Source: Schmidtea nova
Lineage: Eukaryota
Assembly: GCA_044892505.1 (NCBI GenBank)
Contig: CM097882.1
Location: 368,652,001-368,716,000 of the forward strand
DNA length: 64,000 bases
Reading direction: 5' to 3'
The notes under the pieces were generated by a model, which searched no databases, had not been told where the DNA came from, and saw nothing but the letters and a program-made list of their open reading frames with translations. Position numbers and translations under genes: made by a program. This document shows, one piece after another, positions 1-64,000 of the stretch; the first letter of the stretch is position 1; the number at the start of each line of letters is the position of its first letter.

Positions 1-361
1 ATGAAGAAAAATCAAACGTTGGATAATTTTTTTGTTGCAACCTCGTCGTCAGGAATTGGCCAATATAAATCTAATAGGCATTATTCAAGATGTTGAATTG
101 GGACCTGAAACAGAAATATTAATGGAAACAAGTGTAGCCAACTCTAATGGCCCTGCTGATCCAATTGAAATAAGTCCGACAATTGAACCGGCGACTGCAT
201 CAGTTGTTGCTGCATTATGCTTTGATGATATCAGTGACTGGCCAGAAGCTTTGAGCAAAGATTTTATTGAACATTCTGTAATTAAAGGACCCGATATTTA
301 CAAAGAAAATTTGAGCCATTATTCTAAAAGCTCAGAAAAATTAAGAAGTCCTTGTCATTAA
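1..361 (+). pseudogene. Probable decayed N-terminal fragment of a hAT/ZMYM1-like transposase
   Basis: The ATG at 1 closes quickly. The shifted ORF 32-361 contains DISDWPEALSKDFIEHSVIKGP, which resembles the D..WP...I..GP segment upstream of TTF zinc fingers in ZMYM1-like hAT proteins. Recognition by eye only. Confidence 0.4.
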
Positions 362-2170
362 AGAAAACTTTAGAGATCTAAAACAAATTGCCTGAGAAAG
401 TGGCAGATTAGGCAACCGGTCCAAGCACGATTTCAACAAATTTATGTCAAGTGGTTAAAGTAACATGAGGTCTGGTTTTGTCTTGGGGAAATTCCATAGG
501 TTTTCGGCTTTTTAATTCTGGACGTTTTTCTTTAACTGGTATATTTAAGAGTTTTTTTAAGATCTTTCTGAATTTAAATACTGATTACTGTGTAGGAGCT
601 CACAATGTATTATTCCCATCAGTAATACATGACGAGATTTTTCGATGAAGACTTATCTTTGCGGTAGCTAGCACTAGTTTATTGTGTTAAACTTGGACCT
701 TTTCAGCTCAATGGTATTGTAAACGATTCATGTTACCATTTTTCTATAAAGAATATAACTTTGTTGTATATATAAAAATAATTTCAAATGAAAATTTTAT
801 TTATTACATATTTTCGGTCTAATTGTGTTAGAACTGCAAAGTGTAATGATTCATGTAATCATTTTAACAGTTATGGCAAAATTTAGTGCAAATTATTATC
901 TACAAAAGTCTTGATTTAATTGTCATTAGTAATCAAAATCTGTCGGATGGTTCTTGGTCTTAAAGGTAAGAAGTATCAGCTCAAAACTTAGCGAACCACT
1001 TGCACATATTTTTTTCAGATAAATCATCTTTTTTCTGTATATAGAAACTATTTGCAATAAATTTGTTGTAAAGATTATCTTACAAATTTTCTTTCATCTA
1101 TATAACACAATCTGGCTACAAGCAAAATTCAGCATCATGCTAAATTAACATGATTAACATCTTTTAGTTTGTTCAAATTCGATCTTTTTTTTATTTAAGT
1201 AATTTTCTTTAATTTTGTAGAGGTTTTCATTCAATAAAGATTAATTTGAAATATAAAATAAAAAAAATTTCCTTTATACAAAGTAAAATAAAAAATATAT
1301 AAAACAGTGCTGAAAATTCGTGTTCTAATGAAAACATTTTGTTTTATTGTCTTAAAAATGAAAACATTTGACATATTTTAATTATTGATATCTGACCTTT
1401 TCGTCTTTTCAGTAATAGAAAAAGACTATGTCTAAAACGCACCTTGTGTTTGTTCCATCATTAAAGGGCATGCAAAATTCAAACAAATCAATTTTTGCTA
1501 ACCATTTTTTAGAATTGCATCGCAATATCAACTGTGAAAATACTTTCACCAAACCCCTTTGATTAGTCAAAAATAGAATTTTAAATTTTAAATAGTTTAA
1601 CCAAATAACGATTATTGACGAATTTAGGCAAAATAATATATTGAAATTATACTCTCATATACTTGTTTTTAAGATTGATGAAGATATGAATTTTAAATTG
1701 GAAAATTTTAAACTGTTAGCATGACTTCGAAAATTGTTAAGCGTCAATTATACACAGAAGCTATCTCAAGTCATCGGCTAATATTTTGTAATTGAATATA
1801 AGAGTAAAACAATGTAAATTAACTTTAATTTACTTTAAATAATTTTTAATACTTCAAATTAAATTCAACATATCTTCTAAGAAACAATTCAAAATAAAGC
1901 TTTTACAATATTTAATATTATCCTGGCTTTTTAAAAATTGATAAATCTAATGCGAATGGAAAGGCGAGTTAATTCGTGACCGGACAACAATGCAGAATAA
2001 TAGCGATGTTGTTGTAACTGTTACATCTTACTTGATAAACTAAAATAGTTAAATTTAAAAACAAATTTTAAATTAATAGAATTATGAAAGACGTTGAATG
2101 TTGTATTGCTTGTATTTTCAAATGAAGTTATCAATTTCTTAATCTAATTGATAATTTAATAAAATTTTAG

Positions 2171-2299
2171 GATTTGTCAGTAACAGTTGTTTCTGAGTTT
2201 TCAGTAGATGACGTAGAATTGAAAGAATTTCCACATGACATGAGCAAATTAAATGTTGTTGATGGAATGGATTCTCAAGAGTGGAATTTGTATAAACAC
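2171..2299 (+). CDS. Host Cys-less (Pro-loop) pentameric ligand-gated ion channel, exon A (C-terminal half of the extracellular domain)
   Basis: Acceptor ttttag at 2165-2170. Encodes DLSVTVVSEFSVDDVELKEFPHDMSKLNVVDGMDSQEWNLYKH, matching the DLTVTVxSE...DEQEWxLxxH pattern of metazoan Cys-less pLGICs. G at 2300 is the likely first base of a GT donor that runs into the N gap. Joins exon B in phase 0. Confidence 0.75.
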
Positions 2300-2624
2300 G
2301 NNNNNNNNNNNNNNNNNNNNNNNNNNNNNNNNNNNNNNNNNNNNNNNNNNNNNNNNNNNNNNNNNNNNNNNNNNNNNNNNNNNNNNNNNNNNNNNNNNNN
2401 NNNNNNNNNNNNNNNNNNNNNNNNNNNNNNNNNNNNNNNNNNNNNNNNNNNNNNNNNNNNNNNNNNNNNNNNNNNNNNNNNNNNNNNNNNNNNNNNNNNN
2501 NNNNNNNNNNNNNNNNNNNNNNNNNNNNNNNNNNNNNNNNNNNNNNNNNNNNNNNNNNNNNNNNNNNNNNNNNNNNNNNNNNNNNNNNNNNNNNNNNNNN
2601 NNNNNNNNNNNNNNNNNNNNNNNN

Positions 2625-3593
2625 TGTTTATTTTAGGTAATTATTCTTTTGAGAGTTTGTAAGCGCCGTCATTACTATGGACGGTGCCCTTGCGGTCACC
2701 AGGAACCCCCCCCCCTTTTTATTTTTATTTATGGTAAAATAATTAAATAATTAAATAATTTAAATTATAAAATTTAAATTCTGAATTCAAATAGCTTACT
2801 ATAGGAAACTATAGTAAGCTGAATTCAGAAATAATTAAAAAATTGATTTAAAAAAATTTAAAAGCCAATTGAAGATTTACTAAAGAATAACAAGAAAATC
2901 CAAAACCATCAAAATTAAACGAAGATTATTTTCAATTTCCCAAATTTCCGCAATTGATTTCCGCAAATTATCAACTTAATAAGTGAGAAATCTCAGCTAT
3001 ACTTAACCGAAGATTCTTTTCAATTTCCCAAATTTCCGCAATTGATTTCCGCAAATTATCAACTTAATAAGTGAGAAATCTCAGCTATACTTAAACGAAG
3101 ATTCTTTTCAATTTCCCAAATTCCGCAATTAACTTCCGCAAGTTATCAACTTAATAAGGATCACTGGGAACTATTAAACGAAGGTTCCTTTCAAATATTC
3201 AAATTACGTCATTGGTTTCCACTAGTAATCAACTTCCTAAGCGATTATACGAAGCAATTAAAAGAGGCTCCAAAGAACTCTTCAAGATAAACGATCAAAG
3301 GACATTATTCAATTAAACATATTTCCCCTGTGTAAACCAAGTAATTTTTCGTAGTTGTTCTGTTATTTTGTTATTTATAGATTTTAGTATTAATAAATTT
3401 TAGTAAATTTTAGAGTATCCACCTTTTATATTTAATTGTTATACTATTCTCAGTAACCGCACGACACAGCACACACCCCGAGTGTCGACACATTGTTAAC
3501 GTCTGACTCTCTCGGGATCTACACTTTTCTTCCGCATCCATACATACAACAAACAAAAAATCCTCAGTTATAACAGCGCATAGACTTATAATA
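2625..3593 (+). repeat. 5' LTR of element A (true start about 2607, inside the gap)
   Basis: Direct repeat of 8362-9221. Contains four copies of an ~88-bp unit (gaag at 2921, 3009, 3097, 3180). Followed by the PBS. Confidence 0.9.
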
Positions 3594-3595
3594 AC

Positions 3596-3608
3596 TGGTG
3601 TCAGAAGT
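3596..3608 (+). promoter_or_regulatory. Primer binding site, tRNA-Leu(CAA)-type
   Basis: TGGTGTCAGAAGT is complementary to the 3' end ...ACTTCTGACACCA of eukaryotic tRNA-Leu(CAA) and lies 2 nt after the LTR. Confidence 0.85.
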
Positions 3609-3788
3609 CAACACACACACACACACACTCGCCGTTTTTTTCAAGCGTTAACGCCTTTAGAATACCTATTATAGAGGTATAAGGATTAACGTCACTTTTA
3701 GCCGAACACAGTATGCTATATCCTTTTGTCAAGCTCATTTTTTTTTAACATAAAAAAACAACATAACAAACAACAACAACAAAACTAA

Positions 3789-4919
3789 ATGGCATCGAAC
3801 CAAGCAAACCCAAACATTTCACAAACACCCATTGATAACGAAAATGCACAATCCCAACACCAAAACAACAACTACTATTACAACCCCGAAAACACACACA
3901 CCATAAACTCTGTAATTAACCCGAAACCCAACCTACCAAACTATTTCACAGACGAAAATGGCACCCCACAAAAATGGCTAGAATTTGCCAAATTAACACT
4001 AACCCTTTCAGGTATAAAATCCACAAAAACTCTATGCTCCAACATTATAGCCGCACTCTCCAGCAACAAACTAAATGAAATAGCGGATCAGATCGAAGAA
4101 ATTTCGAAGGATGACGACCCCTTCAACAAATTATGCAACATCCTGACAAACAAAAATAAAATAAACAGACGGCAAATGCTAGAATCTTGCCTCAACAACA
4201 CCCAACTAGGGGACAATAAACCCACTGATTTCCTCAGGCAATTAAAACAAAAACTAGAATATTTACAACCAAATATAACAAATTCGGGTTCAAATGAACT
4301 AGTGAAAGAATTTTTCATGAGAGCAATGCCACCAGAAATCAGGAGAATTCTGGCAGCCAGCAACAACGCTGACGTGGAAACGCTTGCCGACATAGCGGAT
4401 AAGATCAACGAGGAAATCTATCCGACAATATGCAGCACCCAAAACATCAACAAAAATTAACCGCACTACAATAATCCCGCATACAACAAAAACAACGAAA
4501 CAAACGACAACATGACCAAATTATTAAACACCCTAATCGGCAAATTCGACGAAATCATAGTCGAAAACAGACAAATTAAAACAGAATTAGCCGAAATAAA
4601 AGAACATTGCAATAAACAGACCTTCAACTCAACACAATCATACGACAATTACAACAGATATAACTACAACAGAGACCTGCCATCAGACGGTCAAAACAGA
4701 CAAAACTACAGCCGCAGCCAATCACCGAACAACAATTACAGAAACCGGTCAAATTCCCCTAATCGAGGCAACAATTACCGAAACAGAAGCCCAGAAAGAG
4801 ATCCAAGAAGTAATTATATAAACAAAAATCTATGTTTCTTCCACAACAAATTTGGTGAAAAAGCATTTAAATGCACACAACCCTGCGAATTCAATAGAAC
4901 AGAGCAGGGAAACCAATAA
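3789..4919 (+). pseudogene. gag: gag of element A with an in-frame TAA at 4458-4460
   Basis: ORFs 3789-4460 and 4512-4919 are in the same frame. They contain LGDNKPTDFLRQL, FMRAMPPEIRRILA and the CsRn1-type CHCC knuckle CFFHNKFGEKAFKCTQPC. Confidence 0.9.
4907..4913 (+). promoter_or_regulatory. -1 ribosomal frameshift slippery site G GGA AAC (element A)
   Basis: The heptamer is in X XXY YYZ register in the gag frame. The -1 frame runs open into the ATG at 4928 (21 nt downstream). Confidence 0.8.
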
Positions 4920-7900
4920 GGTCACCAATGATAGCACCCACATCAGGTGACAAAAATAACACATTTTGGGTGCACAGCAATAACATAGATTTTTTAATAG
5001 ACACCGGCTCGGTGATCTCACTACTGCCCCATTCTATGTACAAAAGTGCCAACAAAACAGAAAAACCATTAACAGCAGCTAACGGCACAAACATCAAAAC
5101 CTTCGGGCAACAAAAAATAAATATAAACATAAACAACAAAATTTACAACTGGACATTCACAATAGCTGAGGTCCAACAAGCGATAATAGGAGCAGACTTC
5201 CTAACAAATTACAACCTCCTAGTGGATTGTAAAAACAAACAAATAATAGAAAATAATACTAATACTACAACACCACAGCACAACACAAACAATGGAGGAA
5301 AGCCAAAAATAGACATCGGTGTGATCCAAACGGATACACCTAACAATAGACAAAAACAAAAACTGAATCACGACCCAGAAATAAATAAACTACTGGGAAA
5401 ATTCGAAAAACTCACCGAACCAGTAACTTTCGACAAAAACGCGGATCATTCCACCGAACATACAATCATAACAAACGGAAACCCGGTGCATGCAAAGGTG
5501 AGACAACTAGATCCACAAAAAACAAAGATTACGAACGAAATTTTCAAGGAGTTACTAGAAAACAAAATAGTAACTCACTCGAACTCTGATTGGTCCTCAG
5601 CACTCATGCTCAAACAAAAGGCAAACGGGGAATGGAGAGCTTGTGGAGACTACCGAATGCTCAACAAAATCACAGAACCAGACAACTATCCACTGCCTAT
5701 CATCAGAGATATAATAAACAGATTAAAAGGAGCCAAACTCTTCTCGAAAATTGATTTACAAAAGGCTTACCACCAAATACCCATCAGGAACGAGGATATA
5801 AAAAAACAGCAATCGTAACACCAATCGGCATGTTCGAGTACAACAGAATGCCATTTGGGTTGCGAAACGCAGCTGCAACATTTCAGCGATTTATGGACAA
5901 GACGCTGAAAAACAACCAGAACACAATAGCTTATTTGGACGACATTCTCATAGCAAGTCCTAACAAAACTGCTCACTTAAAAGACATCGAAAAGGTGTTT
6001 GAAACGCTGAACTCCGCAAATCTCAAAATAAACATTCAAAAATGCGAATTTTTGAAAAAGAGATCAATTTTTTGGGACACACACTGGATGAAAAAGGCAC
6101 GAAGCCAATAGACAAGAAAATAAGCACGATACAAGAGTTCAGATTACCGAACACAAACAGAGAGCTAAGACGATTCTTAGGGATGGTAAACTTTTACCAT
6201 GCGTACATCCCTAACTGTAGTGAATTGTTAGCTCCATTAAACGACCTGATCAAGACAAGAAGAAACATTAAAATAAACTGGACCGAACAAACTATCAAAC
6301 AGTTCGAAAAAGCAAAAACAAGCTTATCCCGAGCAACATCACTCGGATATCCAAATCCAGAACTTGACTACAACTTAGCAACAGACTGCTCTGGATATAC
6401 AATGGGCGCAACCTTATACCAAGAGAATGAATACGGCAAACAGCCAATCGGGTTTTTCTCAAAAAAACTAAAGACACACCAAACACGATACTCAACTTTT
6501 GATCGATAACTACTCGCGATACATGAAGCCATCAAACACTTCCAACACTTACTGGAAGCAAGAAATTTCAAAATATATACGGACCACAAACCATTAACAA
6601 ACGCGATACAAATGAAAAACCCATCGCCACGACAAATAAGACAATTAAATTACATATCACAATTTAATTGCACAATTAACTATGTCGCAGGCGCAGCAAA
6701 CATCGCAGCAGATACTCTGTCAAGAATAGAAACAGACGTAAACGCACTAGAATTTGGCGAACTATTTGAAATGGAAAAAATTAAAAACAAACAACCAGAA
6801 ACTTTAAAAGAACTCCCGCTAAAACACAGCCTGAAATTAGAAAAAATCAATGAAGTTTGGTACGACGTCAGCAACGAAAACACACCAAGAATACTCTTAC
6901 CAAAAGAGTTTAGGGAATCGTGTATTTCGAAAATTCATGACATCAGCCATCCAGGCAACAAAGCCACTTTCGAAATAATTCACAACAGATACATATGGCC
7001 TAATATGAGAAAGGAAATCAAAAGTTTCGTAAAAACATGCAAAGATTGCCAAATCAACAAAATATCAAAGAAACCAACAACACAAAAAGTAAACTTTCCA
7101 AGCAGTCAACCTTTCGAGATGATTCACATCGACATAGTCGGACCGTTACCACAAACAACGGGTACAACTACCTACTCACAATCATCGACAGGAAGACTAA
7201 CTGGTTCGAAATCATCCCGCTAAAGGAAACATCAGCCCAAAACATATGCAACAAGCTCGAACTAAATTGGATAGCTCGCTACGGTCAACCAAAAGTATTG
7301 ATAACAGACCAAGGGAGACAGTTCGAATCAGAATTATTCAGTACTCTGTGCAACAAATACAACATCAAAAGAAACCGCACAACGGCTTACAACCCTCAAG
7401 CAAATGGAAAAATCGAGAGATTGCACAGAACACTAAAGGAAAGTATCCGAACCAAAGCAGACGACAGAAATTGGCTAAGTCTACTCCCGACAATCTTACT
7501 GGGACTTAGAAACACGCCAAACTCAACCGACAACGAAAGCCCAGCATACAAAGTATTCGGCAGAGAATCAAATCTCCCAACAATTAAAAACAATACAACC
7601 GAAAACACGGAAACCAACAAACAAGCAACCAGCACAAACAACGAAAGAGCAGAAAAAAATTAAAAGGAATCCTTAAAAAGAGAGCTAACTCTGAAATGGA
7701 TGGAAAAGTAGTTCTAACAACAGACTACGTATTAATAAAAAATCCCTTCACCAAAGGCTTCGAACCAAAATACGAAGGCCCTTTCAGATTGGTTGAAATT
7801 AATAAAAATGTAGCAACAATAATAAAAGACAACACCAAAATAAGAATCAATCTTAGAAGAATTAAGCCATACCACAACAACCAAAACACTCCAAACAACC

Positions 7901-8049
7901 CCACAAAAGAAAAAACCCCGGCAGAAATAAAAACTCAAAAAAAACACAAACACATCACATTCAACTCCAAAAACTCGATAAAACTGTTCGACAAGGACAC
8001 CATAATCACACCCCTTTACAAAAAACGCTATAGCGATTGCCTCAAATAA
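4907..8049 (+). pseudogene. pol: pol of element A (protease, RT, RNase H, integrase, GPY/F) broken by frameshifts and stops
   Basis: Motifs LIDTGS, MPFGL, YLDD, LATDCS, integrase HHCC, HIDIVG, TDQG, GKIER and KYEGPF are spread over ORFs 4928-5818, 5830-6111, 6042-6509, 6612-7223, 7037-7663 and 7696-8049. Confidence 0.92.
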
Positions 8050-8329
8050 AAAATACACAAACATACACGAGCAAAACACAAGCACAACACAGCGAAATGT
8101 ACAGTTTTTATTTTTTGTGTAAATATGTAAAAGTTACAGATTTTTATGTTCTATGTAATTATGTAATTTATGTGGTTAAATTGTAATTTAACAAAACAAA
8201 ACAAAAAACAAACAAAAAAACAAAAAAACAAAACATAATAAAACAAAAGAGAATAAAAAAAGTTTTAAGTTATTGTTAGTGCTTAAAATATAAATGTTAA
8301 TTTTTATTCGTTTGTTAACCTCCGGTTTT

Positions 8330-8340
8330 AAAGGGGGAAG
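8330..8340 (+). promoter_or_regulatory. Polypurine tract of element A
   Basis: AAAGGGGGAAG lies 3 nt before the TGTGG start of the 3' LTR. Confidence 0.85.
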
Positions 8341-8343
8341 TTA

Positions 8344-9221
8344 TGTGGATGTCTTGTTTTATGTTTATTTTAGGTAATTATTCTTTTGAGAGTTTGTAAG
8401 CGCCGTCATTACTATGGACGGTGCCCTTGCGGTCACCAGGAACCCCCCCCCCCTTTTTATTTTTATTTATGGTAAAATAATTAAATAATTAAATAATTTA
8501 AATTATAAAATTTAAATTCTGAATTCAAATAGCTTACTATAGGAAACTATAGTAAGCTGAATTCAGAAATAATTAAAAAATTGATTTAAAAAAATTTAAA
8601 AGCCAATTGAAGATTTACTAAAGAATAACAAGAAAATCCAAAACCATCAAAATTAAACGAAGATTATTTTCAATTTCCCAAATTTCCGCAATTGATTTCC
8701 GCAAATTATCAACTTAATAAGTGAGAAATCTCAGCTATACTTAAACGAAGATTCTTTTCAATTTCCCAAATTCCGCAATTAACTTCCGCAAGTTATCAAC
8801 TTAATAAGGATCACTGGGAACTATTAAACGAAGGTTCCTTTCAAATATTCAAATTACGTCATTGGTTTCCACTAGTAATCAACTTCCTAAGCGATTATAC
8901 GAAGCAATTAAAAGAGGCTCCAAAGAACTCTTCAAGATAAACGATCAAAGGACATTATTCAATTAAACATATTTCCCCTGTGTAAACCAAGTAATTTTTC
9001 GTAGTTGTTCTGTTATTTTGTTATTTATAGATTTTAGTATTAATAAATTTTAGTAAATTTTAGAGTATCCACCTTTTATATTTAATTGTTATACTATTCT
9101 CAGTAACCGCACGACACAGCACACACCCCGAGTGTCGACACATTGTTAACGTCTGACTCTCTCGGGATCTACACTTTTCTTCCGCATCCATACATACAAC
9201 AAACAAAAAATCCTCAGTTAT
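8344..9221 (+). repeat. 3' LTR of element A (end inside the gap)
   Basis: Starts with TG after the PPT. Copy of the 5' LTR but with only three of the ~88-bp units (8659, 8747, 8830). Confidence 0.9.
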
Positions 9222-10753
9222 NNNNNNNNNNNNNNNNNNNNNNNNNNNNNNNNNNNNNNNNNNNNNNNNNNNNNNNNNNNNNNNNNNNNNNNNNNNNNNN
9301 NNNNNNNNNNNNNNNNNNNNNNNNNNNNNNNNNNNNNNNNNNNNNNNNNNNNNNNNNNNNNNNNNNTCAATTTGTACAACAGTTTTTTCATTTTTATAAG
9401 ATTTTCAATTTCTTTCCAGGGTTCTTTTAACTTGTAAGATTTTTCATTTTTGAAAATTCCTAAATAATCGATAATTGCACGATAAAACATTTAGGAAAAT
9501 ATTTTTATAAAAAATAAAACTCAGATAATAAATTCTATTTCATTACACCACAAATCAGTGTTTATAACTAAGATATTAGATATTGATATGTAATCATGAT
9601 TATAGATTATGAGACTTGATTCATCACATTTCATACTTGCAACGACAAAAATCATATATCAAGCAATTAAATTATTTAAAAATTAAATAAAATAGACACT
9701 AATATGGCGATCTTCTAATAAAAATGTTATTGCTGAATTGTTTTTACTAGAAGCGACAACCTAGAATATTTCGTTAAAAACTTTCATCAATTCTATGACG
9801 CAGTAAACATCAGTAAAGATTAAAAAACGCTGATTGTAATAATGCACACTTGACACTTTTACCTATTGACACATATAGAAGAGCAGGAGGAAAAACCTTT
9901 GAAGAGGAGCTACGAAACACCTCTGAGAAGTTTAAATCATTAATGTATGATTTAACGCAAGAATTGTGCTTCGAGCAAGGATCAGATTCATCTGAAAACT
10001 TTATACATAAAGTGAAGAAACTGCCATAAATTTAACGTAAAAGAAATCTAGAAATGTTTATTAATACATTTAACTCGAGACAAATAAGTAAGAAAAGAGA
10101 TTGAAACACAAGAATTAAACACAAGAATTAAAATCTACAATAAAACAGTTTAAAATGCTATTAAACTCGTTAATGCTGTAAAAATAGTAAAAATAGTAAC
10201 AAGAAATGGCATTTTTATCGCAGATAAATGAGAAGCATGATGTATTGATTTCATAGAACATAGAATAGTCAAGAATGGACAATCTATAAATAATAAACCA
10301 AGAAGACAACCAAAAAACTAGAAAGAAAGTTAGAAATAAAAATAAAAAATCTAGAAGGGAACTGAATTATAGGAAAATGTAGTTCGCGGTGGAAACACCA
10401 CTAGTGTATGTGTGTATGTGTTTATGATAAAGAAAAAGATCGCAGGATAAAAAGCTTGCATCAGTGTTTATTATGAATTATGGTCCAAAATCTGGCTAAT
10501 ATTTGTCTATTAACCTTATATTTCAACTTTTTAAATAATAATTTCACATTTTCAGACCATTGAATCTTGTCTTTAGTAGTTGTTATAATATTTTCTAGAG
10601 ATCGAGAAATTCTCGAATTTTTCTTTAAAATTTTGAATAAAAGTTAGATAATCCTAGAAAACTATGAAAATATTAAACGCAATGAGGCTTTTGAAAATTA
10701 GTCATTGTTATAATATTTTTATACAATCTCGGTCTATGACATGTTATTTTTAA

Positions 10754-12001
10754 GGGGCAGTTGAAAAAATAGAAAATTTTTAAGCGTTTATTTAAAAAAT
10801 AGAAAAGAAAATATTTTAATATAAAAAATAGAAAAGAAAATATTTTAATATAAAAAATAGAAAAGAAATTATTTTAATATAAAAAATAGAAAATAAATTA
10901 TTTTAATATAAAAAATAGAAAATAAATTATTTTAATATAAAAAATAGAAAATAAATTATTTTAATATAAAAAATAGAAAATTAAATATTTTAATATAAAA
11001 AATAGAAAATAAATTATTTTAATATAAAAAATAGAAAATTAAATATTTTAATATAAAAAATAGAAAATAAAATATTTTAATATAAAAAATAGGAAATAAA
11101 ATATCTGAATATAAAAAATAGAAAAGAAATTTATTCAATTGAAAATATAGAAAATATATAAAATCATTTGAAATATACAAAAGAAAATATATTAATGCAA
11201 TTATGGGAAATATAATTAAAATAATTTTAAAAACAGAAAATAAATTATATTAACATAAAATATAGGAGAAAATATAATAATACAATGTGTAATATTATGT
11301 GCATCCCAAAGTTACACTGGTTTTGTTTCTTTGCATAACTTTGAATGATATGTTTTTGGTCACCGCGGATTTACTGAATAACTGCATAAACTCGCCCATA
11401 CTATCAAAGGTGCTACTGATTCGAAATTCTGCAGCTAATTGATTGCATTTTAGCGCTATAATATCATGTGTATTGCTGGTTGTTGTCATGGGGTGGAAGT
11501 TTAGTTTTTGTAAAAAATCAAGACAGTATAAATAAACAGTATTGTGTTCTATAAAATATATATAATTATTGTCTTTTCAATAATTTCAATAAATTATATT
11601 GGTTTTTAATTGTTAAAATTCGTTGTATTATATTTTTAATATACCAAAAGATATAAGTGATGATCCATTGTTTCAATTGTTTAATTTAATTTTCTATTTT
11701 TTTATTAAAATATTTTATTTTCTATTTTTTTATTAAAATATTTTATTTTCTATTTTTTATATTAAAATAGTTTCTTTTCTATTTTTTCTATTAAAATATT
11801 TAATTTTCTATTTTTTATATTAAAATAATTTCTTTTCTATTTTTTATATTAAAATAATTTATTTTCTATTTTTTATATTAAAATAATTTCTTTTCTATTT
11901 TTTATATTAAAATATTTTCTTTTCTATTTTTTATATTAAAATAATTTCTTTTCTATTTTTTAATTAAATGCCTAAAAATTTTCTATTTTTTACATTTCCC
12001 C
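10754..12001. mobile_element. Non-autonomous MULE/Foldback element with tandem-repeat TIRs and a 9-bp TSD
   Basis: GGGG...CCCC termini. Arms are built of ~29-bp AT-rich units (about 10800-11150 and inverted about 11685-11960). TATTTTTAA is identical at 10745-10753 and 12002-12010. Confidence 0.88.
11295..11489 (-). pseudogene. MuDR-type transposase N-terminal remnant inside the Foldback element
   Basis: FRISSTFDSMGEFMQLFSKSAVTKNISFKVMQRNKTSVTLGC resembles the MuDR N-terminal domain pattern (F....F....EF......A......FKV.........C). Confidence 0.55.
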
Positions 12002-14646
12002 TATTTTTAATAATAAATGTTATTTTTGTACTTAGCATTTGTGTATTTCTTAATTAATCTTTAAAACTAGAATCGCTGATTCTTTTAAATAATATTTTTA
12101 TACGCATTTTATGCTCGTTATTTGTCTTTGAAAAGATGTGGATGTCATTCAAGTATACTAAAGCTTATTTCCACATCATATCTCCAATTATAATAAACAT
12201 TAGTTTAAGGAAAGTCGATCGGGCTGCTGCTATGTACAATGTTATTCTATCAAAATAATATTGTCCTAATTTAGTGGAAATTCTTGTTTTATATATTACA
12301 AGTTTTATATATGTTGAGGTTCCCAGAATCTCAACTTGGTATCTTATATAAATAAATAAATCAACACTGGTTCGTTCTAAATTTTTTTAAATAACAAAAT
12401 AATAATTACCAAGCTAAATCAAAATCAAACAATTTCTTTCTAATCAAAATTTCTCTGTGTGTAAATATGTTATGTTTGTAATATGTGATGCGTGAATGCT
12501 GCTCTGAGCTGGATTTACTGTTTGGTCTATTTGAATTATATAGTCGATAACAACTATAAGATTTTTAGTCGCAGTGATTTTTTGGTTCGTTCTACTGAGG
12601 AAAACCTTTTATATAGTTATTTTTTGTGGTCCTTGACTTCAAGTGGTAAAGATCCTTAAACATCAATAACGTTTGTTTTTTGTAAACAATTTTTCTATAT
12701 TTAAAAGTTCAAACAACAATTTATTTTTTGAGAGTCATCTTCATTCCAAGCATCCCTGAGGATAAAAAGATATTAATCTATATCTGGTTGATACCTATAC
12801 ATCTTTTATACTATTATTTTCTAATAATTTGTTTATATCTGTCTGTTTCTTTATTATTTATTTTTTGTTTTAATTGATGGAGAATTTTTTTAAAGCTTTT
12901 GTTAATGTATTTCATTCGACATCTATAAAAATTGAATGAAACACTATGTAAAATTATTTCAAACAAGATAATTGATATCATCCAATGTATTAATAAAGTA
13001 AAGTAAATCTGTAATGCCATGTGCCAAAAAGATATTCATTTTATTGTCTGGTATCGAATTTTGTAAAAGAATTGTATGAGATATGATAATTAATGTTTAA
13101 AGAAATGAAACTATTTACAGTGAGAAAATCAAACAAATTGATGTTATATAAAACTTATAAAATTTAAATAAGAAAATGTGTTTATATCGAATATTAATAT
13201 ATTAAATATTAAAATTTATTATTATTATTAATCTATTAATATCATTATTATTTCCTTTTTATGACCACTGTTATCAATTATATTTTGATTTATAAAAAAA
13301 ATTATATTTTGCAATTATTATTACTACTACTATTACCATATTTATTCTTAAGTTATTATTATTATTATTCTTGTTATCATTATTTTATTATTATACTGCT
13401 CCTGCAGGTGCTTTTGGTTTTTTTTTGCTCTTCACGAGCTTTCAATCAATCGCCCTTCAATCAACACCCAAAACAATTATGTTATGACTCCTTGCGTCTA
13501 AAAAACTGAAATTTGTAAAAGCAATTAAGTTTAGCCCCTAGAGGGCAATTTTAATTAATTATTATTTTTAGATTATTTTTATTTTAATAATAATTTTTTT
13601 CATAATTTAATGTTGATGTCTTAATGTCGTTTATTTATTATTATTTTGATTTTCTTTTGACTTTTACTTGCAAGAGTCCCTTTAAAATTGTTATCAAAGA
13701 AAATATTTTATTGATAAAATAAAATTATTTCCCAAATCATATAAAAATTATTAAAAAATGACAAAACAAAACACATAAAATAAAAAATTCAATAAATCAA
13801 ATAAATCATATAATTGTCCTCACATAATTGTTATCATATCAAAATAAAGTCAAATAATATACAATCAATGAGATCAAATGATTCAATTATTTGATTTTGG
13901 ATTGGATAGATGATCGTTATTGCCCTTGTTGTCTATATATATGTGCGTGTGTGTTTATCTTATATCTATTAACTCCTATTTCATAATATTGCAGTTTTAT
14001 CGTTTTTAATATTCTTCCATTTTCCAACATATATTTACAACGATTACTGCAAATAAATACGTTCAGCAACTAGAAAAAAAAGTAAGAGAAATTCCGCCAA
14101 AATCATACTATACTCTTCAATCGGAAAATGTCATTATTTTACACAAAAAATGCAAGGACATATACAGCAATGGTGACTTAAATAAAGATTAATAAGCTTG
14201 AATGACCTGCTTTACCACATCCAGCCAACTCTCCGGAGATAACAGAAAAAATTGAATGGAAAAACTATCAATAATGAAAGGCAAGTCAATAAGGTTTTCA
14301 AAGATATATTTCAGTTCAAACTTACAAAACTACTTGAAGAAGGAATTGATAATCTGGGAAAATTTCGTATGAAATCGTGAAGAATACATAATAGATTATT
14401 ATAATTTTGTTATTTTTTATGAAAGCATAAAAATATTTGATAAAAACGGAAGTTATTTATAACTTAACCTAATAACGTTCAATTAGCAACGAATTTACTG
14501 AGATTATTAAATTAACTAAATAAATAATAACTGTTATATCAAAGGTGTTCCTATAAATAAATTGTGACACAGATTATGATGGAAAACTGGCGATAGAATA
14601 ATTTCCTTGAAATATATCTTATTTTTTGATGTTTGCATGTTTTTAT

Positions 14647-14649
<3 letters not shown>

Positions 14650-14707
<58 letters not shown>
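14650..14707. repeat. (TA)n microsatellite, about 28 units
   Basis: Seen directly. Confidence 0.97.
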
Positions 14708-14710
<3 letters not shown>

Positions 14711-14842
14711 AGTGATACTTACAGTTTTTTGAAGTTTATTGGTAAATATATATTTGAAAAGTTAAATTCATTTTAAATTTGTTAAAATTTTAAAATTAAG
14801 TTAATGAATTTTGATCTAAATATTTTTCACATTTATTTTTAG

Positions 14843-15121
14843 GTCGAAAGAAAAATTATTACAAATGATTGTAATATTGGTCCAAAAGAACGACAAGTTA
14901 TGACATTTACTTGTCGCGCCACTCGGCAATTTACATATTTTATTATAAATTATTTTATGATTAGTTCAATGTTATTTATATTAACATTCACAAGCTTTTC
15001 TGTACAGAGTAATAATACCTTCGGCCGACTGGCATTGTGCATGACAGTTTTATTAACAAGTGTTACTTTTAAAGTGGCTGTTAGTCAAAATCTTCCAAAG
15101 ATTCCTTATCTTACTTATTTG
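14843..15121 (+). CDS. Host pLGIC exon B (pre-M1, M1, M2, M2-M3 loop)
   Basis: Acceptor tttttag and donor gtaaat at 15122. Encodes VERKIIT...CRATRQFTYFIINYF...GRLALCMTVLLTSVTFKVAVSQNLPKIPYLTYL, with the pLGIC M2 (T6', L9') and the LP.I.YLT motif. Confidence 0.88.
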
Positions 15122-15507
15122 GTAAATATTTTCTATATTTAATTTTTTAAACTAAAATTCTAAGATGTATTATATTATTAATTTCATTATTACATTTTTT
15201 GAAATATTTTTTGCATGTTATGAGTATTATCTTTATTGTTGAGGCAAATATTTTCTTTCAAATAATTTGATATGCATAGAAATAAATAAAATTTCGANNN
15301 NNNNNNNNNNNNNNNNNNNNNNNNNNNNNNNNNNNNNNNNNNNNNNNNNNNNNNNNNNNNNNNNNNNNNNNNNNNNNNNNNNNNNNNNNNNNNNNNNNNN
15401 NNNNNNNNNNNNNNNNNNNNNNNNNNNNNNNNNNNNNNNNNTACTTATTTATATATTTATATACAACTTTATATATTTATATACATTCCAAATTTATTTG
15501 ATAAATA

Positions 15508-15719
15508 TGTTGGGTTGTATGGGTGTTGTTATAAAATATACAACCCAGAGCCCATAATAAATATTACACTCCAACACTCGTGTGCCAATAGCTTTTCCCT
15601 AACTGACTAGGGTGGTACTATACACGGTGGCGAGAATCTAGTGAGCAGGTGAGCTTCATTGCCCAAACTACTCACTATATTCTTTCTTTGGGGTTCCTGC
15701 TGCCGATAGAAGGACTTAC
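15508..15719 (+). ncRNA. Conserved structured motif, copy 1 (most diverged), class unknown
   Basis: Shares TTCCCTA, TGGTACT, GCAGGTGAGC, AACTAC and GCTGCCGATAGAAGG.CTTAC with copies at 26961 and 50082. Stems TAGTGAG/CTCACTA and CGTGTG/TACACG. Confidence 0.5.
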
Positions 15720-17861
15720 TCATCTACTTACCTTACGGTCTTATCACATAATTTTATCTTAACCTTCTGTCACTATATTCTATACTAGGATTACGATTAT
15801 ACATTCTCAAAAATACACCAATAAACCATCCTAACCCCCACTTATTTCTTATACAATTATGTGCTTAATTCGTCTTTTAACATCACCCAAAATTTAATTA
15901 TCAATTAAGTTTATTCTCACCACGCCCGCGGAACTCCGAAGAATCCCCAGCAGTGCGGCTATCACCCTGATGGCATTACACCACCAGGACACATCTACTT
16001 ATTTTATGAGCAAAGTTTTATCGAGGATAACTAAATCAAATTAAATTCAAAATTAATATTCAAATTCAAATATTCAATTCAAAATTTACAGAAAACCCTC
16101 CAATTACGCATTATAAAACAATAAAAACATACTTGAGCAAACTCGCAAAGGTTTGCTTCCCTTGGATAATCAAATAAAACGATCATAGGTGGCTGGTGGA
16201 AAACTGACTGTCCTAAAATTTTGGTTTCAGAAAAAGTGTTAAAATTATGAATTTTCAACGCCTTTATATACTGACCCCAACACCAGTCGCTCGGATATTA
16301 CGTGTACGCTCCCATTTTGACTTTGTCGAGGTTGCATGCACGTATTTTCCAAAATGTTTTTCTATTACTACTTTAAAACTCATTTTTTGACATCATTACA
16401 TGTTCATCAAACCACTCTTTTATACGAAAAGTCTAAAATTCACAATTACTATTAATCGCAAATTGCGTGGTAACTCGCACATCAGGTGAATGACCAAGTT
16501 ATCACCAATGAATTTATGTAAATTATTGATTTATTGATTTTACTACATTCACTGTTACAACAATAATGTCAATACTTCGCTAATATTATTTACCTTATTC
16601 GAAAATTTAATTGTATTTAATTTATTTGTAAGAATTTGTTTTATGATTCATTTTATTTATTTTGTTTTCTTTAGTATTATTAACTTATACATGTTTATTT
16701 TTTATTTATTTATCTGTGTTTTAAAAATCTAATGTATTATTCCACCATCCCAACAAAAGTCAGCATTGTCTTTTGAAAATTTTGGTTTAAAAAAATTGTT
16801 AATTTCGCTTTAAAATAATTTAATTTTTCAATTTTGTCCATTCTCAGATTTCCCAAATTTTAGTACAATTTTTGATATTATGACAATAATTTGTTTGATA
16901 ACTAGTTCATTTTATAAATTTAAAATATGTTCATTAAAACTATCAGCTGGACTTATTTTATCTTTTTCATTTTTTAAAAAATATTATATTAATAATATCT
17001 TGACTTATCAAATATTGTCCATACTTTATTGACTATTGAAATAAAAATTCGATGTACATTTACCAATTTTAAATATATTCACGTGATTTTATATACCACA
17101 AAAATGCGAGACAAAATCTACTAAACCAAATGTGGCACCAATTTTTACTTATTCTAAATATTTTCATGCATTTTTATTAGCCACAATAATCTGTATTCAA
17201 AATATCTATGACCCTTTCTTTTTGAAGAAACTCTAAGAGTTAAAAATATTCCATTGAAATTTGTTTATAAAAATTTCCTATTCCTGAGTCTAAAATTTCA
17301 GTTCAAAAGACTGAATTCCTTTTTGCCTGAAGAGATTGAGAGAACTAAAAATCAAATACTAGGAAATCTTATAAATAAAACAGAAAATATTTTCAGTTCG
17401 TTTTGATGGATAAAAAATTTAATGATCTATCAACTCAATTGAAAAAGCTGATTTAGAAAAATTACGTAATGTATTGAAAATTGTGTGTTAAAACTAGGTG
17501 AAAAAAACTACTTGAAATATTAGTAACTGAATTAAAACAAAAATGCCATTCAATTGAATGAAAAACATGTGTACTACTTGTTAAGATAATAATAATGTCC
17601 TGTATGTACGTATTAATGTCAACAACAGATGCCCCTGGGATTATATATTAATATGTGAGTTTAAGTTAGTAACAGTTGCTATGTTAAACAAGTGGCCCTA
17701 TGCCTTCAAAATACCTACTATTAGCGACAAAAGTTTTTACAATGCATGTTTTGAATTTCTTTAGAAAAATTACCTTCCACAATGATTGTATATAGTCTTT
17801 TATTCTTTTCAATAGTGATTTTCATATATATCTGCTTAAATGAAAAAATTATTATAATTAG

Positions 17862-18065
17862 GACAAAACTATTCTTGGAAATATCGTTATGATAATGGTA
17901 ATTTGTATATGGCATGCAATAACTTCCATGTGGTTTCCAGACCCAACTCTCAATGTAACCATTGGGATCAGCAATTTGAAGCCAGTGGAAACGATTGTTG
18001 CTTTATCAATAGCATCAATTTATATGTTAGCGCTTTTGATATTCGGATTAACAATCTACTTTGAT
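17862..18065 (+). CDS. Host pLGIC exon C (M3, very short loop, M4)
   Basis: Acceptor attag at 17857-17861 and donor gtaaga at 18066. Joins exon B to give YLTYL|DKTIL (family YLTYxDK). Encodes two hydrophobic helices. Confidence 0.85.
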
Positions 18066-18470
18066 GTAAGAGATAAATTGTTTATTTTAATAATTAATCG
18101 TAAAATTTGACAATAAATTCAAACTTTAATTGTTATAGTTCAATTTACCTTTATTATCTTTTCGATCAACAGGAACAAAAAAGTTTCGATTTTCGAAAAT
18201 ACACTTAAATATACTTTCATTTTTAAAATTTTTATATCTGCTTCAGGTTTTCTTTATTCACTTAGATTTACAAGCTATTTTTATCGGAACTCCTTGTATT
18301 TTTAAACATTCAGTTTTAAATAAAAACTGAAGTAAGATAATAATTCAAACAAGATAGAAATATATTTACTAAACTCAATTATTTTAACCAAAAATACAAT
18401 AGGACATTAATTAATTTATTTTACATTTAAAGTTATTCTATTTTTAATATTTTTAACCCAAATCTTTATT

Positions 18471-18970
18471 TTCGTCGTGACCAGACCCGCCGGCTCGGAA
18501 TGTTCTGACAACAGAGCGCGAGCTTGACGTACTATTTCAGTAAGGCTCATTTCCTGAATTTTTGCCGAGGCTCTCATCTGTTGGGACACTGGCAATGGCA
18601 AACCTGTAACAAATGCTCTTTTGAGCAAATTATCTGATTCAATTCCAGCCAGTGTAGCCAATTGCTTTAAATCAGCGTGAAAAACGTCCACCGGCTCCCC
18701 GTTCCATGACCGGGTTCGAAATTCATCGTAGGCCTTGAAACCGTCCATTGAAAAGGTGTCCAGTTACGCCCTTTCGATTGTGTTGCAGCATCGCTTGTCT
18801 TTTTCTGCCAAATAATCATAGACCAAAAAAGCTGGTCCCTCTAATAACAATGGTAGCACGAGCGAAACATCTTCTTTTTTTAGATGAGCTGCCACCAATT
18901 TCAATTTTTTGAGCCAAGACGAGAATTCACCTATCCCGTCATAGGGCTTTATCAACTTTATTATTTCCAT
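18471..18970 (-). pseudogene. gag: gag N-terminal part of element B (inverted block)
   Basis: MEIIKLIKPYDGIGEFSSWLKKLKLVA...RAFVTGLP... is clearly homologous to gag of element C (38472-38972). Confidence 0.85.
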
Positions 18971-18971
18971 T

Positions 18972-18983
18972 GCCGCGATAGCT
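18972..18983 (-). promoter_or_regulatory. Non-canonical PBS-position sequence AGCTATCGCGGC (element B)
   Basis: Immediately follows the LTR end ...TTTTACA and immediately precedes the gag ATG. Identical in element C. Confidence 0.65.
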
Positions 18984-19221
18984 TGTAAAATAATCATTAA
19001 GAGGAACGAGATAGTGAGCACACATTTATTTAATTAAAAACATACATAAATATAGCGATCTAAATTACCGCAACGTAATATGTTGTCGACAAGAACTATT
19101 GCACAATAGTCTAGTCGCTTTAAGACTGTTACGTAACAGTATTGCAGTATTTTCTTGCACAGTAAATTATAAATTAATATGTGTATAAATCGTAGGACTA
19201 TTATGTCACGATATTTTCCCG
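18984..19221 (-). repeat. 5' LTR of element B (inverted; first ~4 nt lost at the breakpoint)
   Basis: Reverse-complement match to 22182-22419 with a few substitutions. Confidence 0.9.
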
Positions 19222-19226
19222 ACGAA

Positions 19227-22166
19227 GTCATCACCCAACAATGTTAAAATAGAAAGTACGCTCTGTTACAAGTGTGGGAGACCTGGACATTACAAGAACA
19301 AATGTACTATGCTAGAATGTTGGACATGCGGGAACACAGGGCACTCATCCAGACAATGTCAAAAAAGATCGCAGGGAAACGCCAGAAGAGAAACTGTAGC
19401 GCCAGCGGTTTCTCAATAACGTCGGGAATGGCGCAGGTGATAATAAAGCTTAAGGTGAACGGCAAGTGGTGCATTGGATTGGTCGATTCTGAATGTTTCC
19501 AAACAATAGCGTCAAGCAGGCTTGCGAGAAGTAGAGGCGAAACCAAGGATGTCATCTCTGTAGATGGTCGAAGAGTGCATTGCGAAGGAGAGAGCCAATG
19601 CAGAATATCCGTACGCGGATCTTGCGTTACGGTAAATTGTTTGATCATGAAAAACCTTGTAGCAAGGGTGGACGTTGTTCTGGGACTTGATGCAATTGGA
19701 CTTCTTGGAGGCGTTTGGATCAATAAAGAAGGAGTGCGATTTGGTGGATGTGCAGTTTCATCAATTGAGAATGAAGTGAGAATTGAAGATGATGATTTTT
19801 CAGCGTCATTCGATGGGAACAAATGGACCGTATCCTGGAAGTGAAAGGACAAACCTACCCTGCTGAAAAACCATGTCTCAGAATATGCAATAAAACCAGA
19901 AATTCGACAGGAGTACGAAAAGGAGGTCGAGCGTTGGATCAAAGAAGACTGGCTGATTCCAGCGAATTGCAACGATCATGGTATCGTGCCCTTGTTAGCA
20001 GCAGTGCAAGAAAACAAAGGGAAAGTCTGATCGGTTCTTGACTTCAGAGAGCTCAATAGTTTCGTTGAATGTCACACCGGTGACAGCGATGTATGTGGCG
20101 AAAGTTTGAAGAAATGGCGACAAATGGGAGATCAGGAGGTTATGCTTGATTTAAAGAATGCCTATTTGCAGTTACATGTCAGTGAGTATCTTTGGAAATA
20201 CCAAAAAGTTAGATACAAAGACTAACTGTACTATTTAACAGGATTGGGATTCGGCCTCAACTGTGCTAAAAAAATAATGTCTCAAGTGCTCAGAAAAGTG
20301 CTAAGCCTCCACCCCAGAATCAAAGTTGCGACAGAACACTACATTGATGATATCGCTGTTAATACAAGTAAAGTTCAAGTCAATGAGGTCGTCAATCATT
20401 TAGCTCAATACGGCTTGACTACAAAGCCAGCCGAATCAATTGAAAACGCAAAGGTTTTTGGGCTCAGAATAAAACGTGATCGTCAGGGCCACCTTTCATG
20501 GATCAGGGGAAATGATGTCGGCGCAATCGAAAGTGAAATCACTCGTCGGATGCTGTTCTCTATATGCGGTAAGCTTGTTGGACATTATCCAGTTGCAGGG
20601 TGGCTCAGAGTAGCGTGCAGTTATATTAAAAGAACTGCAAAGGGCACGAAATGGGATGATTTAATTGGAAAAGAATGCGAATCGAAGCTGTCAGAAGTTA
20701 TTACTCGTGTCAAATCAAACGATCCAGTCAAGGGAAAGTGGACAGTAAGTAAAAGTGAGTGTGGGGTTCTGTGGTGTGATGCGAGTAGTCTCGCCTTAGG
20801 GGTTATGCTGGTAATAAATAATGACGTCGTTGAGGTTGCTTCGTGACTCAGAAAAGGTGATGACCACTCTCATATAAATGTTGCGGAACTAGATGCGGTA
20901 CTCAAGGGTATTAACTTGGCAATACAATGGGGAGTTAAGAGAATCTAGTTGATGGTGGATTCAGCAACGGTAGTAAGTTGGTTAAAAACAGTTCTGAATA
21001 ATGAAAGCAGAATACGGGTCCATGGAATTTCTGAAACGCTCGTCAGACGCCACCTGGGGATCGTCAAAGAACTCACCGTCGACGAAAGTATATCTATCTC
21101 TGTATGTTTAGTGAAGTCAGCAGAGAACCGAGCAGATGTCCTCACGCGTGTTCCAGAAAAATGGCTGAAGCCTGGGAATCTTTTCGGATGTGTAAGACTC
21201 TCAATTGAGCAAATAAAGGCCCGCCATCGGAAACACCATTTCAGCTTAGAAAAATCAATCTACTTCATTCAATCGGAAAATCCGGAGACCAACCGAGACT
21301 GTATAAAAGAAGTCTTGAGAAACTGTACAGAATGTAGGTCAATCGACCCATTACCGATTAAATGAGAGCAAGGCACACTGGAAGTCTCGGAAAACTGGAA
21401 GAGATTGGCGGTTGACGTCACGCATCACGAGGGATCCACATTTCTGACCATGGTGGAATGTGGGCCCAGCAGATTTGCAATCTGGAGGAAAATAGATCGT
21501 GAGGACGCCCCAAACATTGTGAGAAATCTGGAGGAAGTATTTCGGGAGAGAGGCCCAGTATTGGAACTACTGATGGATAATGGGGCAAGTTTTCAATCTA
21601 ATTCTTTGAGAGAGCTTTGTTGTAGATGGAATGTTAAACCGACCTATAGATGCGCTTATCGGCCGGCTGGAAATGGGATCGTAGAAAGAAACCACCGAAC
21701 AATAAAGTGTCATGCAGCCAGGAGTCATGCAGATCCCCGAGATATCGTCTTCTGGTACAATTCCGCGCCTAGAGATGGAACTAATCAGGAAACAGCCCCA
21801 TCAGAAGGGTTGTTCAAGTATCACTGGAGATTTTACCGAGGAAAAGAAGATGAACGCTCAGTATCATGTGAATATACACCTGGGCAAAGGGTTGTTGTGA
21901 AGCCACGACAAGCAAAGTGTACTACTCAATGGCCCATTGGAATTGTAACTGGAATTAATTTCGGCACAAACATTGAAGTGGATGGAATACCGCGTCAGAT
22001 TGCAGACATCCGGCCATTAGTGGAAGAAGATATTGCTGACGAAAAATCAGAGACAGACCGAGCAAGTGAGGAGGAGATGAAAGTTACAACGCATGAGGAC
22101 AGGCCGAGACGACCACGGAGGAAGCCGCTTTATCTTGATCAGTATGATTTGGATGCATCATACTAA
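19227..22166 (+). pseudogene. pol: gag C-terminus and pol of element B (multiple stops)
   Basis: CYKCGRPGHYKNKC and CWTCGNTGHSSRQC, GGGAAAC at 19374-19380, LVDSEC protease, YIDDI RT, WCDASS RNase H, integrase AVDVTH / MDNG / GIVER. Confidence 0.9.
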
Positions 22167-22177
22167 TCACGGGGGAA

Positions 22178-22419
22178 TGTGCGAGAAAATATCGTGACAT
22201 AATAGTCCTACGATTTATGCACATATTAATTTATAATTTACTGTGCAAGAAAATACTGCAATACTGTTGCGTAACAGTCTTAAAGCGACTAGACTATTGT
22301 GCAATAGTTCTTGTCGACAACATATTACGTTGCGGTAATTTAGATCGCTATATTTATGTATGTTTTTAATTAAATAAATGTGTGCTCACTATCTTGTTCC
22401 TCTTAGTGATCATTTTACA
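22178..22419 (+). repeat. 3' LTR of element B (242 bp)
   Basis: TGTG...TACA, preceded by PPT GGGGGAA at 22171-22177. Confidence 0.9.
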
Positions 22420-22429
22420 GAATTTAAGT

Positions 22430-23030
22430 TGAAAAACCAAACACAGTAAGATTTATTCGAAAGTATTTACAACAACTAGTTGACACAACTTTCGATAATA
22501 ATAAATCTCTTTATAAAAATTCAACAACTGTTATTAAACTTCTATTTCGATTTAGCGCAGGGATAAATCTCCCAAAGGAAGATCTCCCTTTCTTGATACG
22601 CTAATAAGAATGAATTTGATTCTAACTCCTACCTATTTTCGACTTCTGGTCTTGCAAATATTTACTCACTTTTTTCTTCGACCACTATGGTAAACTTTGG
22701 AATTTGCCTCTCATTTTTATACTGTCTAGTTTGATGAGTTTTTCTTATCCTATCAGACTGTTCGACGGGTGCCTCTCAAGTTGAAACTTTCTAATGTAAT
22801 TCAATAATAATAAAATTGCTAACCACTTTTCCGTAAATTGGGCTTTTCGGGTTTCCTTTACAATCAATTTACTGGGATAATTACCTATCTCGCTAGTCAT
22901 CCGCACTTCCTACGCTACTCGGGTTCACCATTAGATCGGGTTCTTCATTAGCTTGGCTTTCCCATTAGCCAATTAACTCTTAATTAATTCATTTCTTAAG
23001 GGTCAAATGTGATATAATGAAGCAGTTATT
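22430..23030 (-). repeat. Truncated, diverged LTR of the ~0.8-kb family 'L'
   Basis: Shares ggaagatctccctttc, cgggtttcc and ttcccattag blocks with 33590-34030. Confidence 0.5.
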
Positions 23031-23155
23031 ATGTAAAAAATGCCAAATACTACGTAACCTTTGGTATATTGTACCAGACGGGGACGCATTCTAATACTTA
23101 TCATTATTTTCAATATTATCATTATATTTAACATAATCAATATTCAAATCATATA

Positions 23156-24423
23156 CGTGGTGCACCCATTAAATACCCGGAATGAAGTAGAAAAGAACAT
23201 AATACATTAGTGGGTTTGTATAAGTATTTATTTTTCAATATGCTATCCCCCCAATCTGTACACTATTTTTCAGCGTCTTACCAGCTCCAAAAAGACATTT
23301 TCGTAGAAAATGGAGAGTTGATTTTACAGGAATTCTTGCACCACCTCTTTTAATTCTTGTTTTGAAGTGAAATGTCTACCTCCTACGTGTTTCTTGAGAT
23401 GGAAGAACAAATAAAAATCACTCGGAGCTAGGTCCGATGAATAGGGAGGGTGTGGGAACCTGTGAAAACCCACCTTTTCGATTTCGCTTGTAGAGAATGC
23501 ACTTGTGTTTATTGGGGCATTATACTGAAGAAAATAGAGATTGCATTTGCTGGATTTTCGCCTGGACTTCCTGGCTTTCTGGACTTGCTCGACATAGTAA
23601 CAGGAGTTAATTTTCACATACCTGTCAGCAGAATCTATTGAAACCACGCCATGGAAATCCAAAGAAATCGTTAGCATGAGAGATTTCCGGTGTCAAGTTG
23701 ATGCTTTTAGCTTTTTTGTGCTCGTCTCATCTGGGAATTTCTACTCCTTAGACTTCTGTTTAGTGTCCGGTATATATAAAGAGAGCAGGTTTCATCAACT
23801 GTCACGATGTTTTGCAGAAAAAAATCTTCAACTTGCTCCAATGTCATGAGATTGGCCTGGCATGAATTGTTTTCACACATTTCACTTGTGAAGAAGCGTG
23901 AAACAAACCGTGAAGAAGTTTTCTCATACCCATAGACTTTAAGGAATCCAAACATCCTTTGCTCAAATTCAGACTGTCACAGATCATTCTTGTTGTGATT
24001 CGCCTGTCAAATTTTACAATATTCTCCTATTTTTCTTTAATGTTTTCACCAATTTCCAAAGGTCTTCCGGCACTTTTCTCATCAAAGACACTCTGTCTAC
24101 CATGCTTAAATTGTGCAATCCAGTCATAAATAGTAGTTTTGGATGGGTTTTCATCACGGTATGCATTCATCAACTCCTCAATAATTTCCTTCGCCGACAA
24201 CTTCTTCAAAACAAGAAACTTTATTACACTACGAAATTCCACGGGAGAATACATGATTATGACGAAAAAATGAATGTCCGCAAAAATTAGACAATATGCA
24301 GACGTAACAGTAAAACAATCTCTATTTCAGTTACCTATAATACTCAAGGAATATATCACAAAAAATCATTTAAATTGATATTTTATTAGACCTTTATTCC
24401 GGGTATTTAATGGGCACACCACG
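23156..24423 (-). mobile_element. Mariner (DD34D) transposon, full length, frameshifted
   Basis: TIRs CGTGGTGCACCCATTAAATACCCGGAA / inverse with TA flanks. Transposase pieces MYSPVEFRSVIKF, IVTVDET and PHPPYSSDLAPSDFYLF. Confidence 0.93.
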
Positions 24424-24479
24424 TACATTCAATGTTTTTAATCAACACAATATTTGCTGAGGGTATTTTATAACTTTAA

Positions 24480-25110
24480 TCCTGTGTTTTCTAACATATA
24501 ACCTTTGACATTTGGGTGTGATTTTTGACTATTAAAATCGTCTTCCTTACCTTTATTGTCGATCCTGGCCACTTGTCTCTAGAATAGTTTTTTGCATATC
24601 TCGTAACATTTATATTTGAAGTCCAATTGTCTATGACAAATGTGCATATAGAACATTTGCGTCTCTTTGTATACGCAGAATCTAAATACTTTCGATTCTG
24701 GTTAGTAATTTTTTTCATCATTTTATTCTTTTTTGATTGAATTCGATATATTCTGCTTTTCTGTCTAAAAACTATTTTTGGATCAAGTACATTATCTGCC
24801 CTAAATTTAAATAAAATAACAAATAATAGAAAAATAAAATATAATTACAACTAAACTATTTGTTAATTATTTAATCTAATTACTTCATATAAGGTATTAT
24901 AGATATCGTTTTTATAAATTTCTTTCCACATAAATTCTGCAATTTATGAAGGCAGATCCACTCTTTTTACTCATTTTTAGAGACTTTAACTTGAGTTTTT
25001 GTTTATTCCAATATAATTCAATATTCTGTGAATGAATCTGTGAATGAATCAGAAAGAGGAAATAATGAACTTTGTCTATTATATGACAATGCTCTAATAT
25101 ACACATCTCA
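24480..25110 (-). pseudogene. Probable Merlin/IS1595-like transposase fragments
   Basis: IHSQNIELYWNKQKLKLK matches the HTQ.IE..W...K catalytic-Glu segment of Merlin transposases. Confidence 0.45.
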
Positions 25111-25456
25111 CCTGACTATGGTAAAAACTGAGTCATGTGGATTGTACATGGTGCCTCACCCACCATACATTTCTGACCTTGCCTTATGAATTTTCACTTC
25201 CGAAAACTGAAGAAGAATTTACGAGAAAGTCTTTAATTGTGCCTATGATTTGCAGCAGCATGTCACGAATTTGCAGATTTCATACCCCAAAACCTTCTAA
25301 GAAAATGGATTTTTGAATTTAGTGTCACAATGGAAAAATTCGTGGAAGTTGATGGAGCTTACATTAAGAAATAAACTTTTACATATTGCTTGTTTGTTGC
25401 TAAACATTTGAATAAAATTGGTCGATCTAGTCTGAGTATTTATTTGGCACACCACG
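25105..25456 (+). mobile_element. 3' fragment of a mariner
   Basis: PHPPYISDLA-like codons and a terminal ...GGCACACCACG resembling the TIR at 24423. Confidence 0.6.
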
Positions 25457-26960
25457 TTACTGTTTCGGTAGAATATTTCTTGTCTATCACTGCAATAAAT
25501 TTCTGATCGAGATTTTTCAGGGTTTACATATCTATTTTAAGCGTCAATTTATTTTCATTTAACTTCACCGACTTCTACCAATAATCTTTCCTGTTCTCGA
25601 TACTCAATTAGTATTTATGGTTTGAGAAATGATTTCAAGACCCTTTTTTTCATCCTTCTTTGGATTTGATTTCAACTTAAATCTTTGTAGAATCTTAAAA
25701 AAAGGATGCTTTGACAAAATTTTTCTACAACCATTTTTTATTACTGAGTATCTTAAAAAAACGTTCAATTTCTAATATTACTTTTGCATATCTTAGCCCA
25801 TTTCATAAATCATTGACCACTAGAAAATTATCCAATAACGTTGTCAGCGTATGTGATTTCACGGTTTTATCGGAACTCTTTGTATTTAAAACATCCATAG
25901 TTTTAAATAAAAAATCAATTAAGACAATAGGAAAAGGTTACAAATCGGTGAGTTGGATAACTCACTTTACTATTTAAAATAGTATCACTAAAAATCTTCA
26001 ATTTAGCCGAAATACTATTTATTAAATGAATTAATTGAAATAAATTTATTAATATAAATTTACAGTAATAAGTTTTATTTTGATTTTTAAAATATTTTAA
26101 AACAGTCTATTTGCTGATTATTTATTTAAATAAACAAACTGTTTTGTTAGATTTCATAAATTTCATATGTAAAATTTCATATAAATAATACAAATAATAT
26201 ATATAATAAATATAGTTGACTTCTATTTTCATTATGATGGTAGCAATAAGTGTTTTATTTGTTTTGGTTTAATGGAAAAACAGGTGTGCTCAAAACAAGT
26301 TTTTTTAGAAATAGCTATTATTTTCAATTAATGTTGAAATTCAGAATTTTCATTTTATTTTTAAAAATAAATTTGTCAAGCAACTTTATTTAAAATAATT
26401 AAATTAGTAAGAATTTTATTCAAAGTGAAAGTGAAATCATTAGTGTAAATATTGGTAAGCAATTTACATGTTCACTTAAAGAACCAAGAACATGGGGACT
26501 TTTATTTGAATGTATTTTTCATTAACACTAGGTTTACGAAACCCGTCAATTTGACGGATTTAACTTTTCTAATTTGAAAAACCTTAGAAAACTCAAAAAA
26601 TTCTCAATTAACATATGTTGGTTATTATTGATACAATGACATGCAAATGATCAATCCTTTTTTGTTGTCGGCCTTTTAATTTTGCGAAAATGTGTTGTAT
26701 ATACCTATTTTTACGGAAACCTGTCAAATTGACGGATTATGAAAGGCCCCTTTTTTCTCTCTCTGGTTGCCCTAATTTTGAGCAGCGAGACACGCGCTAT
26801 ATGTACTACATCATCGGATTGTTGAGCTATTCTAGACTTGACTGAAATACGCCAAGAGTAGAAAAACTGAGGCATGCAAAGTTTTGAAAAGGAATGGACT
26901 CTTACAAATTTTCAATTACGGTTTTTTTAGCAATTTTATATGCCCGGGGAGCATATGAAG

Positions 26961-27219
26961 TGCTGGGTTTATGGGTGGGCTTTTAAACGATTAATAATAA
27001 ATAATTAAATAAATAAGAATAAATAAGAATATTAGGGATGCCTCACTCATAACCATACATAAAAACAAATCGTCTCACTCGCGTGCCCCTAACTATTCCC
27101 TATCTAGCTAGGTTGGAACTGCGCGCGGTATTTGAAAATGATGGGCAGGTGATCTTCATCGCTGGAACTACTTCCCATTTATTTTCACGGGTTCTCGCTG
27201 CCGCTAGAATGTCTTACGC
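26961..27219 (+). ncRNA. Conserved structured motif, copy 2
   Basis: Stems CGCGTGC/GCGCGCG (27080-27086 / 27121-27127) and CCTAACTA/TAGCTAGG with loop TTCCCTATC. Confidence 0.55.
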
Positions 27220-28564
27220 GGTTTTTCTCTCAATGTTAACGCTCTACTTCCTTAAAAAATAACAAAACATCTTTTAAATAGAGATTTGATTTAACTACAA
27301 ACTCCTTAAATTATATAAAACGCAAAGAAAATGCGCTGCATCTTAAAATACATTTATTTATAAAAACTCTCGGAAATCTCCTTTACTAAGTATAACTACT
27401 CAAAATCACTGCTATGTCATTGCATCGTTAGGCGCAAAGATTTCTTGATCGAGTTCGTTTTGAGAAAATTTAAATTAACTCGCTATATGAGCTGTAAAAT
27501 TCGTGTAAACTTCAAAATTATCTCGAAAAATGCGCAAACCTCAAAACCTATCGTTATGTAAAACTCAGAATCATTGCTAAAAAATCTTGCAACACTCACA
27601 AATCCTATCACTCTATGCAATACTCAAACCTATAACTATTAAAAAGATGTTACCAGACATTATCCACCATGTGTAACGATCAAAAATTGTTTAATGAAAT
27701 TATTCATTATGTGCAACCATGAAAATAACCGAAAATCCCAATTAAATAAAAAGTTCTAACCGTCGTGTGAAGCTACGGGGCTCCACGACTACGACTGACT
27801 CGCTTGCCGTGTTAGCAGTCGAGGAAGTATATCTATATCTATAAATAACATTTTAAAATACTAAATAATAAACATCATATAATATCAATTTTCGGAAAAA
27901 TTAGCCTCAAAGTTTTATTGTGACCACTGAACAACAATTTACCCAACACATCTCACTAAAATAACACAAAAATACCCGTTCAAAATTGATCCACACGACT
28001 GGCGAAATCAAAATCGAAATTTTGCTCTCCGTAAATTAATGCCGAGGTAAGTTTTGATTTTGATTTTTCAACATCTATTTATACTTATTTTACTGACGCT
28101 TACATATTTTGTTATTTACATAATTTAATAACGATTTAAACTTACTTATTAGTTTTATTAAGTGAGCATTTATTTATCTTTCATAAATTTAACTTTATAA
28201 TTTGATTTATTTATTTTCGAAAATATTTGTTTTTAATTCTATTAAATTAGGTGTGTATCTATTGTTTTATTGTGCATTTATTGATTAAAACAATTTAATT
28301 TTAAATCTATTTTCATTCCTATCTCTGTTAATTTTGCGATATTTCAATGGGGATTTATTCTATAATTTTTAATAAATTATTTTCTTTATTCTGATACCGA
28401 TTTTATTCTTTGATCATGCTTTTCATAATAACTTTACAAGCACTGATCTTCCCCATTCAATTCTCGTGCGGTCCTTCGTATGTAAATCTGACCTGCACTC
28501 AAATTGTGTGCTCTCCTTTGAGATGCCTCTTTTTTATCGCTTCGACCCTATCACGATCGACTTA

Positions 28565-29856
28565 CGTGGTGCGGTCAAAAAGTTTCCGGCCTACCCTACT
28601 TAACAAATTAATTTTTAATAGAAATAGGTTTATTTTATTGGAAATTTATTGACAATTTCATGTTGAAAATCTTATTGACCTAATCCATTTACTTTATCGG
28701 TTGCAGATGGAAATGTCGTTGCAAGTGCATTCACTGGGAAAAATTGAGTATCCCAGTGCTATTCGCTTTTGTGTTCTTCTCGGCCAAACCAACCAGGAAA
28801 TCATGGCAAATCTGAATCGAGCCTATGGCGAAAAGTGTCCCTCTCAGTCTATATCAAGTTTTGGATTGCTGAATTCAAACGGAGTTGGCAAAGTGAGTCA
28901 GATGAGGAACGAGAGGGGTGATCAACGACTTCGATAAATGAAGATGTGAAGTAAAAATTGGAGAAAAGGGTACTGGAAGATCGCCGTATAATTACCAGGC
29001 AGCTTGAAGAATCCCTACAAATATCAGACGGCACCGTAGTGCAATTATTGAAAGACCTTAACTTCAACAAAGTGGTGTCTCGCTTTGTACCTCGCTTTTT
29101 GACAACTGAGATGTGCAATAATCGAAAGAATGCGTGTCTAATGAACCTCGCCATTTACCGCAAGTATGGAAAAAGATTTATCCAAAACATCCTCACTGTT
29201 GATGAGACACCGTTGCCCCTACATCAGCCTGAATCAAAGCGCGAGTCTATGGAATTGAGAAAGCCGGAAGAACTAAAAGTTTGGAAGTCTCGTTTCGGAA
29301 TGTCGCACATACGGGAACTCATGTTGATTGTGTTTTGGAGTCATAAGGGAGTGATCCTTACCGACTTTCTTGAGAAGGACGGACAATCAGCGGAGAATAT
29401 TACGGTAATCTCGTTGAGCAAGCTCGTTGAAAGTGCCGAAAACCATATGGTCTCCCTCACTGGTTTGAACATGACAATGAGCCAGTTCACACCAGCCGCA
29501 TTGCCCAAGCAAAGCTCAATGACTGTGGCTTCGAAATCATTAGCCACCCTCCATACAGCCCTGATTTGGCTCCCTCAGATTACTGCCTATTTACGGTATT
29601 GAAGAAGCAACTGTGGGGACAGTATTTCATGGATGCATGCGATTTAGAGGAGGCTGTAAATCGGATTTTTGTCCAGCTTCCACCCTCATTTTACCATGGG
29701 GCATTCAAAGCCCTCCCTTGTCGTTGGCAGAAGTGTCTCGATGCCGGATGTAATTGGTTCGAGAAGTAATGGTATTGGTGTTGATAAAAATATAGTTGTG
29801 ATTTCTTGCTTTTACTTTTTTCTGGGGTAGGCCGGAAACCTTTTGACCGTACCACG
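28565..29856 (+). mobile_element. Mariner (DD34D) transposon, 1292 bp, frameshifted
   Basis: TIRs CGTGGTGCGGTCAAAAAGTTTCCGGCC / inverse, TA TSD on both sides. Motifs ILTVDET, LIVFWS and HPPYSPDLAPSDY. Confidence 0.94.
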
Positions 29857-30290
29857 TATAAGATGCGGTTCGTATGACTACTATTGTACTTAACTGTTTT
29901 TATTTTCCCTTGCGTTCTTTTACTGCTTAACGTCTTGTCTCGCTTTTCTCTTTGTATGTATTTAATTTTTAATAAATTTTTATTAAATTTATTTTTGATT
30001 TCACCAGCCCAACAGAAGTAAAATCCTTGCAAGCTTCATATTTATGGTTTAAGAAATGAGGACCTCGTTTTTTACGAACAATGTCAAGGTATAAATTTAT
30101 GGAAATCATTAAATTAATACGTTTCCACAAAATAATGAACGAAGTGAACGTCTGAAAACAGACAAATTTGCATTGATTTAAAGTATATAGAATACCATAA
30201 TTATCATTTTTTACCTTTGATCTTATTTTATTATTATAATCAATAATTCCCATAATGATGACTATAGATCAAAACTTTTTTTATAAAAAA

Positions 30291-30323
30291 ACACAATATT
30301 TCGGAACAGCCTTTATCAAGTGT
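30291..30323 (-). ncRNA. Minimal type-I hammerhead ribozyme variant (U3-A8 core), Penelope pLTR-like
   Basis: Minus strand reads ACAC-TTGATAA-AGGCTGTTCC-GAAA-TA-TT-GTGT: stem I ACAC/GTGT and core UUGAUAA...GAAA. Confidence 0.65.
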
Positions 30324-30336
30324 GTATTTCTGAAAT

Positions 30337-30371
30337 ACACTTTTGATAAAGGCTGTGCCGAAAGATTGTGT
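30337..30371 (+). ncRNA. Second hammerhead variant, the inverted partner in an ~160-bp palindrome (30252-30412)
   Basis: ACAC-tt-TTGATAA-AGGCTGTGCC-GAAA-GA-TT-GTGT. Palindrome centre at 30331. Confidence 0.6.
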
Positions 30372-31720
30372 TATTGTTTATAAAAAAAATTTTGATCTAT
30401 AGTCATCATTATTGAAATATTTGATAATAATTATATAGAATACATTTATTGAAAATAGCCAGAATTGTTACAAACCAAACGCAAACATCACAGTCGATGA
30501 TTATTTATTTCATACAAAGGTGAGGTGTCGATTTCTTCAGTAAATGCTAAATAAACCAGATAAATTTGGCATAAAATTCGGAAAAGGAAATATTTAATAA
30601 ATGGTTTCCCATATTTGGATAAAGATGAAATGCGAAAAACAAACATGCCTATGTGTGAACACGTTGTGCTCAAACTTACTGACCCATATCTAGGTTATGG
30701 ACGAAACATAACCACAGATAATTTTTTTACTAGTCTTTCACTTGCGAAAAAATTACTTGCAAAAAAAACTACTCTGGTGTGGACTATACGTGGGAACAAA
30801 AGAGAATTACAAAAATTGTAAAAACTAAAGAAGATAGCATGATTCAGTTTTCAACAAAACTTTATAAAAGAGAAAACTGCGTTCTCATAGTTTACAAAAG
30901 CAAATTAAGAAAAAAGTATTATTACTATGTTCAAAGCACAGATCAGTTTAAATTGAAAACAGTAATAAACGTAACCCAGAAACATTTAAATATTACAATG
31001 ATATCAAGAATAGAGTGAATGTTGTCAATCAAATGGTGTGAAATTAGTGTGAAAGCAGGATGTCGTAGATGGCCTCTTCAAGTATTTTCTAACATCTTAG
31101 ATTTAGCGGCTATCAATGCATGGATTTTGTATAAAGAGGTCACTGGAGAAAATATAACTAGAAATAATTTTATTTTTCAATTGGCTGAAGAACTAGCAAA
31201 TGGCCACAAAGATAGACCTGCTACTAGTTCAAGTTCACCGTCCATAAATCCCAATATACGGAAGTCTTGACAAATAGGATTTTGTAAAAAAATAGGTCTA
31301 ATAATATTTGTGATGAGTGTAATAAGTATGTGTGTATAAAATGTACACTCCAAATTAATATTATATGTAAAAAATGAATCTATCTTAATAAAAATACATT
31401 GTTTTAATATAAAATCAACCAGTTTCATTACAAAAAACGTAATTTTCAAATATCCCTCAAAATGACGGGTTTCAGTAGAAAAAGTATACATTTTAGTCAG
31501 TAAATCTAGTGTTAAAAATTTTTATTAGATAATATTATTATAGTTACAAAATTTGGTAATGAATTTTATATTTAAATATTATTTTTATAACAAAAATAAA
31601 AACTTTACTCATCGAAATTAAATATTTAAGTTATTTCTTTTTTATTGATTCTCTGACACACTTTTTCAAGATGTGGCTCAAAATGTAGAACTTAGTCATT
31701 AATTGAACGATTTATTGTAT

Positions 31721-32575
31721 TGTTGGGGTCATGTTTAGATAAGCATGAAATAAAATAAAAAGCACAAGAGCTATGTGCAAATCTATAAAAAATACAAAAT
31801 CCAAAAAAGAATAATTAAAGTTCAAAAATTAATTAAAAATTTAAAAAATTAAAAATAAAGATTTAACGGGGGAACTTGGTATGCACGTATGGCAAATGGG
31901 GAGACAAGTAGGAATATGATTGCAATGTATCAGTGAAGGGTCCCCAGAAAAAAATATATTAAATTAATGGAAATTAATTAAAAATTATTGAATAAATTAT
32001 TAGCTATTTAGAAAACCCGAGTCAATGGGAAGCCAGAGTGCATGGGAGATCCAGGATAATGGATAGTTCGAGTAAGGGAAACCCGAGATGAAATCAAATT
32101 ACGAAAATCACGGATCAGGTAAATTGAATTATAACAAATTCAAATCAACAAAAAAATCAAATTACTGAAATTCCTAATCTAATTTCATCTAAAGTCAGCA
32201 AACATAATCAATTTGTTGACAAGATGGAAAACTATAAAAGCGGCACGCAAAAAACACAGAATTTCAAGTTGGTCGAAAAAAATTGTCAGTAGAGTTAATG
32301 ATTTTGTAAGTTAGAAGAAAGTTTTTATATAAGAAACATTCGCAAATCAAGCGTACCAGAAATGGCAATCTACCATTGGTAGACCTACCCCTATCTCTTA
32401 GAAAAAGAGTGCAGAAAGTTTGTGCAGAAACTTGAGAAAGATGTATTAATTTTAATTGTTGTAAATTGTCAAATAGAAATAAACAAAAATTTATTATGTT
32501 GGTATTTAGTTATTTTATTAATTGACGGAGCACGAAGAGTCAAAAACTGGACTTTCTCAAATTAATAACCCAACA
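31721..32575 (+). mobile_element. Solo LTR, family 'L' (855 bp) with 4-bp TSD
   Basis: TGTTGGG...CCCAACA termini. GTAT at 31717-31720 and 32576-32579. AATAAA near the 3' end. Confidence 0.8.
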
Positions 32576-33504
32576 GTATAAACTAACTCAAAGCAATTAT
32601 GTTTTTATTGAGTTAAAAGGAGTAGATATATATATACATCGAGGACACCTAAATAATAAAATTAAGTAACATCATAAATAAATAAAATAATTGAGGGAAA
32701 AGCGATAGGATAAATGAGACTTTCTTCTGGAAATTGGAGAAGAAGAAAGAAAAATCAATTGATAAATGAGGAAAAATTAACAAAATAAATGAAATCAAAC
32801 AACAAAACAGGAAAAGGTCATTAATTATAAACAAGTACAAAAACAGAAAGGAATTCCAAAATATGAAAACAAAAACAAGAAGAAAATGTATATCTTGACA
32901 GCTTGTCAGAGATAATGCAGGAGCTAGGAGGAAAATGTGAAGTATACTGGATGCAAAACCGGGAAAAACAAAATTTATCGAGCGTCAGAAATAGACGAGC
33001 TATAAAAAGGAAAGTTTAGATTAGAAAATATTTAAGAGGCAAATCGTATTGGGAAGAAAAATATAGTAGAGAAAAGAAACTTATTTCGATAAATTGAGTC
33101 ACATTATTGAAAAACTGGTATTGAGAAGAAGTGAACGAAGCAAACGAGAATTAGAAGAGTCAAAGTACATTGTATTAAGTATCAAGTAATTTTCTCATTT
33201 TTCGGACATATTCGCTATAGCATCTCAACATCTATTTTATTTTAACTTCCAGTTCGAATAACTGTGTTTCTTTTTGTTTTTGTGCTAATAACGGTATCAC
33301 GTATTTTAGATCCTCAAGATTTATTCATTCTATATGAATTTTATTTAATATTCTTAGTACTTCATTCTCATCTGTTGGATATCTTTTCAAAGATTCTTCT
33401 AATTCTTGTTTAAGAAGATTATATCTATCTATCTCCGCTAGTATTTGTTCATCTCTTTATATTTGTTCTCTTAATTCATCATTGTCCATCTTGACTTCAT
33501 TCGT

Positions 33505-34282
33505 AAAACGGTTTATTAATAAATAGTCGGTTAGTATCTGACTCTCATGTCCTTTCTTTTTTAAGAAATGAATAACCCCCAACACAATAATCTTTATTTT
33601 TAAATTGGATTCCAATACACACAACAATCTCTATTAACACAAATTCAACTGTATAGCGTTGATTTGCACTCTTCTGCGTTAAGGTAGAAGACCCAATGGG
33701 AGATCTCCCTTTCTGGTACTCAGGAAAATTTATAAATCCGAATTATACATTTTTGTTTCTCTTAGAGTTTCTTTTCTCGCTTCCAATAACTCGCTCGATT
33801 TACAATTTTCAAAATTCGTCTTCGACCACTCTGGCGATTACGGCAATTCTGGCTTGCCTTTTATAATGATTCTTCGATTGATCCTGTCGCTCTCTAATTG
33901 ATTTGTCAAATAGTTAATTAAACTTGCGTCCTGCAATTAGTAAAATTATATTTCCTAATTAATGAATTTTTTGATACCCCGGATTTTCTATTAGCTCGGG
34001 TTTCCCATTAGGTAATTGATTATTTTAATTAATTTGCATTTTTTTAATATTTATTTCTGGGGTTCCCTTTTTAATTTTATATACCTATATTGGAATTTGT
34101 CTCATCATTTAGTATCCTCCCATACCAGTTTCCCCTTTTCAATCCTTATTTTGAATATTTATAAATTTTTAATTATTGTTTGTAATTTAATTATTATCTT
34201 TCCAATTTTTGGTTTTTTTTTGATTTTTGCATTGATTTGTGCATTTTAAATTTATTTTCTTTTTATTTTAACAACCCCAACA
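33505..34282 (-). repeat. Diverged LTR, family 'L'
   Basis: Starts TGTTGGGG on the - strand at 34282. Shares ggggaaactggtatgg, ccccagaaa and gggaaacccgag blocks with 31870-32030 and 46070-46220. Left end degraded. Confidence 0.6.
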
Positions 34283-34299
34283 AAAGCTTAAACTCATTT

Positions 34300-35215
34300 A
34301 TTAATACATTGATTTTTTTCTTTAAATTGATCTCTCGTATTTCGTTTTAAATTCTTGTAATTCATCTCTCAGCATCTTAATTTCATTATTCGACTCTTTA
34401 ACCTTCATACTATCTATTTCTTTTACTTCTGGTTCCCATAAATTACTCTCTATTCGGTGATTCGGTTCGCATATTTCTACAAGCTTTTGCTATATGACCA
34501 TATTTTTGACAATTAAAACATATTATTTAACCTTGAAAATCAACTTTATCTCTTCCATCATTATTAAATGGGCTCGGTAGTCTATCTCTGTTATAATTTT
34601 GCTGATTTGGACTTTATCGTCTACCTCTAGAATTACCTCTATTAGATCCAAAACTATATATGTTATCATCGCTTCTATTAAGATCAAAATTATTCACTTT
34701 TTTAAAGTTCTTCCTATTATTTCGATTATCATTAAAACAAATATTTTTATTATATCGATTATTATCAAAATAATTATTCCTATTATAGTTTGAACGGCTC
34801 TCATTATCTCTATTATATTCAAAATAATTAATTCTATCCTTTCGATTAAATTCTACCTAATTATCATTTCGACTATTCGACTTCTACTTCGGGCTATTAA
34901 ATCTATTATCTTTTTCTGGTGATTGATCTCGACTGGTATTCGGAAAAATTCTTTTTCTATTTTTAACATAATTTTAATACAACTGTTTCGTCTATTTCCA
35001 TGGAATATATCATCTTTATCGTTTGACTCAGATTTCCCTATTTTACTTTCTAATTCTACTGCATCAACTACTGAGTTAAAGCTCTCTTTTGTTGAGGTCT
35101 CAATTATTTTTAATTGAAATCCCAACTTAACGGGGGTAATTTCTATATAGATAACAAGACAAAGTCGCTTTATAAAATTTATTAAATAATCAAAAAAACT
35201 ACAGCTCCAAAGCAA
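34300..35215 (-). pseudogene. gag: Decayed gag remnant with a CCHC zinc knuckle
   Basis: 34478-34520 (-) encodes CFNCQKYGHIAKACR. Confidence 0.6.
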
Positions 35216-35392
35216 AATTCAAATTCCAATTAAATGTATTTTAAAACAAGGTTCTAATCAAATGTATATTAATAAATACTGGTTAAATGTGACCTATTGT
35301 GTGCGTGCTATGTTGATTGTAGAGAAATGTGTGAGCTTTATTTTATTTTATTTTTCTGCTCGGGTTTTAACTACTCTTTAAGATTATATTAA

Positions 35393-35479
35393 TGTTGTTT
35401 CTATAAAGACAAGAAAATCACGCTTTATTTTAAAAATCTATTATACTCAAATTTCTGCGTATTCAAACAAACCTTTACA
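35393..35479 (-). repeat. 3' LTR of element C (87 bp)
   Basis: TGTA...AACA on the - strand, with AATAAA inside. Confidence 0.9.
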
Positions 35480-38334
35480 TCTCCCCGTGATTTTCGTCTT
35501 CGTTCACGTTAAAACTTGTTTCAAAATCATCAAGGTATCGAGGTCTTCTGGTCCTGACTCTAAGTTCATCTAGGCGCAAGTAGTCTAATGTTGGATTATC
35601 AACGCTTGTTAGTCCTTCATCGTTGTTGTTATCCACTGACACTTCGTTGACAGCAGGTCGTATATCAAAATAGTGGCGCGGTATCCCGTTGATTTCGAAG
35701 TTGGTCGATGAATTTACCTTGGTTACACTCCCCTCACCCATGTTGAGGTGCATTTCGCATTTGGTGGTTTAACGTAAACTGCATCGCCAACTTGGAACGA
35801 AGTATACTGTGTCTTCCCTTCTGTATTACGTGCGCCATCTCCTTTCTACCAATATGAAAACACGGGAGAGGATGGAGGCGTTTTGAATTTTTCATTAGGT
35901 GCTAGGTTGTACCAGTATACCATGTCCAATACTCCCTTGTTGGTTCTGGCTGACATACGTTTAATAGTATGATGGTTCCGTTCTATTATACCGTTCCCGG
36001 AAGGCCTATAAGCACATCGAAACACACATTTTACACCCCATTTGTAGCACAGTGCTTTCATTTGTGTTGACCGAAATGAAGACGCATTGTCGATCACCAG
36101 TTCATCAGTTGAACCTCGTTCTCTGAAGATCTGTTCAAGGTTCCGTGTAATGGTCTCCGCATCTTCACTTCTTATTTCCCTCCACAGAGCGAAACGACTC
36201 GGTCCACAATCAATCACAGTCAAATAAAGCTTACTTAAATAGTGTGTAACATCCATAGCCAGTCTCTTCCATGTCTCCTTAACGCTCAACTCTCCATGCT
36301 CCCATTTAACAGGCGCTGGATCGATAGATTGACACTCTACACATTTACCTATTATTATCTTAACATTCTCAAGCGTAACGTCCGGACAAAGTTGCTTTGC
36401 AAAATACAACGTCTTCTTGGCTCCAAAATGATGCTGTCTGTGACTTTCTCGTACCACTTCGCTCATAACAGCAACGGTGCTTACAGTTGGTTCATCACAC
36501 GATTTAACCCAAGTCAGCTATTTGTTACTGACTCTTGTGAGTACATCTGCTTTGTTTTTATCTGTCGGAACAAACTCAACCGAGATCGTTAAGTCATAAC
36601 TCTTTCGTAATTCACAGATAATCTGCAGACGTCTTCGTACTAGCATTTCAGCAATTCCATGAGTTCGGATTCTAGCAGTATCCGTTAAAACTGAATCTAT
36701 CCAACTCCTAACGGTATCGGAATCTGTTATTACAACTAAGTTGCTTCTTTCCCAGCTGATGGCTAAGTTAATTCCCTTTATCACTGCATCCAGCTCTGCA
36801 AGGTTTATATGAGCAAAATCGTTTTTCTTCCTCATCCATGATGCATCTTCGACGATTTTACCTGATATTTCAAACACCACTCCTAATGCCAGATTACTTG
36901 CATCGCACCAGAGTATTGTAGATCCTTCTTTGTTTACGTGCCCCTCACCAGACACCGGATCACTTTCTTTCACACGATACATCATTTCGTCGACCATTCT
37001 TAGCGCGATCTTTCCAATCGAGTCATCCCACTTACTCCCAGCACTGTGTCGTTTTATATAGCTACTCGATACTCTCAACCATCCAGCAACTGGATAGTGC
37101 CCAAAGAGTTGACCGCAGAGTGAAAATAACTCCCTTCTTGACATGTCTGTAAACTCGCTGTCTGGCAAAATGTATCCACGGTGCCACGTACGACCGTTAA
37201 TACTCGTTTGAAGCTGGAGACCTAGCACTCTTGCATTATAAAACTCTTTCGGTGACTTTGTAATTAGCCCGTATGTTGCCAAATGGCTTATTACTTCATT
37301 GACGTTTATTCTCGACTGGTCGACAATAATGTCGTCAATATAACTGTCTGTTGCTTTCCTGATGTCTTCTCTTAAACGTAATACCTTTCGTACTATTGTT
37401 GACATTATTTTTGGAGCCACATTTAAACCAAAACCGAGTCTCGTTAGAAAGTATCCGTTCCCTTTGAAACTAACCCTTTGATGCTCCCATAGCTCTTTTT
37501 CCACATGGATCTGAAGATAAGCATTTTTAAGATCAATTAATATAACCTGTTCGCCCATCATTCGCCATCACCTTAATGATTCGCCACATACGTCACTTTG
37601 TTCATTATGACTACTAACATATTTATTTAGTTCCCGAAAATTCATTACCGGGCGAACTTTTCCTTTGTTTATTTGCTCTACTGCTAATAACGGGATTTTT
37701 CCATACGCGACGTCTTTCGTTGGAATTAGCCATCCTTCTTGAATCCACCGTTCAACCTCCGTATCAAACTTGATCTGTAGCCCTGGATCGATTTTGTAAT
37801 TTGAAATTCTATTCAATAGTACAACTGGTTCTGCTTTCCATTTCCACTTCACGGTCCACTTGCTATCAATGAATACTGCTGAAAAATCACCATCTTCAAT
37901 TCGCACATTTTCATTTGACTGATCCAACATCTCAGCCACGCACGATACATCTGCAATACCTGGAAAAGATACACCAGTCTTGTCAATTTAAGACCACCAA
38001 GCATCCCTATTACGTCCATTCCTAAAATCATGTCAACATTTAGTGGTAGATTCAACAACGAGACACAATCAACACTCAATAATTTACCACCAACAATCAG
38101 TTGAACTTTCACATCACGCATACACTTGACTAGTGATCCATCCGCAGTCATGATACTCCCATTCCGCATAAATCGATTCTTCGCAATTCTGGCTGACACG
38201 ACTGATTTGGAACATCCCGAGTCGATCAATGCTTTCACGGACTCCCCATTGGTCATGACAGAAATAAACTAAAGCGCCATTATATTCGTGCTGGAGTAGA
38301 CGCTGGCGCAAGCGTTACTCCTTTTCGGTTTCCC
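35475..38334 (-). pseudogene. pol: pol of element C with premature stops
   Basis: ALIDSGC, LIDLKNAY, YIDDI, WCDASN, HINLAEL, LAMDVTH, IDNASS and GIIER. GGGAAAC slippery site at 38328-38334. Confidence 0.9.
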
Positions 38335-38972
38335 GACTCTGAATTTTTGGTACACTCCTTTGCAATGTGGCCCTTTTCTTCACACCGCCTACACTTCTTT
38401 CCTTGTTTCTTAAAGCAACGTCCTTGTATATGGCCATTCTTTCCGCAATACAAACATTTCTTATACTTGTCTTATTTTCCCACAACAGCCGAACATAGTT
38501 CCATAGTGTCGCAGTTTACTAAAACTCGGGACTGTTTCAAAACATCAACAAGAGACATCTGCTGAATTTTGGCATTGGATCGTAACTGTTGTGACGTTGC
38601 TGTTGGCAAACCCATAATGAATGCGCTTTTTATTAAAATCTCATTGTTTATCTTGGCCAATGATGCTAAGTTTTTGAGATCATTCAAATATACATCGACT
38701 GGCTCATTGCACCACTTTCGTTCACGGAATTGGTCATATGCTTGGAACATATCTATGGAATAGACATCGATTAGAGCATGTTCGATCTTCAATGCGTTGC
38801 CCTTGTCTTCCGCACTCAAATACTGATATACAGCGAAAGCTGGCCCATCTAGGTATAATGGAATAAATGATTCTAAACCTGCGATTTTCTGAATTTTTAC
38901 CACTAGCTTCACTTTTTGAATCCACTGTTGAACATCGCCTTCTCCTCTGAAAATTGGGATCATCTTGTCCAT
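38275..38972 (-). pseudogene. gag: gag of element C (stop at 38472 before the two CCHC knuckles)
   Basis: ORF 38472-38972 continues after the TAA into CLYCGKNGH...C and CRRCEEKGHIAKEC. Confidence 0.85.
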
Positions 38973-38976
38973 TATT

Positions 38977-38988
38977 GCCGCGATAGCT
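38977..38988 (-). promoter_or_regulatory. Non-canonical PBS-position sequence AGCTATCGCGGC (element C)
   Basis: Directly after the 5' LTR end. Identical to element B although the two LTRs are unrelated in length and sequence. Confidence 0.65.
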
Positions 38989-39075
38989 TGTTGTTTCTAT
39001 AAAGACAAGAAAATCACGCTTTATTTTAAAAATCTATTATACTCAAATTTCTGCGTATTCAAACAAATTTTTACA
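38989..39075 (-). repeat. 5' LTR of element C (87 bp)
   Basis: Direct repeat of 35393-35479. Confidence 0.9.
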
Positions 39076-39499
39076 ATAAAGAGAGTTCCGTTGATGCGCA
39101 AAATTTTTTAATAAAATTTTATGGCAATTTAGTCGTTTTGAACGACTGTATATATATATTTTTTCTCTATGTCAACTTATAAACAATTATCTTATAACTT
39201 CCTTTATTTATACCATTGTGTATAGTTGATTTCGGTAATTATTATTTATACGATTTTCTATTATTTACATCAAAGTACAAAATATAATTCATTATTTAAT
39301 CAATAAAAACAAAGTGCGTAAAATTCATCATCCAATCAATAAAGATTTATACATAAAATAAGAATAAAAATAATAAAAAAATAAAAACAAATTAGAACAA
39401 ATTAAATTATTATTAATTGTCACATTAAATAAGTCAAATTATTTTCAATTATTGATCTTTAATTTGAATTGGGTTGAACAATTGTTGGGAATAGAGATA

Positions 39500-39830
39500 T
39501 AAATACAGCCAAATCTGTGCAAAAACTTGCTGACATTGGTTTTACTGTTCTGCCACATCCCCCTTTCTCCCCAGACCTCGCACCATCCGATTTTTATTTG
39601 TTTTCCCCTTTCAAATTTGCGATTCGTGAAAGAGATTTCAATAGAGTTGATGAAATTCAAGTGGTTCTGGACGCTTCTTCGCCGATGGAATCAGGAAACT
39701 GCTGGATCGATGGCGCCGATGTCTCCTTTATAATGATAAATATTTTGAACATCTCTCTGACACAGATGATTAACATTTTTGATGTTTTGAAATTTATACA
39801 TGTTTCACCGGATTATCCTGTATTATTGGA
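39500..39830 (+). mobile_element. 3' fragment of a mariner
   Basis: LPHPPFSPDLAPSDFYLF. Confidence 0.8.
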
Positions 39831-39883
39831 TTATCCTGTATTTGAAATGATCGAGACTAATTAAAATTACATTATATGTACAA

Positions 39884-40219
39884 CTAAATGCATTTTTGGC
39901 ATACAATTGAAATACTTATAAAATATATCAAGAATCTCAACTTGATGGTTCGTGTGGGGCTCTGTGTTTTGGTACCCCATTCTGTGTTTCCCTTAATTCG
40001 GTACAAGATGAAATAGAAATAAAATCCAATTGAAATATTTATTATCCAATAAGATTGCTTCTTCTGTTTAAATAATAAATCAGGCATCATGAATAGACAG
40101 CGGCAATATTTCAATTCCATATTGTTTGGTAAATTACAAACACATTTGCATCGATAATCATTATATGCTACTGAAATTGTTGTGATAACAATGATTAGAA
40201 ATAAGAAGAAAAATGCCAC
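39884..40219 (-). pseudogene. TMEM9-like small membrane protein sequence, antisense within the pLGIC intron, probably degraded
   Basis: Signal-peptide-like N-terminus, NDYRCKCVC (TMEM9 EDIRCKCIC), KYCRC and PTRTIK..LIYFISI (TMEM9 STTTIKVIIVIYLS). The middle is divergent. Confidence 0.45.
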
Positions 40220-40532
40220 ATACTTTGGACAAGACTGACCGTCTTTTCTGTACTCGAGGATTATGGATTTTGTTTTCAGTCATTCTGTTGTTTATAAATA
40301 TGGAAATATTTATAATATATTCTTAAAAAAAATATTTTTGTATAAAAATAAAAGAATATTATATTTTTAAGATAAATCTATTTAAATTAAAAAAAATTTT
40401 AATCGGCTTAAATTTTTTGACTATAATATAAAATTTAAAATATATATTTTATTTTAAAAATTAATATTAATTCGTTTGATTTATCGATTTATTTGATTTA
40501 TTTGATATATATTTGAACGTAAAATTGGGTAA

Positions 40533-40571
40533 CACCTGATGAAGAGAATTAAGTTCTCGTAATATATTGTG
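40533..40571 (+). ncRNA. Degenerate Penelope-type hammerhead (C3-G8 core; GAAA mutated to GTAA)
   Basis: CAC-CTGATGA-AGAGAATTAAGTTCTC-GTAA-TATA-TT-GTG. Confidence 0.6.
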
Positions 40572-43500
40572 CAAAATATATATTTGGATTGGCGTTTGTT
40601 TTAAATTATTAATTAATTATTTATATTTTATATGTATTTGGGGGTTTTGGGTAATTATTTTATGATCATAAGGCGTTTTTCAAAATATCAAATTAAATGG
40701 AATTTTTCTACGATTAAATCGATGCCATATTTTTATTCATATTTTCTCTTCAATAATTAAAAACAAACATATACATCTATTAAATTAATTACACCAAAAC
40801 ATAAAAGTAATAAACTAGATCGCATAAAATAAATTGATATAATTACAAAGATGTCATTAAAATCATAAAGATAAAATAAATTGATCACAAAATTGTCAAA
40901 GATGAATTGTCAAATTATAAATTGTGATAGATTACAAAAATTGATTGTTAAAATAATAAAGATAAATTTTAAATATCAATTACAAAATGAAATGTCAGTA
41001 TCCCAAAGATAAATTGTTTTTATCATCGGCATTGTTATCATCATTGTTTGGTGTTTGCTCAATGTGTATGTTTAGTCTGTATCTATTTATCCATATGCTA
41101 CAATCATCATTAAGATCGAATGTTTCTACCCTTTTCTCTGTATCTAACATTATTATTTAATTTGGTATTGGTAATGATTTAACTCGTGATACAATTTTCT
41201 TTATTTTAATAACTCTTATAGACATAATCTAAGATTACTCGGGATAGAATTTATATACCAATACTTACATCAACGTAACAATCAGAGAAATAGAAAGAAT
41301 ATTTATCGTTTGCAAAAATTCGAATTAATTCATCCAAGCAACTGATGCCTCTATATACCAAAAGTCACAACGAGAATCCTACTAACACTAAAGGTAGATT
41401 GGTGAAATACTTAAAAATTTTTTAGTTAATTCGAGAAAACTCAGCAATAAATCTAAAATAAACGTTTCTAAAAATGTCACGAATCCTTAAATTCAAAGTT
41501 CCATGTAACACGTTTAAAATAATAAGAAAATCTTCGCTAATCTTAATTTACGCGTGTAATCCCCGAGAAGAGTTATAGTTTATAAACTGTCTTCCCTCCG
41601 TTTCAATTGTAGTTTAGAAAAAAAACGAAATCAAATCAAATCAAAAGAAAATTTCATTTGCATTCTTTCCACAAAATTACTCAGTGTAGAATCAAACTGA
41701 TCACATAAAAATGCCAATATAGAGTAAAAATAGGCTAAATATTCGTAATTGATTGCTCATGGCAAAGCTTAGAGAATGGAGCTTTGTTCTCTAAAAAAAT
41801 TTTGATAAGCATGATTTCAGTTGGATCGATGGGCAAATCGTGCTTTTGTAAATTCCAATGATTGAGTTTCGCGAGTTAGATTTCATAGAGTTTTCACACA
41901 GTGGGCATTTTCCACCCAATAATCCAGATATTTGAATGCTCTTCTAACTGAATAAAATGAATAAAATAGTCAAAGTTTTAAATTATTAAATTTATCTGTT
42001 ATCTAATGAAAATCAGGAATCCTAGAAATTAACGCAAAAATCAATAAATCATAGTATATAAAGAGAATTTACCATAGTATAACGCAATCAATCAGGTTGT
42101 AAGTTAATTTTAGATAGGCGAGAAGCCTAAAAATGTATTTATTAAAAGATTGTATTCAATAATTTTTATGTTATTTTATTTGAATATTAAGGGGGTTGTA
42201 GAGGTTTTCTTTTAAATTTCCTAAAATAACTTAAATTATTAATGCGTTTTATGAATCTCCTGTAGCCTTAAAGTGACAAATTTGAGGTTCTAAATAATTA
42301 AAATCATTAAATTCTAGCCGTTGTAATTTACTAAGGCTTCGGTAAAAATTGGAAATTTTATAATAATTTAATAATTTTTAATTTAAATTCAGTATAATTT
42401 TATTTAATTGCACAAATTATCCGTCTTATTTTGATGTGAACCAAACTCTAATAGATTTTCCTTTAATCTAAAACATTCTAAATCTAAAACTTATTAATAT
42501 AGAAACAAGAACTGCTTAGGTTTGTTGGCTTCAGGAATCGGTTATCACCGAGTACTGGATGATTCTAAAGTCAATAAGCGTTCCGAGTTAGGTCGTGACA
42601 AAATTGTTTGAAAGTGATTTTATAAATGAAATAAATGCATGAAATCTGTTTGCGTTTCCAGTTAATGCAGTGTCTAGTGGTTGAAGAAATATTTAATTTT
42701 ATGTTCTTTAGAAATTAATACTTTAATTGAAATTGAGGGTAATATTTATTTTAAGGCGTCTCTGATCGAATAAATTGACACCCAATTTGATAGAGGGTTA
42801 GTGGAAATAGAAAGCAGGAGCAAATTTTAGAACATCTTGAAAACTTCGACACTTTTCGCACAATGATCGAGATAATTTTGTTTTGCCTGTGGTTGTGGTA
42901 TATATATAGTATATACATAGTATATACATAGTTCTAGAAAAGTATGCAAAATTGCTGACGTTTTTTTGTTTATAAGGATCAATTCTGATATATTAAATAA
43001 TTTGTATTGATGTAATTGATTATTTTTTCTGTTATTTATTAATTGGCATGAAAATCGTTAAATTCGCTTCATCTTAATTTTTTTAAAGATCCTAGTAAAT
43101 AGTTAAAGAATGCTTAATAAGTATGGGACAAAATGGACAAAGAACCTTTTGCGGTTGTCCTTGAACCCACTGCGACATTTGATCAAACACAGTTTTGAAT
43201 TTTCGGACACTTAATATTTGCGAATGTCCACCCATTTGTAGCAGGCAACAAGATTGTTATCTAATGTTTTGTGTTGAGTTGTTGATGTGAGGAATAGTAA
43301 CGTCATATTGNNNNNNNNNNNNNNNNNNNNNNNNNNNNNNNNNNNNNNNNNNNNNNNNNNNNNNNNNNNNNNNNNNNNNNNNNNNNNNNNNNNNNNNNNN
43401 NNNNNNNNNNNNNNNNNNNNNNNNNNNNNNNNNNNNNNNNNNNNNNNNNNNNNNNNNNNNNTTGACTTTTTACTTACATATTTATTCTAACTCTTTAATT

Positions 43501-43846
43501 TTATTATAGACTATTGTAAAGTGTATTTGCTATACATTTTCAATGATTTAAGAAATATGTTTCTTTAGTTTTTTCAAAGTCTTTTCAATAATGTTTAGAT
43601 TTAAAGACTAAAGTATTTATTGAAGAAACTTTGGAACTAGTCGGTATTACTTTGACAACATGTAAAATTATATTTTGTTAGTAAGTTCCATCATCATATT
43701 TAATTATAGACTGCCACTATTTTTAAAAGTTGTTAACGTACTCGTCGATTATAACAATGATCTTCAGAAATATTAAGCGACTTTGCCTTGGACATCTAAG
43801 GGTAGAACAGACATGTTATTGTTCAATTTCATTAAGCTAAACACTA

Positions 43847-44430
43847 CGTGGTGCGTTCAATAAGTACCCGACCAAAGGTAAAAAATGTAATGAAAAATTT
43901 TAGTTTTTTTGTGTAAATAAATAAATAAATATAGGTTTTGATTTCAGTTATTGTTTAATTTTATCAAACGGATTAAAATTTTTATTGTGACATTTTGAAT
44001 TGTCGTCGGTGTAATGATTTCAGACGTTGAGTATCGCAGCGTTATCAAGTTCTTTGTGTTGCAGAAGAAGACGTGCAGTGAAATCTAAGATCTTTTGCAG
44101 TCAACTTACCTACATGACTCCCCATCTCTGACAACTGTTAAATATTGGGTCAGAGAGTTTAAAGGTGGTCGCACCTCCGTTTTTGATCAAGAAAAATCAG
44201 GTCGGCCACAAGAAATTTTTGACACAATTGAGGAAAAATTGGAGAAGATTGTCCAAGAAGAGCGTCGAATCACCATGAAAATGCTGTCAACGAAGCTCAA
44301 CATCAGTGTTGGTACAGCCCACGCCAAATTGAAATACATGGGTATCAGAAAACTGTGCTCCAGATTCGTACCCCGCTTCTTGACTAGTGAAATGATGCGA
44401 AACCGCTTGGAGTCAGCATTTGTGTTAATA
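43847..44430 (+). mobile_element. 5' half of a mariner
   Basis: TA + CGTGGTGCGTTC TIR. VEYRSVIKFF, WVREFKGGRTSV...SGRP and SRFVPRFLT. Confidence 0.85.
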
Positions 44431-44434
44431 TATA

Positions 44435-45659
44435 TATCAGATCAGTCCATAAGCTTGTGCAAATTTGTTGGTAAATCTTTAACTAATATAAAAAAACACA
44501 ATTTAACATTTTAATTAATTATATATTTTTCTCCCTTAACTACAATGAATCAACATCTTATAGGTAGCTTTTTTATTCCATTGCTGTGGAAAGACTTTTG
44601 TTTTGATGCAAAAAACTTGAAAGTTCATTGTCTACATCCTGTTTAGAATTTAATCTTTGTTCCAGTAAAAAATTTGTAAGGCACGAAATAAGTGAAAGTC
44701 ACTTAGAGCAATATCTGGGAGTAAGCAGTATGTGGCAAAAACTCCAAATTAAATTCACTTATCTTATGCAGCGTTGTTCAAGCCGTATGCGGTCTAGCGT
44801 TATCATGATGAAACAACACTTTCTTGATATTCATCAATCGCGGGCTTTTTTTTAATCAATTCTGAGTTTAGACGGGAAAGTTGTCCTTTATAAACTTCTG
44901 AAATAATCGCTTGATTTGGTTCTAACAGTTCATAATAAACTACACCATACATATCCCACCAAACACTCAAAAGTATCTTTTTAAGGTGAAAAAACACTTT
45001 TGGTGTTGGAATCGACTATTTATCTCTATCTGTCTACGTTCTTTTTCTTGTAACGTTATGATGAATGATCCATTTTTCATAACCTATTACCAAACGATCT
45101 AAAAATGGCTCTCTTTCGTAGCGCGAGAAACGGGAAGCGCAGATGTTTCCTCGCTGTTGGCAATTGGCCTCGGATAGTTTCCAAATCTTCTTTAAATGAC
45201 AAAAGACTGTTCCATGAGATGAATTCATCATTTCTGCCATCTGATCCACTGTTCATTGTAGCTGTGACATCACAAAATTTCGAAGAATGTTATCATCAAA
45301 ATTAACAGGACGTCCTGGACGGGATTCATCATAAATGCTGCTTTTTCAAACTTTAAATTTTTTAAACAATGACAGTATGTTAACCATGTACACTATTAAC
45401 TTTTATCGCTGCAGACCTGGCAGATTCAACACACGAAAATAAAACATGTAGCGCAGCACGTTTGTATTGATTATCTATATTCATTTTCTATGGTACTAAA
45501 ATGTGTTCAATATTTACGAAAGTGGGTGACGAACTGAATACTATGTAATCAAACGATGGCAAGTTTCGACAGGTTCAAACTTGTATTGGTTTAGTGACTG
45601 AGTCATAGTGAATTCCATGCATGCTATTAATGCGCACGAACTTATGGAATGATCTGATA
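44435..45659 (-). mobile_element. Second mariner subfamily copy abutting or inserted into the previous one
   Basis: TIRs TATCAGATCAGTCCATAAG / CTTATGGAATGATCTGATA. ILLSVWWDMYGVVYYELL and FLDRLVIGYEKWI. Confidence 0.8.
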
Positions 45660-45959
45660 TATATAGTATAGAATTTGTATACGATATTCCGTCAATTGAC
45701 AGTTTTGCGAACCAACTTAAAATTTACTTCAAATATACTTTAAAAAAGTAAAATATGGTAATTTGGTAATTTGACACTACGCATTTTAAAGTTAATTTTT
45801 TAAAATATTAAATTCCATTATTTTCTACAGACAGAGAATAATCATATTTCTTATTATGCAGGACTTTAAAATTAGGATTGGTTAGGTTTGTTGTTCCAAA
45901 GATGCAAAAAGTATAAATATCTGATGCATTTGTTAAAGCAATTTTTAACTTTTTCTTTA

Positions 45960-46770
45960 TTTTGTTTAGATTGTGTCCAAACAAACACAAAATAAAACAA
46001 AAACACAAAACTTATATGAAAATTAATAAAAATATAAAATTTTAATTAAATATTTGGAAAATTTAACGAGGGGAACTCGTATGGGAGGATGAGAACGAAT
46101 TCAAATATAGTAATATAAAATCAAAAAAGAGTCCCCAGAAAGAAAAAATTGTAAAATTAATAAATTAATTAAAAGTTAATTAGCAAATGGGAAACCCGAG
46201 CAGTGTTAGAAATCCGGGTGCTTAACAAAATAATCTAATTATCCCAGGGGAAATTAATCATGAGGAAAACCTGTGATTAAAAAGATAACCCGAAAGATTG
46301 CCAGATTATCAATTGTCAAATTAATAATAAAGAAAACCGCAGAAATAACATAAATTGTCAAACTATAATAGGAATCCCCCAGATAACTAAATCAGATATG
46401 ATGATTCAATTAAAACTAATCGTATAAAAAGAAGAGTCAAATTTCAAAATGCGCTAGAGTATTTGAAGAAAAATAAACTTAAGTGAGTAATAGTTAGACA
46501 AGTGTCAGTTGGATCAAATTTCTTCTACATTGCGTATCAGAAATGGAAATCTTCCTTTGTTAGACTAATCCCTACGCTTTAATAAGAAAAGTAGTGAAGA
46601 CAAGTTGAAATTATGTAAAGAATTTGTAATTAAAATTTGTATTGAATAAGTATTGTAAAGTTGTCATATAGTCGAATAAAATTTGCTGTGTTATGTTTCT
46701 TGAATCAATCATATAAGAACATCAATGAGTCAGACAGCAACACCGACTAATTGCTATATACCCAAAAATT
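45960..46770 (+). repeat. Diverged LTR, family 'L'
   Basis: Shares diagnostic blocks with 31721-32575. Termini degraded. Confidence 0.6.
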
Positions 46771-47479
46771 TTATAACATGAAAACAAATTTGTAAAGGTT
46801 ATGTTTCAATTAGCTGGATTTCATTAAGAGTCACTAGAGGATTTCTGAAAAGATTTAATAATTTTATTATTGTTTTTTAAGATTCTTAAAAGATCTTAAA
46901 GATAATTCATAGAACTTGAAGACACGTTGAAGGTGATAATTTGACTATTAAATTTTATTATTTTGATAAAATAGTTTTAATTTACGAGACCTTATCATGC
47001 TTTCACGCTAAGGCCCGTAATATAGATGACTAAACCCGTTAAAAAAATAAAAATAATTTTTTAAATTTTTGAGTGATTGTTGCTAAATTTTTCAAACAAT
47101 TCTTTATCTAATTTAATAAATGATTGATGCTAAAAGAATAACATAAAAAGAGCAAAAAACAGAGTTAATGGCCAAATTTGTAAAGTACAGAAATTATAAA
47201 ACTCAATAATTAATTGCAAATTGTGCCAAAAGTAGAGTAAATGATGTAGGGTAAAGTTAATAATTTGTGGTGAAGCCAAATCAATCTTGCAAATAGGCAG
47301 CTGCCCATTTATTTACTTCTATTAACTTTACAAAGGAGGAAAGGGCAAATTTTAAACAATTATTACGAATTGGTAGTTTTCTTCTTATAGAAATTTTTAA
47401 CGTTTTATTAATTTTTTTTGTTTAGAATTATTTTCCATATTTCTTTTTGTATGAATAATACGATTTTATATATTTAACA

Positions 47480-48061
47480 CAGTGTTGTCCAAACTTTTTT
47501 GAGCCACGGCACACTTGGCTGAATTAAAAATTTTCGCGGCACACCTAAATTTTTTTTTGCTTTATTTGCAATTTTTTATTGCACGTTTACTAATCTTTTA
47601 ATAAGAAATGAAAAACTTATTTACTTGAAATAAATTTAATGTAAAATATTTTAAATTTAGAAAAATTAGTGTATGAAAAATTCATAAAACATAGTTAATG
47701 AGATTTATGTGCTTGATGTTCCGAACAAATAAGTTCCAATCGTGGTGGAATTTTTGACAAACAAACTCTTAATTCTTCATCAATGTTAACCATACGTTCC
47801 CGCTTCTTTGATTTAATTGTGGTTAGAGTTGAAAATAAACATAATTAAGCTGCTTACGTATTTTAGATAGTCAATATTTCTAGTAAGAAATATAAATATG
47901 ATTGTAAATTTCGCACTTAATTGACTGATTATCATTTAAATTTGAAATAACTGATAAAATATCCAAAATTCAATTTCCTTTTATTAAGTTGTTTGAAAAA
48001 CAGGGTTTTTTTGACTTTTTTTTAAAAAAAACTTCACGGCACACCTGGGCACCCGCCACGG
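47480..48061 (-). mobile_element. hAT (Charlie-like) 3' end fragment
   Basis: Terminus CAGTGTTGTCCAAACT. The - strand encodes FSTLTTIKSKKRERMVNIDEELRVCLSKIPPRL...QAHKSH*, the C-terminus of Charlie/ZBED8-type transposases. Confidence 0.8.
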
Positions 48062-48070
48062 CTTAAATAT

Positions 48071-48113
48071 AATCATACAAATAATGTTAAATTTTAACAT
48101 TATTTGTATGATT
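48071..48113. repeat. Perfect 21-bp inverted repeat with a 1-nt spacer
   Basis: AATCATACAAATAATGTTAAA-T-TTTAACATTATTTGTATGATT. Confidence 0.95.
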
Positions 48114-48348
48114 TCCCATTCATTGTTATTAAAGAATAAAAATAATTTTTAATCTTTTTATAATCTTAATTTTATAATCTTTAATTTTTAAGATATTTAG
48201 TTATTTGATTTAATTGATTTAAATTAAATATTTGGAAAAATATTTATTTTATTTCTATACAAAATAAAATAGTTTTTTATTGAAAATACGTATTTTTACT
48301 TTTCATTGCAATTCTGTTTCATTTATTTTAATTGCTTTTGTATTCTAG

Positions 48349-48447
48349 GCTGGTAAACGGAGAAGACAAATGAAGCAAAAAGATAAAGATTTTGAAATAA
48401 AAATTAAACAAATTTTGGATGAAAATATTGAATGTGAAATATGCTGA
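48349..48447 (+). CDS. Host pLGIC terminal exon D
   Basis: Polypyrimidine acceptor ...ttttgtattctag. Encodes AGKRRRQMKQKDKDFEIKIKQILDENIECEIC*. Joins exon C in phase 0 as YFD|AGKRRRQMKQKD, matching the post-M4 D...RRR.M..KD tail recalled for this family. Confidence 0.7.
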   Translation, partial: AGKRRRQMKQKDKDFEIKIKQILDENIECEIC

Positions 48448-48795
48448 TATTTTTTAGACTGGTGAACTTGATTTTTTTTTACCGATTAATATTTTTTTCA
48501 CAACCGCCATAATTTTGATATTTGCCAAAATTAGAATTGTTTTCTATATTACATTTTTGATTAGATAATATAAATTTTGATAATTTTAATTGTCTTGCAT
48601 TTGATAAAGATTTGCGAAAATATATTCAATACCACAAGTACTATTAATTAATACATCTTTTGCAATTTGAATTTAAAATGAATTCATTATATTTATACAA
48701 TAATTGCAATAAATATGTTTTAATAACCAAACATAAGAAAATCCAATAACTTTTATTATTTTTGGATTATAGATCAAAAATAATTTTTTTATTAG

Positions 48796-48836
48796 GTATA
48801 CGATATTTCGGCGCAGCCTTTATCAAGTGTGTATAC
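48796..48836 (-). ncRNA. Hammerhead variant (U3-A8 core) with a degenerate inverted partner at about 48860-48900
   Basis: Minus strand: GTATAC-ACAC-TTGATAA-AGGCTGCGCC-GAAA-TA-TC-GTATAC. Cleavage triplet AUC. Confidence 0.6.
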
Positions 48837-49427
48837 ACAGATGTTAATTAAGTGTGTAAATACACACCTAATAAAGGATGTGCTGATATATCGTACTTTT
48901 TGATGGAGTCTTACAAAATGAATATGAAAATTATTGAATTATAAGCTAGATCAAATGTAAAACCAAAAGACAATGATGACAAAAATATATCATACCTTTT
49001 TGTTTATTTGAAAACATATCATCAAATTGGATTATTTAAAATAAATGACACTTATATTTTTATCGACACAAAAATAAATTATTGAGAATACTTGATAAAT
49101 TTGTTTGTTTTATATATTTTAGCTCATTAAAATTAAAGTGCAAAAATCTGCTAACGAAAATATTTGCTTGTTCCAAATCTTTATTAGTATTAATTAGAAA
49201 AGATAATTATGGCTTTTAATTTAGATACTGAATGTGGGATTAAGATTTAATAAACATTTAAAATGACTTAAAATTATAATAATTTAATAATATTCAATTT
49301 AATAATTCATTTATATTTTTAGATTATAAATCAAAATTCATATTCCAATTAAAAAGTTTCATCTCTATTGTCTAAAGTAAAAGTAGAATAAGCTCAGGAC
49401 AAAACACTAAATTTTTCACATATAAAC

Positions 49428-49714
49428 TGTTGCTATCGTAAACACACACATACACACAGTATTAGGATGTGTCCCCGTCATATATAGGTCAAATCCCTAT
49501 ACTACTCCCCTAGTAAAAAAAAATTTTATGCAAGTCTAATTTTATGTAGGTCAATTTAAGAATACTTAAAGTTCAAAGTTTTGGTTTTATGACACTAAGG
49601 ACACTTTTGGGTGAGTTTAAGGTCAAATTTTTGGTTTTAGGACACTTTAAGATCAAAAACGTAGGTCAACGTCGAATTAAGGACACTTTAGGGTCATTTT
49701 TAAGGTGAATTTAA
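49428..49714 (-). repeat. Probable LTR end fragment with degenerate TAAGGACACTTT repeats
   Basis: TGTTG terminus. 49430-49480 is an inverted match to about 10387-10430. Repeated aggacactt units at 49595-49700. Confidence 0.35.
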
Positions 49715-50007
49715 TGTTGGATATGTCATAAGTGACTTAAAAATAAAGTGAAAATTAAAAAAAAATTAAATAAAAATTAATAAAATCACAAAAATCTATA
49801 AATTAATAAATACAAAAACATTAATTAAAAAATTAAGAAAATTGAAAATCAACATAGGGCAAGGTAAATTGGTATGGGTGTATGCCGATTGATGAGACAA
49901 ATTCAAATATATAAAAATAAAGTCGATGGGGGTCCCCAGAAAGAAATAATTTTAAAAATTATAATATTAATTAAGAATAGAAGGAGGCTATGCCAGGTCT
50001 GGATCCC
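49715..50007 (+). repeat. 5' part of a family 'L' LTR, cut by insertion of the giant element
   Basis: TGTTGG start, then the ggtatggg / gagacaa / ccccagaaa blocks. Homology stops at about 50007. Confidence 0.5.
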
Positions 50008-50081
50008 TGTGAGTTATCGCGCGTTTTTTGGTGCTGTTTTTAAAATGTGTTTTGTTTAAATGTTTAGATTTTTTATTATTA

Positions 50082-50349
50082 TGCTGGGATTATGGGAGGG
50101 TTTCAAGTAATTCAAATAAATTATTAATCATTAATTGAACGACTATTGATGAGTACGTATACTAGGGATTCCACGCCCATAACCATACATAACATGACTA
50201 CTACACGCGTATGCCCTTGACTATTCCCTACTAGTCAAGTTGGTACTGCATACGGTGGTGGAAAAATGATGGGCAGGTGAGCTTTGTTGCCAAAACTACT
50301 CCCCATTTATCTTCCCTCGGGTCCTTGCTGCCGATAGAAGGTCTTACGC
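50082..50349 (+). ncRNA. Conserved structured motif, copy 3
   Basis: Perfect stems CGTATGC/GCATACG (50208-50214 / 50248-50254) and CTTGACTA/TAGTCAAG (50216-50223 / 50232-50239). Loop TTCCCTAC. Confidence 0.55.
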
Positions 50350-50620
50350 ATTTTCATTCTATGGATGTTCGCCCTACTGAATTTTTTTATCACACGCCTT
50401 TCCCAATGACTTTCCTTAATTTATCTACAATGTAATTAATCAGTCCCTGCGTATAAATGGTCGGTTTGAGAAAATTTCGGGTGCGATTTTTTTATTTCGA
50501 TGATTTCATTGTTGTTATTTTATTTTATTTAGTAACATCCCCCGATGAGAGACAAAATTTACACAGAAATACTTTTATTAAAATACTAAAAACAGGATTG
50601 TTATTTTACATGGATGTTTC

Positions 50621-51205
50621 CTAAGCGAATTCCAGACTAATCTCCTGAATCAATTCCGCTTCGGTTAAGGAGTTCAAGTGGTGGATTTGTTCGTCCAGAC
50701 GCTTCGCAAATTCTCGGCGACGACGACGCTGTCGCGATCCCATTCGATGTTTTCGAAGCTGTTGGGTTATGACCGGTGCTGACGCTATTGTTCTCGGGGG
50801 ATCACTGAGAAAAATAGGCAAATCTTCCGTTGTAAGAGAGGGGGCCAGGATGATTCCCTCTTCCGTCCCGCAAGCGACATCTTGGTGAGTGCATTGTATC
50901 CAGCGCTGAGCCGTGATCGGCCGGATTAGCGCTCGCAATTCGGAGTCGATGTAACTTCTTGTTACTGCATTTAGGCAATTTCGGAGTTCTCGCTGGACGG
51001 CATCTAGTTCCAATTTGGTTGCAGCCAGTGCTTCCTGCATTCGCTCAAGTTTTTTCGACTGGTCCTTCATTTGTTCGGGCGAGAACCACTTCGCTCTCAA
51101 TTCATCATTGGCGACCGTGAGTCGCTTGATCTGTCGCTGCTGGTCCCTCAACTTCCTCTCTTGGATTTGTCCCATGATTTTCTTGGAATTTTCTGAAGTC
51201 GGCAT
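50621..51205 (-). CDS. 194-aa ORF inside the LTR: coiled coil, Arg-rich motif, Leu-rich tail
   Basis: Intact ORF with elevated GC. RMGSRQRRRRREF. TTCAG 5 nt before the ATG. Confidence 0.6.
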   Translation of the reverse strand: MPTSENSKKIMGQIQERKLRDQQRQIKRLTVANDELRAKWFSPEQMKDQSKKLERMQEALAATKLELDAVQRELRNCLNAVTRSYIDSELRALIRPITAQRWIQCTHQDVACGTEEGIILAPSLTTEDLPIFLSDPPRTIASAPVITQQLRKHRMGSRQRRRRREFAKRLDEQIHHLNSLTEAELIQEISLEFA

Positions 51206-51523
51206 GTTATCTGAATATTATAACGATAAATTCGCTGGAGGACCTATCAACAATTCTATTTTATTTAGTCTACTATTTACTATTGTTAAACGAGATGCAT
51301 ATTAATGTTTTTAATTATTGAGTTCTCTACAAAATTATTTAACTATCTAATCATTGAAGACTCAAAAGATTTATTGAACTAATTTTATATTAATAAATGA
51401 ATTTCCTAATGACTATAACAACTACAATACTAAATCTACATGACAACACTATTAACAAAATGAGACACTTCCGAATTTTTAAAACATTTATTAAATTCAA
51501 AAAACAGGCGGCCATTGATTCCG

Positions 51524-51991
51524 CTATTCATCTTCGGTCATTTTTCCTCGATATGAAAATATCGATCTGATTTGCAAATTTGTGTTGATATTGGACGAGG
51601 CCTGCTGAAAACGGATCCTCTCAGCTTCCCGAAGGGGTCGTATTGCTGTATTGAACTTGAACCCCAATTCCTTGAAGGTAGAGGCTGGAATGAACCCCCA
51701 ATATATCACACATTTCGGGAATCCTCCCTTATCCAACATCAGGACGAACCAGGCGGCGTGCCATGATTCGAATTCCTCGTCTGGAATGATTGGCCAACTA
51801 GCGCATCCCCGGTACCATACGTGATGCCGTGGATGGTCCCATACTGTAAAGGGACAGGCGGTTTCAAGCTCTCGGCGCCATGCCCACATTTTTTGATGGA
51901 TTTGCTGTAAAATCTCGAAAGGAGCCGGCTTTAATGGGCTAACTCGGGCTCGTTCTTGTCGTTTTTTGATAGTGTATCTATGCTTAGTCAT
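51524..51991 (-). CDS. 155-aa Trp/aromatic-rich ORF inside the LTR, function unknown
   Basis: Intact ORF with elevated GC in an AT-rich context. TTCAG 15 nt before the ATG. Confidence 0.55.
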   Translation of the reverse strand: MTKHRYTIKKRQERARVSPLKPAPFEILQQIHQKMWAWRRELETACPFTVWDHPRHHVWYRGCASWPIIPDEEFESWHAAWFVLMLDKGGFPKCVIYWGFIPASTFKELGFKFNTAIRPLREAERIRFQQASSNINTNLQIRSIFSYRGKMTEDE

Positions 51992-52250
51992 GATTCCAAA
52001 ACGATGCTGAATTTTATAATAGTTACAATTTACATCAATAATTAATTATAGTAAATGTTATCTCTCATCGTGATACCCTTATTATTTGCCTTCCCCTTAG
52101 ACCTTAGCTGAAATCACGAGAAACTGTCGTTCGCTATGGTATGCATTACTCTCGTATCTACTTAGCTTTATCTGTTTACGATCACTATTATAGTTGAAAA
52201 AAAAAAAAAAATGGTGATTTGTCTGCTTGGATTTTCAAAATATTGATACC

Positions 52251-52520
52251 TCAAAACGGAAGCTCTCTCACGTCATGTATCCCTAGCTTATTCGAAAAAC
52301 GCTCCTTTGTATCAAATGCGGTCGACATAATTTTCCTAAGGTTTATTAGACGTTTATTAAACAGCTGCGCTGTGGTGAGGGTGAAAAATTGTGCCTCCTC
52401 CCGGTTAACAAATTCTTTCATATCTTTAAGCTTTATCAAAAAATTATCGTCCCCTCTGTAGCTAAAATGATCGGAAAATAATTCCCCGGATTTGTTGGGT
52501 GTCCCATGTGCAAGTCTCAA
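52251..52520 (-). CDS. Possible 89-aa ORF inside the LTR
   Basis: Open frame with plausible composition. No recognisable motif. Confidence 0.3.
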   Translation of the reverse strand: MRLAHGTPNKSGELFSDHFSYRGDDNFLIKLKDMKEFVNREEAQFFTLTTAQLFNKRLINLRKIMSTAFDTKERFSNKLGIHDVRELPF

Positions 52521-52894
52521 CCACTACTAATAAAATTAGGTTTTGCTATTTATTACTTTACCGTGTGTGGAGCCCTCGAGCACCACGCCACGGACGGACA
52601 CCTTGGGAACCTAAAGCTCCCAACGGCGCGAGATTAATATGATAGATTAAACAGTTTAAATACGACATAAATCAAAATGAGATGAATAATATATTATAAT
52701 ATGATAATGACATATGAATACAACATCAAATAATGTACCAAAAATACCTCAATTGAATTCTGAAAATTTATTGATCAAAATCGGTCTAAACGGTGATCGT
52801 CGTCGGGGCAATGTGCAATCTAATGCGAATTTTTAGTTAAAGTCTAAATTTCAGTCTAACAAAGTCTACTGAAGTCTCACTCTAGTCAAACGTC

Positions 52895-52962
52895 TCAGTC
52901 TGATTTTATGAAAAATCTGATCAGTATTTATACTGATCAGTCGTGTCTAGACCGACCAATCA
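52895..52962 (-). promoter_or_regulatory. LTR core promoter: inverted CCAAT, TATAAATA, Inr-like TCAGAC
   Basis: CCAAT at 52956-52960. TATA at 52925-52932 inside a perfect 10-bp inverted repeat. TCAGAC at 52898-52903, about 25-30 nt downstream. Confidence 0.65.
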
Positions 52963-53531
52963 GGTTCGGCCATTTTCAGGGTGGTTTTTAATTATTGTTC
53001 TTGATTCTAATTAATTTTTATTTTTTAGATTGTATTCTTCCTCGGAGGTCTGGGTTTCAAAAACAATTATTCAATAACAAGTACTTTTATTTTGTTTTAA
53101 TTACCATTATTTGTATTTATTTTGTTTTTTAGATGTCTCCTGGGCCAGTTAATATCTCGAAATTCCTCTATTTTTATTTATAGCTTGTACTTAGTTTGTC
53201 TATATTTTTATTATATTACTCCTTTCTTTTAATAAATAAATATTCCCCTTTTTATCTTATTTTTCTCTTTTTTGTTTTAATTAATCTACTTTTATTTCAC
53301 TGTTCTCTCTATTTGGCTGGCCCAACATCACTCGGGGACCCCTAAAATTGCGTCCCGCAATTAATTATACATTTACACCTATATCATCATACATAAAAAT
53401 TAAGCAGATAAATGTCAATTTACATATACACAAAGAATCACGTAAGGTGATAGATTTTATACGTAAGCACAAGGTCATATTATTGTTAAATGTAAGTGGA
53501 TCATACATAAAGTGAATGTAATATATCAGTT

Positions 53532-54104
53532 TTACACAAGCTCTTTGATTTCATGATTGGTATTGGATTGGATTGGGGTTCTTTCGCTGATTGTTCGTAG
53601 TTCGTAGTGGCTTTGGATTCGGTTTAGGTGTTTTCTCATTCGCTTTTGGGTTCTGATGTCTTGTATTGTTGTTCGATTCAGGATGACATGTTTTTGTTTT
53701 AAGATCTTCACTCGGTATGATGTTATGAGGATTGTGATCGCGATAATGGTCACGCTGAGTGCAAGGATTATTATAATTGCGATGATCCATTTTTCTTGAT
53801 ATTCTATCTCTGCTTGGGCTAAGCTTTTTATGGGTTCTCGACCTTCTTTTAGGGTTTTTCTGATTGTTTTCAATTTGATTCGATGTTCATATAGGACCTG
53901 TTGAAATTTTTCATCGTTTGGGTTGTCTGATGTTATCTGTTGAAGTTGGGTGATTTCTTGTGTTGCTTCGCTGATTAGTTTATCTAGTTCTTGATAGGTT
54001 TTCTCGGGTAGGGCTCGTAGCTCCTTCTCTGTGAGTTGAAGATCTTCTCTTTGTAGGGTGATTGTTATTAGGTATAGGAATATCGGTATTCTGAGCTTTT
54101 TCAT
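53532..54104 (-). CDS. Cargo ORF4: 190-aa predicted type-I membrane protein with a luminal coiled coil
   Basis: Hydrophobic N-terminus, heptad-rich middle, WIIAIIIILALSVTIIAITILITSY transmembrane segment and a basic tail. Confidence 0.75.
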   Translation of the reverse strand: MKKLRIPIFLYLITITLQREDLQLTEKELRALPEKTYQELDKLISEATQEITQLQQITSDNPNDEKFQQVLYEHRIKLKTIRKTLKEGREPIKSLAQAEIEYQEKWIIAIIIILALSVTIIAITILITSYRVKILKQKHVILNRTTIQDIRTQKRMRKHLNRIQSHYELRTISERTPIQSNTNHEIKELV

Positions 54105-54186
54105 ACTGTTTTCTTTACAGATAGGTCAATACAATTTGACACTACATTTCATACAATTATTTACAAAATTATATTTTCCGCTTTAT

Positions 54187-55248
54187 TTACACAATCGTCT
54201 CGTTTGGTTCGTAGAAACCTTCGTCCTGAGGCTCTACTTGGTTCGTGGGGAGTGGTATCCAAACAACCCTGCTCCTCCACATTTCGACTTCATCTCGATA
54301 CATGTGAGATATCTGGATCTCCTCGTCTAGCAAATATTCTAGGTAATTTGCTTGTTCTGTTAATGTTTCTATTTGTTCCTCTAATTCGATTACTTTTGTC
54401 TTTTGTTCGTCTTCTTTTATCATTTTTGTTACGGCTGCCGTTATACTTGCTTCTTTGGGTATTACTGATACTGTTACTCGTTTCTGTTTCAATTCTTCGT
54501 TTTCTTTCATCAAATTCGTTAAATTTTCCTCATAACTTTGCTTCGCTTCCTTTAACCTTTCTCTGGTTCTTTTTAGCTCTATTTTCCTCTGGGTAATCAC
54601 TCCTTGATAACCATTTATATCTCTCTTCATCTCTTCTTCTTTCTGATTCCATATTCCGGTGAGCATAGATTTCAGTTGTTCTTGATTAGCTAGTTCTTCT
54701 CCCATTCTTTGAACTTGATAGGTTAGTCCTTTAATTTTCTTTGCTTGTTCGCGGATAAATTGCTGTCTTTTTGTATTCCATCTTTTATTTAACACTTCCT
54801 GGTTGATTTTTTGCTCTAACTCGTCTTTTAGTTCATCGATCTCTTTATATAACTTCCAGTCATCACTATAAGCTGTCCTTTCTATTATTTCTCTAGCTTT
54901 TTCGTAAGATTCTTTCGCTTCTTTCTTCCAGTATCTTGCTTGTTCTGTAATCGAATACATCTTGTGTTCAGCTTCCATCTGCTGTCTGTCTCTTTCCTCT
55001 CGTCGCTCTTTCATCATTCTCTGGTAATATTCCTTTTGTTGTTGTAGCATTTTGTATACTTCTTCTATTTTTTCTCGACTTCTTTGACTTGATCTTTCCG
55101 CTTCTTTTAATAATTCGGCTTGTCTCTCTATCTCCTCTTGCTTTCCATAATATGCATTGACCCATATTTCAATCTGTTCTAGATGATCGCTAATCGCTTC
55201 TGCTTGATGCATCGTAATTTCCTGTAAGCATACCTCGATATTTCCCAT
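54187..55248 (-). CDS. Cargo ORF3: 353-aa long coiled-coil protein ending ETIV
   Basis: Intact E/K/R/Q-rich ORF. Confidence 0.8.
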   Translation of the reverse strand: MGNIEVCLQEITMHQAEAISDHLEQIEIWVNAYYGKQEEIERQAELLKEAERSSQRSREKIEEVYKMLQQQKEYYQRMMKERREERDRQQMEAEHKMYSITEQARYWKKEAKESYEKAREIIERTAYSDDWKLYKEIDELKDELEQKINQEVLNKRWNTKRQQFIREQAKKIKGLTYQVQRMGEELANQEQLKSMLTGIWNQKEEEMKRDINGYQGVITQRKIELKRTRERLKEAKQSYEENLTNLMKENEELKQKRVTVSVIPKEASITAAVTKMIKEDEQKTKVIELEEQIETLTEQANYLEYLLDEEIQISHMYRDEVEMWRSRVVWIPLPTNQVEPQDEGFYEPNETIV

Positions 55249-55362
55249 TGCTATAATTACAGAATGAAAATTTTAATCGGTTTATATATCAGTTATTTTT
55301 GTTTATATAATAATTTTTTGGGTATTTAACTGTACATATTATTTACATGATCACTTCTCTTG

Positions 55363-56745
55363 TTACGTCAACCATCCTTTTCTATCTGCTTTCTCATTCC
55401 TTTCCATTTCTATGTATAGGGTGTCTGCATATAATCGTTCCCATAGGCTTTCTTTCGTTATAAACATCGGTTCTCCCGCTGCTAATCCACATTCTGTGGT
55501 TGGTTTCTCGCTCGTACTCGCATGTTTCTCTGTCTCAAAGAATTTTTCTACTGGTTTTGTTACACTTCTGATTCTTACAATGACTCCTACTTTCAAGGGC
55601 CATTCTACTAGGTCGTCGTATTCTCCTTTACATAGCGAGAAAAATATTGACACATGTGTTCCTCGTCCTCTTCCGTCTCCATTTGGGTATAGCTTCAATC
55701 TCACTTTAGCTCCGTTTCTCCATAAATAAAATGGTGGGCTTATTACTGCTGTTTTCGTCATATTTCGGGCCTCTGTTAATTTGTTTCTAAAATCTGTCAC
55801 TTTCCACACATATGGTGCGATTGGTAGCTTTTCCTCGGTATCCTGGGTGAGTTTGTTGTACTGGATTTTCATTCCTTTAGCCAATTCTTCGATAGCTTTT
55901 ATCTTTTCCTCCATCTTTTCTCGTGTTAGTTCGAATTGCTCTCTGGTTTCCAACAGTAGGTTTACCATTATCTTGTGTGACTCTATTTCTCTTTCTAATT
56001 TTTTGATTGTTTGTTCGGTTTCTTTTGTTGTTTCGTTTGTCATTTCCGCATGCTTTAGCAATGCTTCCTCCAGATGTTGTTTCATGGTTTGTTGCGTTCT
56101 TTTCTCCATACATCCCTGTTTGTTATAAGGACATTCCCTTGGTTTCTCCGTGCACACTTTCCAATGTTCTTGTAATTTTACTTCTACCGTTATTTCGCAT
56201 TCGTTTGAACATATTCCTACATATTGTCTACATACTTTCTCCTCTTTTACATTCAGGTGTTCTTCTTCGATCTTTCTCCTCGTTTCTCGAGCTCCACAAT
56301 ATTCGCATAGACTTTCCTCTTCTTTACATTCATCTTTGTGCTGCTCTTTATTCTTTATAGTTATTTTTTGTTGGCATTTGTTACATTCAGTTCTCTTCTC
56401 TTCGCAGTTCTCCAGATGGTTCTCGAGATCGCGTATTTGTCCTTGCCATATACATGGTTGATTTATACATTCGGTTTTCGTGTTCATGATTTCTCTCTGA
56501 GTTGCTCTATCTGGTCCGGTTTCTTCGAATTTTATTTGTCCTTCTTTGCATTCTGGACATTCTGGTGGTCTTTTCATACTTAACTCGTGTATGCATTTGG
56601 TACATACTCTGCATCCGCATAGGGTTTGTCTTGGTTTCAATATTATGTTTTTACAATTTACACAAGTGAGTCTCTGACTCCATTTCCTGTTCTCGGCTCT
56701 CAAAATTTCGATTATCCGCTCTTCGGCTTTTCCTTCTGTATTCAT
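55363..56745 (-). CDS. Cargo ORF2: full-length TRAF-family protein (RING, TRAF zinc fingers, coiled coil, MATH)
   Basis: CVNC...CGCRVC..C...CPEC RING. Repeated C..C...H...C fingers. YVWKVTDF...SPPFY...KVRLKLYPNGDG.G.GTHVSIFF...GEYDDLVEWP MATH domain. Confidence 0.93.
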   Translation of the reverse strand: MNTEGKAEERIIEILRAENRKWSQRLTCVNCKNIILKPRQTLCGCRVCTKCIHELSMKRPPECPECKEGQIKFEETGPDRATQREIMNTKTECINQPCIWQGQIRDLENHLENCEEKRTECNKCQQKITIKNKEQHKDECKEEESLCEYCGARETRRKIEEEHLNVKEEKVCRQYVGICSNECEITVEVKLQEHWKVCTEKPRECPYNKQGCMEKRTQQTMKQHLEEALLKHAEMTNETTKETEQTIKKLEREIESHKIMVNLLLETREQFELTREKMEEKIKAIEELAKGMKIQYNKLTQDTEEKLPIAPYVWKVTDFRNKLTEARNMTKTAVISPPFYLWRNGAKVRLKLYPNGDGRGRGTHVSIFFSLCKGEYDDLVEWPLKVGVIVRIRSVTKPVEKFFETEKHASTSEKPTTECGLAAGEPMFITKESLWERLYADTLYIEMERNEKADRKGWLT

Positions 56746-56836
56746 TCTACAATGATATATACACTTGATTTGTTATCTATTTTTTGATTTTTCTTGTTTT
56801 TGTTTTTACATATTTACAATTTTTCGCTTTATTTAT

Positions 56837-57193
56837 CTACGGCTCGTTTGTTGAATCTGGTTCTGGGTCATTTTCTGATCTGTTTATTGCCCAATTTGTC
56901 CATCCATCCTCTGCTTCTTCTGTCTCTCCCATTGTTAAACGGTCTATCTCTATTGCTTGTCTCTGATTTATGTCGCTCATCACTTGATTCTCTCTGGTAA
57001 GTTGCGTTATCAATCTCTGTTGCTCCTCGATTCTGTGGAGTTGTTCAAAACTATTATTATAACTTTCGGATAACAAATTCTGTTTCTCAATTAACTGATT
57101 TTGTAGTGAGTTGATTGTTCGTATTAACATGTCACACTGGGCTTTCCATCGCATAGCCATAGTAGTTTCTGCTATTTCTTCCTGTTCGTTCAT
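56837..57193 (-). CDS. Cargo ORF1: 118-aa coiled-coil protein with an acidic tail
   Basis: Intact Q/E-rich heptad ORF, co-oriented with its neighbours. Confidence 0.7.
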   Translation of the reverse strand: MNEQEEIAETTMAMRWKAQCDMLIRTINSLQNQLIEKQNLLSESYNNSFEQLHRIEEQQRLITQLTRENQVMSDINQRQAIEIDRLTMGETEEAEDGWTNWAINRSENDPEPDSTNEP

Positions 57194-57318
57194 TTTCTAA
57201 ATTATATACATTAATCGTTTTCTCGATTTCTCTTTTTATATTTTTATAATATCGATACCCATACTATTACGGTAATGCATTGTTATTTACACTATTATTT
57301 ACAGTCATATCCCGCCTC

Positions 57319-60300
57319 CTATATCACCATCACTGTCTTTCCTTCGTATCGCTCTTCATCTTCTATTTGTCTCCAAAATTCTTTACCTTTCGTCCTCCTT
57401 TGGAATTCTTTATGTACTTCTTCCGGTAATTCTATACTGTAGTTCATAATCTTTATATCTGGCCAATGTGTTATTGGTTTCTTGTTGAATACATCATATA
57501 TCCATATTATTAATAATACTGTTATTACTGGAATAGTTGCTGCTAGTATTCTTAGACCAATTAGTTCTCTAACTTGTTTGTTTACGTCCATCTTCGTAAT
57601 TTCACTCTGGTTAATCATTGGTCCGTATTGTCCCTTTAGTTTATTTAGTAGTTGTTCTCGTTCTTGTTGTTTTCTTTTAACTTCTTTAATTACTTCTTCC
57701 GGCGTCCATCTTGCGTAAGGGTCTATTACTACTTGTTCTGCGTCCATTCGTTTCGTTGTCTGACTTAATTCTTTAAATTCGAGTTTTCTCACTTTCCCTT
57801 TGGACGTTGAGTTTACCGGTGTGTAGTACGTTTCGCATCTTTCCTGCTGATTTCCCAATATGTCCGTCTTTTCTACCGCACATATCTCGTATTCTCTATT
57901 AAATTTCAGATTTTTGATACTCATTTCTTCTTTTCCTTTTATGTTTTCGCAGTATCGTGGCTGTCTTTCTTTTTGTTCCTGAACTACTGCCCAACATATT
58001 TCTAACGTTTTATTGTCTATTCTCCATAGTATAAGAGTTGTTGTAGTATTCTTTTCGGTTTTTCTTTGTATTTCTTGGTTTTTCTGTTGTCCATTAGGTT
58101 TAAAGGTAGTGGTATACCTCGCTTTTCCTTTGTTCCGTTGTCTTCTACTTTTTCGCGTTGTCTTTCCAACTCTTGTTCTGGTGGGTGTTTTATATAATTT
58201 GCATTCCAATTCATTTACTGTTATTTTGTCGCTCTTCCTGATCAGGCATATTTCGTACGTTTGATTACTTTCTAACCCTTCTATCTGTATTGTGGTTGTT
58301 CCTCTGTTTGTTCGACATTGCGGCGGTGTATTCTGGTTTGTTTTCTTTTCCTGCTTCTTCCAGCATACGCCTTTGACGTCCGGTTCTATTCCGGTTAACT
58401 CTAACATTATAGTTGTTCTCCGTTTGGTGCGTTTATTTCTTCTTCCTCGTCGTATGAACTTTATTGTTTCCCCAGGTTGAAATGTTTTACAACTTGTCGT
58501 TCCTTTCTTGTGTCTTTCTTTTTCTAGTAAACATAGTTCATACGTCCTGTCTGCTTTTACTTCTGATATCTTGGTTACTTTATTTGTTTTCCTTTTCCGA
58601 CTCGTCTTTATTTCGCTTACGCCAATTTCTTCGTTGCTTCTGGCCCAACACTTTGGGTTGGTGTTTTGGGTGTCGTTCATCTCTGTTACTGCCATTGTGT
58701 CAATGTCTATCCCTTCTTCTAACCGTTTTAACATTGTTAATAAGAGTGCTAAACATAGTAATTCTGTTTGGTAGGTCACTCTTTCGGTCTCGTTTGTGGT
58801 TACTCTTGCTTCGGGCCTGTCTATGGTAATTTGTATAGTTGGCGTTGTTCGTCTGTCTATTGTCTGGGGTTTTTTGTTTTTTGTTCCTTGGGTCTCTGTT
58901 TTTCCACACTTTCCTACGACGTAGTCTCCTTTGGATGTCTGCTGTACTGTTATGGTTACTTTGGGTGTTAGGTAGTTTGCACATGCGATTGTGTTGTGTG
59001 ATCTTGGATTCTTTTGTTTTCTGATGGTGCATATTTTGTACCAAGTATCTAGCTCTAAGTCATCGATCTCTATGATTTCTTGTTCATATTCTGAGATCCT
59101 GCAATCCATTGGACTATTTTGTCCCGATATTTTGTCCTTTTTTGACCAACATACTCGTTCGATTCCTTTTGCGTTTCCAATTTGTATTGTCGCTCTTTCT
59201 TCACATATCATTCCTTGAGTTGGACTAATTAAGGTCATGATTACCGTTAGTAATAATAGTTCTGGTTTAAAGAATGGGTTTATTGTTTGTTTGTAGCCTG
59301 TTCTTTTTGCTTCGTTTTTATTTTTATAGTTGTTGTTTCTTTGTTTCCCAAATTCATTTTTCTTATCATTTTTCTCTGTGTCCCTTCCTTTCTCTTCACT
59401 GTCCTCTTCATCTAATAACTCATGATCCTCTGGATTTTCTCGAGTACTATCGTCGTCGTTTCCTGTATTGTCGCCTCCCCTTTGGTCGTTGAAAATGTCG
59501 TCCTCGACATTAATTGCTTCTATCATTTTTTCATACGTTATGGTTGTGAGTATACTTGCTTCATATTCTTGTGTTACTGCCTGCTTAGGTATTTCCTTAT
59601 CGGTTAATTTACAATCTAGAATCTCTTTCTTGGCTTTTATCCAATTATTAAGGTACGTTTTCATTAGTTCTTTCCATTTGTCCGTACGTTCTGTTTCCTT
59701 TGGGTTGTTTGTGAATCGTAAATCTTTTCTTCTCATGAAGATATCTATTATCTTTGGCCATTTGTTTATTATTAATGCACACTTTATATACAAATTTTGG
59801 CCTTGTTCCATGCACTCGTTGATCCTGAATGCTGGTTCATTGGTGTTTGGGTTCATCCAATTGAGTATTGCTTCAGTTAGTTCAGCGTTATGCATCATGG
59901 AATGTACGCTAGCTTTTTTAACTGTCCTTGTAAGGTATTCTATTTCCTCCTGATTTGTGATTGTTTTTATAAAATTTATCACTTCCCAATTGTGCGTTAA
60001 CAACGCTACGTCTAGTATTGAGCTGTCTTTGTTCGTTCTTCCCATGAGTCTTGCACCTGCTTCGTACAGTTCCTGTAACACTCGGGTTTTTGTGTTCGCT
60101 CTTGCTGCGAATATCATGAGGGTATCTCCCTTTTTATCTTTCATGTTCATGTCACTTCCGCAATCTTGCATCAACCGTGCAATTTCGACTACCCTCCTAT
60201 CTTTTCCTGCTCGTAAGGCTCTATGTATTGGCAATACTCCATTCTTTGTTAATAAGAAAGTCACTGGCATTTCTCTTTTTATGATCATCATATCGTTTTC

Positions 60301-63300
60301 ATTGTAAGTTCCTTCCGCATATGCGTGTACCTTTTCCACAATTGCTCCGAGTATCTCCAGTGTATGTTTAGAATTTTCGAATTCTGGTAATAGTTCTTTT
60401 GCTTTGTCCTGTATCGCATCTAACCTTTCTTGATATGGTACCTCTGCGCTGAAAAGTGGTGTAAATTTCCTTTTGCTTTCTCTTTCCTTTTGACATAGGA
60501 ATTGTTTGCATTTTTCGGGGTGGTTTAATGTGTCTATTAGTTTGTCATACTCCTCCTCCACCGTTTTATATTTGTCTTGAAAATTGGATATATCTTTGTA
60601 AGTTATCGTCTTGGTTAGCGATTTTGCACACCATTCCCTAATTTTCCTGAATAATGCTTCTTTTTCATTTTCGAATTTACACTCCTCTTTGTTTTTGGAA
60701 ATTATGATATTTCTTCTGTCTAATAACGTTAACAGTGTTTTCTGGTCACAAACTAATTTTAATAGGAATTGTAATAACGCGTTTTGTCCTTTACTGTATA
60801 CTTCGTTTATATTTAATACCCATGTATCATTTTCGGATCTTTTCCATTTTATTAGCTTGCGTATTGTTTTGCAGTTACCGATTTTTATTGCCTCCTTGAT
60901 TATATCACCTTTGATCAGTTCGTCTATTTCCCAAGTGGCCTTCTCGATTATTTGTTTGAGCATTATCTGATTTGAGCTCCATATTGCGTGATTCAAGACT
61001 GTTTTGTTTTCTCTATCGCGTTCCGTCCAGTTGAAATCGGCATTTATCAAAAGGTCTATTATTGCTTTATCCGATTTGTAGATGGCTGCTACCATTAATG
61101 GTGTTTCTTGTTCGCTATTCCCAAAACCAAGGTGTTGGTTTGTTTCCTTAGCGATTTTTAGAAATTCTTTTACTCTTTCTACTTCTCCCCATTTTATGGC
61201 GTTATGTAATGCTGGTTGTCCTCCTATGTCTTGTAGTGAAAGTATTTCTGGAATTTTCTCCAGTAGTTCTGAAACGACTGGTTTTGTTGGTAGTCCCCTT
61301 GCGTAATCACTAATTATCGACTGAATGTCTCTTAATATATCGTCTCTGACATGCCATTTTCCCATTATTTCTCTGGCTTTTAGTACAATTTCCTTGTTTC
61401 TTTTTTCTTGTTGATTGTTTTCTGCTTCTGTACTTTCATTGGTTGCTCTGAGCATATTCATTCTGGCTGTCTGGGATCTGGTTATTATTCGTTCTTCTGG
61501 CGCTGTGGTTATTGTCTTTGGTACTTTTTTGCATCTGCATGTATTAACGTATATTGGTCGTATCAATGGTCGATTAACAAGTTTTACCTTCACATTGTTT
61601 TCCTTTTTGTATATAACTTCGTAAGGGCCTTTTCCTGGTCTTTGTAGTTTTTTAACGGTTCCTAGTATTATTTCTGGGGTTTCTATCATTACCCAATCTC
61701 CGGGTTTAAGATCATTTGTTTTAACATTTTTCTTTTGATCGTGTAGGTCCTTGTAACTTTCTTGATAAAACTTTATGTTTAGTTCTGCTGTCTTCCATAT
61801 CTCTTGCATTCGTTCTTTGAATTTGGTGACGTAATCATCTTCCTCCATATATTGAGACAAGGGTGGTTGATATTCAAGATCTATTGGCATATTGCATTCC
61901 CTTCCATACATTAATTGAAATGGACTCAATTTTGTTGCTGCGTGTATCGACATTCGGTATGCTATTAGACATAGCTTTATGTACTCATCCCAATCTGTTT
62001 GGTGTTTGCTTACATAATTGGATAACATTCGAATCAATGTGCCGTTAAATCTTTCCGTTTGTCCATTGGTTTGCGGATGATATGGTGACGTTCGTAATTT
62101 GGCTATTCTGAAGTAATTTGTTACTTCATCTAATATTTCACTCATAAAATTTGTCCCTTGATCTGTCAGTATTTGTTTCGGGGTTCCGTATCGACAACAT
62201 ATTTCCTCTACTAAAATTCTTGCTACGGTCTTTGCTTTTTGATCCGGCATCGCAAATGCTTCAGGGAATTTAGTCAAATAATCCGTTATTACCAATATAT
62301 ATTGATTCCCGTTTAAACTTTCTGGCAATGGTCCTATTACATCCATCGCAATGGTAGTCATTGGTTCCGCTGGTATTGGCATGGGTTTTAAGGGATTTTT
62401 CCATTTCTTCCCACTATCCTTTCTTGTGGCACAAGTTAAACAGTTCTTTATCCATTCCTTTACGTCTTCGTCCATTGTTGGCCAATAATATTTTTGTCTC
62501 ATGCGATCTAATGTTTTCTTATCGGACATGTGTCCTCCCAACTTTCCGTCGTGGTATTGAGTTATTATCTCTTTTCGTCTATTACCTGGCAGACACATTA
62601 ATCGTTTTTCTCCATCCTGTATTAATAACCATCCTTTTTCTATTGTGTATCGATGTTGGTATTTCCTCATGTGTTCTTTTAACTCCGCATTGTCTTTGAA
62701 TACATCCATATTCCGTGAGCTTAGGAATTCTATGATGGGTCTTAGTTCTTTATCCTCTTGCTGATCTTTCTTTAACTCGCTGAAATCCAAATCCTCTGCT
62801 ATCATTATGCATATTCTTTGCACTTCTGGGTCTGTTAATTCTGGAAACGTTAATCTTGACATGCAATCTGCGTTGGCATTCGCTTTTCCTGATTTGAATT
62901 TTATATCTGGTGAATATTCTTGTAATTGCATCGCCCATCTCATTAATCTGCTGGATGTTTCCTTATGTTGTCCTAGCCATACCAGTGGTTGATGATCCGT
63001 GGTTATGCATATAATGTGTCCCCATAATAGATATTTAAAGTGTTTTATTGCTAATATTATTGCCAATGCTTCTCTCTCCGTTACTGAATAATTCTTCTCG
63101 TGTTTCTTGAATGTTCTGCTATAATATCCGATCACTCGTTCTTTACCTTCGTCATCATATTGTCCTAACACTGCTCCTGCTGCATATCCACTTGCGTCAG
63201 TCGCGAGTAAGAACGGCTTCTTGAAATTCGGGTGAACCAATATTGGTGCAGTTATTAGCTTATCTCTCAATGTTTCAAAGGCTGTTTGTTGTTCGCTTCC

Positions 63301-63999
63301 CCATATGAACGATACGTCTTTCTTTACTAGCTCCTGGATTGGTTTTGCAATTCCTGCGTAATCCTTTATGAATTTTCTATAGTAACCGCATAATCCGAGA
63401 AATTCTTGGATCTGCGTTATAGTCTTTGGTATTGGACATTCTTTTACTTTATCAATGTTTCTGGGATCCGGTTCCTTTCCTTTTGCGGACACAATATGTC
63501 CTAAGAATGTCACTTTCTCTTTTGCCCAATCACATTTCGATGGTTTGAGCTTGAGTTTCCATTGTCTCAATCTCACAAATACATCTCTGATATCTTGGAT
63601 GTGTTGTTCAAATGTGCCTGAATATATTAACAGATCGTCGATGTAAACCATGCATTGTTTTATGCCGTGGGTGACAAAATTCATACATCTTTGAAATGAT
63701 GCTGGCGCATTGGTTAGTCCAAATGGCATTTTCCTAAATTGGTACAAGTCTCTTCCGATAGTGAAAGCAGTTTTCTCTTTGTCTTCCTCCTTCATTTTAA
63801 TTTGCCAGTATCCGCTTTTCAAATCCAATGATGTAAAATATGCCGCTCCTTGTAATGTCAATAACATCTCGTTGATGTCCGGTAATGGGTAGGTATCCCT
63901 TTTTGTAACTGCATTTAATCTCCGATAATCAATACAAAATCGTTGTGTTCCGTCTTTCTTTTTCACCATTACAACTGGGAATTGCCACGGTGAGCAGCT
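57319..63999 (-). CDS. pol: Pol (RT, RNase H, integrase, GPY/F) fused in frame to ankyrin repeats and a signal / FN3-like / TM module; open beyond the window edge
   Basis: MPFGL, YIDD, LATDAS, HHCC, AMDVIG, TDQG, QTER and GPY (about 64000-61600). Ankyrin motifs GQPALHNA, ETPLMVAA, LPIHRA and DTLMIFAA (about 61225-59950). Hydrophobic signal at 59212-59265. Four CW...L....YEIC...C repeats. TM at 57497-57565. No stop over 2216+ codons. Confidence 0.92.
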   Translation of the reverse strand, partial: SCSPWQFPVVMVKKKDGTQRFCIDYRRLNAVTKRDTYPLPDINEMLLTLQGAAYFTSLDLKSGYWQIKMKEEDKEKTAFTIGRDLYQFRKMPFGLTNAPASFQRCMNFVTHGIKQCMVYIDDLLIYSGTFEQHIQDIRDVFVRLRQWKLKLKPSKCDWAKEKVTFLGHIVSAKGKEPDPRNIDKVKECPIPKTITQIQEFLGLCGYYRKFIKDYAGIAKPIQELVKKDVSFIWGSEQQTAFETLRDKLITAPILVHPNFKKPFLLATDASGYAAGAVLGQYDDEGKERVIGYYSRTFKKHEKNYSVTEREALAIILAIKHFKYLLWGHIICITTDHQPLVWLGQHKETSSRLMRWAMQLQEYSPDIKFKSGKANANADCMSRLTFPELTDPEVQRICIMIAEDLDFSELKKDQQEDKELRPIIEFLSSRNMDVFKDNAELKEHMRKYQHRYTIEKGWLLIQDGEKRLMCLPGNRRKEIITQYHDGKLGGHMSDKKTLDRMRQKYYWPTMDEDVKEWIKNCLTCATRKDSGKKWKNPLKPMPIPAEPMTTIAMDVIGPLPESLNGNQYILVITDYLTKFPEAFAMPDQKAKTVARILVEEICCRYGTPKQILTDQGTNFMSEILDEVTNYFRIAKLRTSPYHPQTNGQTERFNGTLIRMLSNYVSKHQTDWDEYIKLCLIAYRMSIHAATKLSPFQLMYGRECNMPIDLEYQPPLSQYMEEDDYVTKFKERMQEIWKTAELNIKFYQESYKDLHDQKKNVKTNDLKPGDWVMIETPEIILGTVKKLQRPGKGPYEVIYKKENNVKVKLVNRPLIRPIYVNTCRCKKVPKTITTAPEERIITRSQTARMNMLRATNESTEAENNQQEKRNKEIVLKAREIMGKWHVRDDILRDIQSIISDYARGLPTKPVVSELLEKIPEILSLQDIGGQPALHNAIKWGEVERVKEFLKIAKETNQHLGFGNSEQETPLMVAAIYKSDKAIIDLLINADFNWTERDRENKTVLNHAIWSSNQIMLKQIIEKATWEIDELIKGDIIKEAIKIGNCKTIRKLIKWKRSENDTWVLNINEVYSKGQNALLQFLLKLVCDQKTLLTLLDRRNIIISKNKEECKFENEKEALFRKIREWCAKSLTKTITYKDISNFQDKYKTVEEEYDKLIDTLNHPEKCKQFLCQKERESKRKFTPLFSAEVPYQERLDAIQDKAKELLPEFENSKHTLEILGAIVEKVHAYAEGTYNENDMMIIKREMPVTFLLTKNGVLPIHRALRAGKDRRVVEIARLMQDCGSDMNMKDKKGDTLMIFAARANTKTRVLQELYEAGARLMGRTNKDSSILDVALLTHNWEVINFIKTITNQEEIEYLTRTVKKASVHSMMHNAELTEAILNWMNPNTNEPAFRINECMEQGQNLYIKCALIINKWPKIIDIFMRRKDLRFTNNPKETERTDKWKELMKTYLNNWIKAKKEILDCKLTDKEIPKQAVTQEYEASILTTITYEKMIEAINVEDDIFNDQRGGDNTGNDDDSTRENPEDHELLDEEDSEEKGRDTEKNDKKNEFGKQRNNNYKNKNEAKRTGYKQTINPFFKPELLLLTVIMTLISPTQGMICEERATIQIGNAKGIERVCWSKKDKISGQNSPMDCRISEYEQEIIEIDDLELDTWYKICTIRKQKNPRSHNTIACANYLTPKVTITVQQTSKGDYVVGKCGKTETQGTKNKKPQTIDRRTTPTIQITIDRPEARVTTNETERVTYQTELLCLALLLTMLKRLEEGIDIDTMAVTEMNDTQNTNPKCWARSNEEIGVSEIKTSRKRKTNKVTKISEVKADRTYELCLLEKERHKKGTTSCKTFQPGETIKFIRRGRRNKRTKRRTTIMLELTGIEPDVKGVCWKKQEKKTNQNTPPQCRTNRGTTTIQIEGLESNQTYEICLIRKSDKITVNELECKLYKTPTRTRVGKTTRKSRRQRNKGKARYTTTFKPNGQQKNQEIQRKTEKNTTTTLILWRIDNKTLEICWAVVQEQKERQPRYCENIKGKEEMSIKNLKFNREYEICAVEKTDILGNQQERCETYYTPVNSTSKGKVRKLEFKELSQTTKRMDAEQVVIDPYARWTPEEVIKEVKRKQQEREQLLNKLKGQYGPMINQSEITKMDVNKQVRELIGLRILAATIPVITVLLIIWIYDVFNKKPITHWPDIKIMNYSIELPEEVHKEFQRRTKGKEFWRQIEDEERYEGKTVMVI

Positions 64000-64000
64000 T

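Follow-up and report, generated by a model that had tools for sequence, protein, structure and literature searches.

The locus and its host element

The window (the whole 64,000-nt stretch of Schmidtea nova DNA that was analysed) contains part of a giant Gypsy retrotransposon, together with two further LTRs. The features concerned are as follows:

15508..15732, minus strand: copy 1 of the U5 motif, terminating an old LTR that has suffered partial deletion and extends to about 16755
26961..27230, minus strand: copy 2 of the U5 motif, terminating a solo LTR
26961-30014: the solo LTR with copy 2, target duplication GAAG, split by a mariner-like insertion (about 28565-29858)
50082..50349, minus strand: copy 3 of the U5 motif, occupying the final ~270 nt, or U5 end, of the downstream LTR of the element
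50082..53327, minus strand: LTR (TG...CA) of 3,246 bp, belonging to a ~28.4-kb Burro-like Gypsy element with the 4-bp target duplication ATTA
50624..51217, minus strand: 198-aa LTR ORF with an arginine run, homologues of which occur in other motif-bearing families
53328..63999, minus strand: the part of the element's internal region that lies in the window
55366-56772, minus strand: MATH/TRAF ORF of the internal region
57322-63999, minus strand: RT/RNase H/integrase/ankyrin ORF of the internal region

The LTR at 50082..53327 contains two minus-strand ORFs; the 198-aa ORF has no match in Pfam. Unnamed ORFs are also present in the internal region, and the Gag, fusion-protein and protease frames lie outside the window (L031). 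The partner LTR, likewise beyond the window (L032:1263), is 99.94% identical and is located 6 nt from a PBS for tRNA-Pro. With 3.25-kb LTRs spaced 25.2 kb apart, and 29.5 kb for the element of family 4, these elements have the length (over 25 kb) and the long LTRs of the Burro-like giant Gypsy group. According to the sections of the published account considered here, the Burro/GYPSM1 elements of planarians are about 28-34 kb long with multi-kb LTRs and encode a Gag zinc knuckle, a fusion-protein domain between Gag and protease, RT, RNase H, integrase, ankyrin and MATH/TRAF domains (PMC6431247). The window element resembles them in size, in its multi-kb LTRs and in its domain set, which comprises a Gag CCHC motif, a fusion glycoprotein between Gag and Pol, PR-RT-RH-IN, MATH/TRAF and ankyrin. 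The element frames scanned against Pfam gave no match to BIR or BCL2-like domains. Those same sections describe no LTR RNA structure, PBS spacer or primer contact.

Copies and distribution of the U5 motif

An earlier, sequence-only reading had described an unclassified structured motif in three diverged copies, close to the U5 end of the giant element's LTR. This description was borne out: the copies begin at 15508, 26961 and 50082, and score 121-151 bits with a covariance model whose training set included all three, the sole further match in the window scoring 12.9 bits. Across copies the motif is 240-290 nt long and always begins at the first base of the LTR, which is its U5 end; in the loci compared, it is the sole part of the LTR that can be aligned between families. 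Three search patterns returned 1,574, 1,274 and 9,012 matches in the genome. Outside the host genome, pattern searches returned 76 metagenome stretches and one viral stretch, all of which scored 21.1 bits or less with the model, and the best-scoring of these are partial matches to the search pattern itself. Rfam yielded no match at gathering score in the window, the best E-values for the motif (0.92-1.3) all belonging to unrelated families. Nor is the motif described in the literature searched by title and the start of the abstract, a set that stopped short of the original Burro description and its supplements. A reading of two loci (L091 and L111) as miniature elements was rejected, as these consist of adjoining LTRs of different families. 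In two contig runs, the kind of which is unrecorded, depth over 50142-50383 is several times that of most other LTR bins.

Secondary structure and covariation

The fold consists of four hairpins and a junction heptamer, given here for copy 3:

50082..50193, minus strand: P1, terminal hairpin with a variable AT-rich loop
50204..50257, minus strand: P2/P3, two stacked covarying helices
50258..50317, minus strand: P4/P5, long covarying hairpin
50318..50324, minus strand: junction heptamer, a candidate primer activation signal
50327..50349, minus strand: P6, hairpin with a covarying 3-bp stem

The internal loop of P2/P3 is asymmetric and conserved (50214-50216 opposite 50239-50248), and the apical one is TTCCCTA (50224-50230), whilst the internal loop of P4/P5 is near-invariant (GTGAGC at 50277-50282 opposite ACTA at 50295-50298) and the 7-nt loop of P6 is conserved (GATAGAA on the plus strand, 50333-50339). 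Double changes are found in 21 of 23 pairs among 89 diverged copies. Scored by a path-disjoint pair test, 44 independent leaf pairs yield 34 compensatory changes in this larger alignment, against a null of 3.9. Folded whole and alone, copy 3 is not significant (z -0.64 on the plus strand, -1.78 on the minus strand).

The two stems in which compensatory changes had been noted from the three copies are present, covarying far above controls, as are the CCCT-containing loop and the TGG(T/A)ACT junction, and the proposed enclosure of TATGGG/CCCATA type corresponds to P1. Two further pairings suggested from the same copies were not confirmed. Pairing of GCAGG with CCTGC or CTTGC is possible in 10 of 89 copies by Watson-Crick pairs, or 18 of 89 when G-U is allowed, and the GCAGG region instead forms the covarying hairpin with the GATAGAA loop. 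For a pseudoknot between TAGGG and CCCTA, both words are exact in 36 of 99 copies with no clear compensatory change, and it is absent from the family with 9,012 matches; TAGGGA of copy 3 (50163-50168) sits within the P1 loop, and the TAGGG segment has been lost from copy 1, though it is kept in that copy's family. A TCGG/CCGA pairing appears in single-sequence folds, but is replaced by the covarying P6 stem. Readings as a conserved sense 3' splice site at the P2/3 junction and as a Pol III B-box were also rejected, the former because family 4 lacks the AG and the latter because the bases after GGTTC vary.

The sequence-only reading had counted about five G-U pairs on the plus strand to one on the minus strand and had taken the fold to be antisense to the element. 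A strand-neutral count over 15 PBS-bearing copies is even (32 G-T versus 28 A-C). The G-U of copy 2 is seldom met, occurring in 2 of 23 family-2 matches; the same stem has an A-C, a sense-RNA wobble, in 14 of those 23. Relative to shuffles, the sense strand folds better than the plus strand in 69 of 89 copies, and it folds better as RNA in 12 of the 15 PBS-bearing copies. Of the earlier interpretation, the analysis supports a structured motif at the U5 end of a giant LTR element that is both conserved and undescribed, but not its antisense orientation.

The primer-binding site and the T-arm of the primer tRNA

Three features emerged beyond that reading: the PBS, a predicted helix across the LTR boundary, and complementarity to the tRNA T-arm. 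The PBS agrees with the host tRNA-Pro gene over its full length of 18-19 nt and is joined to an LTR at 628 junctions in the genome. Among 181 loci, all 23 that bear a PBS have a tRNA-Pro primer, and no other primer was recognised. The spacer between LTR and PBS is 6 nt in 97 of the 100 junctions listed, and in 35 of 38 distinct junctions the predicted sense fold pairs at least three of its bases with U5. The basal helix (P1) would thereby reach beyond the boundary of the PBS-side LTR into the spacer, its partner being CATAAC at 50188-50193. Since the spacer is outside the LTR, this helix is possible only at the PBS-side LTR. In a distant family with a 10-nt spacer the predicted helix is longer, and its end is still 3 nt from the PBS. 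The predicted stem thus takes in PBS-adjacent bases, as expected of a U5 initiation structure. By position and strand the motif lies upstream of the PBS, and it would be present in the genomic RNA.

In the T-arm of the host tRNA-Pro, the 5' strand and loop are complementary to the sense strand of the junction heptamer. In 95 motif loci, found with the heptamer absent from the search pattern, all seven positions pair in 79 (43 perfectly and 36 with one G-U, the latter being the state in the family of window copy 3). The T-arm is the site of the longest match to tRNA nucleotides 1-57 in 60 of 99 copies, and in 13 of 15 sense folds the mean unpaired probability of the heptamer reaches 0.4 or more. 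The heptamer duplex is predicted at -9.7 to -14.6 kcal/mol, which is no better than the best plus-strand 11-mer (-13.6 to -17.4 kcal/mol), and one young subfamily (L237) keeps only five of the heptamer-T-arm pairs. A match to the D-arm (TAGGG) is missing in the largest family (family 7). A pairing of CACCUG with the anticodon loop was discarded as weak (-6.3 kcal/mol).

A proposed priming platform and competing explanations

These features point, with moderate confidence, to a model in which the U5 motif would be a four-hairpin platform of the sense RNA that docks the primer tRNA and gates the start of reverse transcription. On the PBS, the 3' 18-19 nt of tRNA-Pro would anneal at a distance of 2-4 nt from the P1 foot, and P1 would itself contain the first bases to be copied. 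About 240 nt of sequence separate the heptamer from the PBS, a distance that closure of P1, P2/3 and P4/5 would bridge, so that the heptamer could act as a primer activation signal (PAS) by pairing with the T-arm strand once this is freed. The invariant internal loops and the P6 loop might serve as polymerase or Gag contacts, or as tertiary contacts, and copies in downstream and solo LTRs would be passengers of LTR duplication. The priming role by itself gives no account of the invariant P2/3, P4/5 and P6 loops. A bolder and rather improbable extension is that a compact tertiary RNA machine of a new class, either a tRNA-sensing switch or a ribozyme, is built into U5. On docking of tRNA-Pro, its invariant loops would open P1 for the polymerase or process the RNA, so that the fate of the 25-30-kb genomic RNA would depend on primer capture. 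Such a machine would have persisted since the divergence of the Burro families.

The strongest competitor, although unlikely, is a protein-binding element of the full-length sense RNA that acts in export, packaging or poly(A) read-through in the upstream LTR. It would perhaps bind the LTR-encoded arginine-rich protein in the manner of Rev/Rex, and would be compatible with a priming role. Response elements of the Rev/Rex type are multi-hairpin structures in the LTR, served by an arginine-rich protein that the element encodes, and the motif resembles them in size, multi-hairpin form, LTR location and the accompanying arginine-rich LTR protein. It differs in having no sequence or Rfam similarity to them and in its location in U5 beside the PBS. 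By this analogy the motif may have a Rev/Rex-type function in exporting unspliced RNA, the arginine run in the LTR ORF being the one sign of it seen; the invariant internal loops would also suit a protein ligand. Nine of the 15 copies listed have a sense AATAAA 125-220 nt before P6, and therefore only read-through RNA would carry the motif. However, the position of AATAAA is inconstant, with none at that distance in the other six copies, and protein binding leaves the spacer helix and the T-arm match unexplained.

It is less probable still that the motif folds in minus-strand strong-stop DNA (plus strand), for example to block self-priming or to offer integrase the long U5 end. Nearly all pairs of the core helices are Watson-Crick, which makes these helices possible on either strand, DNA folding energies are -20 to -34 kcal/mol, and the basal helix, including its spacer part, could also form in DNA. 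Two pairs moreover favour the plus strand, 50276-50299 being G-T in 35 of 89 copies and 50268-50307 in two clusters. Against this, the plus strand folds less well not only as RNA but, in 14 of 15 copies, also as DNA, and the T-arm match exists on the sense strand only.

That one strand forms a new ribozyme, whether self-cleaving or with another catalytic activity, is very doubtful. Invariant unpaired bases (two internal loops and one hairpin loop) amid freely covarying stems are also a pattern of catalytic RNAs, but no Rfam family matches at gathering score or by a credible E-value, and of the two proposed pseudoknots GCAGG/CCTGC is not conserved and TAGGG/CCCTA does not covary. Under the established mechanism of retroviruses, a cut in the sense U5 would moreover part R from the PBS and block strand transfer. 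The ribozyme suggested from the three copies has gained no positive support. Least probable of all is action in antisense RNA or at the DNA level through CAGGTGAG, which by consensus patterns reads as a 5' splice site on the plus strand and contains an E-box: it occurs in 89-94 of 99 copies, a count partly fixed by the search pattern, and the pair 50276-50299 is G-C or G-T on the plus strand, but upstream no conserved antisense promoter came to light, wobbles are unbiased between the strands, and the largest family has CAGTGAGC, in which the E-box and AG-GT junction are lost whilst the internal loop is kept.

Relationship to known priming structures

A U5-IR stem is known for retroviruses, and the stem of the motif is likewise directly upstream of the PBS. 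In the portions of the literature covered, priming is under structural control in a few retroviruses and in yeast Ty elements, and the structures concerned are short. A PAS/anti-PAS contact is described in HIV, with a similar contact in Rous sarcoma virus, although the PAS model is itself disputed in HIV (PMC3185550). Compared with the retroviral PAS as described in these portions (HIV-1, HIV-2 and Rous sarcoma virus, and predicted in HTLV-1; PMC3185550, PMC11251516), the motif shares a 7-8-nt U5 segment complementary to the 5' side of the primer T-arm and, with HTLV-1, the primer tRNA-Pro. However, its segment is about 240 nt from the PBS, against a predicted 10 nt in HTLV-1, and is held within a four-hairpin fold of 240-290 nt with invariant loops; families with integrase identity of only about 56% share this fold, and the spacer of 6 or 10 nt is paired with U5.

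Ty1 and Ty3 provide the LTR-retrotransposon parallel for RNA pairing with primer arms outside the PBS, which is predicted here. Their RNA contacts both the T and D arms of the primer, and 5' RNA structure matters for reverse transcription. As far as the sections consulted describe, the Ty1 segments are 3' of the PBS in GAG and those of Ty3 at the other end of the genome, whereas the segment of the motif is upstream, in U5 (PMC4974528, PMC5371799). Unlike Ty1 and Ty3, the motif-bearing elements have a full PBS, and no conserved tRNA complement resembling the Ty1-type boxes was seen by eye in the 110 nt after the PBS at seven loci.

The motif would make up a new RNA family: within one animal Gypsy clade, thousands of natural variants are available of a U5 fold that is much larger than the known structures and clearly covaries. 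It would also provide a primer-docking model that can be tested with a 300-nt fragment and tRNA-Pro. It also provides a sensitive marker with which to find and orient Burro LTRs whose remaining sequence no longer aligns. The spacer of 6-10 nt and a non-purine plus-strand priming region together suggest that both ends of Burro DNA are made in an unusual way.

The motif lies at the U5 end of a giant LTR element

The three copies named by the sequence-only reading are present, each at the end of a long terminal repeat (LTR), and in each the motif starts with the TG of the LTR; comparison of loci shows that the sequence upstream of that base differs between them.

15508-15732 (-), copy 1: end of an old LTR, part of which is deleted
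26961-27230 (-), copy 2: end of a solo LTR that is split by a mariner-like insertion
50082-50349 (-), copy 3: end of a 3,246-bp LTR (50082-53327) with a 99.94% identical partner 25.2 kb away and a 4-bp target duplication
50082-50193, 50204-50257, 50258-50317 and 50327-50349 (-): P1, P2/P3, P4/P5 and P6 of copy 3
50318-50324 (-): junction heptamer between P4 and P6

The internal ORFs of the host element lie on the minus strand and have Pfam matches to a CCHC knuckle, viral fusion glycoprotein, protease, RT, RNase H, integrase, ankyrin and MATH/TRAF, the polyprotein region of the window element being broken across several frames; this layout agrees with what the relevant parts of PMC6431247 describe for Burro/GYPSM1 and on that basis points to a planarian host. 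The partner LTR is adjoined by an 18-19-nt primer-binding site (PBS) that fits the 3' end of the tRNA-Pro gene in this genome, which identifies the motif as the U5 end; the sense RNA accordingly reads as the minus strand of the window, and minus-strand strong-stop DNA has the window plus strand at its 5' end. R would be ~2.4 kb long if set by the TATA-like word around 52930 and the AATAAA around 50490-50525 in the LTR of copy 3, which also contains two ORFs (50624-51217 and 51527-52045, both minus strand), one with an arginine run and neither with a Pfam match.

A strongly covarying RNA family

The motif is a real, strongly covarying RNA family. Of the 181 anchor-bearing loci, filters kept 167, which gave 99 non-redundant rows (mean identity 56%), ten truncated rows being removed to leave 89; some invariant words belonged to the search patterns, which inflates conservation in those rows. 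The four highest MI-APC pairs are all helix pairs. Across 23 pairs in P2, P3, P4 and P6, 83.9% of cells pair (67.9% when shuffled), double changes occur in 21, and the covariation score of 0.522 exceeds both the shuffled value (0.242) and anything obtained with slid partners (0.148 or less). As shuffle controls ignore relatedness, 44 path-disjoint leaf pairs were also used, and these contain 34 compensatory changes where the null has a mean of 3.9 and a maximum of 12 (2,000 permutations, 22 pairs), alongside 222 single changes, which are expected because the copies have decayed. P1 and P5 were assessed by eye, single folds and MI only. The compensatory changes first seen in three copies hold in the larger alignment, and the Rfam search recommended with them matched no described family. 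Metagenome and viral contigs yielded no credible copy, and no paper on the motif was found at title and abstract level; the family is apparently undescribed, and represents a new, larger form of a kind of element already known.

Two pseudoknots had also been proposed. Only 10 of the 89 rows allow GCAGG to pair with a downstream word, or 18 if G-U is admitted, and this pairing was rejected. For TAGGG/CCCTA, both words are exact in 36 of 99 rows, there is no clear compensatory case and both are altered in family 7, a distant family; this pairing may form in many families, but it is unproven and not universal.

Which strand folds

A wobble bias had been taken to place the fold antisense to the element. 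This is not borne out by a strand-neutral count in 15 PBS-bearing copies (32 G-T against 28 A-C), and in well-aligned core pairs both are low, at similar levels. The plus strand is favoured by 50276-50299 (G-C or G-T, the latter in 35 of 89) and 50268-50307 (G-T in two clusters), the sense strand by a common family-2 P2 variant and by the invariant 50282/50295 pair predicted by folding; the wobbles leave the strand undecided. In 69 of the 89 copies the sense strand outdoes its shuffles by more than the plus strand does (mean z -1.71 versus -0.72), and consensus folding gives -27.8 for sense and -23.7 for plus.

A predicted spacer helix at the LTR-PBS boundary

The genome holds 628 PBS-LTR junctions; among those listed, the spacer is 6 nt in 97 of 100 and 10 nt in three. 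A CATAAA-type word after P1, kept in 73 of 99 rows, is the complement of the spacer together with the first LTR bases, and in sense folds with the PBS kept free at least three spacer bases are paired in 35 of 38 distinct junctions. In family 7, where varying flanks set the terminus, the spacer is 10 nt and the predicted helix is longer, also stopping 3 nt short of the PBS. One PBS-bearing locus (L238) has no motif behind its terminus. Since the spacer lies outside the LTR, this helix requires a single-stranded PBS-side LTR, that is, sense RNA or strong-stop DNA.

Integrase usually trims 2 nt. The spacers of 6 or 10 nt, seen at the partner LTR of copy 3 (L032:1257-1262) and at loci L225-L227, would imply a cut further than this from the U5 end. 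At L242-L255, 6-8 bases past the PBS vary strongly between copies 98% identical, some continuing the tRNA sequence, a pattern suggesting that copying runs further into the tRNA than the point where it usually stops. Where a polypurine tract would be expected (window 53328-53360; L216 ~3193-3230; L220; L215; L256 ~3981-4020; L258 ~4370-4410), the sequence lacks purine enrichment and instead has a perfect short hairpin along with a palindrome-like word rich in G/C, kept in all five families checked, family 7 included; plus-strand priming may accordingly be unusual.

A heptamer complementary to the primer tRNA

On the plus strand the P4-P6 junction reads CGGGTTC, a sequence shared exactly with the T-arm of tRNA-Pro, which makes the sense RNA the complement of that arm. 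Searching without the heptamer in the pattern found 110 loci, of which 15 lacked a recognisable motif; among the remaining 95 the heptamer is perfect in 43, takes variants giving one G-U with the tRNA in 31 and 5, and differs otherwise in 16. Family 7 shares one of those G-U variants and adds two further pairs. Two results speak against the match: its duplex energy is unexceptional, and one subfamily retains just five heptamer pairs. All 23 PBS-bearing loci among the 181 use tRNA-Pro, and with a single primer heptamer-primer covariation has no variants to compare. A tandem tRNA-Pro gene array with a 308-bp period lies at L208-L213 (G000:C1:459.6 Mb), and the tRNA 3' pattern has 1,106 genome matches.

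The best-supported reading, which we hold to be somewhat likelier than its alternatives together, is that the motif serves the sense RNA as an initiation platform. The tRNA would sit on the PBS, P1 would close over the first template bases, and the three closed hairpins would bring the heptamer near enough to pair with the T-arm. Such pairing would resemble the HIV PAS as treated in parts of PMC3185550 and PMC11251516, the former of which notes that the PAS model is disputed for HIV, and the platform would resemble the extended primer contacts of Ty1/Ty3 in the pertinent sections of PMC4974528 and PMC5371799. Priming does not account for the invariant P2/3, P4/5 and P6 loops, which leaves room for a role in strong-stop DNA, with which the spacer helix is also compatible, for export or packaging, or for catalysis.

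Abundance and spread

Exact patterns match the genome 1,574 times (control 31), 1,274 times (control 0) and, for family 7, 9,012 times (control 0), the first two sets being counted separately and possibly overlapping. When the copy-3 LTR is compared with family-1 (11 of 11) and family-2 (11 of 11) loci, which extend ~1.5 kb into the LTR, alignment covers the motif only. Carriers comprise 28-30-kb coding elements and 12.6-14-kb elements with part of gag only; non-autonomous examples of the latter (L214/L215, L220/L221) have LTRs 99.6-100% identical and keep the full motif. Family 7 proteins are distant (integrase ~56% and MATH 36% identical), and this family, outside the covariance-model training set, scores 36-39 bits in four of four loci. 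Family-7 LTR pairs 14-34 kb apart with a PBS at both (L256/L257, L258/L259, L254/L255) are tandem or rearranged elements, one containing a large inverted duplication (L260). LTR ends from different motif-bearing families lie 0.4-1 kb apart at L091, L111 and L105, which suggests nested insertion.

Other repeats in the window

An ordinary Gypsy element at 2625-9221, whose LTRs measure ~0.9 kb and whose pol frames are broken, has no match to the motif model. Two related decayed elements with protease, RT, DUF7047 and integrase pieces are flanked by 238-nt inverted repeats (18984-22419) and 87-nt direct repeats (35393-39075). At 10700-12002, a 29-nt AT-rich tandem repeat forms inverted arrays resembling foldback-element ends.

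Follow-up and report, generated by a model that had tools for sequence, protein, structure and literature searches.

Predicted priming by the first 12 nucleotides of host tRNAs in a divergent lineage of LTR retrotransposons

How do two retrotransposons with unrelated long terminal repeats (LTRs) come to carry the same 12 nt in the place of a primer-binding site, and what could prime DNA synthesis there? The question arises in a stretch of 64,000 nt of the Schmidtea nova genome (hereafter, the window), where a search allowing up to one mismatch finds AGCTATCGCGGC twice, on the minus strand only, at 18972–18983 and 38977–38988; the chance expectation is 0.05, and none of 100 shuffles reaches two copies. 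The two copies belong to elements B and C. In both, the terminal CA of the LTR directly abuts AGCTATCGCGGC with a 0-nt spacer, and the gag ATG follows after 1 nt in element B and 4 nt in element C, confirming the placement between LTR and gag given in an earlier note on this DNA. That note also described the LTRs as unrelated, and rightly so: they measure 242 bp in element B and 87 bp in element C, and their longest common match is 9 nt (E 0.084). At the protein level, B and C are 52% identical in Gag, 53% in reverse transcriptase (RT)/RNase H and 49% in integrase; because the two are relatives, their common site is not of independent origin. The features of the two elements are the following:

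38989–39075, minus strand: element C 5′ LTR, 87 bp, TG...CA, 98% identical to the 3′ LTR
38977–38988, minus strand: element C predicted primer-binding site, AGCTATCGCGGC, complement of host tRNA-Phe(GAA) nucleotides 1–12
38280–38972, minus strand: element C gag, interrupted, encoding two CCHC knuckles; lower end approximate
38334–38328, minus strand: element C putative frameshift motif GGGAAAC, within gag
35492–38330, minus strand: element C pol, with protease, RT, DUF7047, a single RNase H and integrase; interrupted, its ends being approximate
35480–35491, minus strand: element C polypurine tract ATCACGGGGAGA, 12 nt, beginning with ATC and adjoining the 3′ LTR
35393–35479, minus strand: element C 3′ LTR, 87 bp, pairing with the 5′ LTR
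18984–19218, minus strand: element B 5′ LTR, lacking its first ~7 nt and lying in the inverted segment
18972–18983, minus strand: element B predicted primer-binding site, AGCTATCGCGGC, after the LTR-terminal CA
18471–18970, minus strand: element B gag, front part, opposite in orientation to the remainder of the element
19217–22165, plus strand: element B gag, rear part, and pol with protease, RT, DUF7047, RNase H and integrase; interrupted
22166–22177, plus strand: element B polypurine tract ATCACGGGGGAA, 12 nt, adjoining the 3′ LTR
22178–22419, plus strand: element B 3′ LTR, 242 bp, TG...CA

Both window copies are interrupted by stops and frameshifts. Element C spans 35393–39075, its two LTRs 98% identical, and is flanked by TTTAT and TTAAT, a 5-bp target duplication with one mismatch. 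In element B, the 5′ LTR, site and gag front (18471–19218) form an inverted segment, running in the opposite direction to pol and the 3′ LTR; in contigs from two of four public sequencing runs, the element B family has the normal join at high depth, and none of the contigs from the four runs spans the ends of the inversion.

B and C are members of one compact, divergent LTR-retrotransposon lineage that is marked by DUF7047 and occurs in many invertebrate phyla. Its elements are ~3.6–3.8 kb in size, end in TG...CA with 5-bp target duplications, and have the direct LTRs, target duplication, gag, protease (PR), RT, RNase H and DDE integrase of LTR retrotransposons. The duplication is found in 12 of the 13 family-C copies with both ends and in 26 of 40 other copies. 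The order of domains in pol is protease, RT, DUF7047, one RNase H and, after it, integrase; among 40 copies, the YxDD motif is present in 38, the RNase H motifs in 36–39 and the GPF/Y motif in none. Homologue searches returned 764 sequences in one case and 459 in another, the named sources including Hydra, Argonauta, Octopus, Plakobranchus, Watersipora, Nymphon, Oratosquilla, Trichuris and Pomphorhynchus. Recent activity of the lineage is shown by young families whose LTRs are identical.

The term "gypsy-like", used in the earlier note, appears from sequence comparison to hold for domain order only: the arrangement PR-RT-RH-IN, in which a single RNase H occurs and a tether is absent, is that of Ty3/gypsy elements (Metaviridae), but the RT is very divergent. 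All 40 pol proteins match the RVT_3 and DUF7047 models and none matches the Ty3/gypsy RNase H models PF17917 and PF17919, unlike element A of the same window, which does match PF17917. Resemblance to RTs of known structure is weak. The lineage profile scores E 3.8e-11 against the Ty3 RT and E 5.8e-13 against an HIV Gag-Pol chain, and the lineage RT compared with part of the RT of element A gives E 0.003. The predicted RT-RNase H fold aligns with Ty3/gypsy-type models at a TM of ~0.78 over ~420 residues, and a fold search with the whole polyprotein gave weak retroviral RT matches only. Troyka, as described in the available part of PMC12440569, is likewise a divergent animal LTR lineage with gypsy-like order and no GPF/Y, but it has CG...CG ends and 3-bp duplications in place of TG...CA and 5 bp. 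The lineage may be identical to one of the named MolGy or PolGy clades; the parts searched of the supplements of PMC6238403 and PMC8556966 contained no match.

What the site resembles is a tRNA read from the opposite strand. The host tRNA-Phe(GAA), called with ARAGORN and counted from its first G, begins exactly GCCGCGATAGCTCAG, and AGCTATCGCGGC is the exact complement of its nucleotides 1–12; the likeness to a tRNA-Phe 5′ end pointed out in the earlier note is thus an identity, and the concern that no host tRNA might begin in this way is dispelled. GCCGCGATAGCTCAG has 2,511 genomic matches (control, 0), those listed lying in a 240-bp tandem array. The pairing is bounded at U12 by the ACA of the LTR, which is no partner for C13-A14-G15, and at G1 by a following base that differs between families. 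Nucleotides 1–12 are the only tRNA match common to all nine elements compared, and a second conserved tRNA-pairing patch is absent in the nine. Pairing with the pre-tRNA leader was considered and rejected, as the base at +13 varies by family and has no consistent fit to the base preceding either tRNA gene.

The site is conserved far beyond the window. CA followed by AGCTATCGCGGC occurs at 686 places in the genome (control, 0), and the first 30 of these loci represent at least six families with different flanks; at such loci, the site lies 1–11 nt upstream of the gag ATG. Between families, Gag identity is 28–46% in intact rows, the rows L016, L019, L197 and L200 of the Gag tree being frameshifted and unreliable. 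Free variation of the site among copies, which would have spoken against the idea, is not what is found: among the best 30 of 151 family-C gag matches, a set including the window copy, 24 have the exact site and six have changes of 1–2 nt, and the site follows tRNA 5′ ends. For a sample independent of the site, 80 of 150 DUF7047 matches were taken, mostly outside family C; 54 of the 80 gave an LTR-like pair and 26 gave none. At LTR ends called de novo, 33 of these 54 copies have the exact site and another six have it nearby, while ten carry 1–3 changes and five are without it. A primer site starting with TGG, the complement of the tRNA CCA end, was found in none of the 54. We also rejected a self-primer within the LTR, considered improbable already in the earlier note: the longest stretch of the site's tRNA complement in an element's own LTR is at most 5 nt in all 33 family copies tested.

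If the site pairs with a tRNA, other tRNAs may have left their complements elsewhere. A pattern with the middle three bases of the site free occurs at 1,337 places in the genome (control, 10) and has two further common classes, AGCTATCCGGGC and AGCTATGACGGC. The first is the complement of host tRNA-Lys(UUU) nucleotides 1–12 in the same register (682 tRNA matches), and the pol of the lineage is present at all eight loci checked. The second was rejected as a third site class and serves as a negative control: gag and pol are absent at nine of nine loci, and no matching tRNA was found with a wider tRNA pattern that left out the T at position 13, marking it as an unrelated repeat. A further type, AGCTAGCCGGGC, is read in five copies of a Lys(UUU) family and is the complement of nucleotides 1–12 of host tRNA-Lys(CUU), whose 5′ sequence has 182 genomic matches. 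The match to tRNA-Phe suggested in the earlier note holds for the elements in the window, but tRNA-Lys(UUU) and tRNA-Lys(CUU) take its place in other families and copies.

Outside this genome, five records read AGCTAT, then CGC, TTC, TCC, CCG or CAC, and then GGC, such that the variation is confined to the bases facing tRNA positions 4–6 without being a host-by-host match; L197–L199 are here one contig, L193 and L195 are without the region, L042 was left out and L194 has AA instead of CA before the site. A Drosophila tRNA-Phe 5′ probe given in the accessible text of PMC7038984 ends in the TTC variant; for the CAC and TCC variants, a eukaryotic tRNA was not confirmed. The middle triplet differs between sister elements of different samples and is common to distant families of the present host. 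Among 156 Gag homologues, 37 have leaders extending at least 14 residues beyond the query start, and 19 of these contain the translated site (SYRG, SYHG, SYFG, SYPG, SYSG, QAIAA, QAISA or KLFRR), against 0.15 in shuffles, with a pattern to which one residue was added after a first pass. The other 18 lack the motif; many are not long enough to extend to the site, but among the long ones at least four are variant or without explanation. The site thus follows tRNA 5′ ends within this genome, for Phe, Lys(UUU) and Lys(CUU), and probably outside it too, which bears on the co-variation that the earlier note had thought worth surveying across species. In viral contigs, pol and gag are absent at all 80 pattern loci tested of 120 listed, and a scan with the lineage profile was without match. 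One eukaryote-type tRNA-Phe, starting GCCTAGATAGCT, is present in the viral contigs, and tRNA-like matches occur in four contaminated bacterial assemblies.

The Lys(CUU)-type copies are of particular value, as they may record the primer itself. A search for the Lys family in which the site was free to vary gave 201 places, of which the first 100 comprise 88 exact sites, three T-to-G changes, five transitions, three other transversions (two of them adjacent duplicates) and one unrelated sequence; the chance of three of five transversion events hitting one named change among 24 is ~7e-4. With the site columns removed and one short G copy left out, a single clade of the four long Lys(CUU)-type (G) copies against 13 T copies is rejected (AU p 3.75e-5). 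One such allele could have spread by recombination. In a second Lys family, two copies have T-to-A at the same position, and no tRNA matching this variant was found among the first 100 of 182 rows. The second footprint is at base +13, just past the complement of G1: nine of 117 copies, in four families, differ there from their family, all to C, whereas from +14 to +28 only one of 25 differences among 1,755 positions is to C (p 1.5e-4); seven of 124 sites were without family assignment, and some of the +13 C alleles are probably inherited within subfamilies. RTs often add an untemplated C at the 5′ end of the template. Both tests were set up after the patterns had been seen; together, the two footprints indicate that plus-strand synthesis may read through the primer up to G1. 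According to the part of PMC7472051 at hand, retroviruses are known to renew their site from the primer, one example being Lys3 versus Lys1,2 in mouse ETn, and Ty1 and Ty3 do not rewrite theirs.

These observations weigh against the idea that the site serves something other than priming, either binding a tRNA for packaging or gag translation or being simply an inherited motif, with priming taking place otherwise, for example by self-priming. The 1–11 nt to the gag ATG and the relatedness of B and C would fit such a role. Yet the site abuts the LTR end, with no spacer, exactly where a primer must end; TGG starts are absent from the 54 copies and LTR self-primers stay at 5 nt or less in 33; the site switches among real host tRNAs and bears the marks of copy-back; and the look-alike repeat without pol, AGCTATGACGGC, matches no tRNA. 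We regard a non-priming role as very improbable and think it highly likely, from these sequence patterns, that a linear primer of tRNA nucleotides 1–12 starts minus-strand synthesis.

The process may be pictured in four steps. The site, as seen in its sequence, mimics the acceptor 3′ strand of the tRNA and the D-stem partner and ends exactly at G1. The tRNA 5′ strand would anneal to it, probably helped by the Gag nucleocapsid; in a crude energy model with no modifications and the cloverleaf not folded, the duplex is worth -22.7 kcal/mol and opening the tRNA costs 12.7, leaving annealing to uncut tRNA net favourable by ~10 kcal/mol. The RT, whose single RNase H directly follows the thumb without a tether, would then cut the duplex after nucleotide 12, as Tf1 does with its own transcript, here with a tRNA in trans. 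Lastly, judging from the footprints, the plus strand would copy the whole 12-mer and run off at G1, sometimes with an untemplated C added after it, and second-strand transfer would rewrite the site from whichever tRNA had primed.

An internal start could also be had without a nuclease, if the tRNA stayed whole and DNA began from the 2′-OH of U12, so that the intermediate would be branched in the manner of retron msDNA. Reportedly, 2′-OH priming has been discussed for Ty5, and the energy model makes annealing to uncut tRNA plausible. The conversion to Lys(CUU) and the C at +13 nevertheless require plus-strand read-through from DNA into the primer and on to G1, and branch points are reported to pause RT (in the portion seen of PMC5399748), making this route improbable. 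Under the preferred reading, a linear 12-nt primer, the matter is rather what makes the cut. In all nine families examined, the 3′ LTR is preceded by a fixed ATC at a distance of exactly 12 nt, and both primers therefore appear to be 12 nt long. The Ty3/gypsy-like fold predicted for RT-RNase H and the favourable annealing to uncut tRNA likewise speak for a cut by the RT. In Tf1, RNase H cleaves between bases 11 and 12 of the 5′-terminal piece (PMC7175516, excerpts), and in Ty3, the two active sites are ~13 bp apart and the tract is 12 nt (PMC5371799, excerpts). By this analogy, it is an evenly balanced proposition that the element's own RT/RNase H cuts the tRNA duplex 12 nt from its 5′ end.

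A host nuclease could yield the same front piece, either as a ready-made 5′ fragment or through RNase P or another enzyme cutting the annealed tRNA. The internal primer end of Ty5 is ascribed to host RNase P in the text available of PMC5371799. All the sequence evidence for a linear primer of nucleotides 1–12 fits a host enzyme equally well, and the AGCU at D-stem positions 9–12, common to Phe and both Lys tRNAs, is a possible cut site. On the other side, the 12-nt spacing of the plus-strand tract in nine of nine families points to a ruler in the RT. The primer end would moreover fall inside the D-stem, unlike the 5′ tRNA fragments generally described, which end in the D-loop or the anticodon loop; of the "D-arm-cleaved" end in the earlier note, the implied cut after U12 in the D-stem stands, but the D-loop does not come into play. 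We consider a host nuclease rather unlikely and lean slightly toward the account as a whole, in which a 12-nt tRNA 5′ piece primes and its U12 end is likely cut by the RT of the element.

Among known systems, Tf1/Sushi elements come near in that a short 5′-terminal RNA piece pairs with a site that adjoins the LTR and does not begin with TGG; the piece of Tf1 is 11 nt long, and the RNase H of its RT cuts the duplex (PMC7175516 and PMC4600332, both from partial texts). Here, in contrast, the primer would be the 5′ end of a host tRNA supplied in trans and 12 nt long, with no self-primer in the LTR, and an RT-made cut is only suggested. Priming by half-tRNAs, described for copia, Ty5, Osser, Bryco, Bianca and fungal Copia/Helenus (PMC6317226, PMC10886601, PMC5371799, as far as available), similarly uses the 5′ part of a host tRNA with an internal end. 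Those sites pair with the anticodon arm and, in the parts seen of PMC6317226 and PMC10886601, are reported only in Copia, whereas the present ones cover nucleotides 1–12, end in the D-stem, reach the first base of the tRNA, involve Phe or Lys and belong to elements with a PR-RT-RH-IN pol. Priming from the 3′ CCA, as in Ty3/gypsy elements and retroviruses, has the site next to the LTR as well, and retroviruses share the rewriting of the site that the footprints suggest; the lineage differs in lacking TGG and in using the opposite end of the tRNA. Element A, in the same window, has an ordinary TGG site at 3596.

The earlier note knew of no such mode for gypsy-like elements, and the literature that we searched, with Repbase and most subscription journals outside our reach, gave no description of the site; the parts available of PMC12440569, PMC6238403, PMC8556966, PMC6431247 and PMC12859917 contain no primer-binding-site or primer terms bearing on it. 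An earlier description may exist, a possibility that we consider small but real. On the evidence of the sequences, we regard the site as real and the proposed priming by the front piece of a tRNA as well supported by comparison between copies and families, and as a new form of tRNA-fragment priming. A plant-wide survey names, in the text at hand, three primer types for LTR elements, the whole tRNA, the half tRNA and the self-primer (PMC6317226). More tentatively, an unnamed lineage of superfamily level may possess a fourth mode, its RT capturing the tRNA 5′ end, cutting it unaided after nucleotide 12 with the ruler of the plus-strand primer and rewriting the site in each round.

To annotation tools that seek only tRNA 3′ ends, these elements would seem to lack a primer site. 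If the account is true, the first 12 bases of a tRNA would constitute a fourth type of primer, and internal cutting of a tRNA primer would also occur outside Copia; the system would allow tRNA cleavage by an RT in trans to be tested, and would link the modes of Tf1 and copia. Very short 5′ tRNA pieces would gain a defined role, and 3′ tRNA fragments would be unable to block the lineage at the primer site. With the site rewritten from the tRNA in each round, the elements would therefore adapt immediately to the tRNA of a new host.

The polypurine tract that precedes the 3' LTR in the DUF7047 lineage, to which the compact retrotransposons B and C belong, contains an ATC that was invariant and located exactly 12 nt upstream of the LTR in all nine of the families examined; outside this ATC, the tract varied among the same families. 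Tracts bearing it lie at the following positions:

Window 22166-22177, element B
Window 35480-35491, element C
Loci L041, L194, L196, L198, L243 and L250

As assembled, element B has its 5' LTR, primer site and the front of gag (window 18471-19218) in opposite orientation to the remainder of the element. Between window positions 10700 and 12000, a 29-bp AT-rich unit forms two mutually inverted arrays about 600 bp apart, a pair resembling the ends of a foldback element, and the ORF at 28955-29602 looks, by eye, like a fragment of a mariner-type transposase. Other features of the window are an LTR element with a TGG-type primer site at 3596 and long LTRs carrying an 88-bp internal repeat, and an ORF group spanning 50621-56772:

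2625-9220, the LTR element (element A), of ordinary Ty3/gypsy type
55363-56772, minus strand, TRAF zinc-finger/MATH ORF
54187-55272, minus strand, coiled-coil-like ORF following it, without a Pfam match
51524-52045 and 50621-51217, minus strand, short ORFs

The host genome holds large tandem arrays of three tRNA genes whose 5' ends match primer sites:

G000:C1:566906253 onward, tRNA-Phe(GAA), 240-bp unit
C3:72780792 onward, tRNA-Lys(UUU), unit of about 419 bp
C2:333381289 onward, tRNA-Lys(CUU), units of 739-1,924 bp

Contigs of this eukaryotic lineage are also found in five bacterial assemblies of the genome collection (L193-L200), where they probably represent host contamination, and the sequence ACAAGCTATGACGGC occurs inside a dispersed repeat devoid of gag and pol (L234-L242). 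The leaders of two Gag homologues, P0193 and P0157, contain QANRA and QAIAG and may be traces of additional primer tRNAs.

Follow-up and report, generated by a model that had tools for sequence, protein, structure and literature searches.

The window analysed here, a stretch of 64,000 nucleotides from Schmidtea nova, contains at positions 50082-64000 the 3' half of a Ty3/gypsy LTR retroelement, 28,426 bp long and on the minus strand, the rest of which lies beyond the window. In this half, the Pol enzymes are followed by an ankyrin region, an FN3-like membrane protein, a row of smaller open reading frames (ORFs) including a complete TRAF, and a 3' LTR with ORFs of its own (Table 1). The LTRs, 3,246 bp in length, form a 99.94% identical pair (1 mismatch, 1 gap) around an internal region of 21.9 kb. 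Direct TG...CA LTRs, a short TSD and a tRNA PBS are present, and the Pfam domain order PR-RT-RH-IN is that of Ty3/gypsy elements. The preliminary description, made from the letters alone, rightly called the element giant and young; its start at 50008 and its TSD TCCC were discarded, because the LTR ends at 50082, positions 50008-50081 are flanking repeat DNA, and ATTA was found on both sides of the element.

Exact LTR-PBS junctions numbered 497, with 0 in the reversed control, and an exact 22-mer spanning the 3' LTR junction was found in 16 of 23 copies. Each of the 14 subfamily A copies that are in range at both ends shows a 4-bp TSD of its own, and in 14/15 copies of this subfamily the LTR pairs, each with a 4-bp TSD, are 99.2-100% identical. 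The other transposons in the window, described earlier as decayed, do carry stops, but the element at 2625-8952 has LTR pieces that are 99-100% identical, so that the insertion studied here is not the sole young one. The copy is a very recent, giant Ty3/gypsy element of Burro type; this class name is used instead of Burro1-4 because no BIR domain was found, and the comparison with Burro1-4/GYPSM1 is by description, not by sequence.

Table 1. Features of the element (positions in the window unless L002 is given).
Feature	Position	Strand	Remarks
TSD ATTA, 4 bp	50078..50081	.	second copy adjoins outer end of 5' LTR, L002:4508-4511
3' LTR, 3,246 bp, TG...CA ends	50082..53327	-	pair alignment with 5' LTR
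LTR ORF194, 194 aa, Arg-rich stretch	50621..51205	-	
LTR ORF155, 155 aa	51524..51991	-	Pfam blank
Stretch abutting 3' LTR, polypurine-tract place	53328..53345	-	not canonical, not purine-only, conserved
ORF190, 190 aa, predicted single-pass membrane protein	53532..54104	-	hydropathy peak residues 103-136
Spacer 4, 82 nt	54105..54186	-	TGTAAATA at 54158-54165; CAG 1 nt before ATG
ORF353, 353 aa, charged, coiled-coil-like, E-T-x-V end	54187..55248	-	dN/dS 0.09
Spacer 3, 114 nt	55249..55362	-	TGTAAATA at 55340-55347; TAG 2 nt before ATG
Full-length TRAF: RING-type finger, zinc fingers, coil, MATH	55363..56745	-	Pfam MATH/zf-TRAF; PDB
Spacer 2, 91 nt	56746..56836	-	two TGTAHATA; TAG 1 nt before ATG
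ORF118, 118 aa, small, coiled-coil-like	56837..57193	-	dN/dS 0.11
Spacer 1, 125 nt	57194..57318	-	three TGTAHATA; TAG 3 nt before ATG
Polyprotein end: stalk, predicted membrane anchor (~57478-57567), tail, stop	57319..57774	-	dN/dS 0.27
Signal-peptide-like internal segment, then four FN3-like repeats	57805..59271	-	
FN3-like repeats individually	58900-59229, 58480-58794, 58165-58434, 57805-58074	-	
Ankyrin region, two degenerate clusters, in frame 3' of integrase	59560..61404	-	Ank_2 E=5e-14 (Pfam); PDB matches
Candidate protease site, integrase/ankyrin border	61450..61464	-	similar word at RH-IN border
RT, RNase H, integrase	61540..63999	-	Pfam; PDB matches; Ty3/gypsy order
PBS, tRNA-Pro, 18 nt	L002:1239-1256		
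5' LTR	L002:1263-4507		outside window

The polyprotein

The part of the Pol frame inside the window spans 57319-63999, and its C-terminal 1,360 residues hold the ankyrin repeats together with the FN3 membrane protein. Both had been described as genes downstream of Pol; both are present, but as the tail of the polyprotein, and a separate ankyrin or FN3 gene is ruled out by the shared open frame. Beyond the window (L001), the frame continues through a dUTPase-like segment, the protease, Env, a Bcl-2-like segment and two ubiquitin-like segments to Gag, giving the order Gag-Ubl-Bcl2-Env-PR-RT-RH-IN-ankyrin; a separate IAP-type RING ORF lies at the 5' side of the element (L002). The best database relative of Pol has 49% identity. 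An Env-like fusion protein (PF24664, E=1.3e-69) is located in frame between Gag and Pol. The Bcl-2-like segment has a weak Pfam match (E=0.063) and no PDB match at E<=10, and conserved segments occupy the ubiquitin-like and dUTPase-like places, neither with a Pfam match. Pfam scans of the element and of the scanned parts of subfamilies D and E found no BIR domain. The protease-site motif, picked post hoc, gave 7, 6 and 6 matches in subfamilies A, D and E against shuffle means of 1.2-1.3.

The four FN3-like repeats align with one another and share an invariant C-W, Y, C and C. The predicted structure of the region is all-beta (pLDDT 80.6), and a Foldseek search with this model returned mostly FN3 matches (TM 0.45-0.65), none of them at E<=0.001. 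Pfam fn3 is present in 17 of the 21 scanned profile hits, and the region in subfamily E matches Pfam fn3 at E=0.007. Three lines of evidence, weak to moderate in strength, thus suggest that the repeats are FN3 domains.

A single Gag-to-Pol ORF of ~4,900-5,100 residues, spanning 14.96 kb, is unbroken in 5/15 copies of subfamily A and in none of the six covered B copies. Pol, which had been reported as uninterrupted, is so inside the window, but two frame breaks lie further 5' in the same copy, one after the Gag knuckles and one before the protease; the 5' RING ORF of this copy also contains a stop.

Downstream ORFs, spacers and LTR ORFs

ORF118 is stop-free in 23/23 copies and 52% identical in subfamily D. 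The window copy of ORF353 ends in ETIV, confirming the PDZ-type end noticed earlier; the E-T-x-V terminus, which we take to be a class I PDZ-type motif, is present in 23/23 A/B copies and as ETDV in subfamily D (47% identity), and in subfamily E an E-T-L-V end is carried by the tail of the FN3 protein instead of ORF353. The coiled coils of ORF118 and ORF353 were both assessed by eye only. ORF190 has a dN/dS of 0.26 (A vs B) and was also found in subfamily D.

TGTAHATA occurs 3' of every stop in the 82-125-nt spacers, and an acceptor-like YAG precedes each ATG; the canonical AATAAA is present in one of the four spacers of the window copy. For flatworm operons, PMC12582326 sets a limit of 300 nt between neighbouring genes on one strand, and the spacers are within this threshold. 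The other feature of such operons, an acceptor upstream of each downstream gene, was likewise found, with an acceptor-like YAG <=8 nt from 18/21 start codons (shuffle mean 3.8). These signals point to spliced or operon-like expression of the small ORFs as the likely mode. Ordinary cis-splicing may take the place of SL trans-splicing here, since the leader of subfamily A holds a donor-like GTGAG word near +70 in 14/14 copies having a PBS match; the word occurs in 2/6 rows of subfamily B, at other places, and in neither the one D copy nor the one E copy inspected. Four runs of unrecorded kind, present as contigs only and with all 30 bins covered, yielded no usable splice joints.

LTR ORF194 has a dN/dS of 0.16 within subfamily A (off-frame 0.94 and 1.52) and homologues in subfamilies B, D and E; no homologue was found among 2,672 candidates, no Pfam family is shared, and atlas hits were below 0.9. 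For LTR ORF155, which likewise has no known family, dN/dS is 0.11 within A and 0.27 within B.

Copies and selection

The gene order from Pol to the LTR is complete and identical in 21/23 copies; the two exceptions are an internal deletion that retains the small ORFs and a copy without an LTR ORF. Subfamily D has the same order. dN/dS, which had been set beforehand as a check, revealed no neutral decay among copies: every cargo ORF gave 0.08-0.29, with A-vs-B 95% intervals all below 0.55, against 0.55-1.13 for non-coding and 0.69-1.61 for off-frame controls, in a sample that was picked from the best TRAF matches and hence favours intact copies, and in which pooled pairs are not independent. Between A and B, the ankyrin region gave 0.08-0.14 and the FN3 repeats 0.14-0.26, the latter being higher than Env. 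The cargo is under purifying selection across copies. This selection speaks for a value of the proteins to the element, not for a particular function of theirs in the host cell. A shorter relative in which neither ankyrin nor TRAF was seen indicates that the cargo is optional for the wider group.

The reading of the cargo as neutral passengers or as host genes beside Pol, in whose favour the breaks accumulated by single copies of the long ORF might be cited, is refuted by these dN/dS values far under the controls and by the multicopy, fixed-order position of the cargo inside the LTR pair, as well as by the similarity that ORF353 and TRAF still retain in subfamily D.

The TRAF gene and host TRAFs

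The complete TRAF recognized earlier was verified by Pfam and by structural matches of its RING, zinc fingers and MATH to TRAF2/3/5/6 in the PDB, and its metal ligands are preserved in an alignment with host-type TRAFs. The ORF is without a stop in 20/23 copies, is 53% identical in subfamily D, and has a dN/dS of 0.14 (0.10-0.19; A vs B). A database search returned 12 proteins, none close. Among 2,546 candidates, 150 TRAF matches were scored, and in the tree the element TRAFs form one clade (96/95), which includes the polyprotein-embedded MATH of subfamily E, within a group (100/100) that also contains the host-type TRAFs of this genome. The AU test did not reject a topology in which the host TRAFs group to the exclusion of the element TRAFs (p=0.25), so that no particular host lineage stands out as the donor within which the element TRAF would nest.

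The ORFs had been called intact, co-oriented and intronless; in the window they are open, on the minus strand and free of introns, but the last property is not a mark of capture, because nine host-type TRAF rows in the genome also have open frames >300 codons, and the argument for retro-capture was dropped. The serine-rich MATH stretch of the element TRAF is unlike both TRAF5 and the host-type TRAFs, so its target may have changed. No TRAF-binding motif was seen by eye in the element's own protein tails. The genome is AT-rich and has a large MATH expansion, in agreement with PMC6109357; a count of MATH domains in a genome of this kind lumps copies of the element and a host cluster together, which bears on the planarian TRAF expansion reported there.

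Proposed role of the cargo

We favour, at a probability of about 0.6, the reading that the cargo is kept by purifying selection and helps the element by acting on host TRAF/IAP/Bcl-2 survival signalling. Three different cell-death-pathway families (TRAF, IAP-type RING and Bcl-2-like, the last with a weak match) occur together in one element, and host TRAF knock-down in S. mediterranea increases cell death according to the section of PMC7586133 cited here. The polyprotein of ~5,000 residues would be processed by the element protease and by signal peptidase; the predicted products are Gag, the ubiquitin-like and Bcl-2-like parts, a fusion glycoprotein, the Pol enzymes, an ankyrin protein set free from the chain, and a second surface protein, which bears the FN3 repeats. 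The small ORFs would be translated from separate mRNAs, with the acceptor just before each ATG, and the TRAF was probably taken once from the host TRAF family. TRAF, IAP-type RING and Bcl-2-like proteins may then prolong the life of a cell that expresses the element until new insertions have been made; the window copy, broken upstream, would rely on other copies for Env and Pol.

The strongest competitor, though clearly the less probable one, assigns the cargo to particle assembly and cell-to-cell spread instead of death or immune signalling: the FN3 protein would be a second surface protein for attachment or superinfection block, and the TRAF, RING, ubiquitin-like parts and PDZ-type tail would steer trafficking and budding. 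It agrees with the FN3-anchor module sharing a frame with Env and Pol in subfamilies A, B, D and E, and with the placement of the E-T-x-V end on the FN3 tail in E and on ORF353 in A/B/D. A distant relative without ankyrin has a single FN3-like repeat and anchor (by eye) after integrase, so that this module looks older than the TRAF cassette. However, such a role leaves the Bcl-2-like segment and the IAP type of the RING unexplained, and the FN3 dN/dS above that of Env is as in a host-facing protein.

The narrower proposal of the preliminary description, that ankyrins and TRAF are mimics blocking an NF-kB/TLR-type pathway, is unlikely. Ankyrin and TRAF do co-occur under selection, and planarian TRAFs are induced downstream of TBK1 in the part of PMC13563047 consulted, but the ankyrin region has 61 PDB matches, and the best 60 of these include no IkB, which leaves the label IkB-like unsupported. 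Searches of this genome for the Rel-homology (PF00554) and TNFR (PF00020) families gave no match, and neither did their controls, so these carry no weight either way. The same part of that source describes S. mediterranea RHD factors as divergent, clear NF-kB homologues as hard to find, and the best NF-kB candidate as without effect on transgene silencing.

A bolder reading, which we regard as doubtful, is that the element has assembled signalling genes captured from the host into a eukaryotic operon and would control pluripotent stem-cell survival from within the genome. Each cargo cistron, with its own 3'-end or Pumilio-type signal and acceptor, would be freed by the flatworm spliced-leader machinery, and the LTR-encoded Arg-rich protein would spare full-length RNA; its second surface protein, with FN3 repeats, and a functional set of TRAF/IAP/Bcl-2 proteins would make the element a virus-like system of a complex kind. 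Should the spacers delimit trans-spliced cistrons, this would be a new way of expressing many genes from a retroelement. Gene-by-gene selection evidence and distinct, RNAi-addressable cargo genes make the role of the cargo testable in a planarian.

Comparison with known elements

The suspected relation to Burro was borne out, as the layout matches that of published Burro elements (PMC6431247). For these, domains of the TRAF/MATH, ankyrin, Bcl-2-like, BIR and Env types have been described, and interference with host apoptosis and ubiquitination has been suggested (PMC6431247); the element is largely of a known kind, since both its TRAF, ankyrin, Bcl-2 and Env cargo and a link to apoptosis had been published before. 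Common to Burro/GYPSM1 are a single ORF of ~5,000 residues in which Gag and CCHC knuckles precede an Env between Gag and Pol, followed by PR, RT, RH, IN and ankyrins, as well as TRAF cargo and high copy number; the putative ubiquitin-like and Bcl-2-like parts and the putative dUTPase-like segment lie at the corresponding places. Subfamily E, with an RT 92% identical to that of the window element, has MATH inside a frame whose length, counted from its Met, is ~4,890 residues, against 4,873 in Burro1. Beyond PMC6431247, whose description of Burro lacks the FN3 membrane protein, the three more downstream ORFs, the LTR ORFs and the spacer signals, the element has four FN3-like domains and a membrane anchor on the C-terminal side of integrase, and further downstream a TRAF complete with its RING. 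It also has an E-T-x-V end that four subfamilies share, two ORFs under selection in the LTR, and 82-125-nt spacers with TGTAHATA and YAG. Literature searches gave no account for Burro of FN3 among the cargo, of ORFs in the LTR or of splicing of the cargo; the primary description or the Repbase report may contain some of this. The total length is 28.4 kb against >30 kb, and the internal 21.9 kb compares with a published "up to 25 kb". Differences also exist in the TRAF, which is a full-length separate ORF downstream of Pol, whereas the MATH of Burro is part of ORF1 or belongs to an accessory ORF upstream, and in the separate IAP-type RING ORF without BIR, the latter being reported in S. mediterranea Burro elements.

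Complex retroviruses (HIV, HTLV, MMTV and foamy viruses) express accessory genes on spliced mRNAs and have ORFs in the LTR. The element shares with them an Env-like gene, a number of small ORFs near the 3' end that are each preceded by an acceptor-like site, LTR ORFs, an Arg-rich small protein and a C-terminal E-T-x-V, a likeness of layout. Unlike them, it has a Ty3/gypsy Pol, an Env in frame between Gag and Pol that is of the PF24664 (Monjiviricetes fusion) type, and cargo from host TRAF/IAP/Bcl-2 families. In the Ty3/gypsy element Cer1 of C. elegans, one spliced mRNA carries the host spliced leader SL1, as given in the cited portion of PMC3315495; trans-splicing is demonstrated there for one spliced mRNA, whereas it is proposed here for several captured genes that follow one another at short distances.

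Structure of the element

The preliminary description had proposed that the contig be extended to the 5' LTR and gag, and both were located in the adjoining stretch (L001, L002). The LTRs are 3,246 bp long, start with TG, end with CA, and differ from each other by one mismatch and one gap; the target-site duplication (TSD) is ATTA, not TCCC as predicted. The 18-nt primer-binding site (PBS) is complementary to tRNA-Pro(TGG) of the same genome. Inside the window, ORF reading gave a single 2,226-codon frame that enters from the window edge and encodes RT, RNase H (RH), integrase (IN), ankyrins, four cysteine-bearing repeats and a membrane anchor, in this order. It is followed by ORFs of 118, 460 (TRAF), 353 and 190 aa, and then, inside the LTR, by a 155-aa and a 194-aa ORF. 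Pfam matches in the window were RT, RH, IN, ankyrin, zf-TRAF and MATH. Both the ankyrins and the FN3 membrane protein lie downstream of Pol, as described before; since they are in its open frame, they are parts of the polyprotein and not separate genes.

The part of the polyprotein upstream of RT opens with Gag, which has three CCHC knuckles. Next come two ubiquitin-like segments recognized by eye, a weakly matching Bcl-2-like segment (E=0.063), a fusion glycoprotein (PF24664, E=1e-69) with a signal peptide in front and a membrane anchor behind it, the protease and a dUTPase-like segment judged by eye and position. Gag is preceded by a 153-aa ORF with an IAP-type RING at its end, and the best PDB matches of this RING ORF, searched with a sister copy, were cIAP2 and XIAP. 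Pol, earlier called uninterrupted, is open inside the window, but the long frame is broken twice upstream of it, and the RING ORF of the window copy contains a stop codon. Because of these lesions the window copy, though young, is not autonomous.

Coordinates of the element, its neighbors and related loci
Feature	Location	Observation
Element	window 50082-78507 (numbering continued past the window); 50,082-64,000 inside it	minus strand; total length 28,426 bp
PR-RT-RH-IN element	window 18984-22419	two 238-nt ends inverted (97%); right end with purine tract and TG...CA, therefore resembles an LTR element with inverted 5' LTR
Ty3/gypsy element	window 2625-8952	6.3 kb; LTR pieces 99-100% identical; several stops
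AT-rich 29-nt tandem array	window 10700-12002	inverted sister array 0.5-0.8 kb off
Young element	L002:4570-9446	inverted ends about 730 nt (99.9%); copies in other loci; begins some 60 nt past the 5' LTR
Shorter Burro relative	L003-L004, L042	Gag-Bcl2-Env-Pol-signal-FN3-anchor; RT 55% identical; without ankyrin, no TRAF seen; adjoined by Polinton-like ORFs (label by eye)
Internally deleted copies	L117, L066	D copy with dUTPase-like part fused in frame to FN3 part; B copy without most of the polyprotein
tRNA-Pro(TGG) tandem array	L021 (G000:C1 459.6 Mb)	308-nt period; pattern with 1,105 genome matches, 3' end complementary to element PBS
Host-type MATH/TRAF cluster	G000:C2 about 405-455 Mb (most of L080-L109)	dense, partly tandem; apart from element TRAFs in tree

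Copies and subfamilies

The TRAF query of the genome gave 150 scored matches among 2,546 candidates. By hand count, subfamily A (that of the window copy) accounts for about 86 of them, at 94-100%, and subfamily B for 64, at 84-86%. The exact LTR-PBS junction occurs 497 times. The 23 copies examined (the window copy, the four top matches and 18 at even steps down the TRAF list) were all drawn from the best-scoring TRAF rows. Counting copies with the same gene order had been suggested as a check. From Pol through the LTR ORFs, all genes were present and identically ordered in 21/23; of the two exceptions, an A copy is without the 155-aa LTR ORF and a B copy carries an internal deletion. Both LTRs were in range in 14/15 A copies, 99.2-100% identical and each copy with its own 4-bp TSD. 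The long ORF is unbroken in 5/15 A copies and 0/6 covered B copies.

Two more subfamilies, D and E, were revealed by a MATH family search. The two D copies read have the gene order of A, with cargo identities of 33-56%. In the one E copy read, MATH lies within the polyprotein between two ubiquitin-like segments, the downstream cassette is absent, and RT is 92% identical to that of the window element. A frame of 1,332-1,368 codons is common to about 35/150 E rows (hand count), which likely represent a non-autonomous subfamily.

Identity of the cargo domains

The PDB matches of the element TRAF were the MATH regions of TRAF2/3/5 and the RING regions of TRAF2/5/6, and the metal ligands of host-type TRAFs (the genome's own loci outside the element) are kept in the alignment. 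A 39-row MATH tree placed all seven rows of element TRAFs in one clade (96/95), nested in a 100/100 group with the host-type TRAFs and one database protein; a topology with the host TRAFs as a clade apart from the element TRAFs was not rejected by the AU test (p=0.25).

Converging evidence, modest in each part, suggests that the four repeats of the polyprotein tail are FN3 domains. The region was modeled as all-beta (pLDDT 80.6), with Foldseek matches mostly to FN3 domains, none at E<=0.001. A profile search found 28 proteins, with Pfam fn3 in 17/21 scanned; Pfam fn3 was also found in subfamily E (E=0.007), contactin-4 matched at E=0.16, and atlas matches at 0.86 are taken as a lead only. The ankyrin region resembles generic ankyrins, and the proposed IkB likeness was not borne out, as no IkB appeared among the 60 best PDB rows. 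E-T-x-V, a putative PDZ-type motif, is the C-terminal end of ORF353 in 23/23 A and B copies and also in D; in subfamily E it closes the tail of the FN3 protein.

Selection on the cargo

Pooled pairwise NG86 comparison of A vs B, in which pairs are not independent, intervals come from codon resampling only and synonymous sites are near saturation for several domains, gave dN/dS of 0.11 (ORF118), 0.14 (TRAF), 0.09 (ORF353), 0.26 (ORF190) and 0.08 (RING ORF) for the separate ORFs. In the polyprotein tail the values were 0.08-0.14 (ankyrin region), 0.14-0.26 (FN3 repeats) and 0.27 (stalk with anchor). Controls gave 0.55-1.13 (non-coding segments read as codons) and 0.69-1.61 (wrong frames). Within-family values agree in direction, and the LTR ORFs reach 0.11 and 0.16 within A; the stalk is relaxed within B (0.49), and the TRAF RING part within A (0.11-1.79) has a range too wide to inform. 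Two alternatives raised at the outset, host genes outside the LTR pair and neutral decay, both fail to explain the cargo, which is therefore functional for the element.

Probable polyprotein cleavage and candidate expression signals

A short word, picked after the data were seen, marks two junctions of the polyprotein, RH-IN and IN-ankyrin, with 7 hits in A and 6 each in D and E (shuffle means 1.2-1.3, maxima 5-7); as a candidate cleavage word, it makes release of the ankyrin part from the polyprotein likely. The downstream ORFs are separated by four spacers of 82-125 nt. A YAG ending <=8 nt before the start codon, a limit fixed after looking, was found at 18/21 starts in the mutually related subfamilies (A 6/7, B 6/7, D 6/6, E 0/1; shuffle mean 3.8, maximum 12; background 71/311 and 25/163). 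TGTA[ACT]ATA, a match to the Pumilio element that includes the CFIm word UGUA, occurs 7 times in the 412 nt of the window copy's spacers (dinucleotide shuffles 0.34, maximum 4). The spacers of one D copy and of two B copies have 6 each, those of the second B copy with the fourth spacer mis-cut at 1,002 nt. Elsewhere the word is absent from the LTR, stands twice past the final ORF in E and follows 2/20 host-type MATH stops.

Candidate leader splice donors were seen in subfamily A. Judged from sequence, cis-splicing from such donors and operon-like trans-splicing would both be compatible with the spacer signals, and cis-splicing is ranked ahead for expression of the cargo ORFs. Trans-splicing is described in S. 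mediterranea (PMC12582326) and for a Cer1 mRNA (PMC3315495).

Comparison with Burro

The suspected relation to Burro, the giant planarian gypsy-like LTR elements, was supported; the element is very likely Burro-type (probability about 0.9). TRAF/MATH, ankyrin, BIR, Bcl-2-like, ubiquitin-like, dUTPase-like and Env domains are reported for Burro in section 7 of PMC6431247, where interference with apoptosis and ubiquitination is proposed; some features beyond that section may already be shown in the primary Burro paper or its extended data. Host survival signaling is the best reading of the cargo function, and we consider it somewhat favored. According to PMC8532177, smedwi-2 knock-down raises BURRO1 RNA in cells of the gut and epidermis; the knock-down phenotype did not improve under BURRO1 RNAi. 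The element is not assigned to Burro1-4, because Pfam scans of the element and of the scanned parts of D and E found no BIR domain and Burro1-4 were compared by description, not sequence. The E frames, about 4,990 codons long and about 4,890 counted from Met, match in size the 4,873 residues stated for Burro1.

Follow-up and report, generated by a model that had tools for sequence, protein, structure and literature searches.

The four spacers in the window (the whole 64,000-nt stretch of DNA analysed here) belong, judging from the coding content around them, to a Burro-type gypsy retroelement, in which they separate four accessory genes. Intron-less genomic copies demonstrate that the leader donor in the LTR of this element is spliced to alternative acceptors inside the LTR. 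Each of the four cassette genes probably receives the same leader as well, by cis-splicing at the YAG ahead of it, with a stop-anchored octamer module serving as a cytoplasmic PUF-type site, and this would produce a nested set of one-gene messages. The assignment of the module to PUF proteins, taken by itself, is about evenly balanced. The cargo of Burro elements relates to apoptosis and immune signalling, and the mode of expression decides whether that cargo acts independently of transposition.

The element and its cassette

The host element measures 28.4 kb in total, of which 21.9 kb are internal, and has ~90 close copies in the genome. Its total is near but below that published for Burro elements, whose internal regions reach up to 25 kb and whose total exceeds 30 kb (PMC6431247), and we set it beside Burro by description. 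Pfam matches place the Burro gene order gag - BCL2 - env - PR - RT - RH - IN - ankyrin in one coding region, the Bcl-2 match being weak (E 0.066, below the Pfam cut-off); gag, the Bcl-2-like domain, the fusion protein, the protease and the 5' LTR lie beyond the window edge. Burro-type cargo is represented by a TRAF with MATH (Pfam) and by a RING-like ORF upstream (by eye). The cassette and its spacers all lie on the minus strand of the window (Table 1). As far as Burro / GYPSM1 is described in PMC6431247, the likeness lies in the gag to ankyrin order including a Bcl-2-like domain and a mononegavirus-like fusion protein, TRAF/MATH cargo and accessory ORFs, with a size that comes near theirs; unlike Burro / GYPSM1, the element has its TRAF as a gene of its own, placed after pol within a cassette of four, and its LTR contains two further genes. 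Five loci retrieved by a fusion-family search proved to belong to a different gypsy family of 15-17 kb that lacks the cassette, and three further regions contained no cassette that could be used.

A supporting role for Burro1 in planarian stem cells is reported (cited in PMC13465017). The Burro section of PMC6431247 gives no account of how accessory ORFs are expressed, a subject that Lee et al. 2026 (Dev Cell) or Grohme et al. 2018 may treat; in the literature we found no published account of Burro splicing, which the same two papers may cover, or of the stop-anchored motif.

Table 1. Positions of element features in the window, in order of transcription
Feature	Positions	Strand	Remarks
Polyprotein, 3' part	57319..64000	-	RT, RNase H, integrase, ankyrin repeats, C-terminal extension; leaves window
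Spacer 1, 125 nt	57194..57318	-	octamers at stop+15 and +27 (57303, 57291), third at 57210; acceptor-like TAG 57199-57197
Accessory ORF, 118 aa	56837..57193	-	no Pfam family above cut-off; 53% identical in sister family
Spacer 2, 91 nt	56746..56836	-	octamer at stop+18 (56818), second TGTA 56810, A-rich tract, octamer 56763, TAG 56749-56747
Intronless TRAF, 460 aa	55363..56745	-	zf-TRAF, MATH; RING-like cysteines by eye
Spacer 3, 114 nt	55249..55362	-	octamer at stop+15 (55347), second TGTA 55336, TAG 55253-55251
Accessory ORF, 353 aa	54187..55248	-	no Pfam family; coiled-coil-like composition by eye
Spacer 4, 82 nt	54105..54186	-	octamer at stop+21 (54165), more TGTA copies, CAG 54108-54106
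Last accessory ORF, 190 aa	53532..54104	-	hydrophobic stretch; no octamer past its stop
3' LTR, TG...CA, ~3.25 kb	50082..53327	-	99.94% identical to 5' LTR ~25.2 kb away; 4-bp TSD TAAT
LTR TATA box	52925..52932	-	CCAAT-like word upstream; ATG-free leader begins here
Splice donor AG/GTATTT	52741..52750	-	intron start 52747; cassette-serving copy is that of 5' LTR, outside window
LTR gene 1, 155 aa	51524..51991	-	window copy has CAG 15 nt upstream of TAG position used in relative
Acceptor TTCAG of LTR gene 2	51211..51215	-	used in intron-less genomic element
LTR gene 2, 194 aa	50621..51205	-	followed by AATAAA and U/GU-rich tract

Splicing from the LTR leader

In all five leaders compared, a donor (AG/GTA or AA/GTA) lies 111-185 nt downstream of the TATA box, and four of them are free of ATG, the remaining one having two. 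Three genomic elements from two families lack exactly the GT..AG intron that runs from the predicted donor to an LTR gene, and because it is exactly this intron that is missing, they point to use of the LTR donor with alternative acceptors. Two of the three belong to the window element's family and have both LTRs spliced, with two non-homologous leaders and two different acceptors; the third belongs to the sister family, for which the donor had been predicted by position before the search. Unspliced sister-family relatives have the AG in 7/7 cases and the GT in all four examined. In one relative the leader is joined 4 nt before the ATG of LTR gene 1, at a TAG found in 2/30 loci and absent from the window copy. 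One of these junctions has a microhomology of 4 nt, a point against this reading. Half of the four matches in the junction search came from a single element with a point change in the donor rather than a splice, whose 9.7-kb internal deletion ends at no cassette acceptor; one of the two matches in the sister-family search was unrelated.

The first-pass annotation had offered alternative cis-splicing from a leader donor as one way of resolving the transcript. The donor and its choice among LTR acceptors are borne out by the three intron-less elements, and use of the cassette AGs is a prediction from them. In the cassette, the leader would be joined at acceptor junctions 57197, 56747, 55251 and 54106, with splices expected to span 20.7-23.8 kb and messages that would share their 3' ends in the 3' LTR. 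The element has what a common leader calls for, namely a working donor close to the cap that serves at least two acceptors, and a conserved acceptor just ahead of each accessory ATG (4/4); against cassette splicing stand introns of >20 kb with many competing YAGs. Genome pattern searches gave no true match in which the leader is joined to a cassette acceptor, with partial coverage of junctions that have T at -3 from an unspecified donor or an exon starting in G, and with sister-family acceptors 2 and 3 outside their scope. Since such a splice drops the primer site, no genomic copy of it is expected and the absence is uninformative. The matches set aside were an unrelated locus, a TAG-to-CAG variant in an 80% relative and 13 that were all unspliced A-run variants. 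Four contig sets from one study, covering the LTR intron and every bin, showed no splice-type ends among the joints listed; the known intron-less LTRs are missing there too, so that these sets are no evidence either way. The exact donor and acceptor positions can now be tested against existing planarian long-read data.

Acceptors and spacers

A YAG lies 1-3 nt ahead of each cargo ATG, as had been noticed earlier, with offsets of 3, 1, 2 and 1 nt at 57193, 56745, 55248 and 54104. The chance of the four arrangements jointly is ~1e-5 in dinucleotide shuffles; the same arrangement occurs at 57/595 ATGs of the whole element. Across five families, with cargo identity falling to 33-53%, a YAG is found <=7 nt from the ATG in 17/20 internal spacers; homology links four of these families, so that the spacers are not independent. 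Conservation of the AGs between copies, on which the earlier claim had been made to depend, was complete, with 0 changes at 348 cassette YAG positions in 29 copies; hardly any position of spacers 1 and 2 varies within the family (0.1% change), which makes this a weak test for those two. Acceptor 4 is purine-rich and the weakest of the four, and one family has AAG instead; host acceptors, as deduced from the continuity of encoded domains, are rich in A and T and allow runs of A. The sequence said to open two spacers, AATAAAGCG, was confirmed at 56833 and 54187, and is not specific because it also occurs in an unrelated small LTR.

Translation offers other ways of reaching the downstream genes. 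Stop-codon readthrough was rejected on account of in-frame stops within spacers 1 and 2. Ribosome reinitiation on one long RNA, helped by a factor at the stop-anchored motif and leaving the AGs unused, would suit a motif tied to the stop codon and short spacers, but each spacer contains 1-4 decoy ATGs upstream of the AG, the AG beside the ATG is conserved while the flanks change, and the element already has a donor and acceptors that work; we consider reinitiation highly improbable.

The first-pass annotation had headlined an operon-like arrangement resolved by SL trans-splicing. In such an operon, the host spliced leader would process a polycistronic RNA, each spacer forming a 3' end and so making the following AG available. 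Its geometry is that of C. elegans and flatworm SL operons, with ~100-nt intercistronic regions ending in an acceptor (PMC8629364, PMC12582326): the spacers measure 73-125 nt in four of five families, near the ~100-bp peak given for Macrostomum operons (PMC8629364), and those of the window measure 82-125 nt and end in YAG. SL trans-splicing is present in planarians (PMC10899757, PMC12582326), flatworm acceptors are described as often common to cis- and trans-splicing, and the cis donor is >20 kb from the cassette. The 3'-end signal ascribed to the spacers did not hold up, however: where 3.9 copies of AATAAA were expected, the spacers contain one, with another that overlaps a stop, and in the sister family these two sites read AATAAG or AAGAGG. 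AATAAA is thus neither enriched nor conserved, and most spacers are A-rich, not U-rich, so that they show no consistent poly(A) signal or U-rich element of the operon type. Unlike in SL operons, moreover, an active cis donor stands upstream in the LTR, though >20 kb away, and SL use is favoured where there is none (PMC8629364). All flatworm SLs reported in PMC12582326 end in ATG, and despite this the YAG-ATG offset shows no frame relation, being a multiple of three in only 6/20 spacers and slipping freely within a family (7, 8 or 9 nt; 2 or 3 nt). A pattern search of the genome, a weak test, found no SL-like sequence joined to the four exon starts. We regard a transposon-borne SL operon as unsupported by these features and no longer a likely reading, while low-level SL use may occur at the same four AGs.

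A motif anchored to internal stop codons

All seven TGTA(A/T)ATA octamers counted earlier are present (Table 1), the positions first given being their low ends, and an eighth overlaps a stop codon (54191). The earlier rough estimate of well under one by chance is upheld by shuffling, which gave 0.10 (mononucleotide) or 0.32 (dinucleotide) expected and at most 3 in any of 5000 shuffles; when any comparable 8-mer was allowed, as a look-elsewhere test, 0/2000 shuffles reached seven. In 17/20 internal spacers from five families, the first octamer starts at stop+12..22 nt (0.1-2% each in shuffles), a fixed distance that inheritance alone partly explains, because the spacers resemble duplicates of a single module and homology links four of the families. 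No octamer stands at that distance after any of 15 last, LTR or upstream genes. The distance is fixed to the upstream stop, not to the downstream ATG, and is kept while the flanking sequence differs. In most spacers a second TGTA lies ~8-13 nt from the first, and a UGUAAAUA module is found ~15 nt after each internal stop.

If each spacer were a small internal promoter, with the AGs incidental or marking tiny 5' introns, the TATA-like words in spacers 1 and 3 would find a use, and a different gypsy family in the same genome does have CCAAT plus TATA ahead of a single accessory gene. These words are not retained from spacer to spacer or from family to family, however, no spacer has a CCAAT/TATA pair like that of the LTR, and within spacers the octamer occurs on the sense strand only and keeps its distance to the stop rather than to the ATG, which together leave internal promoters improbable.

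Adenovirus late-unit logic offers a parallel for CFIm-type polyadenylation of individual genes. Applied here, leader splicing would be the same, but the paired UGUA would be a CFIm site driving weak, regulated polyadenylation in each spacer, and the messages would be monocistronic at both ends. The pairing of TGTA, an octamer that often runs into AATAAA, a host that encodes CFIm25 and a last gene that, with the LTR at its disposal, goes without the motif all agree with this. On the other side, the motif takes its position from the stop codon, a signal that the nuclear 3'-end machinery does not read, and most spacers lack a U/GU-rich downstream element, whereas AATAAA, U-rich tracts or both accompany most of the LTR and upstream genes. 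The CFIm role that the first-pass annotation gave to UGUA also finds no support in PMC5068929, where planarian poly(A) sites are reported without upstream UGUA and CFIm59/68 as not found. We hold this alternative to be possible though doubtful.

We return to leader splicing with the octamer module as a cytoplasmic PUF-type site. The Pumilio-binding consensus is UGUAHAUA, and the shadow of a ribosome covers ~15 nt. All seven octamers match this consensus, and the host encodes a Pumilio whose base-reading residues are, by what we take to be the PUF recognition code, canonical. The PUF idea fits on three counts, namely the consensus sequence, the Pumilio of the host and the placement relative to the stop: Pumilio would bind just outside the terminating ribosome and could protect messages with long 3' UTRs from NMD or determine how abundant they are, the NMD shield being the more tentative proposal. 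The octamer occurs within 200 nt in 0/16 host TRAF 3' regions, a weak comparison among paralogues. Unlike a plain Pumilio-binding element, the module has a fixed spacing from the stop and is paired with a second, shorter UGUA. That a single LTR leader serves six or more genes from a donor hidden upstream of the primer site, with a paired Pumilio site one ribosome footprint past every internal stop as a termination-coupled NMD shield, is a speculative composite that we think unlikely to hold in full; no description of such a role for a PUF protein was found in the literature. The stop-anchored motif, which is new, would connect the element with Pumilio, with NMD or with the control of 3' ends.

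Comparison with retroviruses

HIV-1 and RSV splice from one donor. The arrangement proposed here resembles theirs, as treated in PMC7566565, in having one leader, several acceptors just ahead of ATGs and nested long-3'UTR messages; it differs in that the donor is inside the LTR, upstream of the primer site, and that the predicted introns exceed 20 kb. Given this donor position, cassette-spliced RNAs would not be copyable back. The putative PUF module is likewise reminiscent of the RSV RNA stability element (PMC7566565), a host-protein site past an internal stop in a retroelement RNA whose 3' UTR is long. The RSV element, however, is at least 250 nt long and binds PTBP1 (PMC7566565), whereas the module in the spacers is a paired UGUA of ~20 nt with a predicted function, repeated after every internal stop at a set distance of 14-21 nt.

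Organization of the Burro-type element

The four spacers, all on the minus strand, fall within the 3' portion of a Burro-type gypsy LTR retroelement of 28.4 kb, which extends ~14.5 kb beyond the window end and carries LTRs of ~3.25 kb each (99.94% identity between them) with a 4-bp target site duplication. Pfam matches run in the order zinc knuckles, Bcl-2 (a weak match), Monjiviricetes-type fusion protein, protease, reverse transcriptase, RNase H, integrase and ankyrin repeats, which is the layout that PMC6431247 gives for Burro elements and makes a planarian host most likely. The polyprotein of the window copy is broken by one stop and one frameshift. A cassette of four accessory genes follows pol, and the LTR itself houses two further genes; the second cassette acceptor together with the beginning of its exon is matched exactly at 90 places in the genome.

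Past the ankyrins, the pol frame continues into a signal-like hydrophobic stretch, repeats with paired cysteines and a hydrophobic segment at the C terminus, and this part is ~32-36% conserved in a relative, far below the remainder. An ATG-less open frame directly after TTTTAG is in frame with gag, and open frames of 100-153 codons occur upstream of gag in all four elements examined.

Features of the element, the window and related loci (window positions unless prefixed G000, genome coordinates, or L, stretches of genomic loci)
Feature	Position	Strand	Remarks
ORFs downstream of pol		minus	118, 460 (TRAF), 353 and 190 aa
Donor word AG/GTATTT	52747	minus	185 nt past LTR TATA box, end of ATG-free leader
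Leader exon	52748-52900; L001-L030
Post-ankyrin pol frame	57500-59250	minus
ATG-less frame	L032:300-760		past window end; 153 codons
Decayed gypsy-type element	2625-8952	plus	small
Decayed gypsy-type element	18984-22419		small
Decayed gypsy-type element	35393-39075	minus	small
Two arrays of 29-nt unit	10700-12002		inverted orientation
Copy with changed donor	G000:C2:264719700-264738400 (L081-L083)
Related element	G000:C1:477213000-477238000 (L095-L097)
env-bearing gypsy element	G000:C2:299537001 + 21692..22089 (L037)
Host TRAF/MATH cluster	G000:C2:405-455 Mb

Conservation of the spacers

The combination of spacer, acceptor and motif is real and conserved. The spacer lengths, YAG positions and seven TGTA(A/T)ATA octamers of the first-pass annotation were all confirmed on the minus strand. 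In shuffles, YAGs at all four ATGs have a joint chance of ~1e-5 and 0.32 octamers are expected against the seven observed, a count reached by no comparable 8-mer in 2000 shuffles (look-elsewhere test). Among 29 close copies, changes affect 0 of 348 cassette YAG positions and 1 of 1624 octamer positions; because spacers 1 and 2 are nearly invariant along their whole length, the contrast comes only from spacers 3 and 4, where 4.0% and 2.7% of positions have changed. The comparison extended to 20 internal spacers in five families: the present one, relatives at 59-77%, at 33-53% and, for a partial one, at 65-78%, and a family whose cargo mostly differs. Seventeen of these spacers have a YAG no more than 7 nt from the ATG; of the remaining three, one reads AAG and the other two have it at 15 and 17 nt. 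The 20 spacers are not independent, four families being homologous and the spacers looking like copies of a single duplicated module.

Splicing from the LTR leader

The LTR leader donor is functional and is spliced to the acceptors of the LTR genes. Two of the 29 copies lack sequence from exactly the donor point: in one, the leader is fused to a TTCAG acceptor that precedes LTR gene 2 by 5 nt, and in the other, a non-homologous leader with the identical donor word is fused to a TAG (present at 2 of 30 loci) 4 nt ahead of LTR gene 1. Both carry the junction in both LTRs, as expected of copies made from spliced RNA. For a sister family, the donor was predicted from its position and a third element was then found, with the leader joined 6 nt before an LTR gene; its relatives without the splice have the AG (7/7) and, in the four examined, the GT.

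The leader exon is highly variable within one family, with at least two non-homologous types, which share the same terminal donor word, and many indels. One type has AATAAA ~25 nt upstream of the donor, and a poly(A) site may overlap the donor there. Another copy retains the whole cassette and has lost 9.7 kb internally; in both of its LTRs the G of the donor carries a point change.

Retrovirus-style splicing from this common leader, observed for the LTR genes, probably extends to the cassette: one leader would be cis-spliced to the YAG ahead of each cassette gene, giving a nested set of messages. We infer that the four AGs are used because the donor is functional, the AGs are conserved, decoy ATGs precede them in the spacers, and they resemble host acceptors, which, as deduced from domain continuity, are AT-rich. 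The main weakness is the intron length of >20 kb. Genome pattern searches found no genomic copy of a leader-to-cassette-acceptor junction, which is expected because such a splice would remove the primer site, situated downstream of the donor. The literature searched contained no published account of such leader splicing or of a stop-anchored motif.

The first-pass annotation had proposed an operon-like arrangement whose polycistronic RNA is resolved by SL trans-splicing at the spacer AGs, or else by alternative cis-splicing from a leader donor. Planarians do perform SL trans-splicing (excerpts of PMC10899757 and PMC12582326) and the spacer lengths are in the operon range (excerpts of PMC8629364), but the poly(A) signal is neither enriched (one AATAAA in the spacers against 3.9 expected) nor conserved, the tracts are A-rich, the same element has an active cis donor, and the YAG-ATG offset ignores frame (a multiple of three in 6/20 spacers) and slips within one family. 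The flatworm SLs reported in excerpts of PMC12582326 all terminate in ATG. Some SL use at these AGs is possible, since flatworm acceptors are, in the excerpted literature, frequently shared.

A stop-anchored octamer module

The octamers form two classes, acceptor-adjoining and first-in-spacer. Those adjoining acceptors 1 and 2 may belong to the acceptor tract. In 17 of 20 internal spacers the first octamer starts 12-22 nt past the stop of the preceding gene, a placement reached in 0.1-2% of shuffles for each, and a second TGTA usually follows ~8-13 nt beyond; the bases between stop and motif vary but their count is kept, and within this element the motif-to-ATG distance varies (61-110 nt). No stop-anchored octamer follows any of 15 last, LTR or upstream genes, and ten of these have an AATAAA no more than 100 nt away. 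Anchoring to the stop codon suggests a role in translated mRNA; the reach of a terminating ribosome is ~15 nt. The octamer consensus is that of the Pumilio element, and host Pumilio has the canonical base-reading residues; by its sequence the module is PUF-like and a candidate site. Were messages nested, the motif would follow exactly those stops with long 3' UTRs, and in this position it resembles the RSV stability element as described in excerpts of PMC7566565. A real rival is CFIm-driven polyadenylation at the UGUAs, which occur in pairs in a host that encodes CFIm25, yet according to excerpts of PMC5068929, planarian poly(A) signals are not preceded by UGUA.

Other elements and loci

One related element, which apparently lacks pol, has LTRs of 4.3 kb and seven ORFs downstream; it retains the spacer module in four of six spacers. 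The L037 element and its relatives, a 15-17-kb env-bearing gypsy family, represent another expression strategy within this genome: their only accessory gene is preceded by a CCAAT box, a TATA box and a stretch that looks like an intron. The minus-strand decayed element at the higher window coordinates has 87-bp repeats containing AATAAAGCG. Host TRAF/MATH genes form a large cluster.

Follow-up and report, generated by a model that had tools for sequence, protein, structure and literature searches.

Within the window (the whole stretch of 64,000 nt analysed here), a complete, intronless TRAF2/3/5-type open reading frame (ORF) is present on the minus strand. This gene is the second of four short genes downstream of the polyprotein in a Burro-type gypsy element of 28,426 nt (28.4 kb). 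The features are given below, each with the evidence used in brackets.

50078..50081, no strand: target-site duplication (TSD) of 4 nt, matched at the far end of the element (end comparison)
50082..53327, minus strand: 3' LTR of 3,246 nt, TG...CA, with two ORFs inside, 194 and 155 aa (LTR comparison)
53532..54104, minus strand: 190-aa accessory ORF with a single predicted membrane helix near aa 103 (ORF list, prediction)
54187..55248, minus strand: 353-aa accessory ORF of no family, with an acidic conserved C-terminal tail (ORF list, Pfam, alignment)
55363..56745, minus strand: intronless complete TRAF2/3/5-type ORF, 460 aa (ORF, Pfam, PDB matches, model)
55405..55812, minus strand: MATH / TRAF-C domain, aa 312-447 (Pfam, PDB matches, Foldseek)
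55843..56061, minus strand: predicted coiled coil, aa 229-301 (structure model)
56050..56469, minus strand: five TRAF-type zinc fingers, aa 93-232 (Cys/His units, Pfam)
56548..56664, minus strand: RING domain with eight Cys ligands, aa 28-66, Cys replacing His (residue reading, PDB fragment matches)
56747..56763, minus strand: TGTA...TAG motif that stops 1 nt short of the TRAF ATG, a likely splice acceptor (sequence pattern)
56837..57193, minus strand: 118-aa accessory ORF of no family, first gene of the cassette (ORF list, Pfam, cross-family alignment)
57319..64000, minus strand: 3' part of the polyprotein frame with RT, RNase H, integrase, ankyrin repeats, Cys-containing repeats, membrane helix and tail (ORF list, Pfam)

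All 460 codons of the TRAF ORF are open, with zero internal stops. The RING ligands are C28, C31, C43, C45, C48, C51, C63 and C66, and Cys45 sits where the solved TRAF2, TRAF5 and TRAF6 have His, as the preliminary description had noted (CGCRVC). Five Cys/His finger units follow at aa 93-232. In Pfam, MATH_2 was matched at aa 312-447 (E 5e-21) and zf-TRAF at E 8e-5, under the curated cut-off, and no RING family was matched at E 0.1 or better. The search against solved structures matched aa 22-151 with the RING-finger fragments of TRAF6, TRAF5 and TRAF2 (E 5e-12 to 8e-10), and the C-domain with those of TRAF3, TRAF5 and TRAF2 (E about 1e-22 to 1e-21). Folding from the single sequence gave a pLDDT of 43.5, and the fold based on a 98-sequence alignment was used instead; its mean pLDDT was 93, it contains the helix 229-301 and the MATH sandwich, and its Foldseek matches were TRAF1-6 structures. 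Hence, the marks of the TRAF family are present, that is, a C-terminal MATH/TRAF-C domain, an N-terminal RING with about five fingers and a coiled coil before the MATH domain (a helix in the model). The earlier claim of an intact, lesion-free TRAF was thus confirmed by ORF, Pfam, PDB and model. The gene was also said to share the compositional bias of the element, which proved correct: A is 0.44 in both the TRAF ORF and pol, and third-position A is 0.51 in the former and 0.49 in the latter.

The carrier element

On the element strand, the order of parts is LTR, IAP-type RING gene, gag, Bcl-2-like stretch, fusion protein, protease, RT, RNase H, integrase, ankyrins, Cys-containing repeats, membrane helix, the 118-, 460- (TRAF), 353- and 190-aa ORFs, and LTR. 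The polyprotein frame runs on past the window end into the protease, the env-like fusion protein and gag (flanking sequence L031), and the twin 5' LTR was found beyond the window (flanking sequence L032). The LTR pair, the TSD and the linkage with gag-env-pol confirm that the TRAF gene lies inside a retroelement, as had been proposed. Aligned over 3,249 positions, the LTR pair shows two differences, a mismatch and a gap, and this copy was inserted recently. Target duplications of 4 nt were seen in two further families as well, and a primer-site-like stretch starting TGG recurs in three other families. The gag contains zinc knuckles; upstream of it, the IAP-type RING gene (E 3e-12) has an internal stop in this copy, and after it the Bcl-2-like stretch is weak (E 0.06). 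The fusion protein is of Monjiviricetes type (E 1e-69) and lies in frame between gag and pol.

We found the gag-env-pol region at the expected distance from TRAF in 20/20 sampled copies of the same family, and in 11 of these 20 one open frame covers the 10-kb stretch. In the copy described here, the polyprotein is broken twice beyond the window, at the gag/env and env/protease junctions, so the absence of lesions stated earlier holds for the TRAF gene but not for the polyprotein of the same copy. The gag/env stop and env/pol shift were considered as programmed events and rejected, since other copies are without them.

The assignment to Burro was made by the layout as described in PMC6431247. 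This layout consists of the PR-RT-RH-IN gypsy order between long LTRs with a TSD, env between gag and pol, ankyrins after the integrase, a size near 30 kb and one polyprotein about 5,000 aa long (open over the 10-kb gag-env-pol stretch in the 11 relatives, interrupted here). The Pfam scan of 11 frames matched no BIR family, the only IAP-type domain being the RING upstream of gag; BIR is listed for Burro1 and is not given as family-defining.

Several smaller features of the element were also recorded. The polyprotein finishes (window 57319-59200, minus strand) with Cys-containing repeats, then a membrane helix, then a tail whose WP motif is kept in five aligned copies. The last repeats had been labelled FN3, which received no support, as this region gave no Pfam match and no PDB match in the sequence search; its layout of repeats, helix and WP tail presumably recalls that of cytokine receptors. 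The tail of the 353-aa ORF (window 54187-54260, minus strand) reads QDEGF and then a C-terminal E-T-x-V across four families, and the frame after the polyprotein in the family with MATH inside the polyprotein likewise ends ETLV. We assume that the E-T-x-V end resembles a class I PDZ-binding end. The ORFs of 194 and 155 aa, present in each LTR (window 50621-51205 and 51524-51991, minus strand) are without the A-rich bias of the element, and distant homologues of them are present in the LTRs of other Burro families.

Copies, selection and origin

Among the 6,566 candidates in a protein search of the genome, 92 were scored; 87 of them have at least 87% identity, and in 12 of the 92 the match contains a stop. 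Exact words inside the TRAF ORF of five families were counted at 90, 151, 117, 70 and 12 places, about 440 in total (reversed-word controls 0), in a count where at least 3 places match words of two families and diverged copies are missed. At TRAF identities of 78%, 67%, 52% and 43%, the cassette still runs 118-TRAF-353-190, which makes five related families including that of this copy (43-100%). In a sixth family, only the MATH domain is found, embedded in a 4,706-codon frame, as in Burro1. In the 78% family, RT lies within 10 kb upstream in 12/20 sampled copies and the 118-aa neighbour is present in 19/20. From one 13-kb copy, this family could be taken as a non-autonomous, cassette-only satellite, which was ruled out by RT upstream in the 12 copies. 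The 13-kb copy itself (G000:C2:219898700-219912140; L073-L075) is internally deleted, with LTRs 99.97% alike and the cassette kept; as it is without gag, env and pol, it likely moved in trans. In another copy (L076 5221-6669, minus strand), a deletion has fused the conserved 353-aa ORF tail onto the TRAF frame.

By simple Nei-Gojobori counts, dN/dS against three copies of the 78% family was 0.13-0.14 (RING 0.17-0.21, fingers 0.10-0.12, MATH 0.15-0.16), and against two copies at 92-94% it was 0.22 and 0.26; in the comparison with the 52% family the synonymous sites are saturated. The within-family pN/pS was left out as evidence, since the 30 copies were chosen for high protein score. The MATH domain has a far lower dS (0.39-0.42) than the N-terminal half (>1.0), a gap that suggests inter-family recombination. 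The element TRAF is under purifying selection between families; the gene is therefore of use to the element, and selection does not indicate the kind of use. Taken together with the count of places and the five families, these results establish the TRAF as real cargo of the element and this copy as one of many.

The best full-length named relatives are TRAFs of Dugesia japonica and Dendrocoelum lacteum, at about 29-36% identity, and the general homologous-protein search gave only distant unnamed matches. Judged by these nearest named proteins, the host is probably a triclad flatworm. Cys for His in the RING is common to the D. japonica and D. lacteum TRAFs and to host genes of this genome, while most of the non-triclad rows checked have His. 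This shared residue points to a host origin; a special or damaging change was ruled out, because Cys is the triclad trait. In a MATH tree of 57 rows, the triclad and Burro rows stand apart from 12 outgroup rows (support 100/99), the four accessory TRAFs included form one clade (99/94), and adding the polyprotein MATH and an unnamed public protein to them gives a 90/94 group. A quick full-length tree of 53 rows agrees with it. P0033, a public protein, groups with the Burro TRAFs on a long branch (96 SH-aLRT), and among 93 scored sequences of this genome it has no close relative. The simplest reading of these trees, with a rooting on unnamed outgroups, would be one ancient capture from a triclad host.

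Expression and possible role

The spacers of the cassette are 82-125 nt, so its genes lie on the same strand less than 300 nt apart, which is the distance used for spliced-leader operons (PMC12582326). Spliced-leader trans-splicing and operons have been described in flatworms including S. mediterranea (PMC12582326). The pattern TGTA-(2-14 nt)-YAG ends 1-3 nt before the TRAF ATG in 5/5 families, where the ATG of the 67% family is the one aligning with relatives. The same pattern precedes the 353-aa ORF in 5/5 families, the 118-aa ORF in 3/5 and the 190-aa ORF in 1/4, against a background of 4/347 other ATGs in the polyprotein region and 10/1,556 ATGs in the first 50 kb of the window; this enrichment is partly circular, because the pattern was drawn from the scored sites and the families are related. 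In each of the five families, the non-coding parts contain TGTAAA 6-11 times (shuffled mean about 1). The conserved motif suggests that the cassette mRNAs may be spliced or trans-spliced. As alternatives to trans-splicing, these sites may reflect cis-splicing, a Pumilio-type element or a 3'-end signal. Among the matches listed in four runs (contigs of unrecorded kind), no joint was found at the acceptor-like sites. In the gag frame (L031 8300-8740, minus strand; relatives L178-L197), the first 80-190 codons are without an ATG in nearly all copies examined, across families. A spliced leader giving gag its ATG at an upstream acceptor-like site was ruled out by an in-frame stop before the gag core in 11/11 own-family copies, and in other families by a varying phase.

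The anatomy of the gene, its linkage, copy number, selection and closeness to triclad TRAFs are directly supported. On balance, we lean to the reading that Burro carries an intact TRAF which was likely captured once from a planarian host, has been selectively kept, and likely works as a signalling modulator that, in cells with an active element, dampens cell-death or immune responses of the host. The TGTA...YAG before the ATG would be the place where its mRNA is freed from the long transcript of the element, either by splicing or by trans-splicing of a spliced leader. The protein would trimerise through the coiled coil and MATH domain, by analogy with what is established for the TRAF family, and may pair with host TRAFs through the RING and linker helix, so that an altered receptor groove could redirect or blunt their signalling. 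It might act alongside the IAP-like RING gene and the Bcl-2-like stretch in keeping element-producing cells alive; the weak Bcl-2 match and the stop in the IAP-like RING gene of this copy speak against this.

TRAF RING dimers rely on two Arg residues, one in the linker (Arg126 of zebrafish TRAF6, which sits at the dimer and ubiquitin contact) and one in finger 1 (Arg147); heterodimers form as well (PMC5702613). Arg84 and Arg105 of the element TRAF align with these two residues; across four aligned families the linker residue is either Arg or Lys and all RING ligands are kept, and the finger-1 residue varies. The aromatic residue before the PD motif is lost, as in the host triclad TRAFs; this loss and the variable finger-1 Arg count against the modulator reading. 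A near-invariant Tyr of the MATH domain is Ala. Aligned with TRAF3/5, RVYLNGD reads KLYPNGD, SSSF reads ASTS and SGCP reads AGEP, and the groove residues are partly kept; we take these stretches of TRAF3/5 to be those lining the receptor groove. Oligomerisation parts that are kept together with a groove that is altered would fit a protein that modulates host TRAF signalling. In S. mediterranea, cell survival requires host TRAFs (PMC7586133). BURRO1 RNAi failed to rescue smedwi-2(RNAi) animals (PMC8532177), therefore a large effect of Burro products was not apparent in that setting.

The main rival to a modulator of host signalling is a ligase serving the element. Here the TRAF would serve replication, as an active ubiquitin ligase or as a scaffold for particle assembly or membrane-protein trafficking, with host signalling little affected. 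We think this possible but unlikely. The RING ligands and the linker Arg/Lys kept in four families, the fixed cassette shared with two predicted membrane proteins, and the groove unlike that of TRAF3/5 (SSSF reading ASTS) speak for it. TRAF-binding motifs have the forms PxQx(T/S) and (P/S/A/T)x(Q/E)E. Neither form occurs as a conserved motif when the tails of the 190-aa protein and of the polyprotein are aligned, which counts against such a service; the coupling to the element's own membrane proteins, suggested at first, thus gains no motif support from these tails. The version embedded in the polyprotein is also MATH only, without RING, so ligase activity is unneeded in that lineage.

A bolder form of the modulator reading is that the host-manipulation genes of Burro make up an operon-like cassette cut by the host spliced-leader machinery, and that the captured TRAF hetero-oligomerises with host TRAFs and turns off death or immune signalling; we offer it tentatively. 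We are equally doubtful of its further part, in which TRAF, IAP-like RING and Bcl-2-like sequence would form an element toolkit in the manner of large DNA viruses.

Host TRAF genes and known systems

Expansion of TRAFs in planarians has been reported (PMC6109357) and discussed (PMC7586133, PMC8807557). Host loci were sampled from the best 150 of 2,419 MATH-profile candidates, which split into dispersed element copies and a dense tandem-repeat group at C2:405-455 Mb. This region of the genome (G000) is a dense host TRAF/MATH cluster of near-identical tandem units of about 4-5 kb, with one double-MATH frame (L103). It is quite improbable, in our view, that host paralogues are domesticated Burro copies and that element carriage seeded the host expansion. 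Three points favour domestication: introns are absent from several host TRAFs; a single clade of Burro TRAFs and 18 array rows was not rejected by the AU test (cost 15.5 log units, p=0.115), which leaves Burro and the host array as possible sisters; and the host sample comprised best profile scorers only. Against it, Burro cassette or gag genes occur in 0/23 host-like 10-kb TRAF stretches (a short, weak env-like fragment is found in one), and AT skew is 0.36-0.46 in 4 Burro TRAFs vs -0.03 to 0.18 in 12 host ORFs or exons. RING and MATH are on separate open frames in 4/5 array genes examined, which is read as a putative intron. The 18 array-type MATH rows form their own clade (100/100), no host TRAF of this genome nests in the Burro clade in the MATH tree (0/30 host rows) or the quick full-length tree, and the host genes without introns are paired in the trees with TRAFs of D. 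lacteum and D. japonica.

The proposal that retroelement carriage drives such expansions was, therefore, mostly not borne out, though a sister relation was not rejected; no Burro cassette gene accompanies the sampled host TRAFs, several of which are without introns. For these top-scoring loci, the host expansion looks mainly tandem, and the element copies look like a parallel, larger pool. That the TRAF ORF is a recent neutral passenger (a retrocopy) is hardly credible: it is intronless and its intactness could come from recent insertion, yet it is kept across families with saturated synonymous sites, is fully adapted to the element base bias, has closest host proteins merely about 30% identical, and shows between-family dN/dS well under 1.

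The element resembles Burro/GYPSM1 of Schmidtea mediterranea (PMC6431247) in its length of about 30 kb, long LTRs, giant gag-env-PR-RT-RH-IN-ankyrin polyprotein, env in frame between gag and pol, and Bcl-2-like, RING and MATH_TRAF_C cargo. It differs in that the MATH_TRAF_C of Burro/GYPSM1 is inside the polyprotein, whereas here a separate RING-zinc finger-coiled coil-MATH ORF follows it. A Burro-like element of Dugesia tigrina (PMC6431247, 'not shown') likewise has MATH_TRAF_C on an accessory ORF and not in its ORF1 of 5,140 aa, and the three frames here total about 5,160 codons. That accessory ORF is upstream and described by its MATH domain only; the one described here stands downstream, is full-length and belongs to a cassette of four genes. 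With TRAF2/3/5 (vertebrate structures) and triclad TRAF2-like genes (D. japonica TRAF2A, D. lacteum TRAF-2/4/5 and Smed-TRAF-2A/B, PMC7586133) the element protein shares RING, five fingers, coiled coil, MATH and linker Arg, and with the triclad genes the Cys-for-His RING; it differs in sharing only about 30% identity with them, in its A-rich codons, in the groove changes, in MATH Tyr to Ala and in being element-borne. MATH_TRAF cargo of Burro elements, including one accessory ORF, has already been published (PMC6431247). Among the papers listed in the literature searches, we found no full-length RING-to-MATH Burro TRAF and no account of its selection or splicing; figures or supplements of Grohme 2018 or Jurka 2007 may show the ORF, and the available text of PMC11410931 has no mention of TRAF.

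A retroelement thus keeps a whole signalling adaptor/ligase-type gene under selection across long divergence, and the literature remark on Burro as a 'tinkerer' with apoptosis and ubiquitination becomes a testable gene. Through the element copies, the genome gains hundreds of TRAF-like ORFs; domain counts could be inflated, and in planarian TRAF/MATH counts, RNAi and piRNA studies host genes and element copies may be mixed up. Should the acceptor motif be a trans-splice site, the expression of many downstream genes from a 28-kb element would be explained. Since piRNA-guided decay of many traf and ankyrin mRNAs has been reported (PMC6824462), element-borne TRAF and ankyrin sequence might bear on it; direct cross-targeting of host traf mRNAs is unlikely because of the protein identity of only about 30%.

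Elsewhere in the window, smaller ordinary gypsy-like elements occupy 2625-8952, 18416-22419 and 35393-39075; all three have terminal repeats, and their pol frames are broken. A 29-nt tandem repeat at 10700-12000 forms two arrays in opposite orientation. Adjoining the 5' LTR, two head-to-head copies of an RT/endonuclease frame (L032 4768-6456, minus strand, and 6639-9248, plus strand) were seen, which we take to be Penelope-like.

Follow-up and report, generated by a model that had tools for sequence, protein, structure and literature searches.

An ankyrin module that looks host-derived, duplicated in tandem behind the integrase of a Burro-like gypsy element in Schmidtea nova

In the present study, a stretch of 64,000 nucleotides of Schmidtea nova DNA (hereafter, the window) was found to carry part of a gypsy-type element in which genuine ankyrin repeats share the reading frame of the integrase. 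The two ankyrin clusters are one module of approximately 235 aa, consisting of a helical cap and five repeat positions, which occurs twice in tandem. Similar elements with ankyrin repeats are already known, and the module looks borrowed from the brake that the host applies to immune signalling. We tentatively interpret the ankyrin region as a protease-released, degron-less IkB-like protein, a reading to which we give a little under an even chance.

Results

The polyprotein reading frame (Table 1) displayed the domain order RT-RNase H-integrase-ANK-ANK-acidic linker-signal-ectodomain-TM, and the window ends inside the RT of the element. Across positions 59400-61500 this frame contained 0 stops, against 77 and 41 in the remaining two minus frames, and Pfam Ank_2 matched the whole ORF in two stretches (E 5e-14), which bore out the proposal of the initial annotation that two ankyrin clusters lie in the Pol frame. 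The order RT-RNase H-integrase in Pol is that of Ty3/gypsy LTR retrotransposons, and the top PDB match of one Pol relative was Ty3 Gag-Pol. The homology of the window Pol to its relatives stopped near aa 828-860, and the reading frame extended 1400 aa past the integrase, into a predicted membrane protein. No chromodomain match was obtained in the window ORF (E <= 1) or among the precomputed domains of 20 relatives, and Pfam gave no BIR match in the visible part of the element. LTR candidates were a TG-start at approximately 53330 and, at approximately 50082, a near-inverted end; the segment 50082-50378 matched two more sites of the window, and no second LTR was in view within it.

Table 1. Features of the element in the window, with positions counted from the first nucleotide of the window
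Feature	Residues (aa)	Positions	Strand	Evidence or remarks
Polyprotein ORF		57319..63999	(-)	2226 aa visible, stop-free; 5' end beyond the window edge
Reverse transcriptase	12-170	63490..63966	(-)	Pfam RVT_1, E 6e-37
RNase H	258-362	62914..63228	(-)	Pfam RT_RNaseH, E 1e-38
Integrase: zinc finger, core, GPY/F-type C-terminal domain	to ~828	61516..62589	(-)	Pfam Integrase_H2C2, rve
Candidate protease junction after integrase	843-849	61453..61473	(-)	Weak motif score
Ankyrin module 1	874-1105	60685..61380	(-)	Cap; repeats from aa 926, 964, 998, 1031, 1071
Helical spacer between modules	1106-1198	60406..60684	(-)	Low-confidence model
Ankyrin module 2	1199-1434	59698..60405	(-)	Repeats at aa 1254, 1291, 1325, 1360, 1400
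Acidic low-complexity linker	1496-1540	59380..59514	(-)	19 D/E in 45 aa
Internal signal-peptide-like segment	1580-1597	59209..59262	(-)	Moderately hydrophobic; stronger in relatives at the same place
Ectodomain, four Cys-rich repeats		57814..59202	(-)	Alignment; weakly fibronectin type III-like
Transmembrane helix and short tail	2151-2167	57499..57549	(-)	Hydropathy
Full-length TRAF, separate intronless ORF		55363..56745	(-)	RING, zinc fingers, coiled coil, MATH; Pfam MATH, zf-TRAF

In the RT-RNase H tree, the window and 20 relatives fell on one side of a branch with 99/98 support, opposite 10 outgroup rows. The RT branch of the window was long (0.81 versus a median of 0.12), and the tree supports the side of the clade and not the position inside the group. 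PF24664 was present in 13 of the 20 Pol relatives and lay upstream of PR in 8 of the 12 scanned; in placing a mononegavirus-type fusion protein ahead of the protease, the nearest relatives follow the Burro pattern. Judged from its Pol sequence, the element belongs with the giant gypsy elements that are Burro-like and bear env. A hydrophobic segment followed the integrase in 19/20 close Pol relatives, with at least two segments in 14/20, and nine had an extra Asp-protease domain after the integrase. The ankyrin module was present in the Pol frame of two (P0083 and P0096) and absent from the other 18, a patchy distribution on the RT tree, and the slot behind the integrase held proteases or Ig domains or was empty. 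The clade carries a variable cassette between the integrase and the C-terminal membrane protein. Two Cordylochernes gene models that combine ankyrin repeats with Pol (P0071 and P0119) either belonged to the outgroup or contained two Pol copies; they look like merged models and were set aside.

Module 1 scanned alone with Pfam reached 44 bits (E 3e-11), above the cut-off of 27.3, whereas module 2 reached 23 bits (E 1e-4) and stayed under it; module 2 matched ankyrin-1/2 in the PDB at E 3e-20. The two modules were collinear across 238 aa at 18% identity (E 2e-8), and no DNA-level similarity between them remained. They aligned over five repeat positions, three of which were canonical, and the fourth and fifth repeats of module 1 were degenerate; the ankyrin consensus and the repeat spacing were preserved in both copies. 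The first repeats began at 61224 and 60240, where the initial annotation had placed the clusters, but the second cluster reached approximately 59700 and not 59950. The helical spacer that it had described could be retained as aa 1106-1198, while the approximately 45 aa cap that precedes each repeat cluster belongs to the module, so that the units begin near 61380 and 60405. Its acidic linker was likewise confirmed, starting near 59514 and approximately 60 aa past the last repeat, but the frame continues approximately 690 aa beyond it.

A single-sequence fold of aa 834-1533 had a mean pLDDT of 39.7 and was unusable. The search of aa 860-1500 against proteins of similar length gave 12 matches among 5646 candidates, generic ankyrins throughout, and in the search of aa 834-1533 against 1.84 billion representatives the best 150 of 4179 matches were short ankyrin stretches, with no close orthologue. 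NCBIfam gave just sub-threshold bacterial ankyrin families, the ankyrin module of the window had no entry in the Atlas, and the PDB matches of the window modules were DARPins and ankyrin-1/2, with no IkB-family chain among the 60 matches listed.

The module of the relative P0096, used as a query against 1686 candidate proteins of 30-1062 aa, gave 11 matches that were 42-69% identical. One of them, P0284, which we infer to be a host gene, has an N-terminal basic motif and a DSGxxS motif upstream of the repeats, the only DSGxxS among the 11 family proteins scanned; none occurred in the window ORF downstream of the integrase. The DSGxxS degron is a feature of IkB and NF-kB precursor proteins, whose ankyrin domain has six or seven repeats, binds Rel dimers and masks the nuclear localisation signal. 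The model of P0284 had six repeats and a cap and was confident (pLDDT ~90 over aa 190-400); its C-terminus gave a weak Death match (E 0.055), the domain being folded at low confidence, and no RHD was seen. A basic motif, DSGxxS, repeats and a death domain typically follow one another in this order in the C-terminal halves of p105 and p100. One member of the module family thus stands alone and has the layout of the NF-kB precursor's inhibitory half.

The top PDB sequence match of P0284 was Bcl-3 (E 3.5e-9), which was also the best ankyrin match of P0096. By sequence, the closest ankyrin relatives of P0284 and P0096 in the PDB are thus IkB-family proteins, and those of the window's own modules, among the matches listed, are not. 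Atlas look-alikes of P0284 were ankyrin+death proteins and IkB-alpha; the latter shared the most features (149 of 256), fewer than the 170 typical of same-family matches. In the structure search with P0284, IkB-alpha was the top natural chain (Z 22.1) and p100 aligned over aa 137-400 including the cap. IkB-alpha, IkB-beta and Bcl-3 were within 1 Z of gankyrin, ankyrin-B/G and FEM1, and the structure comparison, made with a predicted model, leaves IkB and other ankyrins unseparated. The family profile ranked KIDINS220 above Bcl-3, its second natural match, and Notch directly below Bcl-3, and a second family protein matched generic bacterial ankyrins only. The top viral fold match of the P0284 model was a piece of the planarian secretory cell nidovirus polyprotein (E 7e-9), 5-fold better than the next and with an rmsd of 25.6 over 498 columns, which makes it a lead only. 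A prokaryotic genome scan with P0290 found no relative; with P0293 it returned 19 loci whose matches covered 30-47 residues only, at E-values relative to the candidates of 2e-5 to 1e-3, and these were taken as chance.

A profile built without the window scored the window modules at 48.9 and 43.1 bits, topped by one family member among 282 proteins, and 500 shuffles reached at most 9.8 bits. The window modules were the sole domains among the top 15 profile matches to reach the cap positions, and module 2 exceeded the best generic ankyrin domain by 0.1 bit. Identity to the family was 17-30%, bar one very short match, and the near-invariant motif of the family in the cap and first repeat was eroded in both modules. 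A cap-only profile did not detect the window modules (best score -0.5 bits), and a 71-aa family fragment comprising the cap had no relevant match in the PDB.

The part of the frame behind the acidic linker is a predicted type-I membrane protein, whose ectodomain contains two furin-type sites and N-glycosylation sequons. Its PDB matches were to tenascin FN3 alone (E 0.5-0.7), Pfam fn3 matched one of the four repeats (E 0.14), and no significant match was found to 24 relatives (best domain E 0.22) or to Pfam. In the family, a signal-like segment lay downstream of the module in 6 of 11 proteins (P0083, P0096, P0285, P0287, P0288 and P0291). The MATH domain of the neighbouring TRAF matched TRAF5/3/2 in the PDB, and its RING-zinc finger part matched TRAF6/5/2.

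Discussion

We read the region as a tandemly duplicated ankyrin module, probably of host origin, that occupies the variable cassette of the clade, from the integrase to the C-terminal membrane protein. The aspartic protease of the element very probably cuts just after the integrase, which would make the ankyrin part a separate cytosolic product, either free or kept on the ER through the leftover signal segment. An uncut integrase would be membrane-bound, so that a cut somewhere after the integrase appears to be needed. The candidate junction motif at aa 843-849, trained on 30 linkers of relatives, ranks in the top 0.3% of positions, yet 17% of equal-length windows equal its score. It is also likely that the source of the module, captured without DSGxxS, was an IkB-type host gene or the ankyrin-bearing, inhibitory half of an NF-kB precursor. 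The most uncertain step, proposed by analogy with polydnavirus vankyrins, is that the product would bind Rel dimers of the host and withstand signal-induced degradation; an immune or death response would then be damped in cells expressing the element, in a pathway shared with the TRAF gene nearby. Of the two roles that the initial annotation had proposed, the protease-released IkB-like inhibitor gained real, indirect support from the family of the module (P0284, Bcl-3). Against it stand the weak junction motif, the low identity of the window modules to the family (17-30%) and the tie in structure between IkB and other ankyrins; for planarians, it is also described that homologues of NF-kB were difficult to identify clearly in S. 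mediterranea (PMC13563047).

Its other proposal was that the modules stay fused to the integrase and steer target-site choice. In chromoviruses, the integrase bears a chromodomain after the GPY/F region; the window resembles them in having an extra in-frame domain past this region of a gypsy integrase and differs in lacking a chromodomain match and in the long frame that continues into a membrane protein. In favour of such a tether, the cap starts just approximately 50 aa past the C-terminal domain of the integrase, and no protease domain separates the two. Moreover, the best junction-like motifs after the integrase, at aa 1362 and 1480, lie inside or behind module 2 and score above that at aa 843, so that a cut behind the modules is possible; none was found in the helical spacer. 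However, in P0083 and P0096 the module starts approximately 530 and 380 aa past the integrase C-terminal motif, behind the extra Asp-protease domain, at least four further proteins (P0287, P0288, P0289 and P0291) carry it in an ORF without an integrase match, and the same slot in relatives holds proteases, Ig domains or nothing. We therefore consider a tether unlikely, with a small probability of being correct, and the comparative data indicate that in this clade a domain in frame after the integrase need not be a targeting domain.

A separate product may also have another partner, such as the TRAF of the element, apoptosis regulators, or the membrane protein in its trafficking or assembly. 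Most of the conserved motif of the family is gone from both window copies, the signal-like segment found after the module in 6 of 11 family proteins could hold it at the ER, and several apoptosis and ubiquitin domains are described in Burro elements (PMC6431247). On the other side, nearly all of the 18 Pol relatives that lack the module in the Pol frame have the membrane protein, so that the module is not needed for assembly, and a fixed partner in the host would agree with how strongly the family is conserved between divergent elements and a host-like protein; such a role seems to us rather unlikely. IkB ancestry may hold and yet no longer describe function. More improbable still is a captured module that rides along as a passenger with relaxed constraint, in a frame kept open only since the downstream membrane protein depends on it. 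The strong divergence from the family and between the copies, together with the patchy occurrence, would agree with this, but repeat spacing and ankyrin consensus persist in both copies although no DNA similarity is left, and, given the long RT branch of the window, the divergence may reflect the age or the rate of the lineage.

Among known systems, the element comes closest to Burro and GYPSM1, planarian gypsy elements of giant size whose ankyrin and TRAF domains have been published (PMC6431247). By that description, gypsy Pol lies within a very long polyprotein with ankyrin repeats, and TRAF/MATH is in the polyprotein or an accessory ORF. Burro-like giant elements further have long LTRs, a total size of >25 kb, and gag, env and protease in one ORF of ~5000 aa. 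The window element has the same ankyrin and TRAF/MATH accessory domains; it differs from Burro in its full-length TRAF in a downstream ORF, its two ankyrin modules and the absence of a BIR match in the visible part. Polydnavirus Ank proteins bind Rel dimers (PMC3359993), and vankyrins, as described, resemble the module as degron-less ankyrin stacks in an integrating element with other host-modulating genes (PMC3359993, PMC3757122); DSGxxS is also missing from viral IkB mimics. The vankyrins are stand-alone DNA-virus genes with measured Rel binding, whereas the module is one segment of a retroelement polyprotein and its Rel binding is putative. The ANK domain of the planarian secretory cell nidovirus, reported closest to host RHD-ANK proteins, likewise lies within a viral polyprotein beside membrane segments and was proposed to mimic IkB and to stem from a host RHD-ANK gene, but in an RNA virus without RT and with three repeats (PMC6211748).

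Burro-type ankyrin and TRAF domains were listed years ago, with no position, origin or role given in the available text of PMC6431247, and for one captured Burro1 domain, an IAP, a protective effect on stem cells of the host has since been reported (Lee et al. 2026, cited in PMC13465017). It is possible, if rather doubtful, that an env-bearing gypsy lineage captured the ankyrin half of an NF-kB precursor and dropped the degron, and that this half was here duplicated and paired with a TRAF and a receptor-like membrane protein; this would be a reverse-transcribing element with a multi-level anti-NF-kB kit of the kind found in large DNA viruses. Should the module be a Rel inhibitor of IkB origin, these elements would manipulate the immune signalling of their hosts in the manner of large DNA viruses, which would support the view of them as proviruses. 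The module could then also serve to probe the NF-kB systems of invertebrates, which are divergent.

Results

The initial annotation had placed two clusters of ankyrin repeats behind the integrase in the Pol frame, and Pfam confirmed Ank_2 there in two stretches (E 5e-14) of one stop-free ORF, with the first repeats starting at 61224 (module 1) and 60240 (module 2) as named. When each was scanned alone, module 1 (E 3e-11) lay above the Ank_2 cut-off and module 2 (E 1e-4) below it; a PDB search with module 2 matched ankyrin-1/2 (E 3e-20). The two are duplicate units, each composed of a helical cap and five repeat positions (three canonical, two degenerate). As proteins, the modules align over 238 aa at 18% identity with six gap positions (E 2e-8), and they share no similarity at the DNA level; on this sequence comparison they stem from an old duplication in tandem, repeating every ~325 aa. 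Moreover, the ankyrin region matches RT-RNase H-integrase in base composition and GC3, which indicates that the capture was not recent.

Module 2 is followed in frame by an acidic linker, as initially annotated, a moderately hydrophobic signal-like segment (aa 1580-1597) and four Cys-rich repeats, whose sole PDB matches were weak ones to tenascin FN3 domains (E 0.5-0.7). A transmembrane helix (aa 2151-2167) precedes the stop codon. The Pol frame thus terminates as a predicted membrane protein, which differs from the fusion-type env located upstream of the protease in relatives; comparable signal-ectodomain-TM units, two of them with Ig domains, end the Pol relatives.

Features of the element and its surroundings in the window
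Feature	Position	Strand	Remarks
Pol-frame ORF	63999 to 57319	-	stop-free, 2226 aa, open at window edge
RT	aa 12-170 of Pol-frame ORF	-	Pfam
RNase H	aa 258-362 of Pol-frame ORF	-	Pfam
Integrase zinc finger	aa 471-528 of Pol-frame ORF	-	Pfam
Integrase core	aa 545-642 of Pol-frame ORF	-	Pfam
Predicted type-I membrane protein	57322-59262	-	end of Pol frame; four FN3-like Cys repeats, furin-type sites
TRAF, accessory ORF	55363-56745	-	downstream, same strand as Pol; intact, intronless, full length, with RING and zinc fingers
Five further ORFs	56837-57196, 54187-55272, 53532-54125, 51524-52045, 50621-51217	-	downstream of Pol; 119-361 aa stop to stop
TGTAAATA, six coding-strand copies	57303, 57291, 56818, 55347, 54191, 54165	-	in four short AT-rich spacers between the 3' ORFs
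Dispersed repeat	50082-50378, 26961-27248, 15568-15723		~300 bp, 72% identity
Other gypsy-like elements and mariner-like remnant	3789-8049, 19248-22166, 35846-38996, 28955-29602	+, +, -, +	ORF list, by eye
N-run	about 2300-2600		

A Pfam scan of the five further ORFs gave nothing above cut-off; two are coiled-coil-like, one has a TM segment, and two lie within a stretch of higher GC content, possibly LTR. Across the window there are 18 copies of the octamer TGTAAATA against 7.8 expected, a count reached in 0 of 100 shuffles, and the copies in the spacers may serve as a signal for accessory-gene expression. The dispersed repeat adjoins the presumed 3' end of the element. Judged by eye, the ORF list also contains three other gypsy-like elements, in which Pol is split across several ORFs, and the remnant of a mariner-like transposase.

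Twenty Pol relatives (ENA, JGI or MAG records) were chosen from the best 120 of 5870 Pol matches by top scores over the RT-to-integrase core, where they share 47-52% identity with the window; those ranked next are at 40%. In the tree, the window and these relatives fall on one side of a branch (support 99/98) against 10 outgroup rows, the window being a long branch without placement inside its group. A Monjiviricetes-type fusion domain was found in 13 of the 20, and 8 of the 12 relatives scanned for its position have it upstream of the protease, an arrangement matching the gag-env-pol order of planarian Burro elements (PMC6431247); the ORFs of the other seven start within ~640 aa of RT.

Among relatives, the stretch that follows integrase is a cassette of varying content. 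At least one hydrophobic segment follows integrase in 19 of 20 (two or more in 14), and Ig domains occur in two. Extra Asp-protease (retropepsin) domains are present in nine (P0070, P0073, P0076, P0079, P0083, P0092, P0096, P0102 and P0107), some with further degenerate copies, and a single polyprotein can have as many as three D[TS]G domains. In-frame ankyrin repeats occur in P0083 and P0096 only, behind the protease domain and ~530 and ~380 aa past the integrase C-terminal motif, respectively. Furthermore, the shorter proteins P0287, P0288, P0289 and P0291 carry the module in ORFs without an integrase match, beside a signal-like segment, protease or ubiquitin-like domain; these ORFs may be separate genes or fragments of broken ones, and the contigs of P0288 and P0291 equal in length those of P0064 and P0070, two of the Pol relatives, a hint that they may share contigs.

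When shorter proteins were searched with the P0096 module, 11 of 1686 candidates proved to be relatives (42-69% identity). The profile of the 12 family sequences, which left the window out, scored the window modules at 48.9 bits (positions 6-231) and 43.1 bits (20-236), and the best domain in 280 other proteins, about 160 of them ankyrin proteins chosen for similarity to the window, at 43.0 bits from profile position 47; shuffled sequences reached at most 9.8 bits. A cap-only profile did not detect the window modules, and pairwise identity to the family was 17-30%, except for one 27-aa match. Full-length collinearity, shared clade and shared position make it likely, though not certain, that the window modules belong to this family.

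The stand-alone family member P0284 (552 aa, N-terminus apparently cut off) had no retroelement domain on a domain scan. It starts with a basic motif and has DSGxxS upstream of the repeats; in the predicted model the cap and six repeats fold confidently. An acidic stretch is also present, as is a weak C-terminal match to Death (E 0.055), a domain not resolved in the model. This layout is typical of the C-terminal half of p105/p100. By sequence, Bcl-3 was its first PDB match, with IkB-alpha and IkB-zeta lower, among Notch, ankyrin and DARPin chains; its Atlas neighbours were ankyrin+death proteins and IkB-alpha. By structure, the best natural chain was IkB-alpha (Z 22.1, rmsd 2.5), followed by IkB-beta (21.7) and Bcl-3 (21.4), but gankyrin, ankyrins and FEM1 tie with these; p100 scored 20.1, yet with the cap covered. 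The top viral match in the fold search was a planarian nidovirus polyprotein, with poor geometry; the nidovirus ANK domain was reported to be closest to host RHD-ANK proteins and has been proposed to mimic IkB (PMC6211748). In two short family ORFs matching ends at an identical residue, the pattern expected of host-gene exons. The IkB-like character initially proposed gains indirect support from P0284, but no RHD was seen in that protein, searches with P0292, a shorter family member, returned generic ankyrins only, and for the window's own modules no IkB chain was among the 60 PDB matches listed.

Discussion

That Burro-type elements carry ankyrin and TRAF domains is already known, since PMC6431247 lists ankyrin, MATH/TRAF, BIR and BCL2 motifs for Burro and credits them to Jurka 2007 and Grohme 2018; those descriptions name only the MATH/TRAF-C part, whereas the TRAF here is full length. 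Likewise, DNA viruses and one nidovirus are known to have IkB-like ankyrins. A limited literature check found no paper tying retrotransposon ankyrin repeats to IkB/NF-kB and none describing a module that is present in duplicate between integrase and membrane protein; the accessible sections of PMC8532177, PMC13238120 and PMC11410931 do not mention ankyrin.

The initial annotation had offered two functions, an integrase tether or a protease-released IkB-like inhibitor. A cut after integrase would be needed because the polyprotein ends as a membrane protein. The junction motif, for which 30 linkers from relatives served as the training set in an alignment that was partly out of register, placed the RNase H/integrase linker of the window fourth among about 2220 positions, and weakly supports a candidate site 26 aa past the integrase C-terminal motif (joint 6th, equalled in 17% of equal-length windows). 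Two sites in or behind module 2 score higher, which would suit a tether; however, the module is mobile among relatives, lies behind a protease domain in P0083 and P0096 and occurs outside integrase ORFs, which argues against tethering and leaves it improbable. That the module is a passenger under relaxed constraint is hardly more probable.

A different partner for the ankyrin product is a more serious alternative, although we consider it doubtful. Binding to Rel dimers has been measured for polydnavirus Ank proteins (PMC3359993), and the same binding is proposed for the ankyrin product here. Should the host be a flatworm, its Rel target would be uncertain, because the seven RHD genes of S. mediterranea are divergent and include no clear NF-kB (PMC13563047), and one survey did not find p50/p105 in Platyhelminthes (PMC11432056). 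Tentatively, and at somewhat under even chances for the full chain, we favor a mechanism in which the element's own protease would free integrase from the polyprotein, and the double ankyrin product, either cytosolic or held on the ER, would bind Rel dimers like an IkB that lacks its degron.
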